Below are positions 1-56,952 of a stretch of 56,952 nt of DNA, one piece after another. The stretch spans positions 11,360-68,311 of the forward strand of contig CAZSNS010000003.1 in the NCBI GenBank assembly GCA_964608515.1, given 5' to 3'. This DNA is from Candidatus Hadarchaeota archaeon. Lineage in GTDB: Archaea > Hadarchaeota > Hadarchaeia > Hadarchaeales > JAGGTB01. Numbering within the stretch: the first letter of the stretch is position 1; the number at the start of each line of letters is the position of its first letter. Both the position numbers and the translations under genes were made by a program. A model generated the notes under the pieces. The model was not told where the DNA came from and searched no databases. It saw nothing but the letters and a program-made list of their open reading frames with translations.

Positions 1-141
1 AGCTATAGTTTTCTCTTACATGTAATGATAAAGGTTGTATGAAAATTTTTAATTCTTTACTTGAAGATTTAGTTTTTTGATTAATAGTGGAATACTTTTT
101 TCGCTCTGTGATTGTCCTATCAATAATGCGTTGTGGGATTT

Positions 142-1134
142 TCAAATATTTGAGAAATTAATGCCATAGTGTATTCCTAATATTCCACCAGCTGCGCTTA
201 CTCCCCAAAACCATATCAGACGTTGTAGCAGTACTGCGGATGCGGAGATTTCGACTGGTAAGCCAAGCAAGACAAATCCGGATATGAAAGCTCCTTCGTA
301 AATACCTAAGGACCCTGGGGTTATTGGAAGTGCTAAGGCGATATGTAAAAGCCCCATGATTACAAATATGTGTGAGATAGGAACTTGGTGACCTAATGAG
401 ATGAAAATTAGATAGTAAGCGGTTAGATTTAACCCTTTTGCTAAAAAAGCTGAGGTCAAAGCTTTTCCCATAGCTTGTTTATTTCGAAGGCTTTCTTTGA
501 ATCCTGCTTGAAAATCTTGATATTTTCCGATTATCTCTTCTTCTCTTTCTTTAAGAAAACCGATTCTTTCTGTAAGAAAGTTTATAAGCCGAAGTATGTA
601 GTCTCTGTCAAAATAAATGCCTAGGAAAGATAAGAGAAATAAAATCATTATCACCTCAAATGCTAATATCCCTATTGTCAACCAAGTAGGGGGAGTCATT
701 ACAAATGGTAAAACAAAGAGTGAGGCAAGAACAAACAACTGAGTTGTTATCAAAAATACTGACCCGTCCACCAAAACCGAAGCAAGCCCATCAGCGTACT
801 TAACACCACTTTTCCTTTTCAAAATATAGGCTCGGACTGGTTCACCTCCCAACCTAGCGAACGGGGTTATATTATTTATCGCCAATCCGACAACCAGACC
901 TCCTATCACCTCTCTAACTTTTACAGTATAATCTCTCACATTCACGAGAGTCTTCCATCGATAGGCCCAGACAAAGATCGAAGTTACGATACAACTAACT
1001 GCTAAAAGGTAAATGGGTATGTTTACTGAGAGTAGAGTTTGAATCACTTCCCCGGTGTCGATAAAAATAAAAAATACCATTACTAGGATAAATACTCCTA
1101 TACTCGTGCCGATTATAGATTTCTTTCCGAGCAT
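142..1134 (-). CDS. Polytopic membrane protein, flippase-like / LPG-synthase-TM (UPF0104) type
   Basis: 330-aa ORF with about 8 hydrophobic helices and a GGEPVRAYILKRK motif typical of this family. It lies co-directionally downstream of two GT2 genes. Confidence 0.5.
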   Translation of the reverse strand: MLGKKSIIGTSIGVFILVMVFFIFIDTGEVIQTLLSVNIPIYLLAVSCIVTSIFVWAYRWKTLVNVRDYTVKVREVIGGLVVGLAINNITPFARLGGEPVRAYILKRKSGVKYADGLASVLVDGSVFLITTQLFVLASLFVLPFVMTPPTWLTIGILAFEVIMILFLLSFLGIYFDRDYILRLINFLTERIGFLKEREEEIIGKYQDFQAGFKESLRNKQAMGKALTSAFLAKGLNLTAYYLIFISLGHQVPISHIFVIMGLLHIALALPITPGSLGIYEGAFISGFVLLGLPVEISASAVLLQRLIWFWGVSAAGGILGIHYGINFSNI

Positions 1135-1524
1135 GTTCTAACCTTTACGGATGATATAGGTCGCTAGGGTTTTTTTATCTGGTCTTTCTCAACTCAGTAT
1201 TTTTTAGCATTGTTCAAGAATCCTGCCCGCTGGTAGTTAAAATAATTTTTTCCTTGAACAATCTTAACAAAATCCTTGACTTTCTCCAACGCTCCCTTCA
1301 GATTATTCTAGTTTTACTTTATGATGAACATATTATTGGGTCCTGGATTAGATCTAAATTTTTTGACGTATCCAAAATTATTGAAATACTTATTTCTAAT
1401 TATCGAGTTTGAACGGGTTTCTCGGTCTGGAAAGTTATTTCTGTCTCTTCGAGTTATTCATACTCCGAAATTAAAACAAATTATTGTGAGGTATTATCAG
1501 TTAGGGGTTTATTTTTCTCGTCGG

Positions 1525-2265
1525 CTAGCTTGGTTCTCTATATTCCGTATCTTCAAAATAGTCAGCTTCCTCGTAGGGAACTCCATCTCCCTGCCTAAGT
1601 TTGATCTGAGAAATTATCAACTCCAAAACAGTAGGTCCAAATGATTCAAAATATCTCCTCATAGACGTTCTTACAATCATATCTTGATTAAAGCTAATAC
1701 TTCCAACATCTCTCATTTCCATCCCAAATTTTCCGTCTGCCGGAAACTTATTTTTGAAGCCTCCAATTTGTTTGGCTTTGTTTTTATAAAAAGCAGAATT
1801 TCCGGCAACAGAAGTGGAATATTGAAGCTTGTTTATAGAAATCCTCATGAAAGTGTTGTAAATATAATGAGCCCAGTTCAAAAATTCTGAATCTTCTAAG
1901 GGAAAAACTGGTCCACTAACTAAAATATTATCTTCAAGACTTTCCTTAGCTTCATTTAACCAGTTTGGCGGTGCTAAGCAGTCAGCGTCTATCTGTGCGA
2001 TTATTTCTCCGTCCGCTTCTTGGATTCCTTTGTTTCTGATTTGGTATAAAAATTCTAGATCTGGAACTCGGATTAATTTATCACAATATTTTTTGGCAAT
2101 TTCTTTTGTTCCATCTTCGCTTCCATTGTCCAGTAAAATTATTTCGTATTCACCAGAATAATTTTGATTTTGGAGTGATCGCATACATCCTTCGATCCAT
2201 TCCGCCTCGTTTAAAGCCGGCACAATGATTGATATCATTATTTTTTCTCCTCGGCAAGTTTTCAT
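1525..2265 (-). CDS. Family 2 glycosyltransferase
   Basis: N-terminus ISIIVPALNEAEWIEGCMRSLQNQNY..YEIILLDNGSEDGT and a DAD motif (QIDADC) form the GT-A fold signature. The true start may be the internal M at 2238. Confidence 0.85.
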   Translation of the reverse strand: MKTCRGEKIMISIIVPALNEAEWIEGCMRSLQNQNYSGEYEIILLDNGSEDGTKEIAKKYCDKLIRVPDLEFLYQIRNKGIQEADGEIIAQIDADCLAPPNWLNEAKESLEDNILVSGPVFPLEDSEFLNWAHYIYNTFMRISINKLQYSTSVAGNSAFYKNKAKQIGGFKNKFPADGKFGMEMRDVGSISFNQDMIVRTSMRRYFESFGPTVLELIISQIKLRQGDGVPYEEADYFEDTEYREPS

Positions 2266-2503
2266 TGATTTTTGTGTTTAGATGTTAAATTTGATTTTTT
2301 AAATTTACTATTATTTAGAGATTCGAGAAATCTCCTTCATAATGGTATTTAGAAATCATTTCACTTATCAGGCACCTTATTAATTCTGAATTTTTCCCAT
2401 TATCACTCTATTTAATTATATAGTCATTAGAAAGTAACTAATCAAAGATAACCTTGGTAAAATAAAATCTTCGCTCATCAAAAAATCAGTTTTTCTTATA
2501 AGC

Positions 2504-3232
2504 TCAATTTGTTTGATTTTCCCAATATCTTGTTTCTTCAAAATTTTTCTTATCCCCCCATCTTAATTTCAAGTGAGAGGATATTAACTCCAGTATAGTA
2601 TCCCAAATACCTTGGTTTAAATAACGTCTCATGGAAGTATGGATTTTCATGTCAGGATTAAAAATTAGTTTACCAACCTTGCTCATATCTTTTCCAAGCT
2701 TGCCGTCTTCAGGAAAACAGTTTTTGAAACCTCCGATTTCCATAGCTTTATCCTTATAAAACGCGCTATTGCCTCCAATTGCAGTAGAAAAATAAAGATA
2801 ATTTATACTGACGTTCATGAAGGTGTTGTATAAGTAGAGCAATATTTCATACATTTTAATCTTCTCCAGAGGTAAAATCGCACCACACACTAAAACTGAC
2901 TTAGGACAGTTTTGAAGTGATGAAGATGCTTCTGTCAACCAATACGGGTCGGCGAGAGAATCAGCATCAATCCGGGCGATTATTTCTCCATCTGAAGCAT
3001 TAATCCCCACGTTACAAAGATCGTAAAACTCTAGTTTTGGCCTGTGAAGAACCTTATCGGCGTATTCTCTTGCTATTTCGGGAGTTTTATCGGTACTTCC
3101 GTTGTCTATAACAATTATTTCGTAATCTTCAGTGTATTTTTGGTTTTTTAAAGATTTCAAACATCTCTCTATATATTCTTCTTCATCTTTAGCTGGGATT
3201 ACTATTGATATAGAAGTGATTTTTATCACCAT
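2504..3232 (-). CDS. Family 2 glycosyltransferase, tandem paralog of 1525..2265
   Basis: SIVIPAKDEEEYIERCLKSLKNQKY..YEIIVIDNGSTDKT and RIDADS. It is colinear with the neighbouring GT2 over its full length, including the C-terminal HTSMRRY motif. Confidence 0.85.
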   Translation of the reverse strand: MVIKITSISIVIPAKDEEEYIERCLKSLKNQKYTEDYEIIVIDNGSTDKTPEIAREYADKVLHRPKLEFYDLCNVGINASDGEIIARIDADSLADPYWLTEASSSLQNCPKSVLVCGAILPLEKIKMYEILLYLYNTFMNVSINYLYFSTAIGGNSAFYKDKAMEIGGFKNCFPEDGKLGKDMSKVGKLIFNPDMKIHTSMRRYLNQGIWDTILELISSHLKLRWGDKKNFEETRYWENQTN

Positions 3233-3380
3233 TTCTTAGTGGGAAAGGATTTTTACTCCCATCTTATAGTTTTTTTCGAGTACTTAATTTTTACTAGAGT
3301 TTAGGAAATTTGAGAGTTCCAATACCATTAACTAGGTGAAAAGGAAAAGCTTACGTAGTTGAAGTAAAGAGTTGATATCG

Positions 3381-3542
3381 ATGTCTGAATCTTTAAACGA
3401 GGAACTTTTGGAAATTCTGGCATGTCCTTATTGTAAGAAGGATATCGAATTAGAAAATCAAAAAATAGTTTGCACAGAATGTGAGAGGGAATTCCCAATA
3501 GAGAACGGTATTCCCAATATGCTTCCAGACGAATTGAGATGA
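3381..3542 (+). CDS. Trm112-like zinc-ribbon small protein (UPF0434/DUF343)
   Basis: 53-aa ORF below the ORF-track cutoff: MSESLNEELLEILACPYCKKDIELENQKIVCTECEREFPIENGIPNMLPDELR. The CPxC...CxxC plus PIxxGIPxxL pattern is characteristic of the family. ATG 3381, TGA 3540-3542. Confidence 0.7.
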   Translation: MSESLNEELLEILACPYCKKDIELENQKIVCTECEREFPIENGIPNMLPDELR

Positions 3543-3621
3543 AAATCTTTCACCCAGCCAGTCTAGACCAAATAGTTGAGTTCATAAAAATCCGGAAAAA
3601 GAATGTTTAAAGGGTGTTATT

Positions 3622-4290
3622 TTGTTTGAGGAGAAAAGAGAGGAACTCGTTCAAAGGCTTAGAAAGGGTGGGTATATAGAGAGTCCTGAGGTTATTGAAG
3701 CTTTTAGAAGTGTACCTCGAGAACAATTTATACCCTCCAAGTTTAGAAAAGAAGCTTACGCGGACAGACCATTATCGATAGGGGAGGGGCAAACGATTTC
3801 AGCTCCAAGCATGATTGCAATAATGCTTGAAGTACTCAAGGTAGAAAAAGGGCAAAAAATCCTAGAAATAGGAACAGGCTCCGGATATAATGCCGCCCTC
3901 TTAGCTGAACTAACCGGTAACGACGGAAAGATTTATTCTATTGAACGGCTCGAAAAAATTGCAAATTTCGGCCGTGAAAACTTGGAAGAGTTGGGTTATG
4001 GAGATATAGTGGAGGTAGTGGTTGGTGATGGAACCTTGGGATATGAGGGTGGAGCTCCTTATGATCGGGTTATCATCACTGCTTGTGCTCCATCAGTTCC
4101 TGATCCTTTGGTAGAACAGTTGAAAATTGGTGGGATTTTAACCGGTCCCGTAGGTAGTCATTATCGAGCTCAAACCTTGTTGGAGATAGAAAAGATAGGT
4201 GAAGAGGAAACTGAAACACGACGCCATGGCAGTTGTGCATTTGTTCCTTTGGTCGGTGAGGAGGCATGGGACGAGGGTGAAGCTCGATAA
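3622..4290 (+). CDS. pcm: Protein-L-isoaspartate O-methyltransferase
   Basis: PREQFIP, GQTISAPSMIA and the SAM motif ILEIGTGSGYNAALLAEL. TTG start as listed in the track. Confidence 0.9.
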   Translation: MFEEKREELVQRLRKGGYIESPEVIEAFRSVPREQFIPSKFRKEAYADRPLSIGEGQTISAPSMIAIMLEVLKVEKGQKILEIGTGSGYNAALLAELTGNDGKIYSIERLEKIANFGRENLEELGYGDIVEVVVGDGTLGYEGGAPYDRVIITACAPSVPDPLVEQLKIGGILTGPVGSHYRAQTLLEIEKIGEEETETRRHGSCAFVPLVGEEAWDEGEAR

Positions 4291-4309
4291 TTTGAAAAAA
4301 ATATTCTTG

Positions 4310-5335
4310 TCAGGTCCATTTTTCTAATGATTCTTGAGCTCTTTCCCCAGCACCTTTTTCAAGTTTTTCTATTCCGGTTTTGATTCTTGATTCTGAAAAG
4401 TCATGTTTTTCGCAGAGAAATTCTTTGATTTTGTCTAGGTCTGGATCATTCCATTCGATTTTATAATTGTCAGTAACTTTTGGTTCGAGGAATAGTTTTT
4501 CTACTTCAAGAGGATCCACTTCAAAATCCTCATCGATTTCCGTTTCTATTATTTTCTTAATATTTTCATGCTCTTTCGCTAGTTTTAAGGCTCTCTTAGG
4601 TCCGATTCCTTTAATCCCATCATTATAGTCCGTCCCTACTAGGATGCCTATTGCTATCAATTGTTCTTGATTTATTTCGTGTTTTTGAAAAACTTTCTCT
4701 AGTTCAATAATTTCAGGAGAGATCTTCTTGTATTTGTTTTTTCCAGGGAGTTTTCTTTTCCCGGTTATGGTCATATTTCTAACTAATATTGAAGATCCGT
4801 AAAGCAAACTGTCGAAGTCTTGACTTCCTGTGCCCCAAGCATCATCTTTTTTAACTATGTGAGAGGCTTGTGCTTCCCCTTCCCCGGGTGCTTGTATCCA
4901 AGGTATACCCATTCTTGTGAGAAGGGTTTTAGACTGTTCGATCATTTGTTTTGATAACCGGGAAGCTCTCTGTGCGTGTTTTCTGGCTTCTTCTGTTTTT
5001 CCTTCTTCAAGAGCTTCTTCCCTCGCTTTTTCTGCCTCTGCCCGAATTTCTCGCCTGGTTTCAATCTCTTCACTTTTCAACTCGGGGGGTTCTCCATCAA
5101 AAATGAATACAGGTTCAATTCCCAACTCAATAAGATTTGATGTCCGGTAAAATAATCCTGAAAGGTGTGAAGTTACTCTTCCTTCGGAGTCTTTAAGAGG
5201 AGTACCATCAGGTTGTCGGATTATCGAGAGAAACTGATATAAGGTGTTCATAGCATCTACGGCTATTATTCTCCCTTTCAAATACTCTAAATCCACTTCT
5301 TTCAAAGGGGTTATATCTTTTATCTTAACTCCCAC
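4310..5335 (-). CDS. fen: Flap endonuclease 1
   Basis: MGVKIKDI...IAVDAMNTLYQFLS, FIFDGEPPELK, GEGEAQASH and LVGTDYNDGIKGIGPKRA are XPG-N/I and H3TH motifs. Confidence 0.95.
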   Translation of the reverse strand: MGVKIKDITPLKEVDLEYLKGRIIAVDAMNTLYQFLSIIRQPDGTPLKDSEGRVTSHLSGLFYRTSNLIELGIEPVFIFDGEPPELKSEEIETRREIRAEAEKAREEALEEGKTEEARKHAQRASRLSKQMIEQSKTLLTRMGIPWIQAPGEGEAQASHIVKKDDAWGTGSQDFDSLLYGSSILVRNMTITGKRKLPGKNKYKKISPEIIELEKVFQKHEINQEQLIAIGILVGTDYNDGIKGIGPKRALKLAKEHENIKKIIETEIDEDFEVDPLEVEKLFLEPKVTDNYKIEWNDPDLDKIKEFLCEKHDFSESRIKTGIEKLEKGAGERAQESLEKWT

Positions 5336-5386
5336 TGGATCCCCCAGCTAAAAGAAAAGCAGTTTAGTTTATTTCCCTTTTGTTTC

Positions 5387-5599
5387 TTAAGAGATTCTCT
5401 CTCCACTAGGCAATCTCCTAACAATCGTCATAGGAATTGCATCGTTTTCAAACTCGAGAGCAGCTATATCAATCGGATCCGAAACGTCCTCTGGCGGTTC
5501 TATCAATACGGGCGCTCCTAATTCGATCTGAATAGCTCTGGCTCCAATAACACGAGCTTTTTCAAACCGGGTATATTTTTTCGGATAAATAATTAACAC
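5387..5599 (-). CDS. rpoK: DNA-directed RNA polymerase subunit K (Rpo6)
   Basis: 70 aa. TRFEKARVIGARAIQIELGAP is the conserved Rpo6/RpoK/omega-like core. Confidence 0.85.
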   Translation of the reverse strand: MLIIYPKKYTRFEKARVIGARAIQIELGAPVLIEPPEDVSDPIDIAALEFENDAIPMTIVRRLPSGERIS

Positions 5600-5726
5600 C
5601 TCACACTCCGATTTTTTTTTATGATTCTTATCTACAAGTCATCCATTTTTCTTTCGGAAGTCAGTTTGAATAATTCAGTGTTTTATCTATAAATAAACTT
5701 CCTTTTTCTAAACCAAAAATCAAAAA

Positions 5727-7265
5727 TTATGTGATAGGACCGTCTTGCCAGATGTCGTCTTTTAAACTCTGACCTGTTTTTTCTTCCCACTCGTCTATTG
5801 GTGTGGAGTGTTTTTCTCTTATTTTTTCTCCGTAATCTAGTCCGTTATAGGCACAGAAGGGTATGATTCCTTCTGGAGTAGAATAATGGATGACACATCT
5901 TTCAAGTCGAGAGATATTAAGATTCCAAACATCTTGGAACCACATAGATCCAATGTATAAGGAATCCAGATGGAATTTTCCGAGTTTATCGTGCGATCCT
6001 CCTCCAATAGCGTTTTTAAGCAATTCCTTCACTTCTACACCTTCGGGGGCCTTGTCATTGTCTATATAATCGGAAATGTTCATTAGCATGGATAATTTTA
6101 TACGCGTTCCTGATAAGAATCCTGTTTTTTCGCTTTTTTCTTCTACAAATTCCATTAGTCCTTCCACATCAATAAAATCGGTAATTGGAACTAGCTCATC
6201 ACCATCAAGAAAAGCATAGGTGGCGACTCCACAACTTGGATGTGCGGTAAATTCGACTTGCGGATCTCCAGATAATGTTTCTACTAATTTTGAGACGGGA
6301 TAGACGAAAGGAACTGGATACCAGTCTTCATTAGCTTTTATCTTTCCATCGAGTTGGTTTTCGGCTTTTCTAATCATTTCGGAGTAAGTTATCCTTTCTT
6401 TTTTCCTTCTTTCTTCGGTTATATTATCTATTTTACCTACAAATGATACGGGTTGGAAATTCACTCCTCTGACAGTATCTATGTTATCTTTAGCAAATTG
6501 GATTATATCTCCTATTTCGTGATCGTTATGTCCTTTAATGATTACAGGTACGAGGACTACTCCCATGTTCGCTTTACGAAGATTTTCGATTGCTTTTACA
6601 TTTTGGTCGAACCAAGGGTTTGTTTCTTCGCTTACTCCGTCAAAACTCATGTAGACGGTATTTGTTCCGGCTTCCCTGAGTTCTTTTGCTAATTCGGGAT
6701 CATCCCCTATTTTAATCCCGTTGGTGTTTACTTGTACTTGGGCGAATCCCATTTCGTTTGCCATTTTTACTATTTCGACTATGTCGTCTCTAACTGTCGG
6801 TTCTCCTCCGGTGATTTGGATTGCTTTGCTAGGTACAGGTTCTTCGTTTCGAACTTTTTTCATTTGTTCCTTTAATTGGTCTAAAGATGGTTCATAGATG
6901 AAACCTTCCGCACCAGCGTTGGCGAAACAATATGAACACCGTAAATCGCAACGGTTTGTGACGTAAAGATTAGTTAAAACTGATTGTGATTTGTGTCTTT
7001 CACATAATCCGCAATCTTCAGGACAGTTTGTTCCTTGTATTTCTGGATTTGTTACTCCTGTTCCTTCTTCGTCGTACTTCATCACTTTTTCATAAAGGTC
7101 TACATCATCCCAATAAATGGACTTAAATTCCCCATGTTCTTCGCACTCCTTCTTAAGGTAAACTCCCCCTTCTTCTTCAACAATCTCTGCCGGGATAGTG
7201 TCGAGATTGCCTTCTTTGAAACATTCCGGACAGACTGATTCAACTTTTTCTCTAACATTACCCAT
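5727..7265 (-). CDS. Radical SAM enzyme with N-terminal Cys-knuckles, tetraether-lipid-synthase (Tes/GDGT-MAS, COG1964)-like
   Basis: CPECFKEG...CEEHGE, CPEDCGLCERH, then the radical SAM motif VTNRCDLRCSYCFANAG. Size is 512 aa. The radical SAM call is firm; the Tes assignment rests only on remembered family architecture. Confidence 0.7.
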   Translation of the reverse strand: MGNVREKVESVCPECFKEGNLDTIPAEIVEEEGGVYLKKECEEHGEFKSIYWDDVDLYEKVMKYDEEGTGVTNPEIQGTNCPEDCGLCERHKSQSVLTNLYVTNRCDLRCSYCFANAGAEGFIYEPSLDQLKEQMKKVRNEEPVPSKAIQITGGEPTVRDDIVEIVKMANEMGFAQVQVNTNGIKIGDDPELAKELREAGTNTVYMSFDGVSEETNPWFDQNVKAIENLRKANMGVVLVPVIIKGHNDHEIGDIIQFAKDNIDTVRGVNFQPVSFVGKIDNITEERRKKERITYSEMIRKAENQLDGKIKANEDWYPVPFVYPVSKLVETLSGDPQVEFTAHPSCGVATYAFLDGDELVPITDFIDVEGLMEFVEEKSEKTGFLSGTRIKLSMLMNISDYIDNDKAPEGVEVKELLKNAIGGGSHDKLGKFHLDSLYIGSMWFQDVWNLNISRLERCVIHYSTPEGIIPFCAYNGLDYGEKIREKHSTPIDEWEEKTGQSLKDDIWQDGPIT

Positions 7266-7357
7266 GTTAATCGTTTACTACTCAGAGGGGTGAATACATA
7301 TAAGTATTTTTGAACTATTTCCAATATGAAAACTCGGTCCCATTCCAAGTGAAAAAA

Positions 7358-8119
7358 ATGGTTTCAGAAAAAGCAAAAAACACACTCAAAAACCTAGGCC
7401 TTACAGAATACGAATCCAGAGCCTACATCGGATTAGTTGAATCAGGCCCTACAACGGCCCGAGATTTGAGCGAAATTTCGGGGGTTCCCCACTCTAGAAT
7501 TTATGATATTCTATCGAAACTTGAGAATAGAGGTTGGATAGAAAGCCAGTCCGGTCGTCCCGCGAGATACCGGGCTAAATCTCCTTCTGAGGCTGTAAGG
7601 CTTTACAGAATCAAGCAAGAGGAAAAACTCAAAGAGGCGAGTGAAACTATCCAACAAGAATTGGAACCTTTATACGAAGAAGGGGGAGAAATGGAAAAGC
7701 CTGACGTTTGGACCATACGAGGGAGTAAAGAGATTCTAAGTAGAATAGAGGAAATGTTTAAGTCAGCTGAGATTGAAATTCTAGTATCTATACCTTATTT
7801 TTCAGAAGACTTTTCTAGGATAGAAGAGTTCATGCCGATTTTAAAAACGAAAGAAGTTACCTTTAAACTCTTGACTTCTGAGGAGAACGAATTCATAGAA
7901 GATCTTGAATCTATTTCAGGTGTGAAAGTAAAGTACAGAGAGCCTCTTTACGGAGGAGGGGTTATAATTGATGGGAAAGAAGCTTTGATTGTTCTCGAAA
8001 GCGGCGGTAATATTTTTGGAATATGGTCGGATGAAGTTGGCCTAGCTAAGTTTGCTGAAGAGTATTTCAATTATCTATGGGAAGGTTCAAGCTCCTCTAG
8101 CGATCAGAGTACTAAGTAA
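7358..8119 (+). CDS. TrmB-family transcriptional regulator
   Basis: LGLTEYESRAYIGLVESGPTTARDLSEISGVPHSRIYDILSKLENRGWIE is the wHTH of the TrmB family. I prefer ATG 7358 over the listed TTG 7310. Confidence 0.85.
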   Translation: MVSEKAKNTLKNLGLTEYESRAYIGLVESGPTTARDLSEISGVPHSRIYDILSKLENRGWIESQSGRPARYRAKSPSEAVRLYRIKQEEKLKEASETIQQELEPLYEEGGEMEKPDVWTIRGSKEILSRIEEMFKSAEIEILVSIPYFSEDFSRIEEFMPILKTKEVTFKLLTSEENEFIEDLESISGVKVKYREPLYGGGVIIDGKEALIVLESGGNIFGIWSDEVGLAKFAEEYFNYLWEGSSSSSDQSTK

Positions 8120-8227
8120 TTGAAACAAAATAAATGGAGATTTAACCGTTTTCTACCATAAATTTCGAAGAATGATAAAAAAATACTAATACTTATTCGG
8201 GATGACGCACAATTAGAATAAACGAGG

Positions 8228-8656
8228 TTGTTGGGGTTGGCGGAGAATCTAAAAGTTAGAGAATACGAGTGCGAGAACTGCGGACACGAAATGTTTCCCG
8301 AAGAAGAAATTAATGAATGCCGAATTTGTGGCGCTCCTGTTACTGAGAAGGAACACGAAGTTGAAAAATCCGAATTTGTACAGTTCATAAAGAGAAAATC
8401 AGCAGAAATTAGAGATGGCCAAGAGGAAAAATCTGTTTTTGGTCTTCTTAAAGATGACAAATTGATAGTAAAGTCGGGTGAAAAGGATGGTGGTGTGATA
8501 GAGGAGTTTGATAATGTAGAAAGGGTTCATGTTTATGCTGGAGAAAGTTTAGGTGTGGCAATTGAAAATCCGGATTATGCAGACTTTCCTAGTTTGGAAG
8601 ATGCGGAGAAAAAAGGCAGTAGAGTGGATATAACTTTAAAAGGAGAGAATAGTTAG
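8228..8656 (+). CDS. Hypothetical acidic zinc-ribbon protein
   Basis: CENCGHE...CRICGAP forms a Cys4 ribbon followed by an acidic tail. The competing antisense ORF 8104..8460 is low complexity. Confidence 0.5.
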   Translation: MLGLAENLKVREYECENCGHEMFPEEEINECRICGAPVTEKEHEVEKSEFVQFIKRKSAEIRDGQEEKSVFGLLKDDKLIVKSGEKDGGVIEEFDNVERVHVYAGESLGVAIENPDYADFPSLEDAEKKGSRVDITLKGENS

Positions 8657-8818
8657 AAATATTCTATTTTTTCTCGATTTTTTTGGTATTTTGTATGACT
8701 GTGAAGTGAGGAATTTTTTGGAAAAAGGATTCTTTAAACAAGTTTACTATCGAAAGATGTAAAAGCGAAATAAAAATAATCAAATCAACTAATTGGATGA
8801 GAAATTGGAGAGATTATC

Positions 8819-9352
8819 TTGAACGAAATTATTACTATTGTCGCGAAAGCAATTTGGTTTATCTTACCAGCTTATTTCGCTAATGCAGCACCAGTGATTG
8901 GAGGAGGGGGTCCACCAATTGATGGAGGAAAAAAACTTTCAGATGGATATAGGATTTTTGGTGATGGTAAGACTATCCGGGGTTTCCTATTTGGATGGTT
9001 AGTTGGAAGTGTTGTAGGTATAATTCAGATTTTTGTTTGGATGGAACCGGAAATCCAAAGTATTATTCAGGTTTCTGCTTGGAGTTGGAAGGTTCCGGTT
9101 CTTTTATCGCTCGGAGCTCTTTCTGGCGATGTGGTGGCTAGTTTCTTGAAGCGTCGTTTTGGTGTTCATAGGGGTTCACCTATTCCTGTTGTTGATCAGC
9201 TTGATTTTATTGTAGGTGCTCTTCTTATGGCTTCTCTTGTTTGGGTTCCGGAGTGGAGAGTTATAGTTACTTTGTTTATATTGACTCCTCTTCTCCATAT
9301 AGTGTTAAATCGTGTAGCTTTTGAAATCGGGGTTAAGTCAGAACCTTATTGA
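8819..9352 (+). CDS. carS: CDP-archaeol synthase (CTP:DGGGP cytidylyltransferase)
   Basis: WFILPAYFANAAPVIGGGGPPIDGGKKLSDGYRIFGDGKTIRGF and SFLKRRFG...VVDQLDF closely follow the remembered CarS/DUF46 pattern. TTG start. Confidence 0.8.
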   Translation: MNEIITIVAKAIWFILPAYFANAAPVIGGGGPPIDGGKKLSDGYRIFGDGKTIRGFLFGWLVGSVVGIIQIFVWMEPEIQSIIQVSAWSWKVPVLLSLGALSGDVVASFLKRRFGVHRGSPIPVVDQLDFIVGALLMASLVWVPEWRVIVTLFILTPLLHIVLNRVAFEIGVKSEPY

Positions 9353-9829
9353 TTAAATGTTCTTTTTTCTGACTTTTCTCTCTACAGGGGCTTCTTCCCA
9401 GGGGAAAACTAGCCATTTTTCGGTTTCGTATATGAAGTAATCAGGCATTATTTTGGACGATGGTTTATAGGCTATTGTGGCGATTTTTAATTCGCCTTCT
9501 ATTCTGTCTTCCAAGTGGTCTAATACGACCTCTAATGTGTTTCCGGTATCAGCTACGTCGTCTACAATTAGAACTTTTCCTTCGAGTTTTTCAACATCCG
9601 ACCAGAAAATTTCTGGTTCATCGGTAGTTTCATCGACATTTTCGTAATATTTAACGTGGACCACTCTCATTAACAAATCATTTAGAAGATGAGATAACCG
9701 GACTGATGGAATCAACCCGCCTCGAGCGATTCCTACAATAGTATCTGGGTCATATTCTTCCCTGATTTTTATGGAAAGGGCTTCCACAGATTTTTCTATA
9801 TCGTGCCAGGTTAGACATTCAGGGTCCAA
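9353..9829 (-). CDS. Purine phosphoribosyltransferase (type I PRTase)
   Basis: PRPP-binding motif VLIVDDVADTGNTL and the IVGIARGGLIP loop. Confidence 0.85.
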   Translation of the reverse strand: MDPECLTWHDIEKSVEALSIKIREEYDPDTIVGIARGGLIPSVRLSHLLNDLLMRVVHVKYYENVDETTDEPEIFWSDVEKLEGKVLIVDDVADTGNTLEVVLDHLEDRIEGELKIATIAYKPSSKIMPDYFIYETEKWLVFPWEEAPVERKVRKKNI

Positions 9830-9985
9830 TTTGAGCGCCCACCGGTGAATAGTGGTTTTTTTCTAAAAACTTTTTGCCGCTATTTAAAAGAGGTAGATTT
9901 TAATTCGTTTATTTGCATATTTTGGATTGGAGTGTTCTGGTTGGGTTTTAGATATTAAATTTGGTTGGTGTTTTTATTGGGAGCT

Positions 9986-10432
9986 ATGTTGGATTCTGAA
10001 GTTTTTGAGAGGCTTGAAATTACTTTAGAGGAAATTAGGAATCTTTCGGCGGAAGGGGTATGTGTTATTGTTGAGGGTGAGAAGGATAAGGAATCACTTC
10101 GAGAGTTAGGCATTGAAGGACCTATTTACCAGGTTCCTACTGGTGGTAAGACTTCGCTCAATTCTCTAGAAGAATTATCTGAATGTGAGGAGGTTATAAT
10201 TTTGACTGATTTTGACCGTACAGGGGAAGAATTGGCAGATTTTTGTAGGATCCATTTGGAAAAATTGGGTGTAAAAGTTCTTTACCGTTATAGAGAAAAG
10301 TTGAGAAATTTTGTAAGGAAAGCAGTCAAGGATATTGAAGGATTATCCAGTTTTATCCGTTCCGAACGTGCTTCCCAAGACATTTCCAAATTTAGAAATG
10401 ATTTTTCCGAAAATAATTCTAAAACGGGCTAA
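9986..10432 (+). CDS. Small Toprim-domain protein (UPF0292 type)
   Basis: VIVEGEKDKESLRELGIEG and VIILTDFDRTGEELA are the Toprim E and DxD motifs. I prefer ATG 9986. Confidence 0.7.
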   Translation: MLDSEVFERLEITLEEIRNLSAEGVCVIVEGEKDKESLRELGIEGPIYQVPTGGKTSLNSLEELSECEEVIILTDFDRTGEELADFCRIHLEKLGVKVLYRYREKLRNFVRKAVKDIEGLSSFIRSERASQDISKFRNDFSENNSKTG

Positions 10433-11355
10433 AACGGTTTCTCTTTATTTCCGTCGCCTATTTTTTCTCTTCTTATTTCAACAGTTACTAGGAGGATAAC
10501 TCCAGCAGCTCCGGCTGAAATCGCCCCAATTAGTGTGAAAGGGTCTTGGTATAATTCTGGCACGCTAATCACTTTTTGGAAAGGGAGACGCAAAGCTCCT
10601 ATCATCAAACCTGTTAGGAAGAAAAGAGTGTGAGAATGGTATCTTTCTAAAAGATAGTATAGGAACCTTGAGAATGAAAGTAGACTAATTAGGGCCCCGG
10701 CGAGAAAAGTTCCTACTTCTATCGAATAGGCTCGGATTGAACTTAAAGCATTGAGCATATATTCGTACTGTCCTAGAAATAATACTATGAATGATCCCGA
10801 GATTCCGGGAAGTACCATCGCGCATATTGCTAAAAAACCGGTTATGAATATTGTAAGCAGTGAATGTCCTAATATGTACTCTTCAAGTCCTACGAATAAA
10901 AAGGCGAACAAAAAACCGAAAATTCCGGGGATGAATGTTTTGATGTTTATATTTCCGATTCTTCTGTAAACTATACCTGCTGATATGAGGATTAGACTGA
11001 AAAAGAAGGAATATATCTGAGCGGGGTAGTTGTTTAGTATATATGGTATTACTTTAGCTGCGGCTAGAAATGCTGAGACTATGCCGAGTGCTAGTGGGAT
11101 TAGGAATCTAAAATCGATGTTTAGGAAGTTTTGTTTTGCTTTTTTGCCGTATTCTTTGTCGAAAGGAGTTCTTAGAGCGTATAAAATGAATTTTAGGTCG
11201 ATTGATTTTATTGCGAATATTAATCTCTCGTAAATTCCTTCTATGAGAGCTATCGTGCCGCCGGAAACTCCTGGGACTATATCCGCTAGCCCCATAGATA
11301 CTCCTTTTAGAAAAGTCTTTACCGGGTTATCTTTTTCTTTTGAAGTTTCACTCAT
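10429..11355 (-). CDS. DUF368 family membrane protein (polyprenyl-phosphate translocase-like)
   Basis: Duplicated signature ADIVPGVSGGTIALIEG and MVLPGISGSFIVLFLGQYE. The start at M30 of the listed ORF is preceded by GGTGAGAGG. Confidence 0.85.
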   Translation of the reverse strand: MSETSKEKDNPVKTFLKGVSMGLADIVPGVSGGTIALIEGIYERLIFAIKSIDLKFILYALRTPFDKEYGKKAKQNFLNIDFRFLIPLALGIVSAFLAAAKVIPYILNNYPAQIYSFFFSLILISAGIVYRRIGNINIKTFIPGIFGFLFAFLFVGLEEYILGHSLLTIFITGFLAICAMVLPGISGSFIVLFLGQYEYMLNALSSIRAYSIEVGTFLAGALISLLSFSRFLYYLLERYHSHTLFFLTGLMIGALRLPFQKVISVPELYQDPFTLIGAISAGAAGVILLVTVEIRREKIGDGNKEKPF

Positions 11356-11602
11356 CCTCTCACCTTTCTTAATAACTAGAGATTTATAACTGAATTCTTT
11401 TTCAAAATGCATTTTTATATATTTTGATAACGTAATCCTCAAGCTTATAAGATTCTGAATGCAAAATGATTGTTAAAAGGACAACCCCGCTTATAATGAA
11501 AATCATAAAAGGGAAACGCAAAGGTTTTAAAAACTCTTCCCTTTTTCATAATAATAATTGAATCACATCACATACCCGAAAGAACGTAAAGAGGTTAATG
11601 AA

Positions 11603-12559
11603 ATGGCTGAAACCCAAGAAAAGAGTCGAAGTGAGGAAGGAAAAAAAGTTGAAACCGAAAGAGAATGTACAGAATGCAACAACGAATCAGTAGTGAGAGA
11701 TTATCAAAGAAATATTCTAATTTGTGAAAAATGTGGTTGCGTCCTCAAAGAAGGTATCAAAGACAGAGGACCGGAATGGCGAGCCTTCGACCAAAAACAA
11801 AGAGAGGAACGTAGTAGAGGAGGAGCGCCAATGACGTACACCATCCACGACAAAGGACTATCCACAAAAATAGACTGGCGAAATAGAGATGGTCGAGGAA
11901 AAAATCTCTCCCCCAAGAAAAGATCCCAGATGCAAAGACTAAGAAAATGGCATAAAAGAGCGAGAGTATCAGGTTCCTCAGACCGCAATCTAACTCTTGC
12001 TCTCGGAGAAATGGACCGTATGTCTTCACAACTTGGCTTGCCGAAAAAAGTTAGAGAGATCACATCAAAAATTTACCGGAAAGCAGTTGAGGAAAACCTC
12101 ATCCGGGGCCGTTCGATTGAAGGGGTAGTCTCTGCTACTCTATATGCGGCTTGTCGAAAGACGCAGATTCCTAGAACATTGGAGGAAATAGCTGAAGTGA
12201 GTCATGTAGATAAGAAAGAGATAGGACGGAGCTATCGGTTTATTACTAGGGAGTTGGATATACATCTCCCACCTACGGACCCAGCAAATTATGTGGCTCG
12301 ATTCGGCAGTGAATTGGAAATTTCCGGTGAAGTGAGAATAAAGGCTATAGATATTATTAAAGAAGCTCAGGAGGAAAAACTAACTTCTGGAAAAGGACCA
12401 TCCGGAACTGCTGCGGCTTCGATTTATCTGGCAAGTATTATGTGTGGAGAAAGGAGAACTCAGAGAGAGGTAGCTGAAACTGCTGGAGTTACTGAAGTTA
12501 CGGTAAGGAACAGGTATAAGGAATTGGCAGAAGAATTGGATCTTGATGTTGATACTTAG
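11603..12559 (+). CDS. tfb: Transcription initiation factor IIB
   Basis: Zn ribbon [26 protein letters not shown], the B-reader RGPEWRAF and two cyclin folds. I prefer ATG 11603. Confidence 0.95.
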
Positions 12560-12660
12560 TGGTTTCCTTTTTCAAAATTTTTCTTTCCTCTAATTTCTTT
12601 ATTTTTGAATAGTTTTTTCTAGTTGAGGATATCAAGATTTCAAATGGAAAAGGGTTTGAA

Positions 12661-13599
12661 ATGAGTTCAGTTGGTTTGTCGGAAGAATCTAAAGAAAGTT
12701 TGATAGAAGGTGGTTATCGACTGGTTGGTGAGAATGAGCACTCAGCGGTAAAAGTGTGTAGATGGACTAAGAAGAGTTTGTTGGATGAAAATATTTGTTA
12801 TAAGCAAAAATTTTACGAGAATATTCATGGTATTAAAAGTCATCGTTGTTTGCAGATGACTCCTAGCTTACCGTTTTGTGATAATAAGTGTGTTTTTTGC
12901 TGGAGAAATTCGGAAATAAATAAACCTGAATGGGAAGGAGAGATTGATGAACCTTCGGAGATTTTAGATGAAGCTATTGAAGCTCAAAGGAAGTTGTTAA
13001 GTGGGTTTAAAGGAAATCCGGAAGCAAGTAAAGAAAAGTGGAGGGAAGCTCAAAAACCAAACTTGGCAGCGATTTCTTTGGATGGAGAACCTACGATTTA
13101 TTCTGATTTAGATGGATTGATTGGTGAATGTTATCGTCGAGATATTGTACCTTTTTTGGTAACTAATGGTTTACATCCGGAAAAATTGCGAGAGATTAGA
13201 GATCCTGCTCAACTATATGTCTCAACTGTGGCGCCAGATGTAGAAACATACAAAAAAGCTTGTCGACCCTTAATTCCCGACCCTTGGAAAAAATTAAACA
13301 AAACCCTTTCAATCCTGTCTGGACTAGACTGCAAAAAAGTTCTACGGTTAACTCTCGTAAAAAATCTAAATATGAAAAATCCAGAAGGATACTCAAAATT
13401 GATAAAAAAAGCAAATCCAGACTTCGTAGAGCCAAAAGGTTACGTTGCTGTAGGACATTCACGGTCAAGACTAGGAATGGAATACATGCCGACCCACTCA
13501 GAGATAAAAGAATTCTCTAAAAAATTAGAAAAACTCACCAACTATAAAATGACAGACGAATTCGAACCAAGTCGAGTGGTCCTACTAGAAAAAAATTAG
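12661..13599 (+). CDS. taw1: tRNA 4-demethylwyosine synthase (radical SAM, TYW1/Taw1)
   Basis: HSAVKVCRWTKKSL, CYKQKFYENIHGIKSHRCLQMTP and FCDNKCVFCWR. Confidence 0.9.
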   Translation: MSSVGLSEESKESLIEGGYRLVGENEHSAVKVCRWTKKSLLDENICYKQKFYENIHGIKSHRCLQMTPSLPFCDNKCVFCWRNSEINKPEWEGEIDEPSEILDEAIEAQRKLLSGFKGNPEASKEKWREAQKPNLAAISLDGEPTIYSDLDGLIGECYRRDIVPFLVTNGLHPEKLREIRDPAQLYVSTVAPDVETYKKACRPLIPDPWKKLNKTLSILSGLDCKKVLRLTLVKNLNMKNPEGYSKLIKKANPDFVEPKGYVAVGHSRSRLGMEYMPTHSEIKEFSKKLEKLTNYKMTDEFEPSRVVLLEKN

Positions 13600-13603
13600 A
13601 GTT

Positions 13604-14614
13604 TTAGAGAGCTTTTTGTCCAAATTCTTCATTTTCCTTGTTAGATGGCACAATATCGGGCTTTTTCTTCTTATTTTCCTCCTCTTTCGGTGTGTCTGTA
13701 TAATTATTCTCTCCAAGAATGGAAACTGTTATTACTCTCACTAATGGTGGTCCTCCGTCAAGTCCGGAGTGGATTTTTAATCCTCCTATCTTAACTTTTT
13801 CTCCGATATAATCATCTAGGTTGTTTTTTTCGCTTTTTAGAGCATATATAAGCTGATTTTCTTTAGTAATAGCATGTGTTCCGTACGTCCAGGTTGTAGC
13901 TTCTAAATCTTTTAACATACCTGATATGATAATTTTTTTCTCCCCTTGTTTTTTCTTATCCGTTCCCTCAATCCTGTTTTCTATATCTTTAATAATCCCG
14001 TCAATAGTGTTATTTTTGTTAGTAGCGTTTTTGATCTCTTTTGTGACTTGTTTTCGCTCCTTTGCAATGTTCTCTTGAATTTCTGTTATCCTAGTTTGTA
14101 ACGATTCTCTAGCCTTCTCAGATATTTTCCCAAAAGAAGGGGCCTCCCGACCTATATTCTCCAGCACTTTTAGACAACGAGAACTTTGTTCTCTTGCTAA
14201 CATTATGGCTGGTCTAGCTACTTTGGGAGCTTCATTTTCAAGATTTTCTAAAACAGTAGAATGTTTTTTAATTGCTTTCATAGCTCTATTTAGGTCTTGA
14301 TTGTCCTCTGAACGTTTTGCAGCTTCTGCGAAATGATTTTCTGCTTCTGAAAGTATTGAAGAGTATTCTTCTGCTTTTCCTTTCTTGACCATATGTTGGA
14401 ACTCTTCCGTTCTCTCTTGACCTCTCTCTATTTCCCAATTTTGTCCGTCAAACACTGGATTTTTTATACTCTCCCCTGCTCTTTCCAAAGCATATATAGA
14501 ACTATCGGGTTGTGTGTCTATTTGATCAACTGCGACAGGAGTACCTATAGTCCCTCCTGCTACAGCTAAAAAAGCAACTCCAATTGCCATTGTGGCTAAT
14601 CCGGCTTTATTCAT
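13604..14614 (-). CDS. Secreted or anchored alpha-helical repeat protein, family unassigned
   Basis: N-terminal hydrophobic anchor, ALERAGESIK...WEIERGQERTEEFQ, and one RAMKAIKKHSTVLENLENEAPKVARPAIMLA unit. Paralog of 14679..15848. Confidence 0.6.
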   Translation of the reverse strand: MNKAGLATMAIGVAFLAVAGGTIGTPVAVDQIDTQPDSSIYALERAGESIKNPVFDGQNWEIERGQERTEEFQHMVKKGKAEEYSSILSEAENHFAEAAKRSEDNQDLNRAMKAIKKHSTVLENLENEAPKVARPAIMLAREQSSRCLKVLENIGREAPSFGKISEKARESLQTRITEIQENIAKERKQVTKEIKNATNKNNTIDGIIKDIENRIEGTDKKKQGEKKIIISGMLKDLEATTWTYGTHAITKENQLIYALKSEKNNLDDYIGEKVKIGGLKIHSGLDGGPPLVRVITVSILGENNYTDTPKEEENKKKKPDIVPSNKENEEFGQKAL

Positions 14615-14678
14615 GTTTAATATTTCTCCATATCTTTTACCTATTTAAAAAATAAAAAATGAAAGGGATTGCTGGATT

Positions 14679-15848
14679 TTATGGGTGATTCATCGGACCT
14701 CCTTTCTCATCGTTTTCTTCATTTTCACCGGATTCATCTTGGTCTTTTTCCCCTTGGTATTTCTCTACTAGATTTTCGATTTCATTCTTGGCGTCTTCTC
14801 CTATTTCCTTCATTTGTTTTCCGAGTTTTTTCATTTCCTGTCTGTGATTTTCTGCGATTTCACTCATCCTTTCTTTTATTTGATTCTTTACTTTCTTTTG
14901 AATTGTTTCTCCAGGTCCAACTCCGTTTTCTGCAACATTTTCAAGAACTTTCCTTTGTTTGGAGCTTTGCTGTATCGCTAGGCTAATTGCTGGTTTGGCG
15001 ACTTCGGGAACTTTTTCTCTGACATTTTCGAGAACTTGAACGTGTTTTTGAGTAGCTTTAATGGCTCTTGTTAAGCCTTTGTTGTCTTCGACTGTTTCCG
15101 TTGCTGCTCTTATTCTATTATTAGCTTCTTCCGCTATTTGAGCTGCTACTTCACCTTTATTTTCACCAGCCGCTTCCTGAGCTTTTTTACCCAATTTTCT
15201 AGCCGTGCCGAGTTCGATATTTTGAACTACTTGGTTTGATGATGCTCCTTGTTCCAAGTTTTCTCTAACTTGATCTCTCATTTTTTTCGCTTCTTTTTCG
15301 ATTTCTCTCATTCTATTTCTGATTTTTTCTCTGGTTTCTTCTCTCAATCTCTCATTATTATCTCCTGTTGCCATACTTGCGACAGTTGCTTGACCCTGCG
15401 CACTTCTGGAGATTGCTAAAGAGATTGCTGGTTTTGCTTGTTCGGGGACTTTTTCCTTCACGTTCTCTAATACAGAAATATGTTTTCGCATTGCGTTTTC
15501 TGCTCTTCTTAATTCTCTGTTCGTTTTTGCTTTCTGAGTTGCTTTTTGTAGTCTCTCGTTAGCTTCCTCCGTCAATCCTTTATACTTGCTGCCTTTGTTT
15601 TCCTTAGCCATTTTCTTGAATTCTTGGGTTCTTTCCTCTGCTCGTTCCAGTTGCCATTCTTGTCCTCCGGCATAGGTCGCTTCTTTGATTCTTTCCCCTG
15701 CTTTTTCTAGTCCATAAAGTGCGCTATCTGGTTGTTGATCGGCGAAGGAATCGACCGCCATTGGTGTTCCTACGGATGCTCCTGCCATAACTGCCACTGC
15801 TGCTGCAACGGCTACTCCTGCAACACCTTTTTGAGTTAAATTAAGCAT
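14679..15848 (-). CDS. Secreted or anchored alpha-helical repeat protein, paralog with an internal duplication
   Basis: GLEKAGERIK...WQLERAEERTQEFK plus two units: RAENAMRKHISVLENVKEKVPEQAKPAISLA and RAIKATQKHVQVLENVREKVPEVAKPAISLA. Confidence 0.6.
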   Translation of the reverse strand: MLNLTQKGVAGVAVAAAVAVMAGASVGTPMAVDSFADQQPDSALYGLEKAGERIKEATYAGGQEWQLERAEERTQEFKKMAKENKGSKYKGLTEEANERLQKATQKAKTNRELRRAENAMRKHISVLENVKEKVPEQAKPAISLAISRSAQGQATVASMATGDNNERLREETREKIRNRMREIEKEAKKMRDQVRENLEQGASSNQVVQNIELGTARKLGKKAQEAAGENKGEVAAQIAEEANNRIRAATETVEDNKGLTRAIKATQKHVQVLENVREKVPEVAKPAISLAIQQSSKQRKVLENVAENGVGPGETIQKKVKNQIKERMSEIAENHRQEMKKLGKQMKEIGEDAKNEIENLVEKYQGEKDQDESGENEENDEKGGPMNHP

Positions 15849-16183
15849 TTTTTTTCACCTCCCTCTTTTTCATTTTTTAATGAGTTTGAAGTGTTTTTTC
15901 TCATTATTATTTCTCTCAGTTCGTGGAGTCTTTCGGATAATTTTTTTTCTTCTCTCATTTTTCCACCTGCTTTCACCTGATGTCGTGTTGAGGACTTTAT
16001 TTAAAGAATCTCTAACGACCGTTTTTTTTGCTCATCCCCAGATAATTTTCCATGATGTTTTTCTTTTTATTGCTCTAAAACCGTTCAAAACCGTTCATAA
16101 ACTTTCATAAAGTTCTCTATGAACGATTAAGCTGTTTTTAGAAAAGAAACGTATTTACACGGTTTAGACCCTAATAATAAACA

Positions 16184-16612
16184 ATGGAATTTAGAGATTT
16201 GATAAATTTCGTGATACTGGTCGTTGTTCTTCAGGGAGGTTTAGGTATACTTCTCTTTATTTTAATTGGAGGAGAACCATCGGTCGACTTCAGATCCATT
16301 GGTATAAGTGTAGGATTACTGGTTGCGATTTCCTCTACTATTGGAATCGTTTTATATTGGCTTATCAGTCGTTATATGAAAGAGAGGGCTATCCGAACAG
16401 CTATGATGGCCATGAGTGAAGACGAAGAAAAAGTTCTAAGAATTATCATGGAGCAAGGGGAAGCGAGACAAGATAAATTGAGGAGAAAATTAGATTTCTC
16501 AAAATCTAAACTAAGTGCTCTTTTAAATAACCTTGAAGAAAAGAACGCTATAAAAAAGGAACGATACAAAAGAACCAATAAAATAAGACCTACAGAAGAG
16601 TTTCAACGTTAA
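16184..16612 (+). CDS. Membrane-anchored winged-helix (MarR-like) protein
   Basis: Two N-terminal TM helices, then EDEEKVLRIIMEQGEARQDKLRRKLDFSKSKLSALLNNLEEKNAIKKE. Confidence 0.55.
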   Translation: MEFRDLINFVILVVVLQGGLGILLFILIGGEPSVDFRSIGISVGLLVAISSTIGIVLYWLISRYMKERAIRTAMMAMSEDEEKVLRIIMEQGEARQDKLRRKLDFSKSKLSALLNNLEEKNAIKKERYKRTNKIRPTEEFQR

Positions 16613-16677
16613 ATTCTCGTAAGATAGTTTTACCTGTCACTTAAGAGGCGTAATGGATTATATTTTTGGTGAGAATT

Positions 16678-17304
16678 ATGCAAGAAAAAGTAGATAAAAT
16701 ACTAGAATATTTAGACAGTCAGGAGGAGATTCGAGAAAAATTACTCGATATCGCTCATGATGCTATTCGAAAATCTTCAAGTGCGATGGCAGCTTTTCAT
16801 AGAGGAAGTGAGGAAGAATACGAAAGTAAAATTAATGAGATTAAAAAGGATATCAAAAATCTAAATAAGATTACGGAATCAGACCCTCATTTTTTAGGTC
16901 ATGGTTCATTAATAGCCGCTCATCGAGAATTTTCGGAAGCTGTTCTCACAAAGGCTTTGATTACTGGGAAAGAATTACCTGATCCTGATGAGTTAAATGT
17001 TCTCTATAGGGGTTACTCTCAAGCTTTAGCTGAAACTATTGGAGAATTAAGACGTCATATTTTGAATTTGCTTCGTGAGGACGAGTTAGAAAAAGCTCGT
17101 GAGGTTCATGATAGAATGGAGAGGGTTTTCGATCAAATACAACAGTTTGATTATCCTGATTCTATCCTGTCTGGCATGAAACATAGGCGTGACGGAGCTA
17201 GAAAAAATCTTGAGAAAACAAGAGCTGATATTACCAGAGCTATTAGGGAAAGGAAACTGGAAGAAGCTTTGAAAAGTGCTGAGGAAAAGGTGGAAGAAGA
17301 ATGA
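16678..17304 (+). CDS. Translin-family protein
   Basis: All-helical ~208 aa with EIREKLLDIAHDAIRKS, EFSEAVL, YSQALAETIGELRRHILN and MERVFDQIQQFDYPD. Its stop overlaps the sepS start (ATGA). Confidence 0.65.
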   Translation: MQEKVDKILEYLDSQEEIREKLLDIAHDAIRKSSSAMAAFHRGSEEEYESKINEIKKDIKNLNKITESDPHFLGHGSLIAAHREFSEAVLTKALITGKELPDPDELNVLYRGYSQALAETIGELRRHILNLLREDELEKAREVHDRMERVFDQIQQFDYPDSILSGMKHRRDGARKNLEKTRADITRAIRERKLEEALKSAEEKVEEE

Positions 17305-18881
17305 AATTTGACATCGATGAGCTAAAGGAAAAGGGGGAAAAGGATTACGAAAAGGCATGGCTTGAATCTGGTGATTTGATAAAAAAGGAAGGTAGACATT
17401 TCTCTTTAGAAGGAAAAGGTTCAACTCATGCCTTATTTGATTTGATTCAAGAGTTTAGACGAACTTTGAAGGATGTTGGGTTAAAGGAAGTAGTGGTTCC
17501 TACGCTTATAGAAAGGGAAGAGATTGAGAAACAATATGGACCTGAAGCGCCGGTAATTTTGGATCGGGTTTTTTTCTTAGCAGGATTAGACCGGTCTGAT
17601 TTGGGTATAAGTGAGGAAAATTTAGAAAAAATTAGAGAGAAAGTTCCAGAATTCGATGATTTGGATGAACTTGAAAAAATTTTGCGTGAATTTAAAAAAG
17701 GACAGGTCGATTCTGATGATTTAACTGAAGAATTAGTGGAAAGACTTGGTTTGAAAGAGGACCAAGCTTCCCACATTTTATCTTTGTTTGAAAGTTTCAA
17801 AAAACTCGAACCTATTCCTTCAGATATGACTCTTAGGTCACATACTACTGCGGGTTGGTTTATGGTGCTGCAAGACATGATGGATCGAGAATCTCTTCCA
17901 ATCCAACTGTTCACTGTAGGTCCAAAGTATAGAAGAGAGCAGGAACTTGACGAGACGCATTTATACCGTTCATGGACTGCATCTTTAGTGATTATGACTG
18001 AAGAGATGAGTTTGGAAGATGGAGAAAGAATTTCTAGAGAGATTTTGAAGAATATAGGTTTTGATGAGGTGGAGTGTGAGATTAAGAGTGCTACTTCGAA
18101 ATATTATGCTCCCGATTCGGAGTTCGAGATTTTTGTTAAACACCCAGAAACAGGCGAGAGAATCGAGGTAGGCAACGCAGGATTTTACAGCCCAGTATCA
18201 TTGGCTAACTATGAAATCCCGTACCCGGTGTTTAATTTAGGGATCGGCCTTGAAAGAATCTTGATGCTCAGGCAAGGCGAAGAAGACATAAGGTCGATAG
18301 TTTTCCCTTATAAGTACGGAGAGTTGGATTTTTCTGACGACGAGATTTCCCAAATGATTAAAATAAAAAACAAACCTCGATCGGAAAAAGGACGGAAAAT
18401 AGCGAAACTGATAGAGAAAAAGGCCAAACAACACAAAGATGAACCTAGCCCTTGCGAGTTTGAAGTATATAAAGGAAATTTGGAAGGCAGAAAAACTACC
18501 GTGAAACTCATTGAGGAGGAAGAAAACACCCAATTAATAGGTCCTGCTGCTTTTAATGGGGTTTATGTGAATGAGGGAAATATTGTAGGGGTTCCTCCTG
18601 AAGGGTGGGAAGATAATGATTTTTTACAGAAAGCAAGGGAAAATGGTGTCGATACGGGAATTACCTATATTGGAGCGTTTTCGAAACTAGCTGCCAGCGA
18701 AATTGAAGAGGCGGCTGATAAGGGGAGTGAGAGAAAAGAAGTAAGGGTTCCAATTGTGGAATCCCTTAACGATATTAATTTAGGTTTGGAGAAACCAGCC
18801 CATCGCTATGTCACAAACAATAACAAGAAAATAGACATAAGAGGACCGGTCTTCACTACTGTTGTAGCCGAATTCGAATAG
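17301..18881 (+). CDS. sepS: O-phosphoserine--tRNA(Cys) ligase (SepRS)
   Basis: 526 aa. Class II core motifs: LRSHTTAGWF, FTVGPKYRREQ and NLGIGLERILM. Confidence 0.9.
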   Translation: MKFDIDELKEKGEKDYEKAWLESGDLIKKEGRHFSLEGKGSTHALFDLIQEFRRTLKDVGLKEVVVPTLIEREEIEKQYGPEAPVILDRVFFLAGLDRSDLGISEENLEKIREKVPEFDDLDELEKILREFKKGQVDSDDLTEELVERLGLKEDQASHILSLFESFKKLEPIPSDMTLRSHTTAGWFMVLQDMMDRESLPIQLFTVGPKYRREQELDETHLYRSWTASLVIMTEEMSLEDGERISREILKNIGFDEVECEIKSATSKYYAPDSEFEIFVKHPETGERIEVGNAGFYSPVSLANYEIPYPVFNLGIGLERILMLRQGEEDIRSIVFPYKYGELDFSDDEISQMIKIKNKPRSEKGRKIAKLIEKKAKQHKDEPSPCEFEVYKGNLEGRKTTVKLIEEEENTQLIGPAAFNGVYVNEGNIVGVPPEGWEDNDFLQKARENGVDTGITYIGAFSKLAASEIEEAADKGSERKEVRVPIVESLNDINLGLEKPAHRYVTNNNKKIDIRGPVFTTVVAEFE

Positions 18882-18887
18882 TTGGTA

Positions 18888-20324
18888 TTAGGAACTTGCT
18901 TTGACTGAAATAATTTTTGGAGTAGTTTTTTGGTCTTGAGTTTGCATTGAAATTTTTAGTCTTGCGTATTCTCCAGATAAAGCGGGTATTTTGTAGCTAT
19001 TAGTTCCATCTTCCAACTGTATTTTTTTACTGTTTTGCACGCTTTGCCCGTTATTGCTAACTTGAAAAGTAAGACTGGCGCTCGTATTGCTTTCCAATAT
19101 CGTTTCAACAATTAAATTGTCCCAGGAAACATTTTTTTCAAAATTTTGCCACTTTGAAGTATAAGTTCCAGAATTGCTCTTAAGCTTTTGAGATCTGATT
19201 GCGTCTACTGCTAGGGTGGGTGCTAGCCAGTTAATAGGTTGATTCTGGATGTCAGAAATATTTTTTATTGAGATTGTGAAGGGAGTATTATTTCCATAAT
19301 TTGAAACATCTATTTCGTATCCTATATTTTTAAAATCTTTATTCTTCTTTCTGAACTTTGTGTCCCCGTTGATCTGTATTTCTTGTGCCATAAATTCTTC
19401 TGTAAACTCTTTTTTCCCAAAAATATCTACAATAAGTGTGTTTACACCTGAAAGATTCAAAGTTTTTTCCGCTGAGATTTCGGTCTTTAACAAGACTTGT
19501 TCCTTCACTACCTTTCCGATTGCTACAGAACCAGTACCTTGAGTATACCATCTAGGCCAATTTTCTGCTGTATATTTGTTCTCATCTGGGGTGAAAACCC
19601 ATCCTTGTTCACAATCTTCCATGAAATCTGGAGCTAACTGTATTCCCCTCCCAGCTAAAACGGTATTATTAAAATTACCAGACGTCCAATCACCTGCTTC
19701 CGAGACATTTAAAGTAGCATTTCCGGAAGGAGATGCTTGGAAAATAAATATGGCCATTGCTATTCCGAAAACGACAGTTGTTGCGGTTACTATTTTAACT
19801 GATCTTCTCATTCCCTCTTGTTCCGGTTTTTCGGCTTCAGTTTCAGTTTTGGGGATTGTGGTGGTTTTCTTTTGTTCTGTTTTAGGTTCTTCTCTTTCTT
19901 CTTTTCGGATTTTTTCTTGCCGTCTAACATCGTAAGGTTCGTAGATGGTTGCGTAATCGCTCGATCTTAATAGTTTTCTTGTTTCCCAACCGAGTTCTTC
20001 CTTTAATATATCGTTTGGAACTGCAACTGCTAATGAGTTTCCTACTTCCACGATTTTTCTCTCAATTATAGAATAGTACTTTTCCATCACTTTTCTCCAA
20101 ATACTAGTAGCAGGGGTTATGACGAGCTTGTCATTTTCGTCGACGAAAAGTAAAACTTTTGAACCGGATTCTAAACCCCATTGTCGGCACCAATCGGGCC
20201 TCAAAGTAACGCATTTTCGTCCGCCTGTTTTGAGTAGTTTTCTGCTGCTTCCTCTTTCCGGGCTGGCGGGCTCCTTCATCTGTTTTTCGATTTTTTCTTT
20301 GAATTTTGATGGTAGTTTTACCAT
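18888..20324 (-). CDS. Membrane-spanning protein: cytoplasmic AbrB/SpoVT-like domain(s), one TM helix, extracellular region ending in the shared ~95-aa module
   Basis: RKCVTLRPDWCRQWGLESGSKVLLFVDENDKLVITP and KIVEVGNSLAVAVPNDILKEELGW are AbrB-like swapped hairpins. TM helix is VKIVTATTVVFGIAMAIFIFQA. The C-terminus SGTYTSKWQNFEKNVSWDNL...LEDGTNSYKIPALSGEYARLKI matches modules in the giant ORF. Confidence 0.6.
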   Translation of the reverse strand: MVKLPSKFKEKIEKQMKEPASPERGSSRKLLKTGGRKCVTLRPDWCRQWGLESGSKVLLFVDENDKLVITPATSIWRKVMEKYYSIIERKIVEVGNSLAVAVPNDILKEELGWETRKLLRSSDYATIYEPYDVRRQEKIRKEEREEPKTEQKKTTTIPKTETEAEKPEQEGMRRSVKIVTATTVVFGIAMAIFIFQASPSGNATLNVSEAGDWTSGNFNNTVLAGRGIQLAPDFMEDCEQGWVFTPDENKYTAENWPRWYTQGTGSVAIGKVVKEQVLLKTEISAEKTLNLSGVNTLIVDIFGKKEFTEEFMAQEIQINGDTKFRKKNKDFKNIGYEIDVSNYGNNTPFTISIKNISDIQNQPINWLAPTLAVDAIRSQKLKSNSGTYTSKWQNFEKNVSWDNLIVETILESNTSASLTFQVSNNGQSVQNSKKIQLEDGTNSYKIPALSGEYARLKISMQTQDQKTTPKIISVKASS

Positions 20325-20610
20325 ACCGGGTTTACATCTCCATTTAGATTTTTGACGACTTTAATCGGTTAAACTTATACATTTCCATAGAGATATATTC
20401 TGGTAATTTCCTTTAATCCCTCATTTTATTATTATCAGCTTCAAAATTAGGCGTGATAATTTCGTATTTTTAAGCGTGTTATTTTATTATCTTTTTTATT
20501 AGCAAGTATAAATCGGAGTATTTTACGCTTTTCTGGGAAGAACCTAAAAGAAAGAAAACAACTTATTAAGGGTATAGTTGTCACCCATAGGTCTAAATAA
20601 GGTATTAAAG

Positions 20611-23025
20611 ATGTTTGGCGCAGGATTTGAAAAAAAGAAGAATCAACTGGGTGATTTTTTAAGCTTTGAGAGAAAGGGCAGGAGAATTTTTCTTCACTAC
20701 GTTAAAGGTTCTGCAGAAATCAGTATTTATTCCGAAGGTATTTTGAGAGTGAGGATCTCAGATCGAGAATTTGAAAAAGATGTTTCATATGCTGTAGATA
20801 AAGACTTGGAAGAGTTTGAAGAACCAGATGTGAAGGTTGAGAACAAAAAAGATAAAATAATTCTAAAAACCTCAAAAATAAATCTGGAAGTTACAAAATT
20901 CCCTCTAAATTTTAGGTTCTACGGTGAAGGGAAGGAAACTCCTTTCTTAGAAGATGAAAAAGGATATTCCTTTTGTCGGGATGAGGAGGAGATTAGAACC
21001 TTTAAAAAACTCAAGCCTGATGAGCATTTTTACGGATTTGGAGAAAAAACTGGTCCTCTTGATAAGCGTGGCGAGTCTATGGAAATGTTCGCTGGTGATC
21101 GGGCGTATAAAAATGATGAGGATCCCCTTTATGTTTCAATTCCTTTCTTTGTAGGGGTGGAGGGTGGAGAAGCTTACGGTGTGTTTTTCGATAATACTTA
21201 CCGGTCTCATTTTGATATGGGAGAATCTTCAGACGAGGTATTCTCTTTCGGCGCTGATGGTGGAGAAATGGATTATTATGTTTTTTACGGTCCGGAGATT
21301 TCCGAAGTTATTGAGAGATATACGGAATTAACTGGTAGAATGCGTTTACCACCGAAATGGGCTATTGGTTATCATCAAAGTAGATGGTCCTATGAACCGC
21401 AGGAGAAAGTCTTGGAAATTGGGGAAAAGTTTGTGGAGAAAGAAATACCTTGTGATGCTATTCATTTAGATATTGATTATATGGACGGTTATCGAGTTTT
21501 CACTTTTGATGATGAAAAGTTTCCTAACCCGGAAAAAATGGTTAATAAGCTAAAAAACTGGGGAATAACCACCGTAGTGATCAATGATCCTGGAATAAAA
21601 GAAGACGAAGACTTTCACATATACAGACAATGTATGGAGAACGAATACTATTGCAAAAACCCCGAAGGCGGACCAGCCAAATCAGTGATGTGGCCAGGAA
21701 TTTGTATCTTTCCGGACTATACAAGGTCAGAAGTGAGGGAATGGTGGGGTGATCTTCACAAGTATTACTTCGACTTGGGAATCGAAGGAATTTGGAACGA
21801 TATGAACGAACCCAGCATACCTGTAATGGATAAATTCGATAAACTACCATTCAACGACGTAATACTAAAAACATTCCACCTTTATGATCACGGTCGATAC
21901 TCAAACCTAAAGAGAGTTAGAAACGTCTATGGTCTAAATGAAAATAAGGGAACGATGAAAGGGTTTGAAAAACATCTCCCTAACAAAAGACCATTCATTT
22001 TAACTAGATCAGGTTACGCCGGGGTACAAAAATATGCTGCAATATGGACCGGGGATAATTGGAGTTCTTTTCACCAAATCGGCCTCAGCTTAAGGATGAT
22101 AATGAACTTAGGATTATCAGGAGTACCCTTCACGGGAGCAGATATAGGTGGATTCAGCGGTTTTGCAAAATACTTATTCAAAGATTCAGAACTCTACAAA
22201 CGTTGGATTCAAACAGGTGTATTTTACCCATTTTCCCGCTCACATACCGCAAAACACACAAAAGACCAAGAACCATGGTCCTACGGTCCAGAAGTCGAAG
22301 AAATCAGCCGACGTTACATAAAACTTCGATACAAACTACTACCCTACCTCTACACCCTGTTCAGAGAAGCATCAAAAACCGGCCAACCAATCATGAGACC
22401 TTTATTTTACAATTATCAGGAGGATGAGGTTTGTTATGATAAAAAGTTTGAGAACCAGTTCATGTTAGGGGAGGATTTGTTAGTTGTGCCTATTTCTGAA
22501 AAAGATTTTGACAGTTTGGATTTTTATTTACCCAAGGAAGATTATTGGACTGATTATTGGGACGGTGTAGATTATCAAGGCGGAGGCATTCACTCGTTGG
22601 AATCTCCTTTAAGAGACGTCCCAGTATTCGTCAGAGCGGGAACAGTTCTACCCACTCATCGGCCCATTCAAAACACGAAGGAGAGGGTGGACAAGTTAAA
22701 TATTAAAATTTATCCAGGTGATGGTTCTTTCACGCTTTATGAGGACGATGGTAAATCGAAAGAATACAGGCAAGGGAAATATGCCACGATTGATTTTGAT
22801 TTAAGTTTGGATGATTCGTTGGTTAGGTTAAAGATTGATAGGGGGGAGAGTAATGGGTTTAAACTCCCGTATAAAAATTACGAATTCCGAGTTCATGCTG
22901 ATTGTAATGCGGATTCGGTTTTAGTTGATGGAAGGGAGGTAAGTTGGAATTATAAAAGTGTAGATGACGTGATTGAATTCAAGACAGACGGAATTGAGAT
23001 AAGTGAAGTTAAGCTTGTTTTTTGA
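20611..23025 (+). CDS. Glycoside hydrolase family 31 alpha-glucosidase
   Basis: Catalytic signature GIWNDMNEP, then GADIGGF and YPFSRSH. I prefer ATG 20611 over TTG 20578. Confidence 0.9.
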   Translation: MFGAGFEKKKNQLGDFLSFERKGRRIFLHYVKGSAEISIYSEGILRVRISDREFEKDVSYAVDKDLEEFEEPDVKVENKKDKIILKTSKINLEVTKFPLNFRFYGEGKETPFLEDEKGYSFCRDEEEIRTFKKLKPDEHFYGFGEKTGPLDKRGESMEMFAGDRAYKNDEDPLYVSIPFFVGVEGGEAYGVFFDNTYRSHFDMGESSDEVFSFGADGGEMDYYVFYGPEISEVIERYTELTGRMRLPPKWAIGYHQSRWSYEPQEKVLEIGEKFVEKEIPCDAIHLDIDYMDGYRVFTFDDEKFPNPEKMVNKLKNWGITTVVINDPGIKEDEDFHIYRQCMENEYYCKNPEGGPAKSVMWPGICIFPDYTRSEVREWWGDLHKYYFDLGIEGIWNDMNEPSIPVMDKFDKLPFNDVILKTFHLYDHGRYSNLKRVRNVYGLNENKGTMKGFEKHLPNKRPFILTRSGYAGVQKYAAIWTGDNWSSFHQIGLSLRMIMNLGLSGVPFTGADIGGFSGFAKYLFKDSELYKRWIQTGVFYPFSRSHTAKHTKDQEPWSYGPEVEEISRRYIKLRYKLLPYLYTLFREASKTGQPIMRPLFYNYQEDEVCYDKKFENQFMLGEDLLVVPISEKDFDSLDFYLPKEDYWTDYWDGVDYQGGGIHSLESPLRDVPVFVRAGTVLPTHRPIQNTKERVDKLNIKIYPGDGSFTLYEDDGKSKEYRQGKYATIDFDLSLDDSLVRLKIDRGESNGFKLPYKNYEFRVHADCNADSVLVDGREVSWNYKSVDDVIEFKTDGIEISEVKLVF

Positions 23026-23084
23026 TTGGTGAAGCTGGATTAGCTTTTATAAAGCCTGTTAGTCTCTCGAAGATATTCTTTAAC

Positions 23085-23780
23085 TCATTTGTTTGTTTTT
23101 GATAAAGTCAGCAGGTGGTGAATGAAGTTTATAATTGTTTTTAATTCGAACTTGCTTTTTCCAAATTGTCTCGGAGAAAATTGATATGGAACTTCTACTA
23201 CCTTTTCGTATTTTCCTTTTGTTAGGATTTCTAGGAGTATCTTTGAACTCTTAGGTTGCAAATTTGAGTTCTCTATTACTCTTTTTCTGAGAGCAAAAAA
23301 TCCAGAAATAGGGTCTTTTATTTTTCTCGTTTGAGGGATAAGAAGTCTACTTAAGTAATTTGCTGTTTTTGAAATTATTTTTCTCTTTAATGACCAATTT
23401 TTAGTTTCTCCATCAGATACATACCTGCTTCCAATGGCAATGTCAGCATTCTCTTTAATTGCTTCAATCAGAGAGGAAATCTTTTCTGGCGGGTGTTGAA
23501 GATCGGCATCTAAAACAGTTAATATCTCTCCATCGCTTTCATCAAATCCATTCATTACAGCTGATGCAAGGCCCATTTTTCGAGGTCTTATGATTGTTCT
23601 AATAGGGTATTTTTCGGAAAGTTTTTTTGCTAGGCTGCCAGTTCCATCAAGACTATTATCATCAACGATGAGAATTTCAGAATCCATATCTGGGCCCAAC
23701 GCTTCGGATATTCTCTCAATCAGGTTAGGTAGGACTTCCGCCTCATTATATGTAGGAACGATTATGGAAATCATATTCAT
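23085..23780 (-). CDS. Dolichyl/polyprenyl-phosphate hexose synthase-like GT2 (Dpm1-like)
   Basis: ISIIVPTYNEAEVLPNLIERI, ILIVDDNSLDGT, LDADLQHPPE and the GSRY motif. The likely start is MNMISIIVP at 23780. Confidence 0.85.
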   Translation of the reverse strand: MNMISIIVPTYNEAEVLPNLIERISEALGPDMDSEILIVDDNSLDGTGSLAKKLSEKYPIRTIIRPRKMGLASAVMNGFDESDGEILTVLDADLQHPPEKISSLIEAIKENADIAIGSRYVSDGETKNWSLKRKIISKTANYLSRLLIPQTRKIKDPISGFFALRKRVIENSNLQPKSSKILLEILTKGKYEKVVEVPYQFSPRQFGKSKFELKTIINFIHHLLTLSKTNK

Positions 23781-23912
23781 TATAATTATCTGGAAAACAA
23801 ATCTAAAAATATGTATCGTTAGAGGTTCTTTTACCAATTTTTAGTCTATCTCGAAGTTTTTAGACAAACAAGAAAGGGAATTCCACATCTCAATCAACAG
23901 AGCAGGGAGTAG

Positions 23913-25448
23913 TTATTCCTTTGAAAGTTTTTTCCAAATTTTTGCTATTCTATTTGGAAAAACGAATGTTTTTTCGAGTATCTCCAATTCGTCTTTTTTC
24001 AGTATCCTCATGTAGCCTATCCATACTAAATGGAAGCTTACGGAGAAAACGATTAAGGAAGTAAAAAAAACCCAAATTGGTAAAGCAAGTAGTGAAAGCC
24101 CGTACCCAATAATTATAATTATTCCCCCTCCAATTAGGAGTTTAAGAATTTGTAATAAAGGCAACGAGAATTCAAGCTTTTGACGAGTAAATTTTTGCAA
24201 AAGAAGGAATCCAAAAATTATCGAAACAAGAGTAGCTATCGCTCCTCCCTCTAAACCATAGGTAGGGACTAAAAAAATATTTAAAGATACATTTAAGACT
24301 GCAGCAGCGCCTAATGATTTCATATTTTTAATTGGATGTCCAGCTCCACTGAGAATTTTCCGAAACACGGCAGATAGAACTCCAATAGTTGCTGCAATCG
24401 TGAGAATTCTCAATGCCGTAGTTCCGGATAGGTAAGACTGACCGAAAAGTAATAATATTATTTGATTTGGAAAGAGAAGAAGGATAACAGAGACTGGAAT
24501 TATAACTGCGAGAGAGATTTTAGCTAAAAGCTGGAAAAAAGATTGAGATTTTTCTTTTTCTTTTTCCTTCCAAACTTTCGAAAATATTGGTAGGAGAGGT
24601 ATTCCTATTCCGGTTCCTAAGAACGCGAGGGAGAAAGAGATAGTGTGAGCTACTTGATAAATACCGACTTTAGATGCATTCCAAAAAATCGATATAATAA
24701 GAGTATCGGTCCAAAACAAAGCTGAAGCTGAAAGACTCGCTATAAAAAGAGGGAATCCAAACTTCAATAATCTCTTTGCAAGCGGTTTTGAAAAAGAAAA
24801 ACGATTACTAAAAAGAAATTTGCTTTTGTTTTTCAAAATAAAGAAACCCGATACGGAAGCGAGTAATGTGCCTAAAAAATACGCAATTCATACCAATATC
24901 ACAGTAGCGTTAAAAATTAGAATAAAAATCAAAACAAAGATTAATGTTAATGCTTCTTCGGAAATCTCTACTACGGATCTATAACCTATATTTAGAGTTC
25001 CTCTAAATACGTTTTTTAGAAACTCAAAGAACGTCTTAACAAAAAACCAAATAGATAAAATGATAATGACTATTTGATATTGTGGAGTTTCAAATAGTGT
25101 TAAGGAGAACCATCTTGATAATAAAATCAAAATGAGTGTAATAGATAAAGCGAAAATCGTTTGTAAAAATAAAGTTGTAAAAAATGCGGATCTCGCTTTT
25201 TCTTTTTTCTCGTCAACCAGAAAATCGGGCAAGAACTTAGCAATTGCTGTATTGGTTCCAAAATTTCTAAGGACGGATAGAACGGAAACAAGAGCTACAA
25301 CAGCAAAAAATGAGCCGAATTCTTGAGGGGTGAGAACACGTGCGAGTATTATTTTTAGACCGAGGTATCCTAATCCTGAGAAGATAAGAGCTAAAGTAGT
25401 GAGTATCGTTCCTCTTCCCAAATAATTAAAATAGTTTCCCTCATCCAT
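23913..25448 (-). pseudogene. MOP/Wzx-type polysaccharide flippase interrupted by a single in-frame TGA (24888-24890)
   Basis: Track ORFs 24888..25448 (N-terminal half) and 23913..24836 (C-terminal half, GLEGGAIATLVSIIFG) are in the same frame. Only one TGA separates them, and the 17 codons after it are open: NATVILV*IAYFLGTLLASVSGFFILKNK. Combined length is about 510 aa, typical for this family. Confidence 0.7.
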
Positions 25449-25642
25449 TTTTCTCTATTCCTAGATTATTTTATTTATAAACCCAACTTTAACACCTTTG
25501 TCGGTTATATCCCATTCTGGGAGCAATTCTCCGGTTTCGAAAATTTTCACCGTGAAGAATTCAACCAGATTAGCTTGAATTGTTTATAAAGATTCTCTAC
25601 TAATTTTTTATATAAACTTCTAATAGTATTATAGCTGGTTTA

Positions 25643-27082
25643 ATGAGAAAGAAAGTTTCCTTTATTGATCCACCTGGTCCCAGAGACGGACTGAATGTTG
25701 GACTTGGATATATAGCATCCAGTCTCAAAGAGGATGGTTATAGAGTCAGGGTTTTCGATTTAAATAACAATCCTCGAAAATTAAGCGATCTTAACATTAA
25801 GGAGCTAAAAAAATCCGACATTATCGGAATTTCCGTTCTTCCAAAGACTTATAAAAAAATAAAATCGATTATAGGTTTTTTAAATAACCATGATATATTA
25901 AAGAACTCCGTTTTGGTGGCTGGCGGATCATATGTTACTACCCTTCCAGCAGCTGGATCATATATTACCACCGCTCCAGTAAATTTTATGAAAAAATTTC
26001 CAAGAGTTGATGTGGGAATAAAGGGAGAAGGAGAGAAATTAATAAAAAAAATATGCAAAAATGAATCCTTTAGGAAGATAAAAGGCATCATTTATAGAAA
26101 AAATGGGGAAATAAAAGAAAATGAAGGTCGTGGTAGGGTTGAAGATTTGGAGAGTCTTCCCTTTCCCAATTACGATTGTTTTGATTCGGTTGCTAATAAG
26201 AAAATAGAAACTTATCCATTATTAACTAGTCGAGGGTGTCCCTATAATTGTAAATTTTGCAGCGTGCCTCAAATCGGTGGAAAAAAATGGAGATATAGAA
26301 CGCCGGAAAATATAGTTTCAGAAATTAAATATGCCATGAAAAACTATGAAATTGGAAAGATTAAAATCTGGGATAACAATTTTACATTTAAACCTGAAAG
26401 AGCCAAGAAATTTTGTAGATTATTAAATGAAAACGATATCGACATTAACTGGTCTATCCCTCTCGGAATTAGAGCAGATAAGTTTGATCAGGAACTAGCA
26501 AATCTGTTTAAAAGCTCAGGTTGTGGAGAAGTAGTATTTGGCATTGATAGTTGTACTAAAGAAGTTTTTGAAAAAATTGAGAAGGGATTAGAACTGAAAG
26601 ACATAGAAGAAGCTATTGAAAAAGCGAAAGAAGCTAATTTGAAAGTGGGTGGATATCTTATTGTTGGATTACCTTTCTCTTCATTTTATAAAGACCTTAA
26701 ATCAATAAAGTTAAGCAAAAAATTAAATTTGGATAAAGCGGAAATTTATCTATTCGTCCCTTATCCGGGCTCGGATCTTTATCAAGAAGCTAAATATAGC
26801 TCGGATATAAAATTTATCTCAGATTGGAAAGAAGCTTATCCTGCTAGCAGAAAACCTCAACCTGTAATAGAAACTCCTCACTATAGTGAAGAGGAACAAA
26901 TTAATGCATATTATATTGGAAATATAGAGCATGAGAATTTTGATGGGATTATAGAGAAAAATAGGCACAAGTTATACAGAATTTGGGATATTATTTTTTC
27001 AACACTAAAGTATAGACCAAAGAAATTTTTTAAGATACTAGATAGTCTCATCAGAAAAAAGTTGCGCGAACTATCTTTTTAA
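25643..27082 (+). CDS. B12-binding-domain radical SAM enzyme
   Basis: N-terminal Rossmann-like VSFIDPPGP..GLGYIASSLKEDGYRVRVFDLN, then LLTSRGCPYNCKFCSV (CxxxCxxC). Confidence 0.85.
   Translation: MRKKVSFIDPPGPRDGLNVGLGYIASSLKEDGYRVRVFDLNNNPRKLSDLNIKELKKSDIIGISVLPKTYKKIKSIIGFLNNHDILKNSVLVAGGSYVTTLPAAGSYITTAPVNFMKKFPRVDVGIKGEGEKLIKKICKNESFRKIKGIIYRKNGEIKENEGRGRVEDLESLPFPNYDCFDSVANKKIETYPLLTSRGCPYNCKFCSVPQIGGKKWRYRTPENIVSEIKYAMKNYEIGKIKIWDNNFTFKPERAKKFCRLLNENDIDINWSIPLGIRADKFDQELANLFKSSGCGEVVFGIDSCTKEVFEKIEKGLELKDIEEAIEKAKEANLKVGGYLIVGLPFSSFYKDLKSIKLSKKLNLDKAEIYLFVPYPGSDLYQEAKYSSDIKFISDWKEAYPASRKPQPVIETPHYSEEEQINAYYIGNIEHENFDGIIEKNRHKLYRIWDIIFSTLKYRPKKFFKILDSLIRKKLRELSF
25919..25981 (+). repeat. 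In-frame tandem duplication (33 + 30 nt) inside the radical SAM gene
   Basis: gctggcggatcatatgttactacccttccagca is followed by gctggatcatatattaccaccgctccagta, encoding AGGSYVTTLPA / AGSYITTAPV. Confidence 0.6.
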
Positions 27083-27316
27083 GATTGAATATGTGAGGTC
27101 TCCAGACCTAACGCTCTCGTTATTCTACAGTTGGTAGATTGTTCAATCTTTTCAATATTTCTCACTGACAATACTTTTTTCACGATTCAGAGTTCAAAAA
27201 TCCACGAAAAAATCATGATTCTCCTAATCATATATGAAAACAACAAAACAAAGACTTCTACAAAGAAATGTTTAAAGCTATCAAATGCTAAACAATCGCA
27301 TCATATTAATTAAGGC

Positions 27317-27487
27317 ATGAATAAGAAAGAAGGTGATGTGATGTTTGATTTTTATAGTGTGAGAACTGTAAATTTTCAAAGGATTTTATCAACGCCACTA
27401 TTGCAAACTTTGTCCGAAATCAATCTCATGAAGCTTCGTTCCGTAAAAATCGAAAAGGTTGTAGGATATAATGGTGATAATAAATGA
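27317..27487 (+). CDS. Possible small ORF (56 aa, or 48 aa from ATG 27341)
   Basis: Not in the track (under 60 aa). Its TGA overlaps the ATG of the next gene (ATGA at 27484-27487), and GGTGAT lies 5 nt before ATG 27341. No recognisable family. Confidence 0.3.
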   Translation: MNKKEGDVMFDFYSVRTVNFQRILSTPLLQTLSEINLMKLRSVKIEKVVGYNGDNK

Positions 27488-28236
27488 AAGAAAAACTTCG
27501 GAAAGAAATTATTGATTCAAAAAACAAACTTAAAAGACTCCCCCGAGCCATTGTCAAACCATTTGATACTTTTAGTAACCTTAGTGAGAGTTTCCCATTT
27601 TTACTTGTATTAAGCCTATTTGTTTTCAGGCATCTCCATATATGGATTCATGCGTTTTTAGTTCATACCTCTTGGTATTTTGAAAGTTTTTCTGGTTCTC
27701 TTGAGATTATGGCGAGCCTCTTCAATATAGGAAGAGGGATGTATTACATTTTCCTTTTTCTTTTAGTTTCTACTTTCATATACCTTATAGGTAGAATAAA
27801 GAAAAGAGATATAAGTTATGAATCAGTTGAGGAAGGAATTTTTTACGTCATGGTCACTCCAATACTCTTAGGTATACTAGATTTCACTCACCTATTTTTT
27901 GATTGTTGGTCTTTAGGACCGGCTTGCCTTCATATTTCACTACCTTTTATATTTTTTTATATCGCATTCCAACTAAGTTGTGTTCTCAAAGAAGCTTGGG
28001 GGGTACAAAGAAAATATATCTTCTTTCCCGCATTACTAATACCAATATGGGTAAAGTATAGTTTTACGTTAAAACCGACAATTGGAGGTATCTTAGGGGG
28101 GATAGGATTTAGAACGCTTTTCGTCTTTATAACAATCGGTCCGCTTCTAGGACTTTATTTCAAAAAGGGGAAATGGAAAAGATTAGGACTCCTTTCAATA
28201 ATGCTCATTTATGGGATTTATCTTTTCATCGGGTAG
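27484..28236 (+). CDS. Polytopic membrane protein, unknown family
   Basis: 250 aa with about 6 hydrophobic helices. A decayed partial copy lies at 29660-29745. Confidence 0.55.
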   Translation: MKEKLRKEIIDSKNKLKRLPRAIVKPFDTFSNLSESFPFLLVLSLFVFRHLHIWIHAFLVHTSWYFESFSGSLEIMASLFNIGRGMYYIFLFLLVSTFIYLIGRIKKRDISYESVEEGIFYVMVTPILLGILDFTHLFFDCWSLGPACLHISLPFIFFYIAFQLSCVLKEAWGVQRKYIFFPALLIPIWVKYSFTLKPTIGGILGGIGFRTLFVFITIGPLLGLYFKKGKWKRLGLLSIMLIYGIYLFIG

Positions 28237-28286
28237 CTACCGGGAGATAGAAAAAAGAACTTTCCTACATTCGAGGTTGATTAAGC

Positions 28287-29582
28287 TTGAAAACGAAGCC
28301 AAACTTTGTTTGGATTGTTCTTGATGGAGCCCGGTCTGATAGATTAACTCCATATGGGTATTCAAGAGATACTACACCTTTTTTAAATAAACTTTCGAAT
28401 AAATCCGTTGTTTTTGAAAATGCTATTGTTAATTCTACATGGACTCTTCCTTCCGTAGGGTCATTGTTTACAGGTAAATATCCAACTCAACACGGCATGA
28501 TGAACAGTCTAAACGATCAGATAAAATCTCTCACAATAGCTCAGATTCTATCGATGAGAGGTTACAAGACTTTAATGTTTAGCGGAATAAATTGGGTAGA
28601 TTCTACAGATTTAACTAAAGGCTTTGATCAGGTTTTCGATTCGGAAAAAATATATCTACAAAATTCACTTTTACCAGATTTAAATTTATCGGGGAAAACC
28701 GGAGTAGTCTATCGACATTTAGCGAACCTTTTGCGACGAATCTCAAATGCAGATTACGCAAATCCTTTAGCTTCTCCTCTTCGAAAAACTTTTATAGATA
28801 AGATTCTTTCAAACAGGTCAGAACATTCTCCTTTTTTCGCGTATTTACATATTCCTGACACACATGCTCCCTACGAACCTCCTTTAAAATATCAGAAATT
28901 TGGAAGAAGAAAAATATTCATACCTGGTATTTTTGGAAAAAGATTTGATTTTTGGTCTTCTTGGTTTGAAAAGGCGATTTTAAGTCGGAGGAAAAAGGAA
29001 AAAAGTCTTTTTAATGAAAAAGAATGGGTCATGCTTAATAATATCTATGATAACTGTCTATTTTACTTGGATTCCGAGATTAATAAAATATATAGTCAAT
29101 TAAAATCGAACGATTTGCTTGAAAACACTGTTTTAATTATCACTGCAGATCACGGAGAAATGTTGGGAGAAGATGGAGTCATATCTCATGGATACTGGCG
29201 GGATGAGGTTTTAAAAGTTCCTCTAATAGTTCACCACCCCAGCCTAGAACCAAGAAGAATAAAACACCAAATCGAAACGAAAAATATTTTTTATATGATT
29301 CTTGAGATGGCAAAAGGGAATTTTAAAGATTTTTGCATTAAAAACGAATTTGCGTTGGGGCAATGGAAAGCCATTCCACATATTCAAAGACTAATCGAAA
29401 AAATGAATTCTTCCATTCATACTTCTGCAGAGTATATCCGTACCAATCAGCTGAAATATGTAGAATTTGGCAACAAGGAATCCCAACTCTATAGCTTGGA
29501 AGGTAAAGAAGAACCAATGAAAAACCCCGAAATTAAAAAGTTAATGAAAAAAGCAATTAAAATAAAAAGAGAAAATTTCTAG
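28287..29582 (+). CDS. Sulfatase-like hydrolase/transferase (alkaline phosphatase superfamily)
   Basis: NFVWIVLDGARSDRL and LIITADHGEMLGE. The nucleophile region reads STWTLPSVGS, with no C/S-x-P-x-R formylglycine motif, so it is probably not a true sulfatase. Confidence 0.75.
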   Translation: MKTKPNFVWIVLDGARSDRLTPYGYSRDTTPFLNKLSNKSVVFENAIVNSTWTLPSVGSLFTGKYPTQHGMMNSLNDQIKSLTIAQILSMRGYKTLMFSGINWVDSTDLTKGFDQVFDSEKIYLQNSLLPDLNLSGKTGVVYRHLANLLRRISNADYANPLASPLRKTFIDKILSNRSEHSPFFAYLHIPDTHAPYEPPLKYQKFGRRKIFIPGIFGKRFDFWSSWFEKAILSRRKKEKSLFNEKEWVMLNNIYDNCLFYLDSEINKIYSQLKSNDLLENTVLIITADHGEMLGEDGVISHGYWRDEVLKVPLIVHHPSLEPRRIKHQIETKNIFYMILEMAKGNFKDFCIKNEFALGQWKAIPHIQRLIEKMNSSIHTSAEYIRTNQLKYVEFGNKESQLYSLEGKEEPMKNPEIKKLMKKAIKIKRENF

Positions 29583-29660
29583 TCATAAATATGATTTTTA
29601 CTAAAAGAAGACTAAATAGAGCTTTATTTTGCTTCTCAAATAAGGAGAATAATTTATTCT
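29556..29660. repeat. Direct repeat R1 (~105 nt) at the 3' end of the first AP-superfamily gene
   Basis: aattaaaataaaaagagaaaatttctagtcataaatatgatttttactaaaagaagactaaatagagctttatttt... matches 30674-30780 at roughly 85% by eye. Confidence 0.7.
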
Positions 29661-29745
29661 TTTATATCACGTTCCAGCTAAGTTTTGTGTTCTTAAAGAA
29701 GCTTGACATGAATGCATTTCTCGCTATTAACAATGAAGTATTCGT
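29660..29745 (+). pseudogene. Decayed fragment of a second copy of the 27484..28236 membrane-protein gene
   Basis: tttatatcacgttccagctaagttttgtgttcttaaagaagcttg aligns with 27955-28005 tttatatcgcattccaactaagttgtgttctcaaagaagcttg. The following ~40 nt align weakly with 28020-28050. No intact ORF. Confidence 0.45.
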
Positions 29746-29803
29746 GAGGGGATAAAGAAATTAAAATAAGAAAAAAGGTTTAACCTAAATTGTAATCCGA
29801 TGG

Positions 29804-30670
29804 ATGAAAATGGAAAATCAGAAGGATCTTATTCTCAGGGAAAATTGGGATATACTAATTATCCTTGACGATTGCAGATACGATTATTTTAAAGAAATAT
29901 ACTCTGACTATCTTGAAGGTAGATTAATTAAGGGTATTTCACCTGCATCGAACACTTATGGATGGTGCAAAAGGGTGATTGAAAAGGGATATTTCGTGAA
30001 TGATATAGTAGTATCCGCTAATCCCCATATTAACTCATATAAAAAAGTAAGAGATTTCAATGCAAGTAAATATTTTCATAGGATAGTCGACGTTTGGTCA
30101 TCCGATTGGGACGAAGATTTGCCTACGGTACGTCCTGATGTAATGACTGAGCGGATAATGGAAGAGATAGAAAACCACGATGAAAGAAGGATAATAGCTT
30201 GGTACATCCAACCTCATTTTCCCTCCCTATCCTTGGAGATAGCTGGAGAGAATCCTTTTCCGTCATCTTCGCAAAATAATGAAAATAATTTCATCTTCAA
30301 ACTTAGAAAAAAGGCATCTCAAATTTTAGAGAGAAGTCTCCCCCTTTTCCTATTAAAAAAGTTTTGGCAGTTTAGACTTGAAGCAGGAGGGGCGGTTGGC
30401 CCTGATATAGCTACCTTCGCTCAGGTAGGAGTGGGGGGGATGAAAGAGGGGTATAAGGACAATTTAAGACGTGTATTAGAATCCACTTCAAAGCTTATAA
30501 AAAATATTTCAAATGAAAAAGTTGTTGTAATTACTTCTGATCACGGAGAGAGGCTTGGAGAAGGAATAATTGGAGAAAGAAGGTTTGGGCATCCAGCGGA
30601 TGAGCAGTATAAAGAACTAATAGAAGTACCATGGTTAGAAGTCAAAAAGGACAATCAAAGTCATGATTAG
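29804..30670 (+). CDS. Alkaline-phosphatase-superfamily protein, short divergent relative of 28287..29582
   Basis: ILIILDDCRYDYF and VVITSDHGERLGE. Confidence 0.6.
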   Translation: MKMENQKDLILRENWDILIILDDCRYDYFKEIYSDYLEGRLIKGISPASNTYGWCKRVIEKGYFVNDIVVSANPHINSYKKVRDFNASKYFHRIVDVWSSDWDEDLPTVRPDVMTERIMEEIENHDERRIIAWYIQPHFPSLSLEIAGENPFPSSSQNNENNFIFKLRKKASQILERSLPLFLLKKFWQFRLEAGGAVGPDIATFAQVGVGGMKEGYKDNLRRVLESTSKLIKNISNEKVVVITSDHGERLGEGIIGERRFGHPADEQYKELIEVPWLEVKKDNQSHD

Positions 30671-30673
30671 AGT

Positions 30674-30780
30674 AATTAAAAATAAAAAGAGAAGATTACT
30701 AGTCAAAAATAAGATTTTTTACTAAAATAAGCATAAATAGAGCTTTATTTTTCTTTCTAAAAGGGGAGAATAAATCACTT
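30674..30780. repeat. Direct repeat R2, partner of R1
   Basis: aattaaaaataaaaagagaagattactagtcaaaaataagattttttactaaaataagcataaatagagctttattttt... Confidence 0.7.
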
Positions 30781-30886
30781 AAATGTGGATCGGAATTTTA
30801 ATAGATAAGAAATAGTAATTAGCCTCTGTTTCTCTACAAATTGAAAAATATACAGTTTGTAGGATTTTTGGAAATTTATTTATATT

Positions 30887-31978
30887 TCAAAATTTGCTTT
30901 TATTTTCCATTTTTTTTATGAATTTTTTTTCCGAGAATTCCTTGGCTCTTTTTTTGCACTCTTTAGAACTAAATTTTGAAGGATCAAATTCTTTCAGGTA
31001 TTTTACAAAATTCTGTACATAAGGTTTTTCTATTAGAAAACCGGTTTTTCCGTCCAGAATTGTTTCCTTAAACCCTCCTTCTTTAACAGCTAAAGCGGGT
31101 TTACCGCTAGCCATAGCTTCTATAGGAACGATTCCGAAGTCCTCATTTTTGGATGTTTGAATAACCGCTTTACATTTAGAGTAAAGGTCTATCAGTTTTT
31201 TTTCATTTACTTGTTTTATCCATTTTACGTTCTCTAGTTTTTCTACTTTTTTTCTGATTTTTCTTTTGTAGTTCTCGTTTTCATAATCTCCGATCATTAT
31301 CAGATTTTCATCTTCCAGTTTTTCGAAAATTTTTAACTGAAGTTCAATTCTCTTTTCTGGACTGGGTCTTTGAATGCTGAGAAAATAATCTTCGGGTTGT
31401 TTGTGGATAAATTTCTCTATTTTGACAGGGGGATTTACTACAGTAGCTTCTCTTCCGTAGAATTTTTTCACTCTTCTCTTAACTTGCCTAGAATTCGTTA
31501 CTATCCGGTTAGGAAGCTCAGCAGCGTAAGTGTCAAACATTCTCCAAATTTTCCACCAAGGAACCGCCAAACCTCTAGCAATCGGACCGTGTTTTTCTTC
31601 CAGGTATTCTAATACGAATTTCTTTAAGTCATAGAGAAACCTTGGAGGGGTATGGCAATACCAAATTGTTTTTTTACCTTTGCTGAAGTGGCCTAATTTG
31701 CCGCTGGTGAAGACTAAGTCATAGTCAGAAAGGTCGAGTGTTAGAAATCTTAACATGCCGCTGAGGTGGTAAAAGGGATAGCTCCAAGGGATGAGATCTT
31801 CTTTCAGTTTTATTGATGTTAGTTCTTTTATGTTCACATTTTTTACGTTTTCGAATGTGTTTTCAGAATCGAATTGTAAGGTGAATATATCTGCATCGAA
31901 TGCTTTTGCTAGTGAGATAACGACTCGTTCTGCTCCGCCCCTAACGTCTAATCTGTCATGTACAACAGCAACTTTCAT
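30887..31978 (-). CDS. GT4-family (GT-B fold) glycosyltransferase
   Basis: MKVAVVHD..GGAERVV at the N-terminus and EDFGIVPIEAMASGKPALAVKEGGFKETI (E-x7-E region). Confidence 0.9.
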   Translation of the reverse strand: MKVAVVHDRLDVRGGAERVVISLAKAFDADIFTLQFDSENTFENVKNVNIKELTSIKLKEDLIPWSYPFYHLSGMLRFLTLDLSDYDLVFTSGKLGHFSKGKKTIWYCHTPPRFLYDLKKFVLEYLEEKHGPIARGLAVPWWKIWRMFDTYAAELPNRIVTNSRQVKRRVKKFYGREATVVNPPVKIEKFIHKQPEDYFLSIQRPSPEKRIELQLKIFEKLEDENLIMIGDYENENYKRKIRKKVEKLENVKWIKQVNEKKLIDLYSKCKAVIQTSKNEDFGIVPIEAMASGKPALAVKEGGFKETILDGKTGFLIEKPYVQNFVKYLKEFDPSKFSSKECKKRAKEFSEKKFIKKMENKSKF

Positions 31979-32062
31979 TCTATTTCCTTATTGTAAGTTT
32001 ATTGGTTTTGTGAAATAAATTTGGAAAGGAGGTTCTATTGGTTGGGTTTTGGAAGACGCTTG

Positions 32063-33040
32063 TTAGATGAGTTTTTTGACTCTTTGAAAAATGGTTATGA
32101 GGAATTTGTAGTTTGAAACACTTGTTAGGAGAATTAAAGATAAGTAAGGAGTGTATTTGAAAAATAAAATTACTGAAAAACAAAATTGTATGATTCCGAA
32201 CATTCCGATATTAATGAAATCCGCGTATATCAAAGGAACTTTGTATTTCTCTCTTATTTCCGGATTAATTTTCGGATGGATTAGATATAGTATTGTCAGG
32301 GGGATTAGAACTATAAAAAAATACTCTACCTTTAAAACAAAAAAGGTTGAGAGGATGAAAAAAAGAGATACTGGGATGAGGGATGCTTTCTTCAAAATTT
32401 TTTCGGTTTTCTCCAATCCATATTTTACTGCTAATGTTTTCACTTCAGTTTTCTTATCGGTTTGATAATCTTCAATAATTTGATGATTTACAAGATCAAC
32501 GAAGCAAATCGTCCAATAAAGAACAGAGAATATCAAGACATCGACTCCGAAATATCCCAGAAAAGTGATTATGAGTAAAAAAAGAGTAAGTTCTGAAAAA
32601 CTATTTGCTATCGGGCCCCAAATTCCTTTTTCTTTAAACCTGAATTTTGGGTGGGAGTAAAGTATAGCGGATAGGATGCCTAGTAAGTGAAGTATTATGA
32701 AACTTCCAAGCAGTCTCCATGTTATATAGAGTGAAATAGCTATTGATATTGATAGGATCGTTATTCCTTCGTTTTTAGAGAATCTTGTAATTCCGGTATT
32801 TTTGCCTGCTTTTAGATCGAGTTTTTTATCGTAAAGATCATTTAGAGTCGTTCCCCAGAAGAATGAGAGTCCAAGTCCGACTAGTAATATGAGAAAATTG
32901 ATTAAGAAGTTGAAGTTGAATTTTTCTTGTACTAATATGATGTAGTAGCTTACTGGTAAGAGCCAGCTTAGTCTTTTGAATAAAAAAAAGCTCCAGCCTC
33001 TTAAATTAAATATTTTTTTAAGAATTTTGAACTCCTCACA
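32063..33040 (-). CDS. UbiA-family prenyltransferase-like membrane protein; start codon unresolved
   Basis: The frame is open from 33040 (just after TGA 33043-33041) to stop 32063. The unlisted N-terminal part reads ...LLVGLGLSFFWGTTLNDLYDKKLDLKAGKN (NDxxDxxxD). There is no in-frame ATG/GTG/TTG before the listed TTG at 32536. ATGATG at 33044-33039 is out of frame with the long ORF by one nucleotide. Confidence 0.6.
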   Translation of the reverse strand, partial: CEEFKILKKIFNLRGWSFFLFKRLSWLLPVSYYIILVQEKFNFNFLINFLILLVGLGLSFFWGTTLNDLYDKKLDLKAGKNTGITRFSKNEGITILSISIAISLYITWRLLGSFIILHLLGILSAILYSHPKFRFKEKGIWGPIANSFSELTLFLLIITFLGYFGVDVLIFSVLYWTICFVDLVNHQIIEDYQTDKKTEVKTLAVKYGLEKTEKILKKASLIPVSLFFILSTFFVLKVEYFFIVLIPLTILYLIHPKINPEIREKYKVPLIYADFINIGMFGIIQFCFSVILFFKYTPYLSLILLTSVSNYKFLITIFQRVKKLI

Positions 33041-33289
33041 TCATTTTATTTATTCTTACCGGAATTTTAGGTTAAAAATTGCGAAATAATCTTAAGTTTT
33101 CCAAAAAAATTAAAATCTTGTAAGAATTCGAAGATAATATTTTTCGGTTTGTTATATCTTTAGGGGGTATAAAGTTTTAATTTTAGTTTTAAAGCAAATA
33201 TTTTCATTTATTTAGAGGAAGGTAAATTTTTTGCTTTTTTCCTCCACTGATTTTTATTAAAGGTCCATCTAATAATTGGTACTGAGAAT

Positions 33290-34051
33290 ATGTTTCGGGA
33301 GAAAAATAACTATCATGAAAAAGGAAGTAGAGGAGTGAGTGCCACTAGTGTGATAGTGTCCATATTAATAGTGATAGCTGCAGTAATAGGTGGAGCGTAT
33401 TTAATATTTTTGAGAGAAGACATTGAGGAAGGAAATGGATCTGGGAACTCTCCTGATCAAGATGGAGGGGGTGATGGAGGAACCTTTTCAAATACTTTTC
33501 CTTCCCAAATTGGGCAAGAACTAATATACGAGTCTTCGGGTGGAGCCGTTTTCTCGGTTGAGGTTACTGGGGAAAATGCTGTTTTAGGAAAGGATACTTT
33601 CCGGGTGAGGGCAGGTTTCGGTAAAAAAGAGGCTTTCGTTTATGTAGGTAAAAAAGGCAATGTTTGGCGGTATGAGACCACTAATGATCAATACTATGTT
33701 ATTAATCATGATACTGGCAAGTATTTCAAATCTACAGGAGAAAATGGGGAATTTCAAGGAAATCAACTTATTGGCCCCACTCCGTATATAGGGGCTTGGT
33801 GGAAGAACAAAACTTTATCTGTCGGTAAGACATTTAATGTATCTAGCTGTTCTATTGAAACTCAATGTTCGGATAGTATGACGGTCGAATCTAGTGAAAA
33901 TATTACTGTACCAGCCGGAGAGTTTGAAACTTATAAAATAAAAGAGTCCGCAAGTAATTCTTTTATATATGTGGATAAGGATACGGGTGTTTTAATAAAA
34001 ATAGAAAGTTCTGAAAAAGAATTATATTTGAAAAATATAACAGGATTGTAA
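33290..34051 (+). CDS. Signal-anchored extracellular protein, unknown family
   Basis: N-terminal TM VIVSILIVIAAVIGGAYLIFL, a Gly/Asp linker, then a ~190-aa probably beta-rich domain. Confidence 0.5.
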   Translation: MFREKNNYHEKGSRGVSATSVIVSILIVIAAVIGGAYLIFLREDIEEGNGSGNSPDQDGGGDGGTFSNTFPSQIGQELIYESSGGAVFSVEVTGENAVLGKDTFRVRAGFGKKEAFVYVGKKGNVWRYETTNDQYYVINHDTGKYFKSTGENGEFQGNQLIGPTPYIGAWWKNKTLSVGKTFNVSSCSIETQCSDSMTVESSENITVPAGEFETYKIKESASNSFIYVDKDTGVLIKIESSEKELYLKNITGL

Positions 34052-34217
34052 CTTCGAATTAGCATAAAATAAGTTCTAATTAACTGTCTATTCTCTTTTC
34101 TTAGCAAAGTAGCAACGAAACAAGACTATTGTCCGAATTCTTAAGAACCCAGAAAAAAATTGTTTTACCCACCGGGGAAAGAATGTTTAAAATGATAGGG
34201 GAGACAAAATTTACTTC

Positions 34218-35999
34218 ATGAAAAAAGAGATTATGATTGTAGTTTGTGCTTTTTCCCTACTTTTCCTTTTTTCCGCTAATCTTACAGCTGCTTCAGTTGA
34301 GGAGAATGATTGGTCGATGTATCGTCATGATGTCCAACATATGGGGTTTGTGGAAGATTTTGCGCCTAGTGAGGGTAATCCGATTTGGGGGTTTGAGGCT
34401 GGGGATGTTATTTCGTCTTCTCCAGCAGTTTCTGATGGGAAGGTGTATTTTGCTTCTCATGACGGTAATTTGTATGCTTTAGATGCTGAAACTGGTGAGC
34501 GGGTTTGGTCAAGTTCTATTGGTGATTGGGGTGGGTTTGAATTTCCTTCCACTGGTATGGGGGATCGGCTTCTCTCTTCTCCAGCAATTAAGGATGAAAA
34601 GGTGTATGTTGGGTCGTGGAATGGTAAAGTTTATGCCTTTAGTGCAGAAGATGGTGCTAAAATATGGTCTTATCAGACGGGAAAAGTGGGGAAAAATGGT
34701 ATAGTTTTTTCTCTATCAAGCATTTTGGAAAAGGCTTATTCAAAATTAGGTAAATTGGGAATTTATATTTTACAATTATTATTTTTCGTTTCAGCGACTT
34801 TTTTACTATTATTTTTAATTTTGAAACGCTTTGGTGTTTTTTCAAGGAAAGGTTTGGTTTTATTGTTTTTTGTCGTATTGTTTTTTGTTTTAGGTTTTCT
34901 CCCCTCGATCGTTTCAACAACTACTCAGAGAAGCGAAAATACGGTTTTTTCAGATACACGTGTTGATTCGTCTCCTGTTGTTGCTGATGGTCGGGTTTTT
35001 GTCGGATCTAGGGATAATCGGGTATATGCGTTGGATGCTGGTTCTGGTGAGGAGGTTTGGACGTTTGAGACAGGTGATATACTAACTTCTTCCCCTGCTT
35101 TTTGGAATGGGAATGTGTATTTCGGTTCTCGGGACGATAAAGTTTACTCTTTAGAGGCGGAGAGTGGAGATTTAAACTGGTCTTTCAAAACAGGCGATTT
35201 AGTCCATTCATCTCCCACAGTAAAAGATGGCACGGTTTATGTAGGTTCTAGAGATGGTACAGTTTATGCTCTTGATGCCTCTTCAGGAGAAAAGATATGG
35301 GGTAAAAAAATGCCCGATGTTGGTGGAAGAAAATTTGTTAATTCCTCGCCAGCGATTTGGGATAATAAGGTTTATGTCGGCTGTTATAATTATTACGTAT
35401 ACGCTTTGGATTCTGAAAACGGTAGTATCTTGTGGGATTATAAAACGAATTATAGAGTTGGTTATTCATCTCCTGCCGTAGCTGATGGCAAAGTTTTCAT
35501 AGGTTCATACGACGGGTCATATTATGCTCTTGATGCTAGGAAGGGGGTGGAGATATGGACTTTTAACACGATAGGTGGTGAAGACGATCCTGGTTATGTG
35601 GTTACTTCTCCAGCTATTTCTGATAATACGGTTTATGTATCTTCCTCGGTATGGGAATTGGATGATTCCCATCTTTACGCTTTAGGATCTCCAGTTGATA
35701 TAAATATAGAAAATCTCAAATTAAGTTCTTCAAAAGTTTCAGCAAATGAATCGGTACCAGTGGAAGCAGATATCAAGAATATTACTGAATCATCTGGTAG
35801 AAGAGCCGTTATTTTGAAAGTTACTGTTCCAGGCGTGCTCGGGCATGCTTTAGGGGAAGAGGTAATATCAAAAAATCTCTATTTTGAACCTGGAGAAAGT
35901 AAGAACGTCGAGTTTGAATTTAGTATTGGTAAAGATGGAAGTTATAAGGTGAAGCTTGGAGATTTGTTTAAGGGCTTGGATGTTGTAGAAAAAAATTAA
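34218..35999 (+). CDS. PQQ-like beta-propeller repeat protein with a C-terminal CARDB-like domain and an internal two-helix hydrophobic insert
   Basis: Repeated DGKVYFASHDGNLYALDAETGERVWS-type blades (about 10). Signal peptide present. Insert at about 34690-34930. The C-terminus ...VEADIKNITESSGRRAVILKV...FEPGESKNVEFEF is CARDB-like. Confidence 0.85.
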   Translation: MKKEIMIVVCAFSLLFLFSANLTAASVEENDWSMYRHDVQHMGFVEDFAPSEGNPIWGFEAGDVISSSPAVSDGKVYFASHDGNLYALDAETGERVWSSSIGDWGGFEFPSTGMGDRLLSSPAIKDEKVYVGSWNGKVYAFSAEDGAKIWSYQTGKVGKNGIVFSLSSILEKAYSKLGKLGIYILQLLFFVSATFLLLFLILKRFGVFSRKGLVLLFFVVLFFVLGFLPSIVSTTTQRSENTVFSDTRVDSSPVVADGRVFVGSRDNRVYALDAGSGEEVWTFETGDILTSSPAFWNGNVYFGSRDDKVYSLEAESGDLNWSFKTGDLVHSSPTVKDGTVYVGSRDGTVYALDASSGEKIWGKKMPDVGGRKFVNSSPAIWDNKVYVGCYNYYVYALDSENGSILWDYKTNYRVGYSSPAVADGKVFIGSYDGSYYALDARKGVEIWTFNTIGGEDDPGYVVTSPAISDNTVYVSSSVWELDDSHLYALGSPVDINIENLKLSSSKVSANESVPVEADIKNITESSGRRAVILKVTVPGVLGHALGEEVISKNLYFEPGESKNVEFEFSIGKDGSYKVKLGDLFKGLDVVEKN

Positions 36000-36085
36000 T
36001 ACCCTTAAAAGTATGTTGGGTAGTCTTCTTTTTAATTTTCGGTTAAGAGTTGTTGTAAAGGCAATGAGAAGGATTATTTTTCAGA

Positions 36086-37933
36086 ATGTACATTGTAAAT
36101 GGTAAAAAGGTAATGGAAAATATCATGTTGTCAAAGAGAAAAAAAATTTTAACAGCCGCTTCATTCCTAATCACAATCTTCCTTATTAGCACTATCTTTG
36201 TTTCCTCGGCTTATGCGGCCGATGATTGGGAAGCTAGGTCGTCAATTCGTATTACTGGTGATGGTGAGTTTACAGAGGCTCAGGGAGTTGTTTCTGGTTC
36301 AGGGACTGTTGATGATCCTTACGTTATTAGTGGTTGGAAGATTGGTTCTGAGGATGGTCCTGGCATTTTGATAAAAAATACTAGAGAGTATTTTGTGATT
36401 GAGAATAATTTAATCGAAAATGCTGGTGTGAGAGGGGATGGTTTTGATAATTATTATGGTGTTCGTCTTGAAAATGTGAAAAATGCTGAACTAAAAAATA
36501 ATTTGATTAGATTTAATTTTGGCGGAGTAGCTCTTGATAATTCCTCTAAAATTTCTCTGACAAGGAATGATATTGAATCGAATTATATAGGGGGGGTAGT
36601 GGGTTACTCAGCAAGGAAGAGCAATTTTCATAATAATGAGATTTTGCGAAATGGGCTTGTTGGTATTACTACATTTTTTTCGGAGAATAATAGGATAATT
36701 AATAATACTATTGCGAGAAATGGGAACAAAATATATGAAAAAATTATAAATGTTGAAAATCCTTCGGAAAAATACCGAGCGGTTCATTCAGGAGTTTTTC
36801 TTCTTGCTTCTCAACATACACTTGTGAAAAATAATATCATAAGTTCAAATCAAGGTTATGGAATTGGTATTTCTTCATACAGTTTTCTCCAAGGAAATCT
36901 TGTAGTGAGTAATAATATTTTTGCCAACGAAGACTATGGAGCTTATTTTGCGTCTAGAACTCAGAAAAATGTAATTCATCACAATAACTTTAGAAATAAT
37001 GGGGGGGAGAATTCACAAGCATATGATAATGGCGTTAATCAATGGGATAACGGATATCCTTCCGGAGGGAATTATTGGGGTGATTACCCGGGTCAGGACC
37101 AAAAAAATGGGGAAAATCAAAATCTTTCCGGAAGCGATGGGATTGGAGATAGTTCATATAATATTGATGGATCGGGAAATAAAGACAGTTATCCTTTGAT
37201 GAAAAGTACTTCAAAAAAATATTCCTTGACTCTAATTACGGAACCGGAAAATGCAGGTACGGTTTCTGGAGCCGGATCTTATTACGAAGGCGAAAGTGTA
37301 CTTATCGAGGCTCAGCCTAAACCCTCATACGAATTTGATTATTGGTCTGGCGATTTATCGGGTTCGAGAAACCCACGAGAAATATTGATAGATTCGGATA
37401 AAACTGTGGTTGCTCATTTTTTCAGGACGAAAAAAAGTAAAATAATTCCTGTTTCTGGCGGAACTATAGAAATCAAAAAAGCCAAGATAAGTATTCCGGC
37501 TGGAGCACTTAAGGACGAAACCAAAATAACCATGGAAAGAGTTAGTGAGATTTCTCCAAAAGGTCTCAAACTTATTGGTCCAGGTTTTGTTTTTTCTCCA
37601 GAAAATCTAAATTCAGATTTGCCGATTCAGATTACATTGCCATATGATGATAGTTTAATTCCGAACGGGGGGGTTGAGGATAATTCAAGGATTTATAAAT
37701 TCGATTCAGATTGGTATTCTGTTGGTGGTATGGTACGGAGTGAAAATAATACTGTAACTGTCTCAGTGGAAAATCTCGGTAAATTTGGAGTTTTTATTGA
37801 TATTTCTGAACCAGAGAACGGTGATAACGGTGATAGTTATTCTCTTCTTTACATTTTTGTAGGATTTTTATCTCTTGTTTTTTTGACGTTGATTATCTTT
37901 TTAGTTTACAGTTGGAAGTTTTCCGGGCAATGA
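36086..37933 (+). CDS. Right-handed parallel beta-helix (NosD/PbH1-repeat) surface protein with an InlB-B-repeat-like domain and a C-terminal TM anchor
   Basis: Signal peptide ...SSAYA. PbH1-type turns IENNLIENAG..., LKNNLIRFNFGGVALDNSSKISLTRNDIESN and NIISSNQGYGIGI. YSLTLITEPENAGTVSGAGSYYEGESVLIEAQPKPSYEFDYWSGD is the B-repeat-like part. C-terminal LLYIFVGFLSLVFLTLIIFLVY is the anchor. Confidence 0.8.
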   Translation: MYIVNGKKVMENIMLSKRKKILTAASFLITIFLISTIFVSSAYAADDWEARSSIRITGDGEFTEAQGVVSGSGTVDDPYVISGWKIGSEDGPGILIKNTREYFVIENNLIENAGVRGDGFDNYYGVRLENVKNAELKNNLIRFNFGGVALDNSSKISLTRNDIESNYIGGVVGYSARKSNFHNNEILRNGLVGITTFFSENNRIINNTIARNGNKIYEKIINVENPSEKYRAVHSGVFLLASQHTLVKNNIISSNQGYGIGISSYSFLQGNLVVSNNIFANEDYGAYFASRTQKNVIHHNNFRNNGGENSQAYDNGVNQWDNGYPSGGNYWGDYPGQDQKNGENQNLSGSDGIGDSSYNIDGSGNKDSYPLMKSTSKKYSLTLITEPENAGTVSGAGSYYEGESVLIEAQPKPSYEFDYWSGDLSGSRNPREILIDSDKTVVAHFFRTKKSKIIPVSGGTIEIKKAKISIPAGALKDETKITMERVSEISPKGLKLIGPGFVFSPENLNSDLPIQITLPYDDSLIPNGGVEDNSRIYKFDSDWYSVGGMVRSENNTVTVSVENLGKFGVFIDISEPENGDNGDSYSLLYIFVGFLSLVFLTLIIFLVYSWKFSGQ

Positions 37934-38110
37934 ATTTTTGATAGGTGCTATCACTTTCTTTTTGATTTTATTCCATTGCATTTGTGTTTTCTCTTGTGTA
38001 CTTTTTTCTTTTTCATCAACTTTAGTGATAACTTAAGTGAATAAGTTTATATGACTATATAACGAGTTCTGCGAAAGGTTTAAATACCTTTAATGGAATA
38101 ATAATTACCA

Positions 38111-38140
38111 GACCTGAGTTGGGACCGAACGGGACTGGAC
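38111..38140 (-). repeat. GC-rich motif copy A (inverted orientation)
   Basis: + strand gacctgagttgggaccgaacgggactggac; reverse complement gtccagtcccgttcggtcccaactcaggtc. Confidence 0.75.
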
Positions 38141-38184
38141 ATCCCATTACTAATAGGTGCATAAGGACCTTAATGGACGAGCAC

Positions 38185-38196
38185 CCTGAGCTGGGA
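38185..38196 (-). repeat. GC-rich motif half-site B
   Basis: cctgagctggga is the reverse complement of tcccagctcagg. Confidence 0.5.
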
Positions 38197-38404
38197 AAGA
38201 AGAAAATAGTAGTGTGAAGTGCATTGGTATAGAATGAAGAGCACGGATCGAGAATGAAATAGGATAATAGAGTCCTTGCAAAGAAAATTAAGAAAATTAT
38301 GAAAATAATAAAGGATTTAGGAGAATATAATTATGGAAAATGAACTTTTTTTGAAAATATCGGATTCTTTTCAATTTTCATTTATAAAGGGGTTTATAAA
38401 TAAG

Positions 38405-38428
38405 TCCCTGAGTTGGGACCTTTTTGGG
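38405..38428 (-). repeat. GC-rich motif copy C (inverted orientation, first arm degenerate)
   Basis: tccctgagttgggacctttttggg; reverse complement cccaaaaaggtcccaactcaggga. Confidence 0.65.
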
Positions 38429-38533
38429 TAATACCTTATGTTTTAAAAACTTTATAAGTACACTTATAAGTATTAACAACCATTAACGGTGTTAGTGAAG
38501 CTTTATTAGGGATAATTCACACCAAATGTACAT

Positions 38534-38567
38534 GGTCCAGTCCAAAATAGGGTCCCAGCCCAGGTGT
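38534..38567 (+). repeat. GC-rich motif copy D, overlapping the GTG start of 38564..39931
   Basis: ggtccagtccaaaatagggtcccagcccaggtgt. Confidence 0.75.
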
Positions 38568-39931
38568 GCTTATTGCAAACATCTTCAGATGAAAGTATCC
38601 ATAATGGAGATTATACTCAATCGAGAAAAGGAATTAAAGAATCAGCAGGTGGTGGGTTTGGCAAAAAGGGAAATTCTGCTCAAACTACTCTTTCTATACT
38701 ATTGGTTTTTCTCACACTTATCTCTGCAGTTACAGGTATCTTGATATCGGTACCTTTTGCTAGTTCTTCAGAGACAGTATTTGAAGAAGTTAGTTATACT
38801 TGGAGTCAGGAAGACTCAGAGGATTTTGAGAGAGGAACTTTAGATAATGTCTCTATAGAAGGATCGGATTCAAATTCTCAAATAGTTTTGAATGTTTCTG
38901 AGTCTTCAACTGCTCAGGAAAGTGGTACAGATGTACCTTTTAGAGTTCAAGGCGATATATCCGCGGTTGGGAGTTGCGCTATAAAAGGTATAGGAGGGGT
39001 TAAATCTTCTCGCAACAAGGGTAAGAGGAGTTTCGGAAAAAAATTGTCTAATCCTGTGAAACCAAATCGGATCAGTTTCTATATTCGTCCGATGGATGTT
39101 GCAAAGGAGATGAGAACTAGTTTCCAAGGAGCTGGGGAGAGGGAAGGTCCTGTTATAACAACTAAAATAGAGAGGGGGGGTTATACTTCGTCCGGGTTTA
39201 TAATGGCGGATGATGGTACGGTAGGAGGAGTGGCTGTAACTAATTATGGTTCTCAATGGACTAAAGTTACTCTAGAGAATATTGATTTTTCTACTCATAC
39301 TTATGACTTGGTTTTGGAAGGTTTAGAGTACGGGATTACTAACTCTGTTTCCGATATTAAATTCAAGCAGAATATAAATAATATTTCCTCAGTGCGTTTG
39401 ACTGTGGGTTCTGAGTCAGTGTCTTATTGGGATTGTATGAAGATGGATGGAGCTTCTGTCTTCGATTTGAGCGGGCCAAGGAAGCTTATTTCGGATCTTC
39501 AGGCTGGTTCGGAGATGGAGGTTGCGGGTACATTTGTATCTCCTGTTTTTGATACTTACCAGAATGTTGGTGATGGCGAGGTAAAGAATGTTGAATATGA
39601 TGAATTGGAATGGTATGGTAGCGGTCTTGATGATATTAGAATTCAGATTGCTTACTCTGAGAATGGTTCGGATTGGAGTGGTTTTGTGGGGCCTGATGGT
39701 ACCGGTCAGACTTATTATCACGATTCTTCACCTTATTCCCATAAGGCCACAAGGTCTGTTGGTGGGCGTGGTGGGTATAGGTATGTGAAATACAAAGTTT
39801 ACTTCTTGAATTCCGAGGAAGCTCCGAGACTGGATGGAGTTGAGATATCTTATACAATTACTAAATCAGACTCACCAACTGGTGAAAGAGGGACGGTGAC
39901 ATATCGTTATGAGGTTTCACAATCCGATTGA
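38564..39931 (+). CDS. Secreted or anchored protein, unknown family, ending in the shared ~95-110-aa module
   Basis: Charged N-terminus, then the hydrophobic stretch TTLSILLVFLTLISAVTGILISVPFASS. The C-terminus GTFVSPVFDTYQNVGDG...IRIQIAYSENGSDWSGFVGPDGTG...GGYRYVKYKVYFLNSEEAPRLDGVEISYT resembles giant-ORF modules. No in-frame ATG exists, so the start is GTG 38564 or TTG 38573. Confidence 0.65.
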   Translation: MCLLQTSSDESIHNGDYTQSRKGIKESAGGGFGKKGNSAQTTLSILLVFLTLISAVTGILISVPFASSSETVFEEVSYTWSQEDSEDFERGTLDNVSIEGSDSNSQIVLNVSESSTAQESGTDVPFRVQGDISAVGSCAIKGIGGVKSSRNKGKRSFGKKLSNPVKPNRISFYIRPMDVAKEMRTSFQGAGEREGPVITTKIERGGYTSSGFIMADDGTVGGVAVTNYGSQWTKVTLENIDFSTHTYDLVLEGLEYGITNSVSDIKFKQNINNISSVRLTVGSESVSYWDCMKMDGASVFDLSGPRKLISDLQAGSEMEVAGTFVSPVFDTYQNVGDGEVKNVEYDELEWYGSGLDDIRIQIAYSENGSDWSGFVGPDGTGQTYYHDSSPYSHKATRSVGGRGGYRYVKYKVYFLNSEEAPRLDGVEISYTITKSDSPTGERGTVTYRYEVSQSD

Positions 39932-39963
39932 GATAGAATCGGTTAGGATTAGTTAGGATTCAA

Positions 39964-39996
39964 GGTCCAGTCCCAAAAAAAGGTCCAACTCAGGTC
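39964..39996 (+). repeat. GC-rich motif copy E, ending 5 nt before ATG 40002 of the giant ORF
   Basis: ggtccagtcccaaaaaaaggtccaactcaggtc. Confidence 0.75.
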
Positions 39997-40001
39997 ATAA
40001 A

Positions 40002-43000
40002 ATGCCCAACTCAGATGGGGAAACCCCAGTTAATCAGTCGGTTAGGCAAAACGCTTACCCCAGCCAGGAGAATGTCTTTTTCTCCGTAATTATAATCATT
40101 TTATTCTCAATATCAGGTTCCATAGGTTTTCTTTTCTTTTCCCATGCTGGGCTGGGCGGACTGGACCGTGGAAACCCGACCCAAAGTGACTATCTCGAAG
40201 ACGAGACCAATGAGATCGGTGCAGGTGTGGAGAACGTTGGAGACCCGACTTTGTTAGATATGTTCGGTGTTTTCGTAGATCATATGACAGGTGGCTCGCT
40301 TGGAGCTGGATCTGAATTTGGAAAAGATTTAGATATACAAGTGGAAGAACATCTCATTGCTGGAAACCCTGGGCCACCTGTTCTACAAATAGGACGAATG
40401 AATCAGGATTCTAGCTCCCCTCTCTCTGGGGGTTTGAGGGCGGAGCTGGATGGAGAGATTGAGGATTACTACCTTGGAAAGACTAGTACTGATCCTGATC
40501 CAGGTCCTGGTACAACTTTGATGGCTAATGGTAGCACTATGGGATTGTGCGATTTAACGGGACTTTGGGAAGGTTCCTATATGGGAATAAGTGGAAGTGG
40601 TCCTTCTCCTGTGGGTGATGGTACCAGCTACGATACCCTCACCCTTGGCCCCTTAGGCCATATCAATTTTCATAGCGGTCAATTAGGTGTCAACGTTGAA
40701 GACCCAATGAAGCTGCAATGGTTCACCCACATAACGCTAGACAGTTTAGTAATAGAAGGATTAGGCTACCCACTAGGACAAATAGATTCCAGACTTATCG
40801 ACAGCTCATGGCCAGCAGACAATGACTCTGGAGGAATGCTCGGCACCATGATTTTAGAAAGAGCTGAAATCAACTACCTAAATATTCACCTTCAAGAAGA
40901 TTTCGGCATGAGCATGATGGGTCAAAAATTCAACTTCGACGAACTAGAAATGGAATCCAACAACCTACTAGTAAAACACATGGGACCCGAACCCGGTGTT
41001 AACTGGGGGGACCCTCCAGAAGTTTCACACCCGGCAGCTTTCGGCCCAATGAAAATAGAAATCGTGGACGTAGGCCAATTAGACTTGAAACATTTGAGGA
41101 ACTTCAACGTCGACATTTCTGAAGTCGGAGTAGGTCTAGACGATTTGAGTTTGAATATGGACACCCTAAATATTAGAAATATATGGTCCGAAAGCATGGA
41201 GTTTGAAAAATTTGACATGAACAAACTAAACATAGGCCTACAAGGTTTAAACATAGACTCCGGAGCAAACGTTCCAATACCTCTCATGGGCACCCAAAAC
41301 AAACAACAAGTAGACCTTAAAAACCTTGACATGGGTTTGAACAACCTACAACTAAGAAATATGAGCGGACTCACAGCCATGGAAAGTGGCCACTTCGACT
41401 CATTTGTTATAGAAAATGTGAAAGATCTAAGAACAAAACTCCCGACCGAATTCACAGAAACTTGGAACGAAGAACAAGACTGGTTCAAAGGCACATCACA
41501 AAAAACTAGAGGTCCCAATGGCTCCCTCCGGCTAGACACAAATACTGTATGGGAAGGAGCATTGTGGTTTGATTCTGACGGAAGCAGCCTCACCACAACC
41601 CCACCCAACAATGAACAAACCGTACAATTTTACAGCGGGGATGGTTGGCCTCATAATTATGGTTGGCTCGATGAGGTTTATGTCTCTGGTGGATCGGATA
41701 TTCTCGTTGAGGAAGATGATAAATGGATAGCACAGTTGAAGGGACCCGGAGGTTTCTTTGATAAGGGCGTGACTTCAATGAGGGGAGAATATGCTCATAA
41801 GTGGACTTATCCTCATGAAGTTGAAATTGATCCTTCAGCTGGAGAGGATCTTGTAGTGGAGTACAAGGCGTCTGCGTCACTTCATGGAAAGACTAACTCA
41901 TCGAATACTTACAATTTCACACTAGACAGTTCCGATGTGCCTAGTGGCGCTCGGATTATCGAACCGACTTCATGGGATATCCACACTGAGCTTTATGGAA
42001 ATAATTATTCTGATATTACCATAACCGTATTGGGCATCGATTATGATACGGGTACTGGTGGAGGGTCTTGTGATCTTTATTGGAAATATGGGGATAAGGA
42101 TACGGCACCGTCGAGGATTGAAAATGTAAAATTTGCTTCCGGTTACTATGATAGTGGAACTCACACTTCAGAATGGCGAGATATGGGTGGAAACGTTGTT
42201 TGGGAAAATATACAAGTAAATGCCGGTATTCCAGCTGATACAAATGCTACAGCTGTAATTATTTCAAGTGAAGACGGAGCAAACTGGACCGATAGTAAAG
42301 CCATAGACTTACAAGACGGAAGTCATACCTATGACCTATCTGATTTAGAACCAGCTAAATACTTACGAATAGTGACCAACCTTTCAACTTCAGATCCCCT
42401 AAAAACCCCTAAGGTTCATGAATATAACGTGAATGCATCTACTAAACGGTGGGGTGGTCAATTAGCTCTTTATCTAGATAATCTTTCCGTTAATCTGACC
42501 AATCTGGATTTAGAAGAAATGAAAGGTATGAGTTGGGACAAACTCAACTGGGACGACTTGAATGCAGGTATAGACGATATTGATTTACTCTCTGCTTATA
42601 ACCAAAAAAACGTCTCTGGCTCTTTCAGCAGTTGGAAAGATCTCGACCAAGAAGATTGGATAAACTACTTAGAATCTAACTCTACACTCTCCTCAGGAGA
42701 CAGAGCAGCAGCAGTAATCAAAGTGGATAACAATACTGACCATACAACGATAACGGACACCACCGTCAGAGCACTAGACGGAGGAAAAGAAAGATTTGAT
42801 ATACAAGCAAAACCAGTACTTAATTTCGACGGCTCTGGTGATTATGGGGCAATTCAAGACCTACACTATGATACTGCGGGGGGAATATCGGAAATAACGG
42901 TAGGAGCATGGGTAAAAACGACCAGTTCGGACTATCAAATAATCTCATCTTATGATGCCAACGAATATTGGAGATTCGCCATAGGGAGTTCATGGGATGG

Positions 43001-46000
43001 AGCAGGAAGTAAGGGCTACCCAGCTTGGATAACGGCGAGCAATGGTGCAGGAAACCATAGCATGGTTGGAAACACGAAAGTCAATGATGGTGAATGGCAC
43101 CATTTAGTTGCAACTTATGATTCTTCCACTGGAGAGATGGGACTGTATGTGGATGGAAAATTAGATGCCACAGCAGAACCATATCCTGACGGAACAAACT
43201 TAGGAACGGGAACAACTAGATACGGATTCATTGGAACCGGGTCAGAAGCGTCCGGTTATAACGGTACTGTGGGTCCGAGTGAATGGATGAACGGATCACT
43301 CGATGATTTATATATTTACAACAATGCGCTTACAGAAAACGAAATCCAATCCATTTACAACAAAGACAAGTACATTCAAAACAATTTAGTTGGATATTGG
43401 CCTTTGGATGAGAGTCAAGGCGATAGGGCTTATGATTTATCCGGAAACAATAATCGGGGAGTCCTTCAAGGAGATCCAGAATGGGGGATAAGGGATAAAC
43501 CGAGTCTAAAAGACCATCAATACTATAAAGTCGACACGAAGGAGGATTGGTGGGATGTTGACCGTTATTTGTTATTTTCCGGGAAAGGGTCTCTTAGAAT
43601 AAATAATCTCGACATAAAACTTCCAAATGTGAGAGTTAATGACCCTGGAAAAGTGTTGACTTCTTGGAAAAGCCTAACTTCGGATAACGCTGTGATAGAA
43701 GTTCAAGACATACAAGCAGACACTCGAGGAATCGAATACAATATGAACGACCTCCTCGCCAACTGGACCGGTTTCAAATCCTCAGTTGACCGAGTCGGTT
43801 TAGGACCAGTTGTGAGCTGGGCTGTGGGTTCTGAATCCGAATGGGAAAAAGGTGTTATGGATAATGTGGAAGCGGATTCGCCAGAAGGCGAGTTAGAACT
43901 CGGATATCGCGACGGAGATTCAAAAGAGGGTCTTACCAGTTATTGGAGGTTCGACAAGGAAGAAGGAAGTGTGAAGGATTACTCAGGAGAAGGTAATAAC
44001 GGAACAAACTACGGTGCATCAAGAGGAGAAGTAGGAATTCTCGGTAGCGACGCTTTCTACTTTAACGGTTCAAATGATGATTATGTTCAAAGCACAGACT
44101 CAGTTCCCGTTCCTAGTAACGGTGCAATATCAGTTTGGATAAACGGTGAAATGGGCTCTCAAGTCAGTCAAAATATCTATCCCGCAGGATTTTATAAAGT
44201 ATGTCTTTTAGGACCATCAAGTGGTTCAAGTGGTAGAAGTGGACTCATAGCTAGGAATAGTGGGAGCAATTATTATTGGGATTGGGGAGATCAGAACATT
44301 TACAACGGTCAATGGCATCACTATGTCGTTACGTGGGATTCTTCGAACATTTATCTTTATTTAGACGGTCAACAAATTGGAAGTCCAAAATCTCACAATA
44401 ATAACATACCTTTTGGGGATTATAGAACTATCAACGCAGGAACAGCTTGGTCCAACGGCGGATATGGCCCCCACACAGGAAAATTAGACGAATTTCAAAT
44501 ATATGATAGACATCTTTCAGGTCAAGAAATAAAAGATCTTTATAAGAATCAAAATGGTTCTTTCCAGTCAACAGTACATGACTACGACAGAAAAGTATCA
44601 TTTAACAGTTTAAAAACCTCTTCAGTGCTGAACCCTTCACTCAAATTTGATGGGACTAGTGATTATGTTGGAATTCCTAATGATGCGAGTTTAAATCCAA
44701 ATAGTATTACAGTATCTGCTTGGGTAAGTTTAGAAAATGTTGGAAGCGGGTATAATGGAATCGTTGACAAAAGGTACAATGAAACTTATGCTTTATATCA
44801 GGATTCCGGTGATAAGGAATTTAATTGGTACGTTACGACAACTGATACTTCGTCATCTCTCAGGGATATAAGTTTGAATTTGGATGAATTCCACCACATA
44901 GCAGGTACTTATGATAGTTCTACGGGAGAGATGAGAGTATATAAAGACGGTAACTTGATCAAATCCACTACTATAAGTGGAAATCTTGCAAGTAATACTG
45001 CAAATCTTTATATAGGACTCCGGAAATCAACGGGGGATGTTTGGGATGGTCAAATAGATGATGTTCGAATCTATAATCGCGCCCTATCTCAAACCGAAGT
45101 TGAAGACCTTCACGAAAATCAACACATAACTAACGGACTCGTCGGTCATTGGCCATTCGATGAGGGTGGGGGTACAACAGCTTATGACGAGGCTTCTAAC
45201 AGCAATAATAATGGATATATTCATGGTCCTACTTGGAACTCGAATTCTTGGAATCCTAACACCGCAATCTCTGCACAAGTGGAGGTTTCGGACGATCCGA
45301 ATCTTAATTTCGATGGTTCGAATGATTATGTAGAAGTTCCAGATGAGGATTCTCTGGATATTACTGACAGGATAACTATTGCGGGATGGTTATATCTACG
45401 GAAAGATCCGGCACAGTGGAAAGGAATTGCGATGAAAGGAGGTTTCGACCCATATGGCGTATTGCTAGAAAGCGACTCAAGAGGACTTTCAGGTTCCGTC
45501 AACATCAGAGGTCAAAGACAGAAGCTGGACTCAAACTATGACCCTTCTAATATGGTTGGAAAATGGACACATTTCGTTTATACTTATGACGCTGGTTCAG
45601 GAGAAGCTCGAATTTATGTGGACAACCAACAAAGAAACAGTAGTAATTCTTTCGAAACAGGATCGATAGACATAGACCAAGACCCCCTAATCATCGGTGC
45701 CGAAGACGCTAACGGAAATCGGAGTTTTCCCGGAAAAATAGACGACCTTAAAATATATAGACGAACTCTAAACGAAAACGAAGTTTCCGACCTATACGAA
45801 AACAAACCAGTCCCACAAGGTCTTGTGGCCTCATGGTCATTCCAAAATGGTGTTGGAACCCGAACTGCAAAGGATGGGTCTGATTTCTCCCACGATGGAA
45901 CAATCCACGGCGCGAAATGGGACATGATAGTCAAAGGAACCAAAAATATTCCCGCTAGTGAAATACATGGCGGAACCGAATCTCACGGTCTTGGAGGTCT

Positions 46001-49000
46001 TCCAGAAGCCCAGTATGGAAGAGTTAAATTCGACCTCTCTAGCAATAGTATTGAAAAGTCACCCTCAATCCGAAAATTCTCCACCGATGTGAGTGCCGGA
46101 ATTATGGCGCAATGGGAGAGATTAGCCCTAACTGGAAAGGAATTACACTTTGAATTTAAAGATGATCTATTTGTAGAAAATCTAGGTCTTGAAGAGTTGG
46201 AATTAGGCCCGGTGAGTTTGGATAATTTAGAGATGGAAAGTTTAGGTTATGATTCAAACTGGATGTATGGAACTCTTGAAAACGGTGGAGTGGTTTCTGA
46301 TGATATGAAGATAAAAGGATTATTCGATATTCTCGGACCCTCGGCAAGGTTTGATAATTTCATCCTCCATCGAGATAATTTCCACGCTTTTGCGAACACA
46401 TTTTCCGCTAGAGGATTAAAATTCCGAGGAGAAAACGTGTTAGATAACTTTACAGCCAGAAACTTTGATTTCGTTTGGGAAAATTTCCATTACCAACTTG
46501 AAAAATTCAAGAAAGAAACATTCGACGCATCGGATTGGAAAGTGTCCTCTACAGAAGAATGGGATGCGGGGAATAAAGCTGACACACGAGCAGTGAGAGA
46601 TAGCCTACGGCTGGATACCAAGACAAAACATGCGGAGTGGAGATCAACTTCTGATTGGGAATCCGGATCAGGTAATAAGTACTATGTAAGATATGGGGAG
46701 TTAGGAATCGGATTCTACGACGACTTTGAAGATGGTTTATCCAACTGGAGTCCTCTCGGCGGAAGCAGCTGGACTACCACCTCCGAGGGTGAACTGAAAG
46801 CTACAAATGGAGGAGTGATAGTTTATGATGATCCGAATGTTGATTCAAGCTCTCTAGCTGATTCTACAATTAAAACTAGGACGGAAATGAAGGGAGGAAA
46901 CACCGGTATAGCCACGAGAGTCGAAGACTCTAGTAATTTTTACACACTCTATCTAGATAACGGCGGGAATATAGCTCGTCTAAGAGAGCGCTCTGGAGGG
47001 TCGTGGCAGTGGACACGGTCCGAAAGTGCCAATTACTATGAAAATACACTCTATCCTTTGAAGTTCGTAGCAAAAGGGAACAGTTTGGTCAGTAAAGAGG
47101 AGTCTAACGGTGTATTTCTTAATAACAGCGACTCAACCCATTCGAGCGGATACGTCGGTGTATATACTCCAAGTTCAGGAGCTTATTATGATGACTTTTG
47201 GCTACAGGGAGGGTACGGCTCCGCTACTTATAGGACGGAGTGGCGAGAGTTTGATAATGATGCGGCGCTTAAGACTCTCTCTGCAGATACGGTAATTAGT
47301 CCGAATCAGGGCATTACCGCTACAGTTCAGGTTTCTTCTGACGGTTCGACGGTAGCAGATTCCGTGGATAGGGTTTTGAGGAATGGTAAGAATTACTATG
47401 ATATTTCCGGATTGGCTGATGACTATCCATATGTGAGAGTCGTGTTGGACTTGAACACCAGCGATACTACTCTTTCACCGAGGGTTAAAAGCATTGGAGT
47501 TACTGAGAAGTCCGCTGAAACGTGGAAGGATCGAAACGAGTGGGCTGCAGGAAGGTTCGGTTTAGGGTCTACCCCATTCCATGAGCCTGGAAAAGAGTTG
47601 CTCTGGTCAGCTACGTCAGACTGGCGAAAAGGGTATACAGAGACGTTTGAAGATGGAGATGTCTCGGATTGGAATTTCATTTATAATGACAGTGATCCCC
47701 AGACGGGTCTTACTGACAGTCACTGTAAGGGTAGGTATGGGTTGAGAGTTGATGGGGACGATATTGCGGTATCTCCCAAGCTGGATCTCTCAGGGATGAG
47801 CGATGTAAGTATTACTGCTTATATGGATGTTTGGAGTATGGACGATGCCAGCGAGGATGGACATTTGGACTTTTATGATGGGGGTAGTTGGCACACGATT
47901 AATTCCTACCACAATGAAGACGGCAAATTCACTTACGACATTCCAGATGATTGGCTAAGCCCCAATAATAAGATAAGACTTCGCCTTGTCGGCGGGAACG
48001 GTGGAGGAGACCACGGAGTCGTTGACGAAATTTATATAAACTCCTTACATGGATTGACTGCTTTCGGTGGAAAACTAGAGTTAAAACAACTTGTACCCGA
48101 ACCGAAATTCGACGGTTGGGATTGGGACTTTTGGGACTCCGAATCTGGGGACTTAGATGAAGGTTATGCAAGTTATAGAGGATCCGGCGACAGTAGACAT
48201 GCCGAATTTCATGCAAGGACATCGACTGGTACTTGTTGGTGGCCTCCTACCGGTTGTGATAGCAGCGGTTCTCACCAAGGTTACGCTCAAGACTCTTTCT
48301 ACGTAGAGGACGCTTCTTTGGATAAGGAATTGAAATTCTGGTACGATGGTAGTGGGGGTGGTGACGGCGTGCCTACTCTTAGGATTAAGATCAATGATCA
48401 GCAAAGTTCCGGTTGGGGTTCACCCACCTATTCTAATGCTGTATCAGGTTCGGGTTCGGGCACTGTTACTTGGGATGTTACGAGCGCCTTTTCGTCACCA
48501 GGTAGGTATTATGTTCGGATTCGTACTGATATTAGCGTAGCAGCGTCGACTGGGTGGTTTGGTAGCGATTCTGATGAGTTCACATGGCAGGTGGATGACC
48601 TTTACATTTCTTATACGGAAGGAAAACACGTAACAGCTTGGCAGGATATGGGAGCTACTGTCGATTGGAATTATCTTAACTACCAAACCTCGATAGCTGG
48701 CGGAGAGGGTATAAATACAACGATAGAGGTAGATGATGACTCCAGACATCTTTCCGGAGTGTCATCAACTAAGCTAGGATTAGCTGACGGTTCATACGAG
48801 GAAGATCTCTCCAAACTCAAAGACGGAAAATATATAAGAATGATATCCAAGCTTTCTTCTTCTAATACACCAAATTCACCTACTCTCAGTAGGTATGAAA
48901 TCACATACGACACGCCCGAAGTCACGTCTTTAAAATCTCAAGACCTAATTGGTTTCTGGAAGTTCGAAAGCCCCGACGATGAAAAAGTTTTCGACGAAAC

Positions 49001-52000
49001 AGACTACAAAAATAATGGTAAGATTCGACACGAAATAGAATTGACCAGCAATTCAGAATGGTCACCTACCATTTTCTCATTTGACTATAATTCGGATACA
49101 GGTTCAAGCTCCCACGCCCATATAAGAAATAGCAAAGTTTCACTTGGAATTTATCCCCCAGAGCCCAGATTTGATGGATCGAATTGGGATTTCTCGGGCA
49201 GCACCACCGATTCATACGGGTACTCTGGGAATCGAGGACATTGGAGTTCAAGCCTGTCGGGAGGAGACCCGTGTCATCCTGTAGATAAAAGTACAAGCGA
49301 TGACGGTTACGCAGAGGATAGTTTCTATGTCGATGTTGATGATGTCGGTGATGAGACTATATCTTTTGACTGGGAAGCAAACATATGGAATAATGATGGG
49401 GATGACAGTGCTTCAGGTAGTCTAACGGTTGAACTTATAGATCCGGGCGGTAGCGTAATAGCTTCTGGTAGTACCGGAACAAAATCCAGCGACGGTACTG
49501 GAACTGTGACATTTAACGTTAGTTCTTCGGATTGGTCAGGTTCTGGAACCTATACAATACGAGCCCACGCGCATATAGACTTATCACTCCACGTTAACAC
49601 CGGTAATAATGACTCAGTAGGAATGGAGTGGTACGTTGACGGTGTTTGGCTAGGATTTGACTCCGGATGGCACGAAACACCATGGACGGACATGGGAGAG
49701 GACACGCCTCTGGGTGGTTTAGAAGCAAAAGCCAACATTGGTAGTGGGGATTCGATAAGTGCAACAATATATACCGACCCTGATTCCGATCACTCTAATG
49801 GAAACGAATCTTCGGTAAACGTAAACCTTTCTAACGGGACAAGTTGGCATGATATCTCGTCCTTAGCCTCCGGTCGGTACGTGAAAGTCAGGACGGATTT
49901 GTCGACCGATCGGAATTGGAGTAACGTTTCAGAGGTGGATTATTATGACATTTATACAGAAAAACCCTCTTATGAACATTGTTACGTGAGGAATAATAGT
50001 GTAGGGATTGGGGTCTACCCGGCAGAACCCGAGTTCGACAGTAATAATTGGACTTTTGGACAGAGTGGAAGTAGTGGGACCGCTAAGTATAGGAATGAAA
50101 AGGCTTACTTTTATTCAGGTGTCGGTTGCGATGCTACTGTAGGGTCGTGTAGTGACTCAAAAAATTGGTATGGTTATTCGGAAGACCAGTTCTATATCGA
50201 TACTCTGGGTATGAAAAACACTCAAACTCTAACTTACGACTGGGATGTGGACTCCAATACTCATGGGGATGGAGACGCTAATATTAATCAATCTAAACTC
50301 TGGATTTATCTTGAAACCCCCAGTGGTACTACGCATCTTCTAGACTCAGTAGATACGAACAATGGCTCCCAGAATGATAGATCTGTGAACATACCTGACT
50401 CGTATTGGGAAGTTTCCGGTCAGTACAAGATTCGAATGAGAGTAAGAATAGACACCGACGTAGATGTAGGCTTGCTTGAAACGAATGCTGCTGCTGAAAG
50501 TAGATGGTATGTGGACGATCTTAGAATCGGTTTCACTTCCGGTCAGCATGATACCGCTTGGAGAGACTTGGGTGAAACCACTGAACTAACTGATCTCAGA
50601 GCGGACGCTACCATTACACCTGGGCAATCAATTGATGCAACGGTGACAGTTGATTCCGATTCCGATCACAGCACTGTAGATGGTTCGACCACTGTAAGTC
50701 TAAGTGATGGGGATCATTTATTCGATATAAGCTCTCTTCCCTCCGCCCGATACGTACAAATCCAGACAAACTTCACAGCCAATTACCAGTACCCGAATAA
50801 GGCAGAGCTCCACTCCTATCAACTTATGGGTAATCCAGCTGGAGATAAGAAAAAATCAGGAAAATACGGCAATGCTATTGAACTTGACGGGGTTAACGAC
50901 TTCGTAAGGATTCCAGACGATGCCAGTCTTGACGTCACTAGCGAAGTCACCGTTTCCACCTGGATGAATATAGACAGTTATCCCAGTTCAGATAGTGCTA
51001 TTCCGTTAACTCACGGAGATTACGACGATTCTTGGTGGCTTGAACTCTACTCCGGCGGAGAATTAAGATTTTATGTAAATACAAATAACGGTCTCCGGAA
51101 AGCAATAATCAACAACGTATCCAGAAACCAGTGGGTTCACATAACCGGAACATATGACAAAGAATCAGGCCAGATAAGCGTTTATAAAAACGGTAAAATC
51201 CAAGATACGGTAGCACATTCCGGTCCTATAAAAACAACCTCAGCCCCTCTATATATGGGTAAAGGATTCGGATCAGGCTATGGTTCCAAATACTACGACG
51301 GTAAACTAGACGAAGTAGAAGTCTACAAAAGAGCACTAGCCGAAAGTGAAATCTCAGAAAAATGGGGCTTCTACACACACTGGCCATTCGAAGGAAAAGG
51401 AACGGGCAGAGCGTTCGACGCCCAAGGCAAATATGACGGAACAACCTCCGGAGGAGTTTCTTGGGTAAATGGCGGAGTTCATGGAAAGGCGTTAAAATTC
51501 GACGGGTCTGACGATTATGTGGCTGTTGATGATTTGGTTTATGACTCAACTGGAGCTATCGGTGAAATAACTGTTGCAGGATGGATTAAAACCAGTTCAA
51601 CCGATGATCAAGTAATAGCTTCATGGGACAGGGATGAATATTGGAGCCTCAACGTTGGAAGAAAGAGCTCAAACAACGAAATTACTTGGAGCACCACTAG
51701 CTCAGATGGAACAACCCATGATATGATCGGAAACACAGACGTGGATGATGATACATGGCACTTCGTGGCTGCCACCTACAGTGCTGTGACAGGCAAGAAA
51801 AAGATTTACGTGGACGGTGAATTAGATGCAGTTACACAACCTTATTCACCCGGAATACAGTTAGGAAAAGGAGAAGAAACGAGATACGGATTCATCGGTG
51901 AAGGATCTGAAGCTTCTAACTTTGACGGCGGTCGAAACAACAGTCTTTACTTTAACGGTTCCATAGACGAGTTAATGTTATTCTCTAAGGCTTTGAATTC

Positions 52001-55000
52001 TTCTGAAATGAAGAAATATATGAATCTCTACGGCGGAACGGACCTCAGCGAATATAAGAACATTAAAGAAGGATGGAGTCGAACTTCTTGGCGCGACTTC
52101 GGGCGAGAGGTGGCATGGAGCGAATTCATATCAGACGTAACAATTGAACCAGGACAAGCCATATACTCCACAGTGGATGTCACCAATCCGATTTATGAAC
52201 CTACTAGCTGGTGGACGATGGACGACGCCCACACCAGAGACAACACTCTCAAAGATTACTGGTCATCCTATGACGGCGAAATAAATGACGCTTCTCCAGG
52301 ACACACAGGAGTGTTTAACCAATCTTATAACTTCGACGGGACGGATGATTGGATTAATTGTGGCGATATAAACGTCCTTGACTCTTCATCAACCTTCACC
52401 ACCAGTTTATGGTTCAAAAGAGAAATAGATCAATCAGATGATTCAAACCATGGCACCAGTAATGTCATGTTTGCAAAGGCTAGCGATAGTGCTAATGATA
52501 TTATCGAAATAGGAACTGAAGGAAGTAATATAGAGATTTATTTAGACGCGATCGGAAATAATAAAATGGAAAGTTACAACGCAGGTATAAATAACAACCA
52601 ATGGTACCATCTTGCACTGACTTACGATAGCGGAGTAGTTAAATTATACTTGAACGGAGCCATGGTGAAGGAATGGACCGGCTGGGGCAGTCAACTAGAT
52701 GATGCTGGAAGTAGTCCTGTGACTCTTGGCAAAACCCACCATTCAGATATATACTTCGGCGGTCTAATCGATGAAGTCATGGTCTACGACAAAGTCCTCA
52801 AACATGGAGAAATACAAAAAATCAGAAACAAGATCAGAAACAAAGAAATTCGAGACAGGCAAGAATTCAGACTAGAGCACGGTCCTCACTCTCACTTCAT
52901 CCAAGAGATGTCGCCTGGTCGATACGCAAGAGTCACCACGAAAATGAGTTCAAATGACACAAGAAAATCACCATCGGTTAACAGTTATACGATATGGGAA
53001 GCTCCAACCTACAAGTCGCAAGGAAGTTATTCTATAACTCGGGATTGGGTGATGAGACGTGAATATACTGATTTTGGTGTTTCAAGTACTCTTCCTGAAA
53101 ATACTAACGCTTCTCTAGAGATACAAGTGAGCAATGACAAATCTAATTGGAATACGATCGGGAGCGACTCCGATTTAAGCGACGGATTTACTAAGATTGA
53201 ACTACCGAGCACTGCGGGTAGGTACTCTAGGGTCAAGTTTGATTTGTCCACTCAAATAGAGACTAGGACACCGGTCATTAATTACTTCACTATACGTTCT
53301 CCTGGCGGTAGCACTGTCAAGTGGCTTGAGGATAATCTGCATTGGGATAGGCTTGAAATGAACTTGGAACATTTTGTCGGTTTCAATGATGTTCTGAATG
53401 AGAACGCTGTCGAAACAATGACACTTGGGAAAGTGGACTTTTTCGACAAACTGCGGGTTGAAAACAATCTCATAGAGTTAGAAAACTTCCACTATTTAAT
53501 AGAGAACTATGATATAGTCTCAAGGGATGTATACCTTACCAATCCTGGAATAACTGATGTGTTAATGGAACAAATAGGAGATATGGGTTGGGATTATAGC
53601 GAACTGACGTGGGAAAACTTCACCTTCTCCCACGATAACATTTATGCTTATATAAAAAGCTTATCTGCAGAAGATTTGCCATTCCTCTCTGCTGGAACAT
53701 TAGGACTGGACAATCTAAAAATGGAAAACACGGTAATAAACTCTACAGACTTCCTATTCAATCTAGAAAACCTCTATTTCCTATCGGACAACGTGTATAT
53801 AGAAAATGTAGGAGTCAACGACTGGGTATACGAATCAATGGAAAACATGGGTTGGGACAACGGACAATGGGACTGGAAATTCTTCAATCTAAGAAACGAC
53901 CACCTATACGCAGATTCTGCCTATATGGACCAAGACGACTTACCCATCGGAGTCCCAGTAGATAATCTCGAATTAGAAAATCTAAAACTAAGCACAAAAG
54001 ACTTCCAATTCCGCTGGTGGAAACTAGCAGTGTGGTCAGATAACATAAACATGCACGAACCAGGCCTGCAAGACGTCCTAAAAAACTTTATAGAAAACAT
54101 GAAATGGCGCTACTCCCGACTCGACTTAGACAATATTTACGCAAAACACGACCGCTTCTACACTTCCTTAGAAAACATGACCCAAGAAGACATTCCGATG
54201 GATGTACCGATGTTTGACAATATAAAAATGGAAAACCTAGAAGCAACCTCCAAAAACTTCCTATATAACTTATTAGATCTGCGAGTCATAGCAGAAAACG
54301 TCAGACTCAGAACACCAGGCCTCACAGACGTTCCGATGGCTTTCATAGAAGAACTAGGCTGGGACAACAGCAGGCTAGAATGGGAAAACCTAGAAATAAC
54401 TAATGACTACCTCTGGACTCATGCAGAAAACCTAACCAAAGACGAAATACCTGCCGAAATACCGTTAGAAAACTTCCGAATCGAAAACCTAGAAATAACA
54501 TCAGAAGATTTCCTAGCCAACCTAATAGATCTACTATGGAAATCGAAAGGTGTTAACTCCGTGGAAAACCTTATCGCAGAATGGAAAATGGACGAAGGCG
54601 AAGGAAGTATAGCAAATGACACAGCGTATCAAAATGACGGACAACTCAAAAACGGTCCGGTATGGGATAACGGGTACTATGGAAACTCACTAAAATTCGA
54701 CGGCTCTAACGATTATGTCGAAACACCAGATGTAGTAGGTGGAGAAAACGAGATAACAATCAGCACATGGGTCAATCCCAAAGACTTTGAATCTCAAGAT
54801 AAGACAGTCGTGGGAACTTGGGGCACCCAAGAATTAACGTTATGGTATGATGTAGGAATGGACAATTGGAGCCTAATTGTTCACGACACCAATGGAAATA
54901 ATGTAAGAGTCAACGGAGGAAACCCACAAACTGGCGAATGGACACACTTGGCTGGAACATACAAGGACAACGAAAAACTAGAACTTTACATAAACGGAAC

Positions 55001-56952
55001 AAAAGTTGCCACCACAAATGCTCAAGGAAACCCAATAAACGATGGTGCTTCTTGGTTTGGAATAGGTTACGACTCCGCACACAATCACTGGAACGGAAAA
55101 ATAGACGAAGTCAAAATATTCGAAAGAGCTCTAAACGAAAATGAAATAGAAAACCTATACGTGGGAGACCCACCAAAAGGATTAGGACTCTTAAACTCAA
55201 TCATCGCCGACCCCTATATAAGCTGGGACAATCTAGACCTCGGAATCTCGCTAAAAACCCACGCAGATAAAATCTATGGACACTCCGACAACCTTACAAA
55301 AGACAACCTCTCGAGCCTACCCATAAGCATACCAACGGAAAAATTCCAGATTGAAAACTTCACACTCAACCTAGAAAACCTAAACGTAGGAATAATAGAC
55401 CTACTACTATCCTCCGATAATGTCACCTTACACACCATAAAACAATTCGGACCAGTCCTAGAAAACATTCGAAACTCCCTTAACATATCTTGGGAGAACA
55501 TCTATGCATCTCTAGAAAACACTAAAACCAGTTTGGATAGGTTGTATGCATTTTCTGAGAACTTGGATGGGGAAAACCTTTCTTCCGGCACATTTGGATT
55601 ATTTAGCGTTCCATTAGAAAACTTCTGGATGGAGAACTTCAATCTTAATTCCTGGAATACTTCATTCGGTCTGGAAAACTTCGGTTTAAGATTTGAAAAC
55701 GCTAGATTGGATAATTTAGACAATACGAAGAGTATGTTGGATAATGTTCTCAACTCATTTAAATACGTTAAATGGGATAACCTAAGAGCTGCCACTGAAA
55801 ACACTAATTTGCAAATAGAAAGGATTCATGGGGAAGACGATAATCTTACAAAAGAGAATTTGGAATCCTCATCCCTTGTACCATTCGACATACCAATGGA
55901 AACCTTATGGATTGAAAACTTAAAACTAGATTCAACTGACACCCGCATATCTATAATCGATTTCCGCATCCGATCAGAAAACTTGAAACTTGAAAATCTA
56001 AATAATACATCAGGCATTCTAGAAAACGTTTTGAATTCCATAGCCTTCATCAAAACAGACAATCTAAAACTCCAAAACTCTTCCAATGTTCAAGCCGACC
56101 ATTTCCACACATATTCGGAAAATCTACAGCAAGAAAATCTCGGAATAGAAATAATGGATAACTTATGGGTGGAAAATCTTGAGATAGAAACAGACTTCTT
56201 TAATGCAGGTTTACTCAATCTCGATCTTTTCTTTGAAAACATGCGGATCGAGAACGCTTCCGATACACAAGGAATGATTGAAAACATTTTCCAAAACATG
56301 ACCGCAGAATGGGAAAATATTTGGATGAATATAGAATCCGGAAGTTCTATCTTCGATAGACTCCGAGGATATTCAGAAAATCTCACACGAGATAATTTAC
56401 CCTTCGAGATAACTCCAGACGTATTTTGGATCAGTGATATCCAGATAAGAGCAGATAATGCGGATGGAAGATTAGAAAACTTCAAATTATCTTCCCGAAA
56501 TGTCCGAATAGAAAATGTGTCAGACCTTAATAGCACTATTGGAGAAGTCCAAGAATCTCTCAGATTAAGCTGGGACAATATCAATGCTAATTTAGAAAAT
56601 AGTGACCTCGAATGGAATAGACTCCACATGTTCGCTGATAATGTTACTGAGAATGATTTGCCTGTTGATCTTGGTTTGGATAATTTCATAGCTGAAAATA
56701 TTGAGGTTGATGTCGAGGACTTTAGTTCTTGGTTGGATAACTTTGGATTGAGGTTTGGAGAGTTTAGAATTGAGAATCTTGATAATACTTCTGGTATTTT
56801 GGATAATGTGAAGGATTCTTTTGAAGTTTTACGTTGGGATAATGTTGACGCTAATATCAGGGCGGGTGGTCTTGATTTTGACAGTCTTTATGCTGCTGCT
56901 GATAATGTTACTGAGAATGATTTGCCTGTTGATCTTGGTTTGGATAATTTCA
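40002..56952 (+). CDS. Giant surface protein (at least 5,650 aa, 3'-truncated by the window): N-terminal signal anchor, at least 8 LamG domains, recurring beta-sandwich-like modules, Asn/Leu-rich ~88-aa repeats
   Basis: In the frame with codon starts divisible by 3, the last upstream stop is TAG 39954-39956 and the first start is ATG 40002. I hand-translated 40002-43500 and 53280-56951 with no stop, and read the rest by eye. The track lists no + ORF in this frame, which it would if any stop existed. N-terminus: MPNSDGETPVNQSVRQNAYPSQENVFFSVIIIILFSISGSIGFLFF. Confidence 0.85.
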   Translation, partial: MPNSDGETPVNQSVRQNAYPSQENVFFSVIIIILFSISGSIGFLFFSHAGLGGLDRGNPTQSDYLEDETNEIGAGVENVGDPTLLDMFGVFVDHMTGGSLGAGSEFGKDLDIQVEEHLIAGNPGPPVLQIGRMNQDSSSPLSGGLRAELDGEIEDYYLGKTSTDPDPGPGTTLMANGSTMGLCDLTGLWEGSYMGISGSGPSPVGDGTSYDTLTLGPLGHINFHSGQLGVNVEDPMKLQWFTHITLDSLVIEGLGYPLGQIDSRLIDSSWPADNDSGGMLGTMILERAEINYLNIHLQEDFGMSMMGQKFNFDELEMESNNLLVKHMGPEPGVNWGDPPEVSHPAAFGPMKIEIVDVGQLDLKHLRNFNVDISEVGVGLDDLSLNMDTLNIRNIWSESMEFEKFDMNKLNIGLQGLNIDSGANVPIPLMGTQNKQQVDLKNLDMGLNNLQLRNMSGLTAMESGHFDSFVIENVKDLRTKLPTEFTETWNEEQDWFKGTSQKTRGPNGSLRLDTNTVWEGALWFDSDGSSLTTTPPNNEQTVQFYSGDGWPHNYGWLDEVYVSGGSDILVEEDDKWIAQLKGPGGFFDKGVTSMRGEYAHKWTYPHEVEIDPSAGEDLVVEYKASASLHGKTNSSNTYNFTLDSSDVPSGARIIEPTSWDIHTELYGNNYSDITITVLGIDYDTGTGGGSCDLYWKYGDKDTAPSRIENVKFASGYYDSGTHTSEWRDMGGNVVWENIQVNAGIPADTNATAVIISSEDGANWTDSKAIDLQDGSHTYDLSDLEPAKYLRIVTNLSTSDPLKTPKVHEYNVNASTKRWGGQLALYLDNLSVNLTNLDLEEMKGMSWDKLNWDDLNAGIDDIDLLSAYNQKNVSGSFSSWKDLDQEDWINYLESNSTLSSGDRAAAVIKVDNNTDHTTITDTTVRALDGGKERFDIQAKPVLNFDGSGDYGAIQDLHYDTAGGISEITVGAWVKTTSSDYQIISSYDANEYWRFAIGSSWDGAGSKGYPAWITASNGAGNHSMVGNTKVNDGEWHHLVATYDSSTGEMGLYVDGKLDATAEPYPDGTNLGTGTTRYGFIGTGSEASGYNGTVGPSEWMNGSLDDLYIYNNALTENEIQSIYNKDKYIQNNLVGYWPLDESQGDRAYDLSGNNNRGVLQGDPEWGIRDKPSLKDHQYYKVDTKEDWWDVDRYLLFSGKGSLRINNLDIKLPNVRVNDPGKVLTSWKSLTSDNAVIEVQDIQADTRGIEYNMNDLLANWTGFKSSVDRVGLGPVVSWAVGSESEWEKGVMDNVEADSPEGELELGYRDGDSKEGLTSYWRFDKEEGSVKDYSGEGNNGTNYGASRGEVGILGSDAFYFNGSNDDYVQSTDSVPVPSNGAISVWINGEMGSQVSQNIYPAGFYKVCLLGPSSGSSGRSGLIARNSGSNYYWDWGDQNIYNGQWHHYVVTWDSSNIYLYLDGQQIGSPKSHNNNIPFGDYRTINAGTAWSNGGYGPHTGKLDEFQIYDRHLSGQEIKDLYKNQNGSFQSTVHDYDRKVSFNSLKTSSVLNPSLKFDGTSDYVGIPNDASLNPNSITVSAWVSLENVGSGYNGIVDKRYNETYALYQDSGDKEFNWYVTTTDTSSSLRDISLNLDEFHHIAGTYDSSTGEMRVYKDGNLIKSTTISGNLASNTANLYIGLRKSTGDVWDGQIDDVRIYNRALSQTEVEDLHENQHITNGLVGHWPFDEGGGTTAYDEASNSNNNGYIHGPTWNSNSWNPNTAISAQVEVSDDPNLNFDGSNDYVEVPDEDSLDITDRITIAGWLYLRKDPAQWKGIAMKGGFDPYGVLLESDSRGLSGSVNIRGQRQKLDSNYDPSNMVGKWTHFVYTYDAGSGEARIYVDNQQRNSSNSFETGSIDIDQDPLIIGAEDANGNRSFPGKIDDLKIYRRTLNENEVSDLYENKPVPQGLVASWSFQNGVGTRTAKDGSDFSHDGTIHGAKWDMIVKGTKNIPASEIHGGTESHGLGGLPEAQYGRVKFDLSSNSIEKSPSIRKFSTDVSAGIMAQWERLALTGKELHFEFKDDLFVENLGLEELELGPVSLDNLEMESLGYDSNWMYGTLENGGVVSDDMKIKGLFDILGPSARFDNFILHRDNFHAFANTFSARGLKFRGENVLDNFTARNFDFVWENFHYQLEKFKKETFDASDWKVSSTEEWDAGNKADTRAVRDSLRLDTKTKHAEWRSTSDWESGSGNKYYVRYGELGIGFYDDFEDGLSNWSPLGGSSWTTTSEGELKATNGGVIVYDDPNVDSSSLADSTIKTRTEMKGGNTGIATRVEDSSNFYTLYLDNGGNIARLRERSGGSWQWTRSESANYYENTLYPLKFVAKGNSLVSKEESNGVFLNNSDSTHSSGYVGVYTPSSGAYYDDFWLQGGYGSATYRTEWREFDNDAALKTLSADTVISPNQGITATVQVSSDGSTVADSVDRVLRNGKNYYDISGLADDYPYVRVVLDLNTSDTTLSPRVKSIGVTEKSAETWKDRNEWAAGRFGLGSTPFHEPGKELLWSATSDWRKGYTETFEDGDVSDWNFIYNDSDPQTGLTDSHCKGRYGLRVDGDDIAVSPKLDLSGMSDVSITAYMDVWSMDDASEDGHLDFYDGGSWHTINSYHNEDGKFTYDIPDDWLSPNNKIRLRLVGGNGGGDHGVVDEIYINSLHGLTAFGGKLELKQLVPEPKFDGWDWDFWDSESGDLDEGYASYRGSGDSRHAEFHARTSTGTCWWPPTGCDSSGSHQGYAQDSFYVEDASLDKELKFWYDGSGGGDGVPTLRIKINDQQSSGWGSPTYSNAVSGSGSGTVTWDVTSAFSSPGRYYVRIRTDISVAASTGWFGSDSDEFTWQVDDLYISYTEGKHVTAWQDMGATVDWNYLNYQTSIAGGEGINTTIEVDDDSRHLSGVSSTKLGLADGSYEEDLSKLKDGKYIRMISKLSSSNTPNSPTLSRYEITYDTPEVTSLKSQDLIGFWKFESPDDEKVFDETDYKNNGKIRHEIELTSNSEWSPTIFSFDYNSDTGSSSHAHIRNSKVSLGIYPPEPRFDGSNWDFSGSTTDSYGYSGNRGHWSSSLSGGDPCHPVDKSTSDDGYAEDSFYVDVDDVGDETISFDWEANIWNNDGDDSASGSLTVELIDPGGSVIASGSTGTKSSDGTGTVTFNVSSSDWSGSGTYTIRAHAHIDLSLHVNTGNNDSVGMEWYVDGVWLGFDSGWHETPWTDMGEDTPLGGLEAKANIGSGDSISATIYTDPDSDHSNGNESSVNVNLSNGTSWHDISSLASGRYVKVRTDLSTDRNWSNVSEVDYYDIYTEKPSYEHCYVRNNSVGIGVYPAEPEFDSNNWTFGQSGSSGTAKYRNEKAYFYSGVGCDATVGSCSDSKNWYGYSEDQFYIDTLGMKNTQTLTYDWDVDSNTHGDGDANINQSKLWIYLETPSGTTHLLDSVDTNNGSQNDRSVNIPDSYWEVSGQYKIRMRVRIDTDVDVGLLETNAAAESRWYVDDLRIGFTSGQHDTAWRDLGETTELTDLRADATITPGQSIDATVTVDSDSDHSTVDGSTTVSLSDGDHLFDISSLPSARYVQIQTNFTANYQYPNKAELHSYQLMGNPAGDKKKSGKYGNAIELDGVNDFVRIPDDASLDVTSEVTVSTWMNIDSYPSSDSAIPLTHGDYDDSWWLELYSGGELRFYVNTNNGLRKAIINNVSRNQWVHITGTYDKESGQISVYKNGKIQDTVAHSGPIKTTSAPLYMGKGFGSGYGSKYYDGKLDEVEVYKRALAESEISEKWGFYTHWPFEGKGTGRAFDAQGKYDGTTSGGVSWVNGGVHGKALKFDGSDDYVAVDDLVYDSTGAIGEITVAGWIKTSSTDDQVIASWDRDEYWSLNVGRKSSNNEITWSTTSSDGTTHDMIGNTDVDDDTWHFVAATYSAVTGKKKIYVDGELDAVTQPYSPGIQLGKGEETRYGFIGEGSEASNFDGGRNNSLYFNGSIDELMLFSKALNSSEMKKYMNLYGGTDLSEYKNIKEGWSRTSWRDFGREVAWSEFISDVTIEPGQAIYSTVDVTNPIYEPTSWWTMDDAHTRDNTLKDYWSSYDGEINDASPGHTGVFNQSYNFDGTDDWINCGDINVLDSSSTFTTSLWFKREIDQSDDSNHGTSNVMFAKASDSANDIIEIGTEGSNIEIYLDAIGNNKMESYNAGINNNQWYHLALTYDSGVVKLYLNGAMVKEWTGWGSQLDDAGSSPVTLGKTHHSDIYFGGLIDEVMVYDKVLKHGEIQKIRNKIRNKEIRDRQEFRLEHGPHSHFIQEMSPGRYARVTTKMSSNDTRKSPSVNSYTIWEAPTYKSQGSYSITRDWVMRREYTDFGVSSTLPENTNASLEIQVSNDKSNWNTIGSDSDLSDGFTKIELPSTAGRYSRVKFDLSTQIETRTPVINYFTIRSPGGSTVKWLEDNLHWDRLEMNLEHFVGFNDVLNENAVETMTLGKVDFFDKLRVENNLIELENFHYLIENYDIVSRDVYLTNPGITDVLMEQIGDMGWDYSELTWENFTFSHDNIYAYIKSLSAEDLPFLSAGTLGLDNLKMENTVINSTDFLFNLENLYFLSDNVYIENVGVNDWVYESMENMGWDNGQWDWKFFNLRNDHLYADSAYMDQDDLPIGVPVDNLELENLKLSTKDFQFRWWKLAVWSDNINMHEPGLQDVLKNFIENMKWRYSRLDLDNIYAKHDRFYTSLENMTQEDIPMDVPMFDNIKMENLEATSKNFLYNLLDLRVIAENVRLRTPGLTDVPMAFIEELGWDNSRLEWENLEITNDYLWTHAENLTKDEIPAEIPLENFRIENLEITSEDFLANLIDLLWKSKGVNSVENLIAEWKMDEGEGSIANDTAYQNDGQLKNGPVWDNGYYGNSLKFDGSNDYVETPDVVGGENEITISTWVNPKDFESQDKTVVGTWGTQELTLWYDVGMDNWSLIVHDTNGNNVRVNGGNPQTGEWTHLAGTYKDNEKLELYINGTKVATTNAQGNPINDGASWFGIGYDSAHNHWNGKIDEVKIFERALNENEIENLYVGDPPKGLGLLNSIIADPYISWDNLDLGISLKTHADKIYGHSDNLTKDNLSSLPISIPTEKFQIENFTLNLENLNVGIIDLLLSSDNVTLHTIKQFGPVLENIRNSLNISWENIYASLENTKTSLDRLYAFSENLDGENLSSGTFGLFSVPLENFWMENFNLNSWNTSFGLENFGLRFENARLDNLDNTKSMLDNVLNSFKYVKWDNLRAATENTNLQIERIHGEDDNLTKENLESSSLVPFDIPMETLWIENLKLDSTDTRISIIDFRIRSENLKLENLNNTSGILENVLNSIAFIKTDNLKLQNSSNVQADHFHTYSENLQQENLGIEIMDNLWVENLEIETDFFNAGLLNLDLFFENMRIENASDTQGMIENIFQNMTAEWENIWMNIESGSSIFDRLRGYSENLTRDNLPFEITPDVFWISDIQIRADNADGRLENFKLSSRNVRIENVSDLNSTIGEVQESLRLSWDNINANLENSDLEWNRLHMFADNVTENDLPVDLGLDNFIAENIEVDVEDFSSWLDNFGLRFGEFRIENLDNTSGILDNVKDSFEVLRWDNVDANIRAGGLDFDSLYAAADNVTENDLPVDLGLDNF
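40005..40014 (+). repeat. GC-rich motif half-site E2 (codons 2-5 of the giant ORF)
   Basis: cccaactcag, 21 nt downstream of the same decamer-like arm in copy E. Confidence 0.5.
40144..40170 (-). repeat. GC-rich motif copy F (inverted, compact), inside codons ~48-57 of the giant ORF
   Basis: + strand atgctgggctgggcggactggaccgtg; reverse complement cacggtccagtccgcccagcccagcat. Confidence 0.6.
42819..43360 (+). other. LamG/ConA-like (Laminin_G_3 type) domain 1 of the giant ORF
   Basis: LNFDGSGDYGAIQD ... DGEWHHLVATYDSSTGEMGLYVDG ... GSLDDLYIYNNALTENEIQSIY. Confidence 0.8.
44055..44545 (+). other. LamG-like domain 2
   Basis: FYFNGSNDDYVQS ... NGQWHHYVVTWDSSNIYLYLDG ... GKLDEFQIYDRHLSGQEIKDLY. 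Confidence 0.75.
44640..45113 (+). other. LamG-like domain 3
   Basis: LKFDGTSDYVGIPND ... EFHHIAGTYDSSTGEMRVYKDG ... GQIDDVRIYNRALSQTEVEDLH. Confidence 0.8.
45303..45797 (+). other. LamG-like domain 4
   Basis: LNFDGSNDYVEVPDE ... GKWTHFVYTYDAGSGEARIYVDN ... GKIDDLKIYRRTLNENEVSDLY. Confidence 0.8.
48090..50826 (+). repeat. Three tandem ~270-aa coding supermodules (48090-48912, 49149-49958, 50013-50826)
   Basis: Each starts (L/I/V)(V/Y)P(x)EP(K/R/E)FD(G/S)xxW(D/T)F, has ..GY(A/S)(Q/E)D(S/Q)FY(V/I)(E/D).., and ends in a W-module: H(V/E/D)T(A/P)W(Q/T/R)D(M/L)G ... (K/R)Y(I/V)(R/K/Q). Confidence 0.75.
50877..51365 (+). other. LamG-like domain 5
   Basis: IELDGVNDFVRIPDD ... NQWVHITGTYDKESGQISVYKNG ... 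GKLDEVEVYKRALAESEISEKW. Confidence 0.8.
51492..52023 (+). other. LamG-like domain 6
   Basis: LKFDGSDDYVAVDD ... DDTWHFVAATYSAVTGKKKIYVDG ... GSIDELMLFSKALNSSEMKKYM. Confidence 0.8.
52326..52830 (+). other. LamG-like domain 7, apparently nested inside a W-module
   Basis: YNFDGTDDWINCGD ... NNQWYHLALTYDSGVVKLYLNG ... GLIDEVMVYDKVLKHGEIQKIR. Confidence 0.75.
53322..54560 (+). repeat. Asn/Leu-rich ~85-90-aa coding repeat array, part 1 (units U1-U5)
   Basis: Unit anchors (Trp of W-D/E-N or equivalent) at 53322, 53589, 53853, 54105 and 54360, giving periods of 267, 264, 252 and 255 nt. Confidence 0.8.
54690..55160 (+). other. LamG-like domain 8, splitting the ~88-aa repeat array
   Basis: LKFDGSNDYVETPD ... 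TGEWTHLAGTYKDNEKLELYING ... GKIDEVKIFERALNENEIENLY. Confidence 0.8.
55224..56952 (+). repeat. Asn/Leu-rich ~85-94-aa coding repeat array, part 2 (units U6-U12; the last is cut by the window end)
   Basis: Anchors at 55224, 55491, 55773, 56055 (T instead of W), 56310, 56571 and 56835, giving periods of 267, 282, 282, 255, 261 and 264 nt. 55 nt are identical between 56634-56688 and 56898-56952. Confidence 0.85.

What the first reader, a model, noticed from the sequence alone, without database searches (positions are those of the whole stretch)
11558..56952. Sub-genic blocks of opposite strand skew and synonymous-codon choice inside single genes
Hand counts may be off by a few bases. In taw1, 12661-12780 has A37 T34 G39 C10, while 13261-13380 has A46 T32 G15 C27. 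In GH31, 21121-21240 has A25 T44 G32 C19, while 21841-21960 has A51 T27 G19 C23. In the giant ORF, 41221-41400 has A70 T33 G31 C46, while 56701-56880 has A41 T72 G53 C14. The G+T-rich blocks use GAT/AAT/TTT/TTG/GAG. The A+C-rich blocks use GAC/AAC/TTC/CTA/GAA for the same amino acids, even within the same repeat family (U1-U10 versus U11b-U12). By eye, block borders lie near 12080, 13200, 21560, 22420, 40620, 41640 and 56640 and ignore gene and domain borders. One G+T-rich block may run across the convergent sepS / 18888 gene junction (about 18540-19330). The long antisense shadow ORFs sit in the A+C-rich blocks. The two states differ by transitions (T/C and G/A), like leading- versus lagging-strand composition. 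Possible causes are patchy recombination with alleles that evolved in the opposite replication orientation, a localized strand-specific deamination-type process, or a chimeric consensus of related populations in a metagenome assembly.
Basis: seen in the sequence. Interest (0 to 1): 0.6.

Follow-up and report, generated by a model that had tools for sequence, protein, structure and literature searches.

The report
GGCC-anchored strand-skew mosaic in archaeon
Inside single genes of this uncultured archaeon the silent DNA letters flip between G/T-rich and A/C-rich blocks, and about half of the clear A/C-to-G/T flips sit on the four-letter word GGCC, which points to an undescribed one-strand DNA repair or copying process tied to that word.

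Summary
All six hand counts are exact, and all seven by-eye borders are recovered within 3-20 nt. The blocks are not special to this window. In a synonymous-shuffle test of 1,209 genes, half had z>3 on the keto/amino axis (G+T against A+C), and almost none did on the GC or purine axes. The state belongs to the DNA strand. It crosses convergent gene junctions, extends into spacers, and reaches about 215 consecutive G/T-ending codons elsewhere in the genome.

New here: A+C to G+T switches are anchored on GGCC. It is the top word of all 4-mers (z=33), the switch lies within 12 nt of the site, and the effect decays over about 270 nt. GGCC lies within 30 nt of 43% of strong switches of this polarity, against 6% by chance and 2% for the opposite polarity. 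The two closest relatives show the same anchoring. Nine other relatives do not.

This fixed polarity argues against recombination with oppositely replicated alleles and against assembly chimerism. It fits an in-situ, strand-asymmetric repair or synthesis process at GGCC. The enzyme is unknown, and living GGCC sites explain only about 10% of the variance. The closest description in print is GRINS (PMC8256042). This scan noted the same GGCC anchoring earlier in other archaeal genomes.

The parts
11338..12100 (.). A+C-rich (M) block on the + strand. It covers the 5' half of the TFB gene (11558-12559).
   Evidence: HMM segment with mean residual -0.28 and posterior 0.06. Gene identity.
12107..12110 (.).
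   Evidence: Step of +0.53, measured as the right 300 nt minus the left 300 nt. It lies 7 nt from the HMM border at 12100.
12103..13212 (.). G+T-rich (K) block. It runs from the TFB 3' half across the spacer into taw1.
Evidence: Mean residual +0.31, posterior 0.97.
13215..13715 (.). A+C-rich block. It covers the taw1 3' end and crosses into the 3' end of the convergent gene 13604-14614(-).
   Evidence: Mean residual -0.38, posterior 0.05. No GGCC lies at its right border.
18536..19635 (.). Mostly G+T-rich run across the convergent sepS / 18888-20324(-) junction. GGCC at 18422 lies 112 nt upstream of its start.
   Evidence: HMM segments. GGCC at 18422 has a step of +0.30.
19716..21546 (.). G+T-rich block that follows GGCC at 19752. 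It covers the 5' end of the gene 18888-20324(-), the spacer and the first third of GH31.
   Evidence: Mean residuals +0.27 to +0.29. GGCC at 19752 has a step of +0.49.
21549..22407 (.). Strong A+C-rich block inside the GH31 TIM-barrel domain.
   Evidence: Mean residual -0.45, posterior 0.02. GC and AT skew flips are visible. It coincides with a separate exact contig of the source run, 21569-22417.
22381..22384 (.).
   Evidence: Step of +0.75, left -0.63, right +0.11.
33424..39919 (.). Long, mostly G+T-rich domain over four + strand genes. It contains GGCC sites with positive steps at 36217 and 39474.
   Evidence: HMM segments with means +0.22 to +0.31. Steps of +0.47 and +0.21.
40625..41636 (.). 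Strong A+C-rich block near the start of the giant lectin-domain ORF. It holds the 229-aa antisense shadow ORF 40922-41611.
   Evidence: Mean residual -0.53, posterior 0.01. Skew profile. ORF list.
40647..40659 (.). Two GGCC sites (40647, 40656) next to a G+T to A+C border. These are counter-examples to the rule.
   Evidence: Steps of -0.74 and -0.75.
41647..41650 (.).
   Evidence: Step of +0.74. The sequence read is A/C-rich to its left and G/T-rich to its right.
41639..42164 (.). G+T-rich block to the right of GGCC 41647.
   Evidence: Mean residual +0.28, posterior 0.96.
50594..56633 (.). A+C-rich domain of about 6 kb in the giant ORF, interrupted by a G+T-rich patch at 53015-53408. It is too long to be explained by tracts of about 270 nt from its few GGCC sites.
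   Evidence: Segment means -0.29, -0.56 and -0.27. GGCC sites at 51168, 51382, 54063 and 54318 have small or negative steps.
56636..56952 (.). No GGCC lies within 120 nt of the switch.
Evidence: Mean residual +0.59, posterior 0.99. Site check.

Best explanation
The blocks are footprints of a heritable, in-situ, strand-asymmetric substitution process acting on the DNA duplex. They are not imported DNA and not an assembly artefact.

In this archaeon (Hadarchaeota/MSBL1 group) and its two closest relatives, the 4-bp palindrome GGCC acts as an anchor. On each side of a site, the strand that runs 5'->3' away from it is enriched in G and T. On the + strand this reads as A+C-rich on the left and G+T-rich on the right. 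The effect begins within 12 nt of the site and fades over a few hundred nt.

The most likely mechanism (inferred, not shown) is recurrent nicking or breakage at GGCC. Repair tracts then run outward from the site. Either the copying errors or the mismatch correction within those tracts are biased along the keto/amino axis. Selection removes most amino-acid changes, so silent sites can go to near purity while proteins stay intact.

G+T to A+C borders are where tracts from neighbouring sites, extinct sites or the replication-level background meet or fade. This pattern is superimposed on a strong ordinary replication skew that is visible at contig scale.

What is shown: the strand property, the selection filter, the GGCC anchoring and its polarity, and the restriction to a clade. 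What is inferred: breakage at GGCC, repair synthesis or biased correction as the chemistry, and the enzyme.
For: Strand property:
- Block state correlates across convergent gene junctions in + strand coordinates (r=+0.43), across same-strand junctions (+0.32) and divergent junctions (+0.17).
- Spacers follow the flanking state (r=0.50).

Selection filter:
- The third-position step at GGCC inside single genes is +0.30 for + genes and +0.26 for - genes. Positions 1+2 shift by only +0.045.
- Amino-acid use shifts conservatively between states.

GGCC anchoring:
- 6-mers containing GGCC are enriched about 10-fold at 255 strong A+C|G+T borders and not at 244 opposite borders.
- In the aggregate profile of 1,892 sites, 13 other palindromes are flat.
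- The per-site step averages +0.272 (se 0.010), against 0.00-0.035 for control words.
- An unbiased scan of all 4-, 5- and 6-mers ranks GGCC first (z=33), with no extended motif. Its one-transition derivatives GGCT and GGTC are weakly positive.
- The switch lies within +-12 nt and the decay length is about 270 nt.
- Both sides are affected whatever the background skew.
- GGCC lies within 15/30/60 nt of 33/43/53% of such borders, against 3/6/12% by chance and 1/2/5% at opposite borders.
- Composition alone would favour GGCC at the opposite polarity, so the association is not a by-product.

Inheritance:
- GGCC is also the top 4-mer in G006 (z=12.7) and G004 (z=5.8).
- It is not top in G001, G002, G003, G005, G007 and G008. 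G009, G014 and G017 have GGCC steps near zero and were not put through the 4-mer scan.

Beyond replication skew:
- Near-pure tracts start at 17.7% of GGCC site-sides, against 6.5% for controls. Their median length is 290 nt and they reach 1.4 kb.

Polarity:
- The polarity equals that of the A+C to G+T flip between the two orc1/cdc6 genes of relative G003.
Against: - A simple model with living GGCC sites explains only about 10% of the non-sampling variance genome-wide (r=0.29). Within 11558-56952 the correlation is r=0.11.
- About half of the strong switches have no GGCC within 60 nt.
- Some GGCC sites sit in uniform blocks or at the wrong polarity (40647/40656, 22081, 39690/39745).
- The 6-kb A+C-rich domain at 50.6-56.6 kb needs another cause.
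- No GGCC-specific enzyme was found. There is no C5-methylase, HaeIII-type nuclease or Dnd system in G000, G006 or G004. These genomes are 65-90% complete.
- Initiation at GGCC cannot be told from termination at GGCC using composition alone.
- Whether GGCC is broken or modified in vivo is untested.
- A later check of the same reading on another genome in this scan priced the bold mechanism at 24/100.
Confidence: 0.6

Rival explanations
1. Break-anchored keto/amino-biased gene conversion. After a break at GGCC and 5'-3' resection, the 3' tails pair with another genome copy. The archaeal mismatch endonuclease EndoMS/NucS sees G/T, G/G and T/T mismatches but not A/C, A/A or C/C. So only G or T on the tail is corrected to the partner's letter. 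The inward strand drifts to A+C, and therefore the outward strand drifts to G+T. Because this acts like directional selection on standing variants, silent sites can reach purity. This is a sub-mechanism of the best explanation rather than a full rival.
For: - NucS is present in all five genus members searched.
- Its published specificity falls exactly on the keto/amino axis (PMC4838380 abstract).
- The axis of heterogeneity is keto/amino only, not GC or purine.
- At fourfold sites A falls and T rises more than transitions alone would give.
- Purity of up to about 215 codons is easier to reach by biased fixation than by mutation bias.
- GRINS, the closest pattern in print, is tied to gene conversion and is commonest in Streptomyces (PMC8256042). 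That Streptomyces relies on NucS rather than MutS/L is my own knowledge.
Against: - NucS is also present in relatives without the pattern, so it cannot be the clade-specific factor.
- No evidence here for recombination between genome copies, for polymorphism, or for the direction of correction.
- An earlier scan note records a NucS link as unsupported on another genome.
Confidence: 0.18
2. Deamination of single-stranded DNA. One strand near GGCC is repeatedly exposed, for example as a displaced 5'-ended flap or in an R-loop, and its C and A deaminate to U and hypoxanthine. This gives C>T and A>G on that strand.
For: - The enrichment is in G and T on one strand, the direction deamination gives.
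- GC content and purine content stay flat.
- These are slow-growing sediment and brine organisms.
Against: - With the usual 5'-3' resection of a break, the exposed 3' tail is the inward strand. That predicts the opposite polarity to what is seen.
- The shift in G/A (0.38-0.51 in log odds) is larger than the shift in T/C (0.23-0.26). Spontaneous deamination of C is much faster than of A (my own knowledge), although a high background C>T rate could mask this.
- Blocks ignore transcription direction.
Confidence: 0.1
3. Recombination mosaic.
For: - The genus has strong replication skew, and the contigs of G004 are uniformly skewed.
- The source sample holds relatives at 80-90% identity.
- One A+C-rich block (13336-13606) is 92% identical to a relative's contig, while its flanks are 82-85% identical.
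Against: - The fixed polarity at GGCC, and the avoidance of GGCC at the opposite borders, is not expected of crossovers.
- Purity near 100% far exceeds the +-0.3 to 0.4 of uniformly skewed relatives.
- It would need roughly 3,400 or more tracts (segments of at least 20 codons) from donors that are saturated at silent sites yet still able to recombine.
- Block positions are not shared with orthologues in G006 or G004.
Confidence: 0.06
4. Assembly artefact. The contig is a chimeric consensus of co-occurring populations, or carries sequence-specific read errors after GGC motifs.
For: - Depth in the likely source run is only about 7x, and other related contigs overlap the region.
- Contigs of the second assembler break at 21418/21569 and 22394-22417, next to two block borders.
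- The genome is in 104 contigs, and G006 is in 290.
Against: - The effect is six times stronger at third positions than at positions 1+2, with conservative amino-acid shifts. Errors and assemblers do not know codon positions.
- Exact contigs from a second assembler span 0.85-2.9 kb, including weaker switches.
- Short contigs at 95-98% identity occur in a second study.
- The bin holds almost no second haplotype.
- The same GGCC polarity occurs in three separately assembled genomes of one clade and in none of nine others.
Confidence: 0.04
5. Selection on codons or RNA. Blocks differ in translational optimisation or in selection against RNA structure.
For: C-ending and A-ending codons are often translationally preferred (my own knowledge).
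Against: - The state is defined on the DNA strand, not the coding strand. It keeps its sign across convergent genes and has the same sign of step in + and - genes.
- It extends into spacers.
- It is anchored on a DNA word.
Confidence: 0.02

Closest known systems
[quoted passage not shown]
   Same: Both show sub-genic stretches of intense, correlated GC and TA skew (G+T against C+A) that flip abruptly within 1 kb on one strand. In both, the skew is strongest at third codon positions and amino-acid use shifts (Gly, Val, Cys, Trp against Pro, Thr, His, Gln). The mechanism is unknown in both. The authors also mention single-copy skewed regions.
   Different: GRINS are defined as duplicated regions (>500 bp, >80% identity) in polyketide synthase and other repeat-built genes of bacteria, and are linked to gene conversion. 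Here the pattern is genome-wide in ordinary single-copy genes and spacers of an archaeon. It is not tied to repeats, and one border polarity is anchored on GGCC. The paper mentions no GGCC, palindrome, restriction or archaea.
Replication-associated strand asymmetry, with an upward skew jump at origins
   Same: Both use the same axis (G and T enriched on the strand synthesised away from the start point) and the same polarity. The flip between the orc1/cdc6 genes of relative G003 runs from A+C to G+T. Both show a sharp jump followed by a decline.
   Different: The scale here is about 0.3-1 kb rather than hundreds of kb. There are about 1,900 anchor sites rather than one to a few origins. The amplitude reaches about 100% at silent sites. 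The effect appears on both sides of a site whatever the replication-level background.
Strand-coordinated mutagenesis around nicks and breaks: break-repair synthesis mutagenesis in yeast, the patch phase of somatic hypermutation, and flanking mutations induced by repair of U/G and T/G mismatches (PMC3999860)
   Same: In these systems too, a lesion or break at a defined place leads to mutations over hundreds of bases on one strand, with the strand switching across the site.
   Different: Those are somatic or laboratory events with sparse mutations. Here the footprint is an evolutionary equilibrium over a whole genome, tied to a 4-bp word, and no break has been demonstrated. Apart from PMC3999860 (seen only as an abstract), this comparison rests on my own knowledge.
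GGCC restriction-modification and modification systems: HaeIII, MthTI, SuaI, CbeI, M.Ssp6803II (GGm4CC), and phosphorothioation at GGCC in Streptomyces
   Same: They share the recognition word. N4/N6-family methylases that modify GGCC are known (abstracts). G000 and G006 carry extra N4/N6-family DNA methylase genes that G004, G001 and G003 lack.
   Different: No specificity could be assigned to those methylases. G000's copy is split by a stop codon. No cognate nuclease, C5-methylase or Dnd gene was found. No such system is known to leave a strand-skew footprint.

Membership tests
GRINS (PMC8256042) | Intense, positively correlated GC and TA skews (mean absolute values >0.15) over at least 500 bp | tested here: met
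   Blocks such as 21549-22407, 40625-41636 and 53411-55538 have third-position residuals of -0.45 to -0.56 and joint GC/AT skew flips. Heterogeneity lies on the keto/amino axis only.
GRINS (PMC8256042) | The region is duplicated, with >80% DNA identity to another region of the same gene cluster | tested here: not met
   A self-BLAST of the genome finds only two inter-contig duplicates and a few repeat-built genes. Skewed blocks lie in single-copy genes such as TFB, taw1, sepS and GH31.
GRINS (PMC8256042) | Skew strongest at third codon positions, with a shift in amino-acid composition | tested here: met
   The third-position step is 0.26-0.30, against 0.045 at positions 1+2. Cys, Val and Phe are enriched in the G+T state, and His, Asn and Gln in the A+C state.
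Replication origin / terminus skew switch | One or a few switches per chromosome, next to orc1/cdc6 and origin repeats, with uniform skew over tens to hundreds of kb | tested here: not met
   There are about 3,400 segments with a median length of 334 nt. The orc1/cdc6 genes lie on other contigs (C19, C4). Relatives G004, G001 and G003 do show the uniform pattern.
Recombinant mosaic of oppositely replicated alleles | Both border polarities equally likely at any crossover point, and block amplitude no greater than the lineage's replication skew | tested here: not met
   GGCC lies within 30 nt of 43% of A+C|G+T borders and 2% of G+T|A+C borders. 2.5% of 40-codon windows have |skew| of at least 0.8, against none in five ordinary relatives.
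Chimeric metagenome assembly | Borders coincide with switches between co-occurring haplotypes in the reads | tested here: inconclusive
   Only contigs of the runs could be laid, not reads, and the cap was one call. Exact contigs span many weak borders. Contigs break near three strong blocks. Indirect evidence (codon-position dependence, GGCC polarity, three genomes) speaks against it.
Type II GGCC restriction-modification system as the cause | A GGCC-specific methylase and nuclease encoded in the genomes that show the pattern | tested here: inconclusive
   PF00145 and PF09556 are absent in all five genomes searched. Extra PF01555 methylases occur in G000 (split by TAG) and G006 but not in G004. 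Their specificity cannot be tested with these tools, and the genomes are 65-90% complete.
DNA phosphorothioation (Dnd) at GGCC | dndC, dndD and dndE genes | tested here: not met
   The only DndC-model hit (50 bits against a cut-off of 290) is a PUA-PAPS-reductase-ferredoxin protein in a housekeeping context.

The most novel reading that the evidence does not exclude
GGCC sites in this archaeal clade are recurrent self-inflicted break or nick sites. The keto/amino skew is written by mismatch processing that recognises only G/T-type mismatches (EndoMS/NucS) in the repair heteroduplex. This would be a new kind of biased gene conversion, strand-polar and acting on the keto/amino axis. It could recode silent sites to purity, and it could also explain GRINS in actinobacteria, the other large group that relies on NucS.
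Probability: 0.15. Interest if true: 0.95.

Novelty: new variant of a known kind. Interest (0 to 1): 0.8.

Why it matters
Strand compositional skew is normally read as a record of replication direction at the scale of a chromosome. Here the same signal is written at the scale of a few hundred bases, inside genes, and is tied to a 4-bp word. If this holds, four things follow.

1. It reveals a DNA transaction at GGCC in uncultured archaea that is frequent enough to dominate neutral evolution. The candidates are breakage, nicking, or modification-triggered repair.
2. It gives the first positional handle on the unexplained GRINS-type intense skews. This makes their mechanism testable through motif-anchored polarised SNP spectra and through methylome and break mapping.
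3. It warns that local skew reversals in metagenome-assembled genomes should not be read as inversions, recombination tracts or chimeras without checking for motif anchoring.
4. It shows a mutational or conversion force strong enough to shift amino-acid composition and to create long spurious antisense ORFs. That matters for gene calling and codon-usage inference in such genomes.

Tried and rejected
The contigs of the close relatives found (P0002-P0004) could therefore not be fetched for allele-by-block comparison.
- Read laying is capped at one call and gave contigs only. Read phasing at borders was not possible. Small shares in runs X2-X5 were not used for habitat claims.
- Second haplotype inside the bin: only C7/C74 (86.7% identity, 3.3 kb) and C23/C36 (75%) turned up. 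The C7/C74 pair shows no directional substitution pattern.
- Conservation of blocks in orthologues: the profiles of G006 and G004 orthologues correlate weakly or not at all with G000. G006's GH31 is pure G/T where G000 is A+C-rich. Silent sites are saturated, so changes could not be polarised.
- No motif was found at G+T to A+C borders beyond a weak TATATA excess. There is no extended motif around active GGCC sites.
- A replication-fork-direction (lagging-strand priming) model was rejected, because both sides of GGCC respond in either background.
- Enzyme hunt: C5-methylase and HaeIII nuclease are absent. SRA-HNH occurs only in G000. The DndC-like hit is a housekeeping PUA-PAPS-reductase protein. 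NucS is in all five genomes. A Y-family polymerase is found only in G003. None of these matches the pattern's distribution.
- Comparing the G006 and G000 methylases failed on frame and stop codons.
- Literature searches for GGCC-linked skew found nothing.
- Whether shadow ORFs prefer A+C-rich blocks was tested genome-wide and rejected.
Full report
**1. The observation**

The window is G000:C3:11360-68311 of a 1.98-Mb, 104-contig genome. Homologues are named candidate division MSBL1 and Hadesarchaea. Earlier notes of this scan call the organism Hadarchaeota.

- TFB at 11558-12559
- Taw1 at 12661-13599
- SepRS at 17301-18881
- a GH31 glycosidase at 20578-23025
- a giant lectin-domain ORF from 40002

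I defined a residual for each codon. It is the keto (G/T) or amino (A/C) state of the third base minus the genome-wide expectation for that amino acid, with its sign set to + strand coordinates. A two-state HMM on this residual places borders at 12100, 13212, 21547, 22408, 40623, 41637 and 56634.

**2. More than chance, and genome-wide**

I shuffled synonymous codons among the positions of each amino acid within each gene. This keeps the protein and the gene's codon usage. I compared the CUSUM range of the residual with the shuffles for 1,209 ORFs of at least 200 codons.

| Axis | Mean z | Share of genes with z>3 |
|---|---|---|
| Keto/amino | 3.77 | 50% |
| GC3 | 0.12 | 2% |
| Purine/pyrimidine | 0.46 | 4% |

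- Sixty-codon windows have a standard deviation of 0.326, against 0.127 expected from sampling.
- The per-site autocorrelation is about 0.1 and decays over 100-150 codons.
- An HMM with states at +-0.3 and a dwell time of about 100 codons improves the log-likelihood by about 15,000.
- Segment lengths have a median of 334 nt and a 90th percentile of 1.15 kb.

The finding is therefore real, specific to one compositional axis, and a property of the whole genome rather than of this window.

**3. A property of the DNA strand, filtered by selection**

In + strand coordinates the state of gene ends correlates positively across convergent junctions (r=0.43), same-strand junctions (0.32) and divergent junctions (0.17). 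Selection on the coding strand would give a negative sign for opposite-strand pairs. Spacers follow the flanking state (r=0.50, slope 0.38).

The blocks are not just moderate skews. 2.5% of 40-codon windows have |skew| of at least 0.8, whereas five ordinary relatives have none beyond 0.6. One gene (C6:39033-40103) has about 215 consecutive codons ending in G or T. Others begin with 47-97 codons ending almost only in A or C.

Synonymous first positions follow the state: TTG in G+T blocks, CTA and CTC in A+C blocks. Amino acids shift conservatively, and the proteins remain intact. Where the protein is poorly constrained, all three codon positions go to one state. This is the signature of a very strong directional pressure on the DNA that selection holds back at constrained sites.

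**4. Relatives**

Among genomes of the same genus, family and order:
- G006, the closest relative (SepRS 78% identical), shows intragenic heterogeneity (mean z 2.67).
- G004 (SepRS 73% identical) has strongly but uniformly skewed contigs, the classic replication skew.
- G001, G002, G003 and three genomes of other families are ordinary.

G006's GH31 orthologue has codons 160-440 with virtually no A or C at third positions, followed by codons 480-600 that are about 95% A/C. These blocks lie at different places from those in G000. Blocks are therefore lineage-specific in position, but the phenomenon is inherited.

G000's contigs also carry a majority state. Adjacent 5-10-kb bins correlate at 0.54, and the strong blocks mostly share the contig's majority sign. 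So a replication-level skew underlies the mosaic.

**5. The key result: GGCC**

I collected 255 strong A+C|G+T borders and 244 strong G+T|A+C borders and looked for enriched 6-mers within +-40 nt. Every top word at the first class contains GGCC (for example CCGGCC, 29 observed against 2.7 expected). The second class has none.

- Around all 1,892 GGCC sites the mean residual is about -0.1 just to the left and +0.18 just to the right. Thirteen other 4-bp palindromes are flat.
- The per-site step (right 300 nt minus left 300 nt) averages +0.272 with a standard error of 0.010. The median is 0.26 and the 25th percentile is 0.02. Control words give 0.00-0.035.
- An unbiased scan of all 4-, 5- and 6-mers ranks GGCC first (z=33). 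All flanks behave alike. The one-transition derivatives GGCT and GGTC are weakly positive, as expected of decayed sites.
- The switch lies within +-12 nt of the site. The antisymmetric amplitude is about 0.2 and the decay length is about 270 nt.
- The step has the same sign inside + genes (0.30) and - genes (0.26), with a shift of 0.045 at positions 1+2.
- Both sides respond whether the surrounding kilobases are G+T-rich or A+C-rich. This rules out a lagging-strand-only process.
- GGCC lies within 15/30/60 nt of 33/43/53% of the A+C|G+T borders. Chance gives 3/6/12%, and the opposite borders show 1/2/5%.
- Near-pure tracts start at 17.7% of GGCC site-sides, against 6.5% for control positions. 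Their median length is 290 nt and they reach 1.4 kb.

Composition alone would favour GGCC (keto-keto-amino-amino) at G+T|A+C borders and disfavour it at A+C|G+T borders. The association therefore runs against the trivial expectation, which argues that the site is a cause.

Window examples:

| GGCC position | Step |
|---|---|
| 12107 | +0.53 |
| 22381 | +0.75 |
| 41647 | +0.74 |
| 19752 | +0.49 |
| 36217 | +0.47 |
| 31690 | +0.46 |
| 48241 | +0.42 |

**6. Replication in other genomes**

GGCC is again the top 4-mer in 297 kb of G006 (step +0.18, z=12.7) and in 159 kb of G004 (+0.07, z=5.8). It is not top, and has a step near zero, in G001, G002 and G005 (same genus) and in G007 and G008 (same family). 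G003 (same genus) and G009, G014 and G017 (other families) also have GGCC steps near zero but were not put through the 4-mer scan.

The trait therefore marks the small clade of G000 and its two nearest relatives. Its intensity (G000 > G006 > G004) parallels the intragenic heterogeneity.

After I had found this, I saw that two earlier notes of this scan (e1-3749667, e1-4794011) report the same GGCC anchoring in other archaeal genomes. A later check there upheld the observation but priced the bold mechanism at 24/100.

**7. What this excludes**

*Recombination with oppositely replicated alleles.* Crossover points would not have a fixed polarity at a palindrome. The purity of blocks also far exceeds the replication skew of uniformly skewed relatives.

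*Assembly chimerism.* The likely source run has only about 7x depth and holds related organisms. A second assembler's contigs break near three strong blocks. Against this:
- Those contigs match the window exactly over 0.85-2.9 kb.
- Short contigs at 95-98% identity occur in a second study.
- The bin has almost no second haplotype.
- Neither assemblers nor read errors know codon positions or a GGCC polarity.

Read phasing itself could not be done, because only contigs could be laid and the cap was one call.

*Codon or RNA selection* fails the strand test described in section 3.

**8. Mechanism (inference)**

The polarity is that of a replication origin. The strand running 5'->3' away from GGCC is G+T-rich. 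This matches the A+C to G+T flip between the two orc1/cdc6 genes of G003.

Three readings fit this polarity:
- (a) Repair DNA synthesis is primed at a nick or break at GGCC. It runs outward over the resected stretch, and G.T-type misincorporations escape correction.
- (b) Mismatch correction acts on the 3' tails of a resected break through an enzyme that sees only G/T, G/G and T/T mismatches. This is the published specificity of EndoMS/NucS (PMC4838380), and NucS is present here. The result would be keto/amino-biased gene conversion, which explains purity more easily than mutation bias does.
- (c) A displaced outward strand is deaminated.

Deamination of the 3' tails left by ordinary 5'-3' resection predicts the opposite polarity. 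On the outward strand the log-odds shift of G/A (0.38-0.51) exceeds that of T/C (0.23-0.26). At fourfold sites A falls by 0.08 and T rises by 0.06, while G rises by 0.035 and C falls by 0.025. This does not look like pure cytosine deamination, but it is not decisive.

Initiation at GGCC cannot be told from termination at GGCC by composition.

No GGCC enzyme was identified:
- There is no C5-methylase, HaeIII-type nuclease or Dnd system.
- G000 and G006 have extra N4/N6-family methylases of unknown specificity. G000's copy is split by a TAG and sits beside McrC and an SRA-HNH nuclease.

**9. Limits**

- Living GGCC sites with one exponential tract explain only about 10% of the non-sampling variance (r=0.29). 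Within 11558-56952 the correlation is r=0.11.
- Half of the strong switches have no GGCC within 60 nt, including 13715 and 56634 in the window.
- Several sites are silent or of the wrong sign (40647/40656, 22081, 39690/39745).
- The 6-kb A+C-rich domain at 50.6-56.6 kb needs another cause. Candidates are extinct sites, long tracts, replication-level skew, or a GRINS-like process in this repeat-built gene.

**10. Comparison with what is known**

The closest description in print is GRINS (PMC8256042). GRINS are intense, correlated GC and TA skews that flip within 1 kb. They are strongest at third positions, come with amino-acid shifts, and have no known mechanism.

GRINS are defined as duplicated regions in repeat-built bacterial genes. 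That feature is not met here. The paper mentions no GGCC, palindromes, restriction or archaea. My literature searches for GGCC-linked skew found nothing.

I therefore rate this as a new variant of a known kind. It is a genome-wide, single-copy, archaeal form of intense keto/amino skew, with the first positional anchor for one border polarity.

Noticed in passing
G000 contig C10:3714-7124 (locus L084): A defence-type island. It holds the 3' end of a McrC-like gene, an N4/N6-family DNA methylase split by a TAG stop (two ORFs), and a 306-aa SRA-HNH endonuclease of the modification-dependent type. The SRA domain was found in none of G006, G004, G001 or G003.
   Followed up: partly
G000 contig C6:42880-43400: Two identical copies of a unit of about 300 nt whose + strand is 80-88% G+T at all positions. 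They lie inside the long gene 40638-46676(-). This is a repeat-built, extremely skewed stretch that may meet the GRINS definition.
   Followed up: no
G000 contigs C7:1-3303 / C74:1283-4581 and C23:1-4414 / C36:15845-20240: Contig-end duplicates at 86.7% and 75% identity. They may be fragments of a second related population binned with this genome. No directional substitution pattern separates the C7/C74 copies.
   Followed up: partly
window 11001-30000, as laid on runs X1-X4: The likely source run (sediment metagenome, depth about 7x) also holds about 70 contigs under 90% identity from related organisms. Hypersaline-lake runs of another study hold an abundant relative at 82-92% identity and, in X4, short contigs at 95-98% identity.
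   Followed up: partly
G003 contig C5:40500-46500 (loci L139-L140): A patch of about 6 kb with third-position keto residuals of +0.5 to +0.8, in a relative that shows no GGCC effect. Intense skew patches therefore also arise without GGCC anchoring in this genus.
   Followed up: no
G003 contig C5, about 11-12 kb: An A+C to G+T flip of the replication-level skew lies between the two orc1/cdc6 paralogues (3.2-4.3 kb and 29.7-30.9 kb). This is a candidate replication origin.
   Followed up: partly
G000 C58:8092-9984 (locus L096): A 630-aa PUA-PAPS-reductase-ferredoxin protein (family PRK13795). The DndC model found it in G000, G004 and G006 but not in G001 or G003, which is the same distribution as the GGCC effect. 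Its neighbours are housekeeping genes (thermosome, Lhr helicase, hydrogenase), so this is probably a coincidence.
   Followed up: partly
window 18888-20324 (-): A 478-aa protein whose only family match is a short MazE/AbrB-type (SpoVT) DNA-binding domain near the N-terminus. The rest of the protein is unassigned.
   Followed up: no
G000 contigs C10:14662-14796 and C7:3380-3470: Runs of N (1,153 in the whole genome). These are masked or scaffold gaps, which mimic extreme composition in naive scans.
   Followed up: yes

Follow-up and report, generated by a model that had tools for sequence, protein, structure and literature searches.

The window analysed here, a 57-kb stretch (56,952 nt) of chromosomal DNA from an uncultured Hadarchaeota archaeon, contains two consecutive genes for membrane-anchored surface proteins whose 5′ ends are bracketed by short inverted repeats. 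The C-terminal module of the smaller product (gene 1) resembles the repeat module of its giant neighbor, which carries an N-terminal signal anchor at codons 25–46 (40074–40139). Word-based homologue searches with gene 1 and with the N-terminal 1200 aa of its giant neighbor turned up LamG domains at most; a beta-helix protein encoded upstream has only distant relatives (at most 42% identity over most of its length). The repeats are copies of a bipartite, GC-rich motif, GTCCAGTCC-N(1-8)-(GGT)CCCARCYCAG, whose first and second halves we call a and b. The features of the locus are listed below.

38072–38086, + strand: P_A, a consensus archaeal BRE/TATA (cgAAAggTTTAAATA), with transcription predicted to begin at about 38109, at the first bases of site A
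38111–38140, − strand: site A, full a+b, reverse complement GTCCAGTCC-CGTTC-GGTCCCAACTCAGGTCT
38141–38533, no strand: AT-rich A–D segment of 393 nt with no credible ORF, purine-rich on the + strand
38185–38196, − strand: lone b half-site (CCCAGCTCAGG), an exact b match (profile E 1.3)
38346–38352, + strand: T7 run that may be an archaeal oligo-T terminator or attenuator and would leave the sense strand if A–D were flipped
38405–38435, − strand: site C, a decayed full copy, AAGGT-ATTACCC-AAAAA-GGTCCCAACTCAGG, with b perfect, an A-run as spacer and a ruined
38534–38567, + strand: site D, full a+b in the 5′ leader of gene 1, with CAGGTG at the 3′ end of b as likely Shine-Dalgarno sequence
38573–39931, + strand: gene 1, encoding a membrane-anchored protein of 452 aa (455 aa if it starts at GTG 38564)
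39964–39996, + strand: site E, full a+b in the 5′ leader of the giant gene, with AGGTC 6 nt before ATG 40002
40002–56952, + strand: giant gene of more than 5650 codons, open to the window end, encoding a signal anchor and at least eight Laminin_G_3 domains
40005–40014, + strand: lone b half-site, an exact b match in codons 2–5 of the giant gene
40144–40170, − strand: site F, a+b with a 1-nt spacer, inside the giant ORF (H48–G57) directly after the anchor

Along the + strand, the inventory thus listed runs A(−), D(+), E(+), F(−) for its four full sites and adds one decayed full copy (C, −) and two lone b halves, all within 38.1–40.2 kb. A pattern search of the window for GTCCAGTCC-N(1-10)-CCCARCYCAG matched A (38114–38140, −), D (38535–38563, +) and F (40147–40166, −), with E (39965–39993, +) one base off the full pattern (TCCAACTCAG); 0 of 100 dinucleotide-preserving shuffles contained a full-pattern match. 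Exact matches to CCCARCYCAG across the whole 57 kb lie at 38114 (−), 38186 (−), 38408 (−), 38554 (+), 40005 (+) and 40147 (−), none of them outside 38114–40156, and GTCCAGTCC stands unchanged in A, D, E and F, with one further copy, unrelated, in the giant gene at 53703. An nhmmer profile built from the motif copies recovered D, E, A and C at E < 5e-5, F at 0.2 and the 38185 site at 1.3, and gave chance-level matches only in the rest of the window. Every copy that an earlier note on this DNA had located is present at its position, and its impression by eye that the motif occurs nowhere else in the window was borne out; site C, which it had placed at 38405–38428, does exist but is a decayed full copy reaching 38435, and a weaker site that it had proposed at 40057 is not significant. 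The note had also called for a wider pattern search. Run on the window and on public collections, this confined the motif to 38.1–40.2 kb: strict scans returned three matches in the genome, six in the metagenome and none in the viral collection, all of them single copies in GC-rich, unrelated DNA, and a loose scan of genome contigs yielded only chance matches in GC-rich bacteria among the matches listed.

The motif is real, and it looks to be under selection. Its first half is identical over 9–10 bp in all four full sites (GGTCCAGTCC; 0 substitutions) and its second half varies at only two positions among seven copies, while the spacers between the halves (CGTTC, AAAATAG, CAAAAAAA and G; 1–8 nt among copies) have no sequence in common; intact halves joined by wholly divergent spacers are the pattern of selected sites. 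Within the giant ORF, the codons of F include two CTG, a GGG, a GGC and a CGT, a choice in the 0.04% tail of giant-gene codon usage, which points to constraint at the nucleotide level. No dyad symmetry was found in the motif sites. In the closest relative, the orthologous locus shows the same gene arrangement and a similar intergenic length (630 vs 580 nt) but lacks the motif, marking it as a lineage-specific add-on, and an unrelated LamG giant gene has no comparable repeats. We know of no regulatory elements described for the Hadarchaeota lineage.

On the gene 1 side, P_A is the sole perfect intergenic TTTAWATA of the window with no ORF within 60 nt downstream; its start site was placed by the usual −26/−27 TATA spacing. 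The A–D segment is ORF-free and AT-rich, as the earlier note had described it, with no ORF above 43 aa, a GC content of 33% that falls to 21–23% at 38250–38400, and TATA-like boxes at 38381, 38393 and 38442. Sites D and E are paralogous 5′ leaders. Although GTG 38564 had been proposed as the start of gene 1, TTG 38573 is most likely the true one, because the 3′ end of b would then serve as Shine-Dalgarno sequence, CAGGTG of D lying 6 nt upstream; other genes of the window use GGTG-type Shine-Dalgarno sequences, and the gene 1 homologue of the closest relative begins AAGGTGA-5 nt-TTG, in accord with this assignment. On the giant gene side, the 147 nt between E and F hold the Shine-Dalgarno sequence, the ATG and the anchor, in agreement with the earlier description of this interval, and the 40005 half-site together with ATGGGGAAA forms an extended inverted repeat with F. 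The pairs A/D and E/F flank these two segments as had been suggested, but the best-matching inverted partners are A/E and D/F, which interleave.

Our best reading, a tentative one, is that the motif copies serve a few invertible DNA switches as recombination sites, acted on by a site-specific recombinase whose gene would lie outside the window. Strand exchange would take place in the identical first half, and the second half and its lone copies would be accessory binding sites. Flipping E–F would turn over the cassette of Shine-Dalgarno sequence, ATG and signal anchor and leave a body of more than 5600 codons without a start (OFF), whereas flipping A–D would turn over the AT-rich leader between the consensus promoter at 38079 and gene 1, taking the T7/T5 oligo-T block off the sense strand in the manner of C. 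difficile cwpV/flgB. Exchanges A × E and D × F may also occur, which would make this a multi-site system. In silico, the E × F and D × F flips deprived the giant body of its start and anchor, and both ORFs stayed intact after the A × D and A × E flips.

Several observations count for inversion. The pairs A/D (393 nt) and E/F (147 nt) are inverted repeats around short segments, within the range of tens to about 750 bp seen in invertons, and bracket the 5′ ends of the two surface-protein genes; E–F contains expression signals, and A–D appears to carry or separate such signals, to judge from the TATA-like boxes inside it and the consensus TATA outside. A crossover core requires exact identity such as the first half shows in its four copies, the motif is far from random and confined to the locus, F lies in coding sequence with rare codons, and the absence of the motif from the same genes in the relative suggests an added regulatory layer. 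Bacterial invertons likewise have short GC-rich inverted repeats around 150–400 bp at the 5′ ends of genes for surface structures, one repeat can recur at neighboring loci, and one arm may lie in coding sequence; the promoter switches of Bacteroides fragilis, for example, have one inverted-repeat consensus under a master invertase. In its arm length, its segment sizes, its GC-rich arms within AT-rich DNA, its surface-protein targets and its shared consensus, the locus is typical of such systems, which favors inversion. The present locus differs in its Hadarchaeota host, in a bipartite site of variable spacing without dyad, in the lack of a recombinase in the window and in that no flipped state was seen. 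Invertons of the ‘partial intergenic’ class have been recorded, as have a few archaeal ones, a survey having listed 12 putative archaeal invertons from 42 genomes (PMC10028968).

Other findings count against inversion. No recombinase domain (tyrosine, serine or Piv-type) was found in any sizeable ORF of the window, as the earlier note had already concluded, and simulated inversions revealed no alternative coding in the flipped segments. Half-to-half spacing of 1–8 nt is awkward for a single recombinase-site architecture. The sites also lack dyad symmetry, for which the asymmetric sfx sites of shufflon invertases offer a precedent (PMC11852207). The strong purine skew of A–D on the + strand suggests a long-standing orientation. 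To our knowledge, the inverted repeats of genomes are for the most part not invertons. A second assembly of the same population carries E–F in the window orientation at 100% identity, and no second copy of A–D was found; no inverted configuration was seen in this comparison, which covers one independent assembly and E–F only. The earlier proposal of an inversion switch or shufflon has gained in geometry, through the identical first half, the rare codons of F and the outcome of the E × F flip, but not in any observed inverted state.

For the A–D segment, a close parallel to such a switch is found in C. difficile, where at cwpV and flgB an invertible element between a fixed promoter and a large surface-protein gene acts after initiation, via termination. 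Here too a consensus promoter lies just outside A, and T7/T5 is on the sense strand only in the present orientation. Archaeal termination differs in being driven by oligo-T and not by hairpins or Rho, and the effect at this locus is conjectural. T6–T7 runs are common inside ordinary genes, so that T7 alone does not prove a terminator, and the terminator is uncertain. The giant gene is depleted in T-runs, on the other hand, a hint that oligo-T is of consequence to this organism.

An archaeal multi-site, shufflon-like inversion, in which a putative recombinase would work on the asymmetric bipartite site through the interleaved partners A/E, D/F, A/D and E/F, is in our view unlikely. It would resemble the R64-type shufflon (Rci; PMC11852207) in having several asymmetric sites in both orientations over about 2 kb with interleaved best partners, and differ from it in that the segments carry no alternative protein ends and no Rci-like gene is adjacent; although the sites are multiple, no alternative ORF ends arose after any simulated inversion. 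If this were nevertheless true, several genome configurations would set a giant LamG-repeat surface protein and its small neighbor on, off or between promoters, amounting to programmed cell-surface phase variation in an uncultured subsurface archaeal phylum. 

Programmed DNA inversion, whatever its form, is a main route to bacterial surface variation and has scarcely been examined in archaea. If a gene of more than 17 kb were switched in this way in a Hadarchaeota genome, uncultured subsurface archaea would be seen to hedge, at the level of DNA, against the very high cost and the exposure that giant surface proteins bring, and the site would offer a defined starting point for finding the recombinase.

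A possible, if doubtful, alternative is pairing between RNA leaders and anti-leaders. D and E would be leaders with Shine-Dalgarno sequences, and A, C, the 38185 site and F complementary anti-leaders, A at the 5′ end of the transcript from the 38079 promoter and F within the giant mRNA, pairing in cis or trans to control translation initiation or mRNA stability. In D and E alike, b supplies the Shine-Dalgarno sequence at its 3′ end, the consensus BRE/TATA puts a transcription start at the first bases of A, two helices with an internal loop of any size would account naturally for the variable spacer, and the purine-rich sense strand of A–D resembles a transcribed leader. In the predicted folds, A pairs with D, and the a half of E together with the 40005 site pairs with F (z about −3.5), but such folding is expected of any inverted repeat. 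Duplex energies came to about −47 kcal/mol whether A or F was matched with either leader, with no preference among partners. Read from the sequence, the two variable positions leave each cis pair with a wobble and a mismatch and hence no compensatory signal, and the cis pairs A:D and E:F match worse than the distant pairs A:E and D:F. An identical first half at two loci suggests specific sequence recognition beyond complementarity, the putative 240-nt RNA from P_A has no stable or unusual fold (z −0.65), and the terminator that would delimit it is uncertain, given the T6–T7 runs within ordinary genes. A search of Rfam 15 returned nothing at gathering score for the window as a whole and nothing notable at E < 5 for 37900–40300, which also counts against an RNA element; the window contains no tRNA.

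Shared operator or promoter elements, the other function that the earlier note had raised, remain a rival that we consider rather unlikely. One or two DNA-binding regulators would co-regulate both surface-protein genes by binding at the P_A start, in both leaders and inside the giant gene, possibly with looping as at lac O1/O2. The conservation is sequence-specific, b is kept perfectly where a has decayed (C), both orientations are represented, and copies are limited to the control regions of two related adjacent genes, with A at the predicted transcription start, the usual position for archaeal repressors, and with nucleotide-level constraint in F. The sites are, however, non-palindromic, their half spacing is variable with no apparent helical phasing, and a 9–10-mer at 100% identity in four copies is unusual for operators; no regulator gene adjoins the locus (HTH genes occur only at distances above 20 kb), and the orthologous locus does without the motif. 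Whether RNA or operator, the motif would still be a compact, sharply defined control element for giant-gene expression.

That the copies are non-functional remnants, whether scars left by inverted duplications of the leader region or the terminal repeats of a mobile element (a MITE or something larger), is improbable. The motif is lineage-specific and missing from the closest relative, GC content rises stepwise from 40 kb onward, C is a decaying copy, and the reverse complement of F resembles D minus its spacer. The MITE proposed in the earlier note is nonetheless disfavored: transposon ends have fixed polarity, target-site duplications and dispersed copies, whereas here the polarity is opposite (b outward in A–D, a outward in E–F), no target-site duplications were found, and there are no other copies in the 57 kb and only chance matches in public genome, metagenome and viral collections. 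The essential start and anchor of an intact giant ORF lie in E–F, the relative’s intergenic length is similar, and substitutions concentrate in the spacers with the halves intact, unlike neutral decay.

We regard a chromosomal replication origin as highly improbable. On the model of Thermococcales (oriC and dp1), ORB-like initiator sites would lie in inverted orientation on either side of an AT-rich unwinding element, and the following gene would hold a second cluster. As in archaeal oriC (PMC4010727, PMC1904270), long and short (‘mini’) repeats are inverted around AT-rich DNA, the core of 21–23% GC at 38250–38400 lying between the (−) copies and the (+) copy D, and a second cluster lies in the neighboring gene; ORB clusters may occupy coding sequence and lie on both sides of a gene (PMC1904270), ORBs vary widely in sequence (PMC4010727), and the hexamer TCCAGT is common to the motif and the Pyrococcus mini-ORB TTCCAGTGGAACT. 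Unlike at known origins, the window has no orc1/cdc6 or whiP initiator gene (Pfam; PMC4010727), the TTCC...GAA dyad of the ORB core (PMC1904270) is lacking and GC skew keeps its sign at 38–40 kb; the variable half spacing and the absence of the motif from the relative’s orthologous locus also speak against it.

Integron attC sites were rejected, as the outer boxes are GGTCCAGTCC / GGACTGGACC and not RYYYAAC / GTTRRRY, and no integrase was found in the window; box C/D sRNA, BHB splicing and CRISPR lack their defining motifs, judged by inspection. GGWCC lies within the motif but is not avoided genome-wide, and so leaves no restriction-modification signature. The marginal profile matches at 53.7–53.9 kb are due to W-D codons on the opposite strand.

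The GC-rich motif is a real, sharply defined control element, specific to this lineage, that is found where two surface-protein genes (one giant) begin. The earlier note had described a bipartite element here, and the analysis bears this out: GTCCAGTCC (the a half), a spacer and (GGT)CCCARCYCAG(G) (the b half) are present at 38.1-40.2 kb of the window.

Motif copies and associated features in the window
from 33.3 kb, plus strand: PQQ-type beta-propeller protein and beta-helix protein, within a series of secreted or membrane-anchored proteins that runs on from this point
38072-38086, plus strand: consensus BRE/TATA cgAAAggTTTAAATA, the window's sole perfect intergenic TATA without a nearby ORF
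38111-38140, minus strand: site A, full copy (a and b)
38185-38196, minus strand: lone b half
38405-38435, minus strand: site C, full but decayed copy whose b half is perfect
38534-38567, plus strand: site D, full copy (a and b)
38573-39931, plus strand: gene 1 (452/455 aa), membrane-anchored, part of the same series
39964-39996, plus strand: site E, full copy (a and b)
40002-56952, plus strand: giant ORF of more than 5650 codons, open to the window end, with a signal anchor at its N terminus and eight or more Laminin_G_3 domains
40005-40014, plus strand: lone b half
40144-40170, minus strand: site F, full copy (a and b)

The full pattern had zero matches in shuffled sequence, exact b copies in the 57-kb window were all confined to one 2-kb stretch, and a profile search of the window recovered no further copies above chance. 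The copies are 52-70% GC, compared with 33% for the surrounding intergenic region. The a half carries no substitutions across four copies and the b half has two variable positions across seven (AACT in A, C, E and the 40005 site; AGCC in D and F; AGCT at 38185), and the spacers (CGTTC, AAAATAG, CAAAAAAA and G) bear no relation to one another. This uneven conservation indicates selection on two freely spaced modules rather than decay. The best inverted partners interleave, A pairing with E (b plus a GGTC tail, 15/17) and D with F (a and b, 20/20).

Sites D and E are paralogous 5′ leaders. Each terminates in CAGGT(G/C), 6 nt upstream of a start codon (TTG 38573; ATG 40002), and the first codons that follow align as DNA (TTG CAA ACA TCT TCA GAT GAA and ATG CCC AAC TCA GAT GGG GAA). 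Other window genes also use GGTG-type Shine-Dalgarno sequences, and the gene-1 homologue of the closest relative begins AAGGTGA-5 nt-TTG; together with the placement of CAGGT(G/C), these point to a predicted additional role of the 3′ end of b as ribosome-binding site and to 38573 as the probable start of gene 1. Around E (39941-39963 and 40040-40048) we also noted a tandem 10-mer, GTTAGGATTA/GTTAGGATTC, immediately upstream of the site, and a 9-mer, TCGGTTAGG, that occurs twice, 99 nt apart, flanking E and the ATG; both repeats could well be chance.

Site F lies within the giant ORF (H48-G57), immediately following the anchor (codons 25-46). Its codons include two CTG, one GGG, one GGC and one CGT, a choice whose likelihood falls in the lowest 0.04% among the gene's 10-codon windows; F is conserved at the level of nucleotides rather than of the peptide.

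The window comes from the chromosome of an uncultured archaeon of the Hadarchaeota (Hadesarchaea). The O-phosphoseryl-tRNA synthetase encoded in it shares 78% identity with that of the MAG CAYSUV01 and 55-58% with those of other Hadarchaeota, and TFB, FEN-1, CDP-archaeol synthase and TrmB are also encoded. In public genome, metagenome and viral collections the motif was absent except for chance single matches in GC-rich bacteria. A full HMMER search yielded a handful of gene-1 homologues, and we grade the comparative evidence as thin but useful. One homologue (P0126) lies in another assembly from this population, GCA_905333425.1, in which nt 157-5179 of contig CAJOUT010000065.1 are 100% identical to window 39669-44691, so E, F and the lone b half at 40005 are oriented as in the window. 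Nucleotides 1-156 of that contig, joined at 39669, are unrelated to the window and belong to a gene on the minus strand, whose 3′ end they form and which has an HExxH motif (VIVHEIAHLHQ...). The junction falls within gene 1, away from any motif site; it reflects either chimeric assembly or a structural variant truncating gene 1. A second homologue (P0125) pointed to CAYSUV010000133.1 of the closest relative. The orthologous locus there has the same layout (580-nt intergenic region, gene-1 homologue, 115 nt, membrane-anchored gene), and neither the GC-rich motif nor a comparable inverted repeat was found in it; the motif has thus been added, in one lineage, to a conserved gene pair. In a third, from another metagenome (L153:60-126, 41% identity), the TATA-like box and the Shine-Dalgarno sequence are separated by a GC-rich tandem element of a different kind, GCCGAGCCGAGGCCTTAGGCTTAGG, and GC-rich leaders may recur in the gene-1 family.

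Three mechanisms match the geometry, and we rank site-specific DNA inversion first, as a tentative reading that is possible but short of probable. It is favoured because four sites have an identical core, because inverted arms enclose 393 nt (A-D) and 147 nt (E-F) at surface-protein gene 5′ ends, and because one arm lies in coding sequence constrained at the nucleotide level. Its predicted outcome is also clean, since in simulation a flip between E and F or between D and F would strip the giant body of its start and anchor. Bacterial partial intergenic invertons are a close precedent, as are bacterial inversion switches that work via termination, and asymmetric sites are on record for shufflon invertases (PMC11852207). 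The A-D sense strand at present carries T7 and T5 runs, and the flipped segment would carry T5 only. Against inversion count the variable a-b spacing and the strand skew of the A-D segment; no recombinase gene was found in the window, and no flipped state was seen in the one further assembly compared. Archaeal invertons are barely explored (PMC10028968). An inversion switch here would belong to a known kind of system that has hardly been described from this domain.

Transcription from the BRE/TATA at 38072-38086 is predicted to start near 38109, at the first bases of A. The plus strand of the A-D segment is purine-rich. No ORF occurs within 490 nt downstream of the promoter, whose product could be an extended 5′ UTR or else a non-coding, purine-rich RNA of ~240 nt with its 3′ end at the T7 run 38346-38352. 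Pairing between leader and anti-leader RNAs agrees with this promoter and with the Shine-Dalgarno sequence inside b, and gives the best account of the variable spacer, as two helices around a loop; we nevertheless consider it somewhat unlikely, as a compensatory signal is absent and the cis pairs are the poorer matches. Operator sites for a DNA-binding regulator would account for the lone b copies and for the position of A at the predicted transcription start, but the sites are non-palindromic and variably spaced and no regulator gene lies nearby, which leaves this explanation rather doubtful. A relic or mobile-element origin is improbable and a replication origin (PMC4010727, PMC1904270) highly so, each lacking several defining features.

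The sense strand of the giant gene contains three runs of T≥5, compared with 10.9 expected from codon shuffles, and none of T≥6 in 17 kb; the genes beside it show no such deficit. The counts would fit selection to keep so long a transcript from ending early at oligo-T, and they suggest that oligo-T termination matters in this organism, although ordinary genes also contain T6-T7 runs, so that a T7 by itself is no proof of a terminator. From 40000 onward, where the giant gene starts, GC steps up from 0.33-0.38 to 0.41-0.45, which could reflect amino-acid composition (rich in G, D, W, S and N) or foreign origin.

Elsewhere in the window, a polysaccharide flippase (Polysacc_synt/MurJ-like; 23913-25448, minus strand) is broken into two ORFs in different frames (N-terminal 24888-25448, C-terminal 23913-24836), which may reflect a frameshift, pseudogene or sequencing error. 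A truncated UbiA-family ORF (157 aa, matching profile positions 149-225 only; 32063-33290), followed by ~750 nt of AT-rich DNA without a called gene, may be a degraded gene. Two neighbouring DUF5667 paralogues (336 and 389 aa) lie at 13604-15848 on the minus strand.

Follow-up and report, generated by a model that had tools for sequence, protein, structure and literature searches.

The end of the window, by which we mean the whole 56,952-nt stretch of DNA analysed, is occupied by a gene of a Hadarchaeota archaeon that is real although incomplete; it comprises at least 5,650 codons and encodes a predicted surface protein with a membrane anchor. Judging by its sequence, the product can be placed in the already described class of archaeal Laminin_G_3-rich huge proteins, and a role as a multivalent glycan-binding adhesin or surface fibre appears somewhat more probable than not. 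Translation of positions 40002–56951 on the plus strand yielded no stops across 5,650 codons, in agreement with the claim of an earlier sequence-only reading that the frame opening at ATG 40002 reaches the window end. The upstream in-frame stop is TAG 39954–39956; since no ATG, GTG or TTG occurs between this codon and ATG 40002, the latter is the first start.

At a random-codon stop probability of about 0.0695, computed from the base composition of the window, 5,650 open codons would arise by chance with a probability of about e^-407 (~1e-177). GC1 exceeded GC3 in 17 of the 18 900-nt blocks of the ORF. The ORF track over positions 39932–56952 contains 24 minus-strand ORFs of 62–229 aa and three off-frame plus-strand ORFs of 61–68 aa, so that, as had been noticed before, only small ORFs are listed and the giant one is hidden. 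The sole reason for its omission is that the track drops ORFs running off an end; tracks of this kind hide the largest genes. Host markers are archaeal: FEN-1, Tes and SepRS equivalogs were identified in the window above their cut-offs, TFB is also present, and SepRS is 78% identical to that of a Hadarchaeota MAG and 55–58% identical to those of other Hadarchaeia.

The window ends at an assembly break inside the terminal repeat of the giant gene. Its last 55 nt are the second copy of a repeat that is 100% identical over exactly 55 nt, with flanking DNA of only about 45% identity; this pair, spaced by one 88-aa repeat, represents the only exact repeat of at least 30 nt in the whole window. Since the contig breaks inside this repeat, extending it on the present assembly cannot work, and the exact 50-mer from the window end was absent from genome and metagenome contig collections. 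The largest genes are apt to terminate contigs within their own repeats in this way.

The location of the break in a repeat, the patchy third-position composition along the gene, and the absence of the window's proteins from those public collections of proteins and contigs that were searched could be taken as signs of an artefact, either a chimeric assembly of several repeat-bearing genes or a pseudogene whose product is never made. However, a single frame stays open for 16.9 kb, and the same module families recur all along it. As to mis-assembly of the repeat region, an objection foreseen in the sequence-only reading, there are no exact repeats of at least 30 nt upstream of position 56634 able to mislead the assembler; the remaining DNA repeats inside the ORF are only 60–85% identical, which makes mis-assembly of positions 40002–56633 unlikely. 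Mosaic third-position composition was dropped as an indication of chimerism or foreign origin, since the GH31 gene, a Tyw1-like gene and other genes of the window are equally patchy and the pattern is thus not specific to the giant ORF. We regard an artefactual origin as barely credible. The features of the gene and its surroundings are listed in Table 1.

Table 1. Features of the giant gene, its product and the adjoining region (positions refer to the window, aa numbers to the giant protein; N/L, Asn/Leu).
Feature	Position	Strand	Evidence
Four co-oriented upstream genes, secreted or anchored products	33290..39931	+	Pfam, N-terminal hydrophobic segments
Giant ORF, 5,650 codons, 3' end open at window/contig end	40002..56952	+	no in-frame stop; first start after TAG 39954
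Sole hydrophobic, TM-like segment, aa 24-47; signal anchor or uncleaved signal	40071..40142	+	Kyte-Doolittle
N-terminal ectodomain, loosely Asn/Leu-rich stretches, aa 48-715	40143..42146	+	no Pfam/PDB match
mod95 copy 1, aa 716-810	42147..42431	+	internal HMM, 115 bits
Split mod95, N-half aa 874-935, C-half aa 1985-2026	42621..46079	+	HMM halves = model positions 6-67, 54-95
Four LamG and linkers inside first split mod95, aa 935-1120, 1347-1515, 1541-1705, 1763-1933	within 42621..46079	+	Pfam PF13385/PF00354, internal HMM
Two degenerate Asn/Leu repeats, aa 2022-2172	46065..46517	+	N/L HMM, 52 and 44 bits
Beta-rich stretches without Pfam/PDB match, aa 2173-2404 and 2501-2698, flanking mod95 copy 2	46518..48095	+	
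mod95 copy 2, aa 2405-2500	47214-47501	+	mod95 HMM, 101 bits
Supermodule 1, X jelly-roll aa 2699-2870 and mod95 aa 2871-2967	48096..48902	+	internal HMMs, alignment A3
Supermodule 2, X aa 3053-3218 and mod95 aa 3219-3317	49158..49952	+	AlphaFold2 model, Foldseek
Supermodule 3, X aa 3341-3510 and mod95 aa 3511-3607	50022..50822	+	internal HMMs
LamG 5 and 6, aa 3620-3789 and 3825-4008	50859..52025	+	Pfam PF13385, internal HMM
Split mod95, N-half aa 4022-4065, C-half aa 4273-4331; nested LamG 7, aa 4103-4276	52065..52994	+	HMM halves = model positions 2-45, 39-97; LamG 7, internal HMM
mod95 copy, aa 4337-4431	53010..53294	+	internal HMM, 91 bits
Asn/Leu array 1, five ~85-aa units, aa 4432-4848	53295..54545	+	N/L HMM, 52-93 bits; in Pfam, sub-threshold DUF3737 only
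LamG 8, aa 4891-5054	54672..55163	+	Pfam, internal HMM
Asn/Leu array 2, seven ~88-aa units, aa 5059-5650, last cut by window end	55176..56951	+	N/L HMM, 63-95 bits
Exact 55-nt repeat, copy 1	56634..56688	+	copy 2 = 56898-56952, last 55 nt of window

The N-terminus carries a single hydrophobic segment at aa 24–47, where the 19-aa Kyte–Doolittle hydropathy reaches its maximum of 2.44, while it does not exceed 0.98 elsewhere in the 5,650 aa; the signal-anchor N-terminus proposed from the sequence alone was thereby supported. The n-region ahead of this segment is net acidic, so the positive-inside rule does not settle the membrane orientation of the anchor. The N-terminal ectodomain (aa 48–715) had no Pfam match at E<=1 and no PDB sequence match. 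The protein as a whole has a pI of 4.4, 11 Cys in 5,650 aa, and 78 N-X-S/T sequons; enrichment in N-glycosylation sequons was considered and dropped, given 71 +/- 8 sites in shuffles.

Profile searches resolved the beta-sandwich part into modules in the numbers that had been estimated from the sequence alone as at least eight LamG domains, at least eight copies of a module of about 95 aa, and three supermodules of about 270 aa. Eight Laminin_G_3 domains were counted from Pfam and internal HMM coordinates; they fall into two groups of four stretches with aggregate Laminin_G_3 (PF13385) scores of 312.6 and 327.5 bits against a cut-off of 27.6. The ~95-aa beta module, designated mod95, is present in eight copies according to its internal HMM, six whole and two split by nested LamG, which makes the giant gene a clear case of domain nesting. 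Internal HMMs also delineated three copies of a supermodule of about 265 aa, composed of a jelly-roll domain, X, and a mod95.

Tile-wise structure prediction had been suggested as a check, and an AlphaFold2 model of aa 3040–3317, which covers supermodule 2, was obtained with a pLDDT of 73 and consisted of two all-beta sandwiches. Its nearest Foldseek matches were tandem CBM22, CBM61, the meprin MAM region, sugar-binding domains of GH2, and phage tail-fibre or minor-tail proteins; these matches are weak, with TM-scores of at most 0.38, and generic for jelly-rolls. The sequence-only reading had also designated the stretches at 46.7–47.2 kb and 47.64–48.05 kb as ConA-like and MAM-like, respectively. 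For both of them, Pfam and PDB sequence searches gave no match at E<=1 and the internal profiles, including those of LamG and X, were silent; with zero support from sequence profiles, to which this comparison was confined, these labels were rejected.

The Asn/Leu-rich repeats of about 88 aa number 14 (12 strong and two degenerate) according to an internal N/L HMM, compared with at least 12 in the initial estimate. Their identity as LRR or right-handed beta-helix was rejected: only a sub-threshold match to DUF3737 was obtained, in one of six segments (E 1.3e-4), which scored 17.5 bits versus a cut-off of 23.9 in a separate Pfam scan, and PDB profiles gave no match. AlphaFold2 modelling of two repeats resulted in a pLDDT of 33, making the model unusable. 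An exhaustive HMMER search of 1.84 billion representatives with the N/L profile returned seven matches, and among the five top-scoring ones, whose sequences were read, P0001 was the sole real relative. Its layout resembles that of the giant protein, with an N-terminal tail and a TM segment followed by N/L repeats. Of the four others read, three are repeat proteins of low-complexity or coiled-coil character and the fourth is a large surface-repeat protein from bacteria; the remaining two matches, outside the five sequences read, had E-values of 1.4e-4 and 4.0e-4. As a guess, the Asn/Leu arrays could serve as spacers or as a stalk.

Altogether, about 76% of the length of the giant protein had no match to any Pfam family, considerably more than the half that had initially been put down as lacking a nameable family, and at the sequence level about 75% of it appears to have no detectable relatives. 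A word-indexed search of 5.8 billion protein clusters found no homologue of aa 1–930 and no match to the supermodule and N/L repeat profiles, and comparison of the mod95 and N/L alignments with PDB profiles gave noise only (E>=0.07). Among billions of proteins, the orphan modules had just two relatives, a protein of 312 aa and a paralogous module encoded in the same genome. No relative emerged when viral and metagenome contigs were scanned with peptide patterns, none of 21 loci around SepRS contained a giant ORF, and no record was retrieved for the protein of the upstream neighbour. Mod95, the X jelly-roll and the Asn/Leu repeat make up three orphan module families, among which there may be one or more new folds.

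Nearly all archaeal proteins of at least 5,000 aa carry Laminin_G_3 and form a described class of unknown function (PMC11573180). The giant protein resembles them in its archaeal host, its length of more than 5,000 aa, Laminin_G_3 as the sole recognisable Pfam family, and its predicted adhesion role. However, the commonest architecture in this class has one N-terminal LamG (PMC11573180), while the giant protein has eight and the rest of it consists of modules without detectable relatives. A limited literature search for the phylum turned up no such giant LamG protein in Hadarchaeota.

The giant LamG lectin-like proteins of Nanohaloarchaeota are organism-specific, extracytoplasmic and expressed, with a presumed function in attachment (PMC6642349, PMC7443923). 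Together with the SPEARE proteins of the same lineage, they share with the giant protein its size, mostly extracytoplasmic location, single TM anchor, LamG adhesion domains, organism-specific sequence, and an archaeal host with a small genome (PMC6642349, PMC7443923), although outside LamG there is no sequence relationship. SPEARE combine LamG adhesion with protease and nuclease domains in proteins of 6–8.5 kaa (PMC6642349), and the C-terminus of the giant protein is missing from the assembly; one could therefore envisage a carrier of contact-dependent effectors, akin to SPEARE or polymorphic toxins, whose active domain would lie in the unassembled C-terminal part. With eight LamG, the giant protein possesses the adhesion trait of SPEARE, which combine one or more laminin-G domains with further adhesion domains. 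On the other hand, the available 5,650 aa contain no protease, nuclease or toxin family: Pfam and NCBIfam scans found no protease family that could correspond to the serine protease of SPEARE, and neither a toxin nor a restriction-endonuclease domain was seen. As for the intracellular type III restriction-enzyme-like domain that SPEARE carry past a C-terminal TM, none is seen in the assembled part, and the corresponding region of the giant protein lies beyond the contig. The position of the anchor also differs, being N-terminal here but close to the C-terminus in most SPEARE (PMC6642349). An effector carrier is thus quite improbable, although the part beyond the contig could contain a catalytic, toxin or second anchoring domain.

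Another archaeal protein with related domains is TafC, the tip adhesin of haloarchaeal Tat-fimbriae, whose laminin-G-like C-terminal half is outward-facing and has proposed adhesive potential (PMC11821415). The LamG parts of the giant protein matched the TafC model NF052521 with sub-threshold scores of 118.8 and 103.7 bits versus a cut-off of 410, the best-scoring stretches covering only model positions 119–362, roughly the LamG half. Membership in the TafC family was rejected on account of these scores and of the N-terminal TafA-like domain being left uncovered. The giant protein has neither a TafA-like donor-strand domain nor a twin-arginine signal, and is a membrane-anchored giant rather than a pilus subunit. 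The RTX/BAP giant adhesins of bacteria, such as LapA, SiiE and MpIBP, are very long proteins in which repeat arrays hold the ligand-binding domains off the cell. The giant protein is similar in being a very long surface protein with repeat arrays extending ligand-binding domains, but it belongs to another domain of life and differs in the anchoring mode; Pfam and NCBIfam scans of the available 5,650 aa, which lack the part encoded by the missing 3' end, detected neither BIg, cadherin or RTX repeats nor any sign of a T1SS.

The genomic neighbourhood points to the cell surface. An island of four other secreted proteins had been proposed upstream of the giant gene, and an N-terminal hydrophobic segment was indeed found in all four; by Pfam they are a weakly DUF3108-like protein, a PQQ beta-propeller, a beta-helix/NosD protein with an InlB B-repeat, and a 455-aa protein without a family. 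By eye, the protein encoded at 38564–39931 seemed to carry a mod95-like module at its end, but the HMM did not bear this out. Beyond these genes lie those for GT2 and GT4 glycosyltransferases, flippase-like proteins, sulfatase-family proteins, and GH31.

Taken together, the data could be described by the following model. The gene would be a chromosomal gene of the Hadarchaeota archaeon, available as its 5' 17 kb, with a cell-surface product of more than 600 kDa. The single N-terminal hydrophobic segment would tether the protein in the cytoplasmic membrane, leaving all residues beyond aa 47 outside the cell. In the predicted ectodomain, arrays of Asn/Leu ~88-aa repeats would alternate with beta-sandwich clusters comprising the 8 LamG, 8 mod95 and 3 X jelly-rolls, with LamG domains sitting nested in mod95 loops. 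With so many lectin-like domains, the protein would be able to bind multivalently to glycans or glycoproteins on other cells, on particles, or on the cell's own envelope. Of the giant adhesin or matrix protein envisaged in the sequence-only reading, the ORF, anchor and modules are present; the role itself we infer from the membrane anchor, the known roles of LamG, and the jelly-roll and CBM-like predicted folds, the structural matches being weak.

Some of these features would also suit a structural component of the envelope or matrix, a halomucin-like coat or an organiser of the glycocalyx or S-layer, whose lectin-like domains would bind glycans on the surface of the same cell. Its acidity, its many repeats and its membrane anchor speak for this reading, halomucin has been named as a precedent (PMC6642349, PMC11573180), and the gene adjoins a surface-glycan assembly cluster encoding GT2, GT4, a Wzx/MurJ-like flippase, a polyprenyl-phosphate transporter, and sulfatase-family proteins. 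However, there are no mucin-like Ser/Thr/Pro tracts and no match to an S-layer family, and multivalent LamG arrays are more often tied to external ligands (PMC6642349, PMC7443923, PMC11821415), so that we consider a purely structural role rather unlikely. The presence of CBM22, CBM61 and GH2 sugar-binding domains among the nearest folds, and of GH31, two sulfatase-family proteins and a TrmB sugar regulator in the window, could instead suggest a substrate-capture scaffold for polysaccharide use, with CBM-like modules holding the polymer near hydrolases. Such a scaffold is improbable, since these fold matches are weak, the 5,650 aa contain no catalytic, dockerin or cohesin domain, and the N-terminus listed for GH31 shows no obvious signal sequence.

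The adhesin reading, which we prefer, can be extended to a more elaborate and decidedly speculative picture, to which we attach a low probability. The Asn/Leu ~88-aa unit would be a new repeat fold confined to a narrow group of Hadarchaeota and would serve as the stalk of a branched "lectin tree" with LamG arrays nested in mod95 loops, and a membrane-tethered AbrB-type regulator encoded in the same genome would end outside the cell in a mod95. If this is true, the lectin tree and the AbrB-type regulator would together hint at a dedicated system of surface recognition and signalling and at an attached or partner-dependent life style; Hadarchaeota are usually treated as free-living subsurface archaea. 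The genomes of Hadarchaeota are about 1–1.5 Mb in size, and a large Hadarchaeota contig of about 1.03 Mb was recovered. A gene of at least 17 kb in a genome of this size means that more than 1% of the coding capacity is devoted to one surface protein, and such an investment is an argument for attachment being of importance to these uncultivated archaea of the subsurface, the candidate targets being a partner cell, a particle or a polymer.

The plus-strand frame that opens after a TAG codon at 39954–39956 has its first start codon at ATG 40002; translated from there, it stays free of stops for 5,650 codons, as far as the last complete codon of the window. A sequence-only reading had proposed that this frame is open to the window end and absent from the ORF track, and both points were borne out: over 39932–56952 the track lists just 24 minus-strand ORFs of 62–229 aa and three plus-strand ORFs of 61–68 aa, and the sole cause of the giant frame's absence is that ORFs running off the edge go unlisted. 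The rival explanation that the ORF is an artefact has to be weighed against the length of the open frame. At a stop probability of about 0.0695 per random codon, derived from the base composition of the window, the chance of 5,650 stop-free codons is about e^-407, and no open stretch in the other frames of the whole window exceeds 815 codons. In 900-nt blocks of the ORF, GC1 was higher than GC3 in 17 of 18 cases, the exception at 53502 being marginal (0.48 vs. 0.46), which is consistent with coding in this frame along its full length.

The giant protein is acidic (pI 4.39), contains 11 Cys residues and abundant Ser, Asp, Gly, Asn, and Leu, and has a single hydrophobic segment at aa 24–47 (Kyte–Doolittle value of 2.44, with every other 19-aa window at 0.98 or less). 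The only Pfam match is to the LamG group, with Laminin_G_3 scoring 312.6 and 327.5 bits and Pentaxin and Laminin_G_2 overlapping it, and the sole NCBIfam match is to the LamG half of TafC, at a sub-threshold score. Profiles built on the protein's own copies were used to map its modules, of which LamG covers about 24% and all named modules together about 68% of the length. About 76% of the protein has no Pfam match, and ten unassigned segments searched against Pfam one by one gave none even at E ≤ 1. A copy of mod95, a beta module of ~95 aa, directly follows each X domain, a predicted jelly-roll, and the three pairs make up three supermodules. About 1,050 aa carrying LamG 1–4 lie between the halves of the first split mod95, while in the second one LamG 7 lies between model positions ~45 and ~39. 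Judged by profile coordinates rather than by structure, the split copies are best read as probable domain nesting.

Modules of the giant protein, the exact repeat at the window end, and products of the genes upstream
Feature	Position	Basis or property
LamG 1–4	aa 935–1120, 1347–1515, 1541–1705, 1763–1933	internal profile
LamG 5–8 (eight in total)	aa 3620–3789, 3825–4008, 4103–4276, 4891–5054	internal profile
mod95, complete (six)	aa 716–810, 2405–2500, 2871–2967, 3219–3317, 3511–3607, 4337–4431	internal profile
mod95, split (two)	aa 874–935 + 1985–2026; 4022–4065 + 4273–4331	internal profile
X domain, ~170 aa (three)	aa 2699–2870, 3053–3218, 3341–3510	internal profile
Asn/Leu-rich unit, ~82–93 aa (14)	two degenerate in aa 2022–2172; five in 4432–4848; seven in 5059–5650 (last cut)	internal profile
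Exact 55-nt repeat	56634–56688 and 56898–56952 (final 55 nt of the window)	100% identity
Upstream gene product 1, weak DUF3108-like protein		hydrophobic N-terminus
Upstream gene product 2, PQQ beta-propeller		hydrophobic N-terminus
Upstream gene product 3, beta-helix/NosD protein with InlB B-repeat		hydrophobic N-terminus
Upstream gene product 4, unassigned 455-aa protein		hydrophobic N-terminus

An artefact could also arise from assembly. Upstream of 56634, a repeat-driven mis-join appears unlikely, since no sequence of 30 nt or longer recurs exactly in this part of the ORF and the paralogous modules have diverged to 25–48% protein identity and 60–85% DNA identity. The 55-nt pair is the sole exact repeat of at least 30 nt within the 56,952 nt; its copies are spaced 264 nt, or one repeat unit, apart, and the DNA directly 5' of them is just ~45% identical. 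Such an island of identity, exactly 55 nt long and stopping at the sequence end, is probably the trace of a de Bruijn assembler with k = 55 meeting a repeat, and the window end is therefore probably the contig end; several identical tandem copies of the 264-nt unit may have been collapsed into one. With the contig broken in a repeat, the C-terminus is not recoverable from the present assembly, and it is in this missing part that a rival explanation, the giant protein as an effector carrier, places the active domain. An exact 50-mer of the window end was absent from the genome and metagenome contig collections, and a look-up of the protein of the upstream neighbour gene found no record.

Third-position composition of the giant gene alternates blockwise between T/G-rich and A/C-rich codons: T/(T+C) at two-fold codons is 0.31 at aa 4530–5130 and 0.82–0.85 at aa 541–720 and 5545–5650, and in the A/C-type blocks the use of NNC and NNA codons is far above that of any gene class in the window. 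Equal patchiness was found in the GH31 gene, the Tyw1-like gene, and others. Throughout the window, the keto/amino (G+T vs. A+C) skew is patchy at synonymous sites inside single genes on a scale of 0.3–1.8 kb, for example at 21.6–22.2 kb (GH31), at 12.7–13.6 kb, and in many blocks of 40–57 kb, and its spread in 400-nt windows is twice that expected (0.115 vs. 0.051 after shuffling). Chimerism or a foreign origin of the giant gene was therefore not accepted on the basis of its patchy composition. The gene (40002–56951) has a GC content of 42.5% and a GC3 of 0.39, compared with 33–43% and 0.26–0.36 in other window genes, and tops all of them in GC except ORF 11558–12559 (TFB), which is equal overall at 42.6%.

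A word-indexed search of 5.8 billion protein clusters gave no match for the N-terminal 930 aa, the Asn/Leu profile, or the supermodule profile. When 1.84 billion representatives were searched exhaustively with the Asn/Leu profile, seven proteins were returned at E ≤ 1e-3, and the sequences of the five top-scoring ones were read, the remaining two having E values of 1.4e-4 and 4.0e-4. Four of the five are not relatives: three are repeat proteins of low-complexity or coiled-coil type, and the other is a large bacterial surface-repeat protein. The only real relative among them is P0001 (E 3.8e-21). In its 312 aa, an N-terminal tail and a TM segment precede about 2.5 repeats; it is encoded at 939–1877 (+) of a 1.9-kb contig (L022, 38.7% GC) from Logan run SRR11308167, where it adjoins a Hef-like helicase fragment and ends 26 nt short of the contig end.

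The mod95 profile matched the C-terminus of the product of window ORF 18888–20324 (−) with an E value of 8e-20, and also its orthologue at 4643–5281 (−) of L001, the SepRS locus of the closest Hadarchaeota MAG. The module thus appears to be lineage-specific, extracellular, and not private to the giant gene. The 478-aa product of this ORF is 58% identical to its orthologue across the aligned part. It starts with an AbrB/MazE-type (SpoVT) domain, which a charged linker joins to one TM segment; the outer region beyond ends in mod95. This layout resembles that of a regulator tethered to the membrane and carrying a sensor domain at the surface.

Supermodule 2, modelled with AlphaFold2 on a five-row alignment of internal copies, was predicted to form two all-beta sandwiches (pLDDT 73). 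Foldseek against PDB revealed weak generic jelly-roll neighbours (E ≥ 5.6e-5, TM ≤ 0.27), namely alpha-1,6-glucosyltransferase with CBM-like domains, tandem CBM22, CBM61, meprin, and GH2 sugar-binding domains, and the neighbours among viral models were tail-fibre, minor-tail, and baseplate proteins. These results fit carbohydrate- or receptor-binding sandwiches, with no family assigned by the matches. The Asn/Leu repeat yielded no usable model (pLDDT 33), no PDB profile match, and no consistent Pfam matches.

The best-supported reading is that the giant protein would be a multivalent, lectin-like fibre that lies outside the cell and is anchored by its N-terminus. It would be held by the anchor at aa 24–47, the only membrane segment observed, and would carry the eight mapped LamG domains together with tandem jelly-roll modules, whose prediction is of moderate confidence; the gene itself is set among surface-protein and glycan-assembly genes. 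The rest of the mechanism would follow by precedent from LamG as an adhesion domain elsewhere. That the Asn/Leu arrays act as a stalk is a guess, as is the identity of the ligand, and rival explanations are that the protein forms a matrix of the cell's own envelope or a scaffold for polysaccharide capture. Precedents for the lectin-like fibre include the TafC tip subunit of haloarchaea, where LamG is the outward-facing domain with a proposed adhesive potential (PMC11821415), the expressed and extracytoplasmic SPEARE proteins, where it is a common adhesion domain (PMC6642349), and organism-specific lectin-like giants of nanohaloarchaea, where it has the same role (PMC7443923).

According to a UniProt survey, Laminin_G_3 is by far the most frequent domain in archaeal proteins of at least 5,000 aa, a group of poorly understood function nearly all of whose members carry it (PMC11573180). 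The giant protein shares every descriptive feature of this class. Its identity as a SPEARE protein was rejected, as the available part has no protease or nuclease domain and the anchor is N-terminal; membership in the TafC family was rejected because of a score far under the cut-off, and an RTX/BAP-type adhesin was also rejected. Organism-specific sequence is usual in the class, so that orphan modules without relatives are notable, not exceptional. Points of interest are the host phylum, the share of a small genome given over to a single gene, the nested module layout, and the Asn/Leu repeat, for which 1.84 billion representative proteins contained essentially one relative, as judged from the five top-scoring of seven hits.

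Archaeal FEN-1, tetraether lipid synthase Tes, and O-phosphoseryl-tRNA synthetase (SepRS) encoded in the window all exceed equivalog cut-offs, and further archaeal markers are TFB, a Tyw1-like radical SAM protein, a TrmB regulator, and PCMT. SepRS shares 78% identity with that of a Candidatus Hadarchaeota MAG, 55–58% with those of ten other Hadarchaeia, and at most 49% with those of Jord-, Bathy-, and Asgard-group archaea. Together with the markers, these values indicate that the host is a Hadarchaeota archaeon and that the region is ordinary chromosome. Four genes upstream of the giant gene have the same orientation, and their products begin with hydrophobic segments. Farther upstream lies a surface-glycan style cluster with GT4, two sulfatase-family proteins, a B12-radical SAM protein, a Wzx/MurJ-like flippase, GT2, and GH31. 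Within it, the group at 25643–30670 (+), flanked by flippase/GT2 and GT4, comprises the B12-binding radical SAM protein, an unassigned basic 250-aa protein (27484–28236), and the two sulfatase-family proteins, which may jointly modify surface glycans or lipids. The Wzx/MurJ-type polysaccharide flippase is apparently split over adjacent ORFs 23913–24836 (−) and 24888–25448 (−), with the N-terminal Polysacc_synt part in the upstream ORF and the C-terminal MurJ-like part in the downstream one; the split may stem from a frameshift, mark a pseudogene, or be due to a sequence error. Elsewhere in the window, 13604–14614 (−) and 14679–15848 (−) are adjacent paralogues with a DUF5667 domain and signal-like N-termini.

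Follow-up and report, generated by a model that had tools for sequence, protein, structure and literature searches.

Giant bacterial adhesins carry tandem extender modules of about 80-100 residues, such as BIg/Ig-like domains and the rods of the SasG G5-E type. On a smaller scale, the ice-binding protein of Lolium perenne is a beta-roll built from a 7-residue xxNxVxG motif. The subsurface archaea of the Hadarchaeota are uncultured, and nothing is known, as far as we are aware, of their cell surface. Giant membrane-anchored proteins with LamG domains have been described in DPANN archaea (Nanohaloarchaeota); they are thousands of residues long, have a pI of about 4 and contain beta-sandwich domains (PMC10266531). 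Giant surface proteins of this LamG-bearing kind in other archaea are read as adhesion or host-contact proteins (PMC10266531). The protein analyzed here, which is encoded in a 56,952-nt stretch of a contig (the window) from an uncultured Hadarchaeota archaeon, shares with the nanohaloarchaeal giants its archaeal origin, its size, a pI near 4 (4.4), LamG domains and a predicted membrane anchor. It differs from them in its host, a member of the Hadarchaeota, and in the absence of a VirB4-like ATPase domain (Pfam) from the part of the protein within the window. It also contains an 88-aa repeat that was not found in those giants, an exhaustive profile search having returned only two relatives (P0001 and P0002).

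The repeat is hosted by a giant open reading frame of at least 5,650 codons; this length is a lower bound, with the C-terminus lying beyond the window. The Pfam model Laminin_G_3 (PF13385) reaches a total of 327.8 bits over the C-terminal half of the protein, above the cut-off, and its best stretch (profile positions 1-150 of 151, residues 2100-2249 of that half) corresponds to LamG domain 8. All eight Laminin_G_3 domains lie in the same frame as position 53322, the start of the repeat array. The protein also contains at least six copies of a discoidin-like domain of about 105 aa, so that at least 14 binding-type domains (8 LamG plus discoidin-like) are recognizable. The discoidin-like copy that precedes the array remains under the cut-off of Pfam F5_F8_type_C_2 (E 2e-4). 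The hydrophobic segment near the N-terminus probably acts as a signal anchor or a long signal peptide, which sets the predicted membrane topology. Judging from its sequence, the giant protein is likely a membrane-anchored, extracellular surface adhesin. The features outside the main array are:

40002 to 56952, forward strand: giant open reading frame hosting the repeat; stop-free frame from 39957, first ATG at 40002, running past the window end
40077 to 40139, forward strand: N-terminal hydrophobic segment FFSVIIIILFSISGSIGFLFF, seen in the translation
46101 to 46529, forward strand: degenerate mid-protein units M1 and M2 (i-E 8.6e-6 and 3.9e-6 with a 12-unit HMM built without them)
53019 to 53303, forward strand: copy of the unassigned ~105-aa domain with weak F5/8 type C similarity, directly upstream of the array (domain HMM, 88 bits)
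54597 to 55226, forward strand: LamG (Laminin_G_3) domain 8, Pfam PF13385, envelope aa 4881-5090, between units 5 and 6

The array was searched with a profile HMM made from five obvious units and with a second HMM made from all 12 units. We found 12 head-to-tail units of 84-94 aa, five of them at 53322-54596 and, after LamG domain 8, seven at 55224-56951. Units outside the training set of the five-unit HMM are marked as untrained:

53322 to 53588, forward strand: unit 1 (i-E 9.4e-5 with the five-unit HMM, untrained; 5.6e-23 with the 12-unit HMM)
53589 to 53852, forward strand: unit 2 (i-E 1.1e-9, untrained)
53853 to 54104, forward strand: unit 3 (i-E 2.9e-9, untrained)
54105 to 54359, forward strand: unit 4 (i-E 2.3e-10, untrained)
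54360 to 54596, forward strand: unit 5 (i-E 1.3e-13, untrained; match restricted to HMM positions 1-69)
55224 to 55490, forward strand: unit 6 (HMM match)
55491 to 55772, forward strand: unit 7 (HMM match), the example of the preliminary description
55773 to 56054, forward strand: unit 8 (HMM match)
56055 to 56309, forward strand: unit 9 (i-E 2.4e-17, untrained)
56310 to 56570, forward strand: unit 10 (HMM match)
56571 to 56834, forward strand: unit 11 (HMM match), query for the structure model
56835 to 56952, forward strand: unit 12, truncated by the window end (i-E 4.8e-10, untrained)

The seven untrained units score 9-50 bits (i-E 9e-5 to 2e-17), with six of the seven at 23-50 bits; when the residues of the region were shuffled 200 times, the best whole-sequence score was 4.8 bits. 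The preliminary description had proposed a tandem repeat of about 88 aa with at least 12 units and [ED]-N-hydrophobic sub-motifs, and the profile indeed recovers 12. The example unit quoted there is the exact translation of 55491-55772, and its statement that LamG domain 8 splits the array agrees with the position of this domain; in unit 5, the start of LamG 8 takes the place of the C-terminal helix segment. Two sets of degenerate relatives had also been reported. The mid-protein set was borne out at 46101-46529, with i-E values of about 1e-5 to 4e-6 from an independent profile and a phmmer E-value of 3.8e-5 (M1/M2 block 2023-2152 against 4426-4572); M1 and M2 come directly after an incomplete discoidin-like domain of the ~105-aa type. 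The N-terminal set (around 40.9-41.4 kb) is not significant (i-E of at least 0.018 in a single-sequence search). Strict [DE]-N-[LIVFM] triplets occur 67 times, compared with 7.3 +/- 2.5 in shuffles, and polar [DE][ND] doublets number 12 per unit at the consensus level. The estimate of about ten triplets per unit applies to the consensus and not to the strict count, which is about six (5.9).

Identity between pairs of units ranges from 14 to 42%, with the exception of units 11 and 12 (64%); the final 54 nt of unit 12 are identical to the corresponding part of unit 11. Tandem Repeats Finder detected no repeat in the DNA because the units are too diverged. More units are present beyond 56952 in contigs of sequencing run X1. 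A related population in run X2 shows 80 substitutions and zero indels in 501 nt, with the frame kept; 23 of the 40 listed changes are at codon position 3, and replacements, mostly conservative, are found in 17 of 30 changed codons.

Segments of 7 and 5 residues that follow the pattern [DE]-N-h-x-h make up the unit, which is internally duplicated at an offset of 40. Its twelve segments, each with [DE]-[ND] followed by h-x-h(-x-h), are arranged in two halves of about 40-47 residues (segment lengths 7, 7, 7, 5, 9, 5 and 7, 7, 7, 5, 10, 11). Within-unit column-profile offsets of 14, 40, 26, 7 and 21 reach z-scores of 4.3-4.8; the segment lengths contain no 26-residue translation repeat that would correspond to the offset of 26 (z 4.4). 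An hhalign self-comparison of the unit gave an insignificant internal match (E 0.021) and was less informative than the column-profile offset test. Hydrophobicity alternates by column; of the two moments, the beta moment is the larger over columns 1-70 and the alpha moment over columns 70-84. Polar doublets occupy fixed columns of the unit alignment, and indels occur only at columns 28-36 (a loop) and 70-75. Despite the divergence, the hydrophobic positions, Trp1, two prolines (columns 31 and 35) and the indel-free segments are conserved; these conservation patterns suggest that the units are folded modules. Leucine makes up 13% of the residues, asparagine 12%, Asp and Glu together 18.5% and large hydrophobics 32%. 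The repeats contain zero cysteines and are strongly acidic (net charge -11.6 per 100 aa, pI 4.16), and their depletion of Lys and Arg has no parallel in the cytoplasmic proteins of the window. An N-L-T sequon is kept in seven of the 12 units, and the repeats carry 23 sequons in total, compared with 13.7 +/- 3.3 in shuffles.

The repeat had been described as belonging to no familiar family, and it has no match at threshold in Pfam, NCBIfam, PHROGs or the PDB sequences; at this level of comparison, it is a family matching no described one. Pfam beta-helix families gave no above-cut-off match on the arrays or on any unit. The sole sub-threshold Pfam match is to DUF3737, which we take to be a member of the beta-helix clan (19.0 bits against a cut-off of 23.9, E 9e-4, in a single stretch of array A). 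DUF3737 matches none of the units searched singly, and a literature search on it found nothing; searches on Hadarchaeota together with hypersaline habitats, and on Asn ladders, returned nothing specific. The LRR superfamily has in common with the repeat its tandem Leu/Asn-rich units, short strands followed by a conserved Asn, a helix at the end of some units and its occurrence in extracellular recognition proteins. In contrast, the repeat lacks the LxxLxLxxN/CxL core and has a basic period of 7 or 5 residues, nested in a super-repeat of 88, compared with 20-30 residues in LRRs. The strict core pattern occurs 0 times in 1,000 residues of the repeat and a degenerate core once per 1,000 residues (1.33 +/- 1.09 in shuffles), and Pfam LRR families give no match at E <= 10 on the arrays and none at E <= 1 on 16 single units. 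The misfit to classical LRRs noted earlier is confirmed, and the LRR reading was rejected on the motif test.

A search for the distribution of the unit profile among 1.84 billion representative proteins gave eight matches, of which only P0001 and P0002 are true relatives. Both are short membrane-anchored proteins from one metagenome, with the membrane segment at the N-terminus in P0001 and at the C-terminus in P0002. The remaining six matches (P0003-P0008) are low-complexity, mostly coiled-coil-like proteins and were rejected because the matches were judged compositional. Word-indexed searches of 5.8 billion proteins found no match for array B and only the self-match for either P0001 or P0002. 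No relative was found when genome contigs were scanned with array B and metagenome contigs with arrays A and B. Relatives occur in hypersaline-lake metagenomes, and the source DNA is from sediment.

AlphaFold2 prediction of a single unit (unit 11) produced a best model with a pLDDT of 61, the sole one of five models at that level. It consists of strands at residues 5-26 and 40-61, forming a long beta-hairpin, and a helix at residues 74-83, with a pLDDT of 74-81 across residues 10-50. For consecutive units, of which the preliminary description had envisaged two to four, a three-unit model (4-row alignment) failed, with a pLDDT of 30. Foldseek with the low-confidence single-unit model against the PDB gave a best match at E 0.68. 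The solenoid suggested earlier is compatible with the periodicity and the alternation, as is a beta-meander, and the single low-confidence model does not reproduce it. The offsets of 7, 14, 21 and 26, together with a beta alternation broken by [DE]N, would fit a beta-solenoid or beta-roll and a beta-meander equally well. A right-handed parallel beta-helix stacks three-stranded coils of about 22-28 residues in parallel. Parallel beta-helices and beta-rolls (pectate-lyase-like, NosD) share with the repeat short strands, inward aliphatics, corner Asn and a heptad-type sub-period with offsets of 14 and 26. They differ in that the repeat is hierarchical across 88 aa with a terminal helix and has no profile match to them beyond the sub-threshold DUF3737. 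The register also differs from that of the Lolium perenne beta-roll (N-h-x-h instead of N-x-V-x-G), and Gly turns are absent.

We propose, with a probability of roughly 0.5, that the array consists of acidic, probably N-glycosylated, mainly beta-structured extracellular modules of about 88 aa that form an elongated stalk or spacer of a giant membrane-anchored adhesin. The stalk role is suggested by analogy with the bacterial adhesin extenders, which share the unit size, arrays of at least a dozen units, an acidic extracellular protein, interspersed binding domains and an elongated beta structure (predicted here). Differences are the archaeal host and the absence of any sequence or profile similarity; Ig-like modules, moreover, lack the internal heptad construction of the repeat. 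The combination found here, a 12-unit array in one protein with an N-terminal hydrophobic segment, eight LamG domains and discoidin-like domains, is that by which a tandem extender would be recognized. The head-to-tail units (12 or more within the window and others past its end) would build an elongated, strongly acidic stalk as part of the surface adhesin of this Hadarchaeota archaeon. Binding, presumably of glycans, would be the task of the eight LamG (concanavalin-A-like lectin) and the discoidin-like domains, and the repeat would supply length and rigidity, with LamG 8 placed into it after unit 5. The first ten segments of a unit would be short beta-strands with polar Asn/acid corners between them and the last segment an amphipathic helix. 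The corner Asn and the Asp/Glu residues may form hydrogen-bonded, possibly cation-binding, ladders that link neighboring strands.

A conserved scaffold combined with 14-42% inter-unit identity is also seen in ligand-binding solenoids, which counts against the stalk. The array could instead be a recognition surface, an LRR-like or beta-helix-like solenoid whose variable residues bind a protein, a glycan or another cell, rather than a passive spacer. The short h-x-h strands with Asn corners between them, the periodicities of 14 and 26, the weak DUF3737 match and the many replacements between related populations are consistent with such a surface. We consider it possible but rather unlikely, given that the LRR core motif is only present at chance frequency, that Pfam LRR and beta-helix models match no unit, that the host protein already has at least 14 binding-type domains and that the sole model obtained is not a solenoid. 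A new beta architecture would be a long shot: here, the 7- and 5-residue [DE]-N-h-x-h segments with their Asn/acid ladders would assemble into a rigid, polyanionic rod or sheet binding cations, or else mineral or salt-crystal surfaces, in saline sediment. The ladder geometry would involve either mirror symmetry on the two sides of the columns 28-36 loop or coils of 12-14 residues.

Rows of Asn, Asp, Glu and Thr might also create a flat ordered surface binding cations or crystals (mineral, salt hydrate or ice-like water), comparable to the beta-roll ice- and calcium-binding repeats. The heptad-based period with one conserved Asn plus aliphatics per segment, the acidic and Cys-free composition, the sediment source and the relatives in hypersaline-lake metagenomes point in this direction, but no sequence similarity to solved ice-binding or RTX-type proteins was found, the Gly-rich turn motif is absent, and the Lolium heptad, which the repeat resembles, differs in register, making this very unlikely. 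Even less probable is an acidic linker, mostly disordered and of low complexity, that owes its repetitive look to recent duplication and composition. Such a linker would explain the biased composition, the low AlphaFold2 confidence and the low-complexity coiled-coil proteins among the spurious database matches, but old units (14-42% identity) retain their hydrophobic positions, Trp1, two prolines and indel-free segments, same-composition shuffles score at most 4.8 bits, and 32% large hydrophobics in strict alternation are atypical of disorder. The heptad period as an alpha-helical coiled coil is hardly credible, despite the prominent offsets of 7, 14 and 21 and weak matches to HEXIM1, CCDC96 and the coiled-coil proteins of the large search. 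The hydrophobics are located at i, i+2 and i+4 of the heptad and not at a/d, and the structure model (pLDDT 61) is beta; the coiled-coil reading was rejected on the motif and moment tests (spacing of 2, beta moment above alpha moment over columns 1-70, conserved Pro at columns 31 and 35).

The giant host protein would rank among the largest proteins on record for archaea; its C-terminal third appears to consist of a module that every domain library misses. Should the array be a mere spacer, the unit alignment could seed a family model that annotates more than 1,000 residues as well as the relatives. A new beta architecture would add a building block to the repeat-fold repertoire and offer a profile or antibody handle to trace the surface proteins of this lineage in metagenomes. 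If the [DE]-N-h-x-h ladder architecture were true, it would be a new class of fold, serving a new function in surface attachment, from a lineage that branches deeply among the archaea.

Scanning the whole window for Rfam families and tRNAs gave no matches, and an exact-protein look-up of one neighboring gene retrieved no record. Upstream of the giant gene lies an envelope island with glycosyltransferases, sulfatases, a PQQ propeller and a NosD beta-helix protein. The latter (NosD/Beta_helix), which has a membrane anchor, is encoded two genes upstream of the giant gene.

An HMM trained on five obvious units recovers 12 head-to-tail units in a giant ORF of the + strand, located as follows.

53322-54596, + strand, units 1-5
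55224-56951, + strand, units 6-12, with unit 12 cut by the window end

Units outside the training set have i-E values between 9e-5 and 2e-17, while the top whole-sequence score of this five-unit HMM among 200 residue shuffles of the region is 4.8 bits, so that the tandem repeat noted in the preliminary description is real. With a twelve-unit profile, full units score 67-102 bits each. They are 84-94 residues long and share 14-42% pairwise identity, except for U11 and U12 (64%), which have an identical stretch of 54 nt in common. Tandem Repeats Finder reports no repeat at the DNA level because the units are so diverged. The eighth LamG domain sits precisely at the junction of units 5 and 6, where it takes the place of the final ~12 positions of unit 5. 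A profile built without them still finds two degenerate units in mid-protein at significant scores (46101-46529; i-E 9e-6 and 4e-6), as had been proposed; the suggested N-terminal relatives have a similar flavor, yet do not reach significance. The array also contains a 199-aa antisense ORF (56090-56689, - strand), which probably exists only because GAA/GAT-AAT-TTG-type codons yield few stops in antisense.

The frame of position 53322 has no stop codon from 39957 to the final base of the window. Its first ATG, at 40002, gives at least 5,650 codons, and a hydrophobic segment of 21 residues is found 25 residues past this ATG. Laminin_G_3 (Pfam) was matched eight times in the same frame. The open frame and the eight in-frame LamG domains show that the frame originally chosen by hand is a true coding frame. 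The LamG domains were delimited by iterated search (aa counted from nt 39957), and a second, unassigned domain of ~105 aa, present in at least six copies (88-138 bits), with an HMM built for it.

aa 939-1146, 1335-1538, 1533-1731, and 1751-1964, + strand, LamG domains 1-4
aa 3613-3817, 3813-4031, 4096-4300, and 4881-5090, + strand, LamG domains 5-8
42138-42452, 47196-47516, and 48597-48920, + strand, ~105-aa domain, copies 1-3
49638-49970, 50517-50840, and 53019-53303, + strand, ~105-aa domain, copies 4-6

Against Pfam, the ~105-aa domain has a weak, sub-threshold similarity to F5/8 type C (discoidin) alone. Both the mid-protein degenerate units and the main array directly follow a copy of it. 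It also forms the C-terminus of a neighboring 478-aa protein (18888-20324, - strand), which has an AbrB/MazE-like domain at its start and a membrane segment. In addition, it ends each of the three copies of a super-repeat of ~290-350 aa at ~48070-50830 (aa 2700-3620 of the giant ORF); these copies match each other with phmmer E-values down to 1e-26, and Pfam assigns no family to them.

No confident match to a described family was found for the arrays, and the label ‘unassigned’ thus stands for Pfam, NCBIfam, PHROGs, and PDB sequences. Pfam gave sub-threshold noise only (E up to 10), with DUF3737 as the top match (19 bits; cut-off 23.9), and 16 units scanned singly pointed to eight different families, one unit per family. 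NCBIfam gave no match and PHROGs only sub-threshold ones (E 0.058 or weaker). Neither profile nor single-sequence queries matched PDB sequences at E <0.09; the top matches there are coiled-coil proteins, which match through their composition. The leucine-rich repeat (LRR) reading was rejected, as the LRR core motif occurs only at chance frequency, in agreement with the earlier view that this is not a classical LRR.

When 1.84 billion representative proteins were searched with the profile, eight matched at E ≤0.001. Six are low-complexity, mostly coiled-coil-like proteins and no true relatives. The remaining two, P0001 and P0002, are real relatives, and a single Logan-assembled sample is the source of both. 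In P0001 (312 aa), an N-terminal membrane segment precedes two full units (56 and 37 bits) and the beginning of a third. P0002 (709 aa) scores 43.6 bits, versus 6.4 for its shuffles; about three units are recognizable in it, after which the sequence is still ENL/DNF-rich but more degenerate, and a membrane segment lies at the C-terminus. By tblastx, their contigs match the window inside the repeat only.

L001 939-1877, P0001 gene, stopping mid-unit
L023 70-2199, P0002 gene, with a TTG start mid-unit, just past an in-frame stop

Both genes may be pieces of one larger gene split by assembly at the repeats, or may encode membrane proteins that are truly small. No further relatives emerged from word-indexed protein searches or from scans of genome and metagenome contigs, which makes this a real family with extremely few members in public data. 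As a sequence family the repeat is new; as a set of tandem modules within a giant surface protein, it is of a kind already familiar.

The anatomy of the unit was derived from a 16-row alignment (A4), which defines the column numbers. Polar [DE][ND] doublets at columns 2, 9, 16, 23, 28, 37, 42, 49, 56, 63, 68, and 78 divide the unit into segments of 7, 7, 7, 5, 9, 5, 7, 7, 7, 5, 10, and 11 residues, and [DE]-N-[LIVFM] triplets occur 67 times (7.3 ± 2.5 in shuffles). Self-similarity of the column profile peaks at offsets 14, 40, 26, 7, and 21 (z 4.3-4.8), so that the unit consists of a half-unit based on heptads, duplicated internally (offset 40). Mirror symmetry of the pattern about the loop at columns 28-36 also exceeds the 95th percentile for permuted columns, and indels are confined to this loop and to columns 70-75. 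AlphaFold2 reached a pLDDT of 30 for three units with a four-row alignment, and 61 in one of five models for a single unit with the 16-row alignment. The latter model has two long strands (residues 5-26 and 40-61) and a helix (74-83), with pLDDT 74-81 across residues 10-50; Foldseek found no match for it in the PDB (best E 0.68). We take from this low-confidence model only what agrees with the sequence pattern, i.e., a mainly beta unit with a C-terminal helix. Candidate topologies are one long hairpin in each unit, a sandwich or beta-meander, and a beta-roll or solenoid with 12-14- or 26-residue coils.

LamG-bearing giant surface proteins of other archaea have been read as cell-contact or adhesion proteins (PMC10266531), and the giant protein described here combines LamG domains with at least six ~105-aa domains of weak F5/8 type C similarity. 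In the most parsimonious reading, which we consider about even (probability around 0.5), the 88-aa array serves as the elongating, structural part of a giant adhesin, being acidic, probably glycosylated, and interrupted by one inserted LamG domain. An N-L-T sequon is present at column 24 in seven of the 12 units. That the array itself is a binding solenoid seems unlikely. The repeat is rich in Leu (13%), Asn (12%), and Asp plus Glu (18.5%), with 6.9% Lys plus Arg, no Cys, and a pI of 4.16. An ordered surface binding cations or mineral is an improbable reading of the array.

Hydrophobic and polar columns alternate strictly between the doublets in A4, and a disordered linker is similarly improbable. 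Over columns 1-70 the hydrophobic moment is larger for beta structure than for helix, and the helical moment prevails in the last ~15 columns; a coiled coil would be the least probable explanation, with hardly any weight.

Upstream of the giant gene are glycosyltransferases, a flippase-like membrane protein, two sulfatase-family proteins, and radical-SAM enzymes. After these genes, several membrane-anchored surface proteins are encoded:

PQQ beta-propeller protein
NosD/Beta_helix protein with an InlB B-repeat
455-aa protein without a family

Two adjacent paralogous Lys/Glu-rich proteins (336 and 389 aa), secreted or membrane-anchored, are encoded at 13604-15848 (- strand), the larger one matching the DUF5667 domain. 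The G+C content is 0.32-0.39 in 1-40000 versus 0.40-0.45 throughout the giant gene (40001-56952), which could reflect amino-acid composition or foreign origin. O-phosphoseryl-tRNA synthetase (SepRS; 17301-18881, + strand), with FEN1, TFB, and TYW1-like genes nearby, shares 78% identity with one Hadarchaeota MAG, ~57% with other Hadarchaeum genomes, and 40-58% with other Hadarchaeota, Asgard, and Bathyarchaeota genomes, which places the window in Hadarchaeota.

Sampled words of the repeat region are present for 98% in one sediment metagenome (X1) and for 6-9% in two hypersaline-lake metagenomes. A relative in run X2 can be aligned without indels across 501 nt and differs by 80 substitutions. 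Codon position 3 accounts for 23 of the 40 listed changes and 13 of 30 changed codons are synonymous, most replacements being conservative; judged from these sequences, the pattern fits purifying but relaxed selection on the protein.

The X1 assembly breaks where the U11/U12 stretch is identical, and contains a 264-nt joint that goes back by one unit. Its loose ends past 56951 continue as LVENLRLEVF, and the conserved core is matched at two places, 258 nt apart, in a 1,324-nt contig of equal depth. The array therefore extends past the window by at least several units. Short X1 contigs at 54x and 99x word depth (baseline 8.6x) cover the conserved core as well, matching (A)DNVTENDLPVDLGLDNF with 3-4 mismatches (window 56634-56680 and 56892-56951); they may represent many further copies or more abundant related strains.
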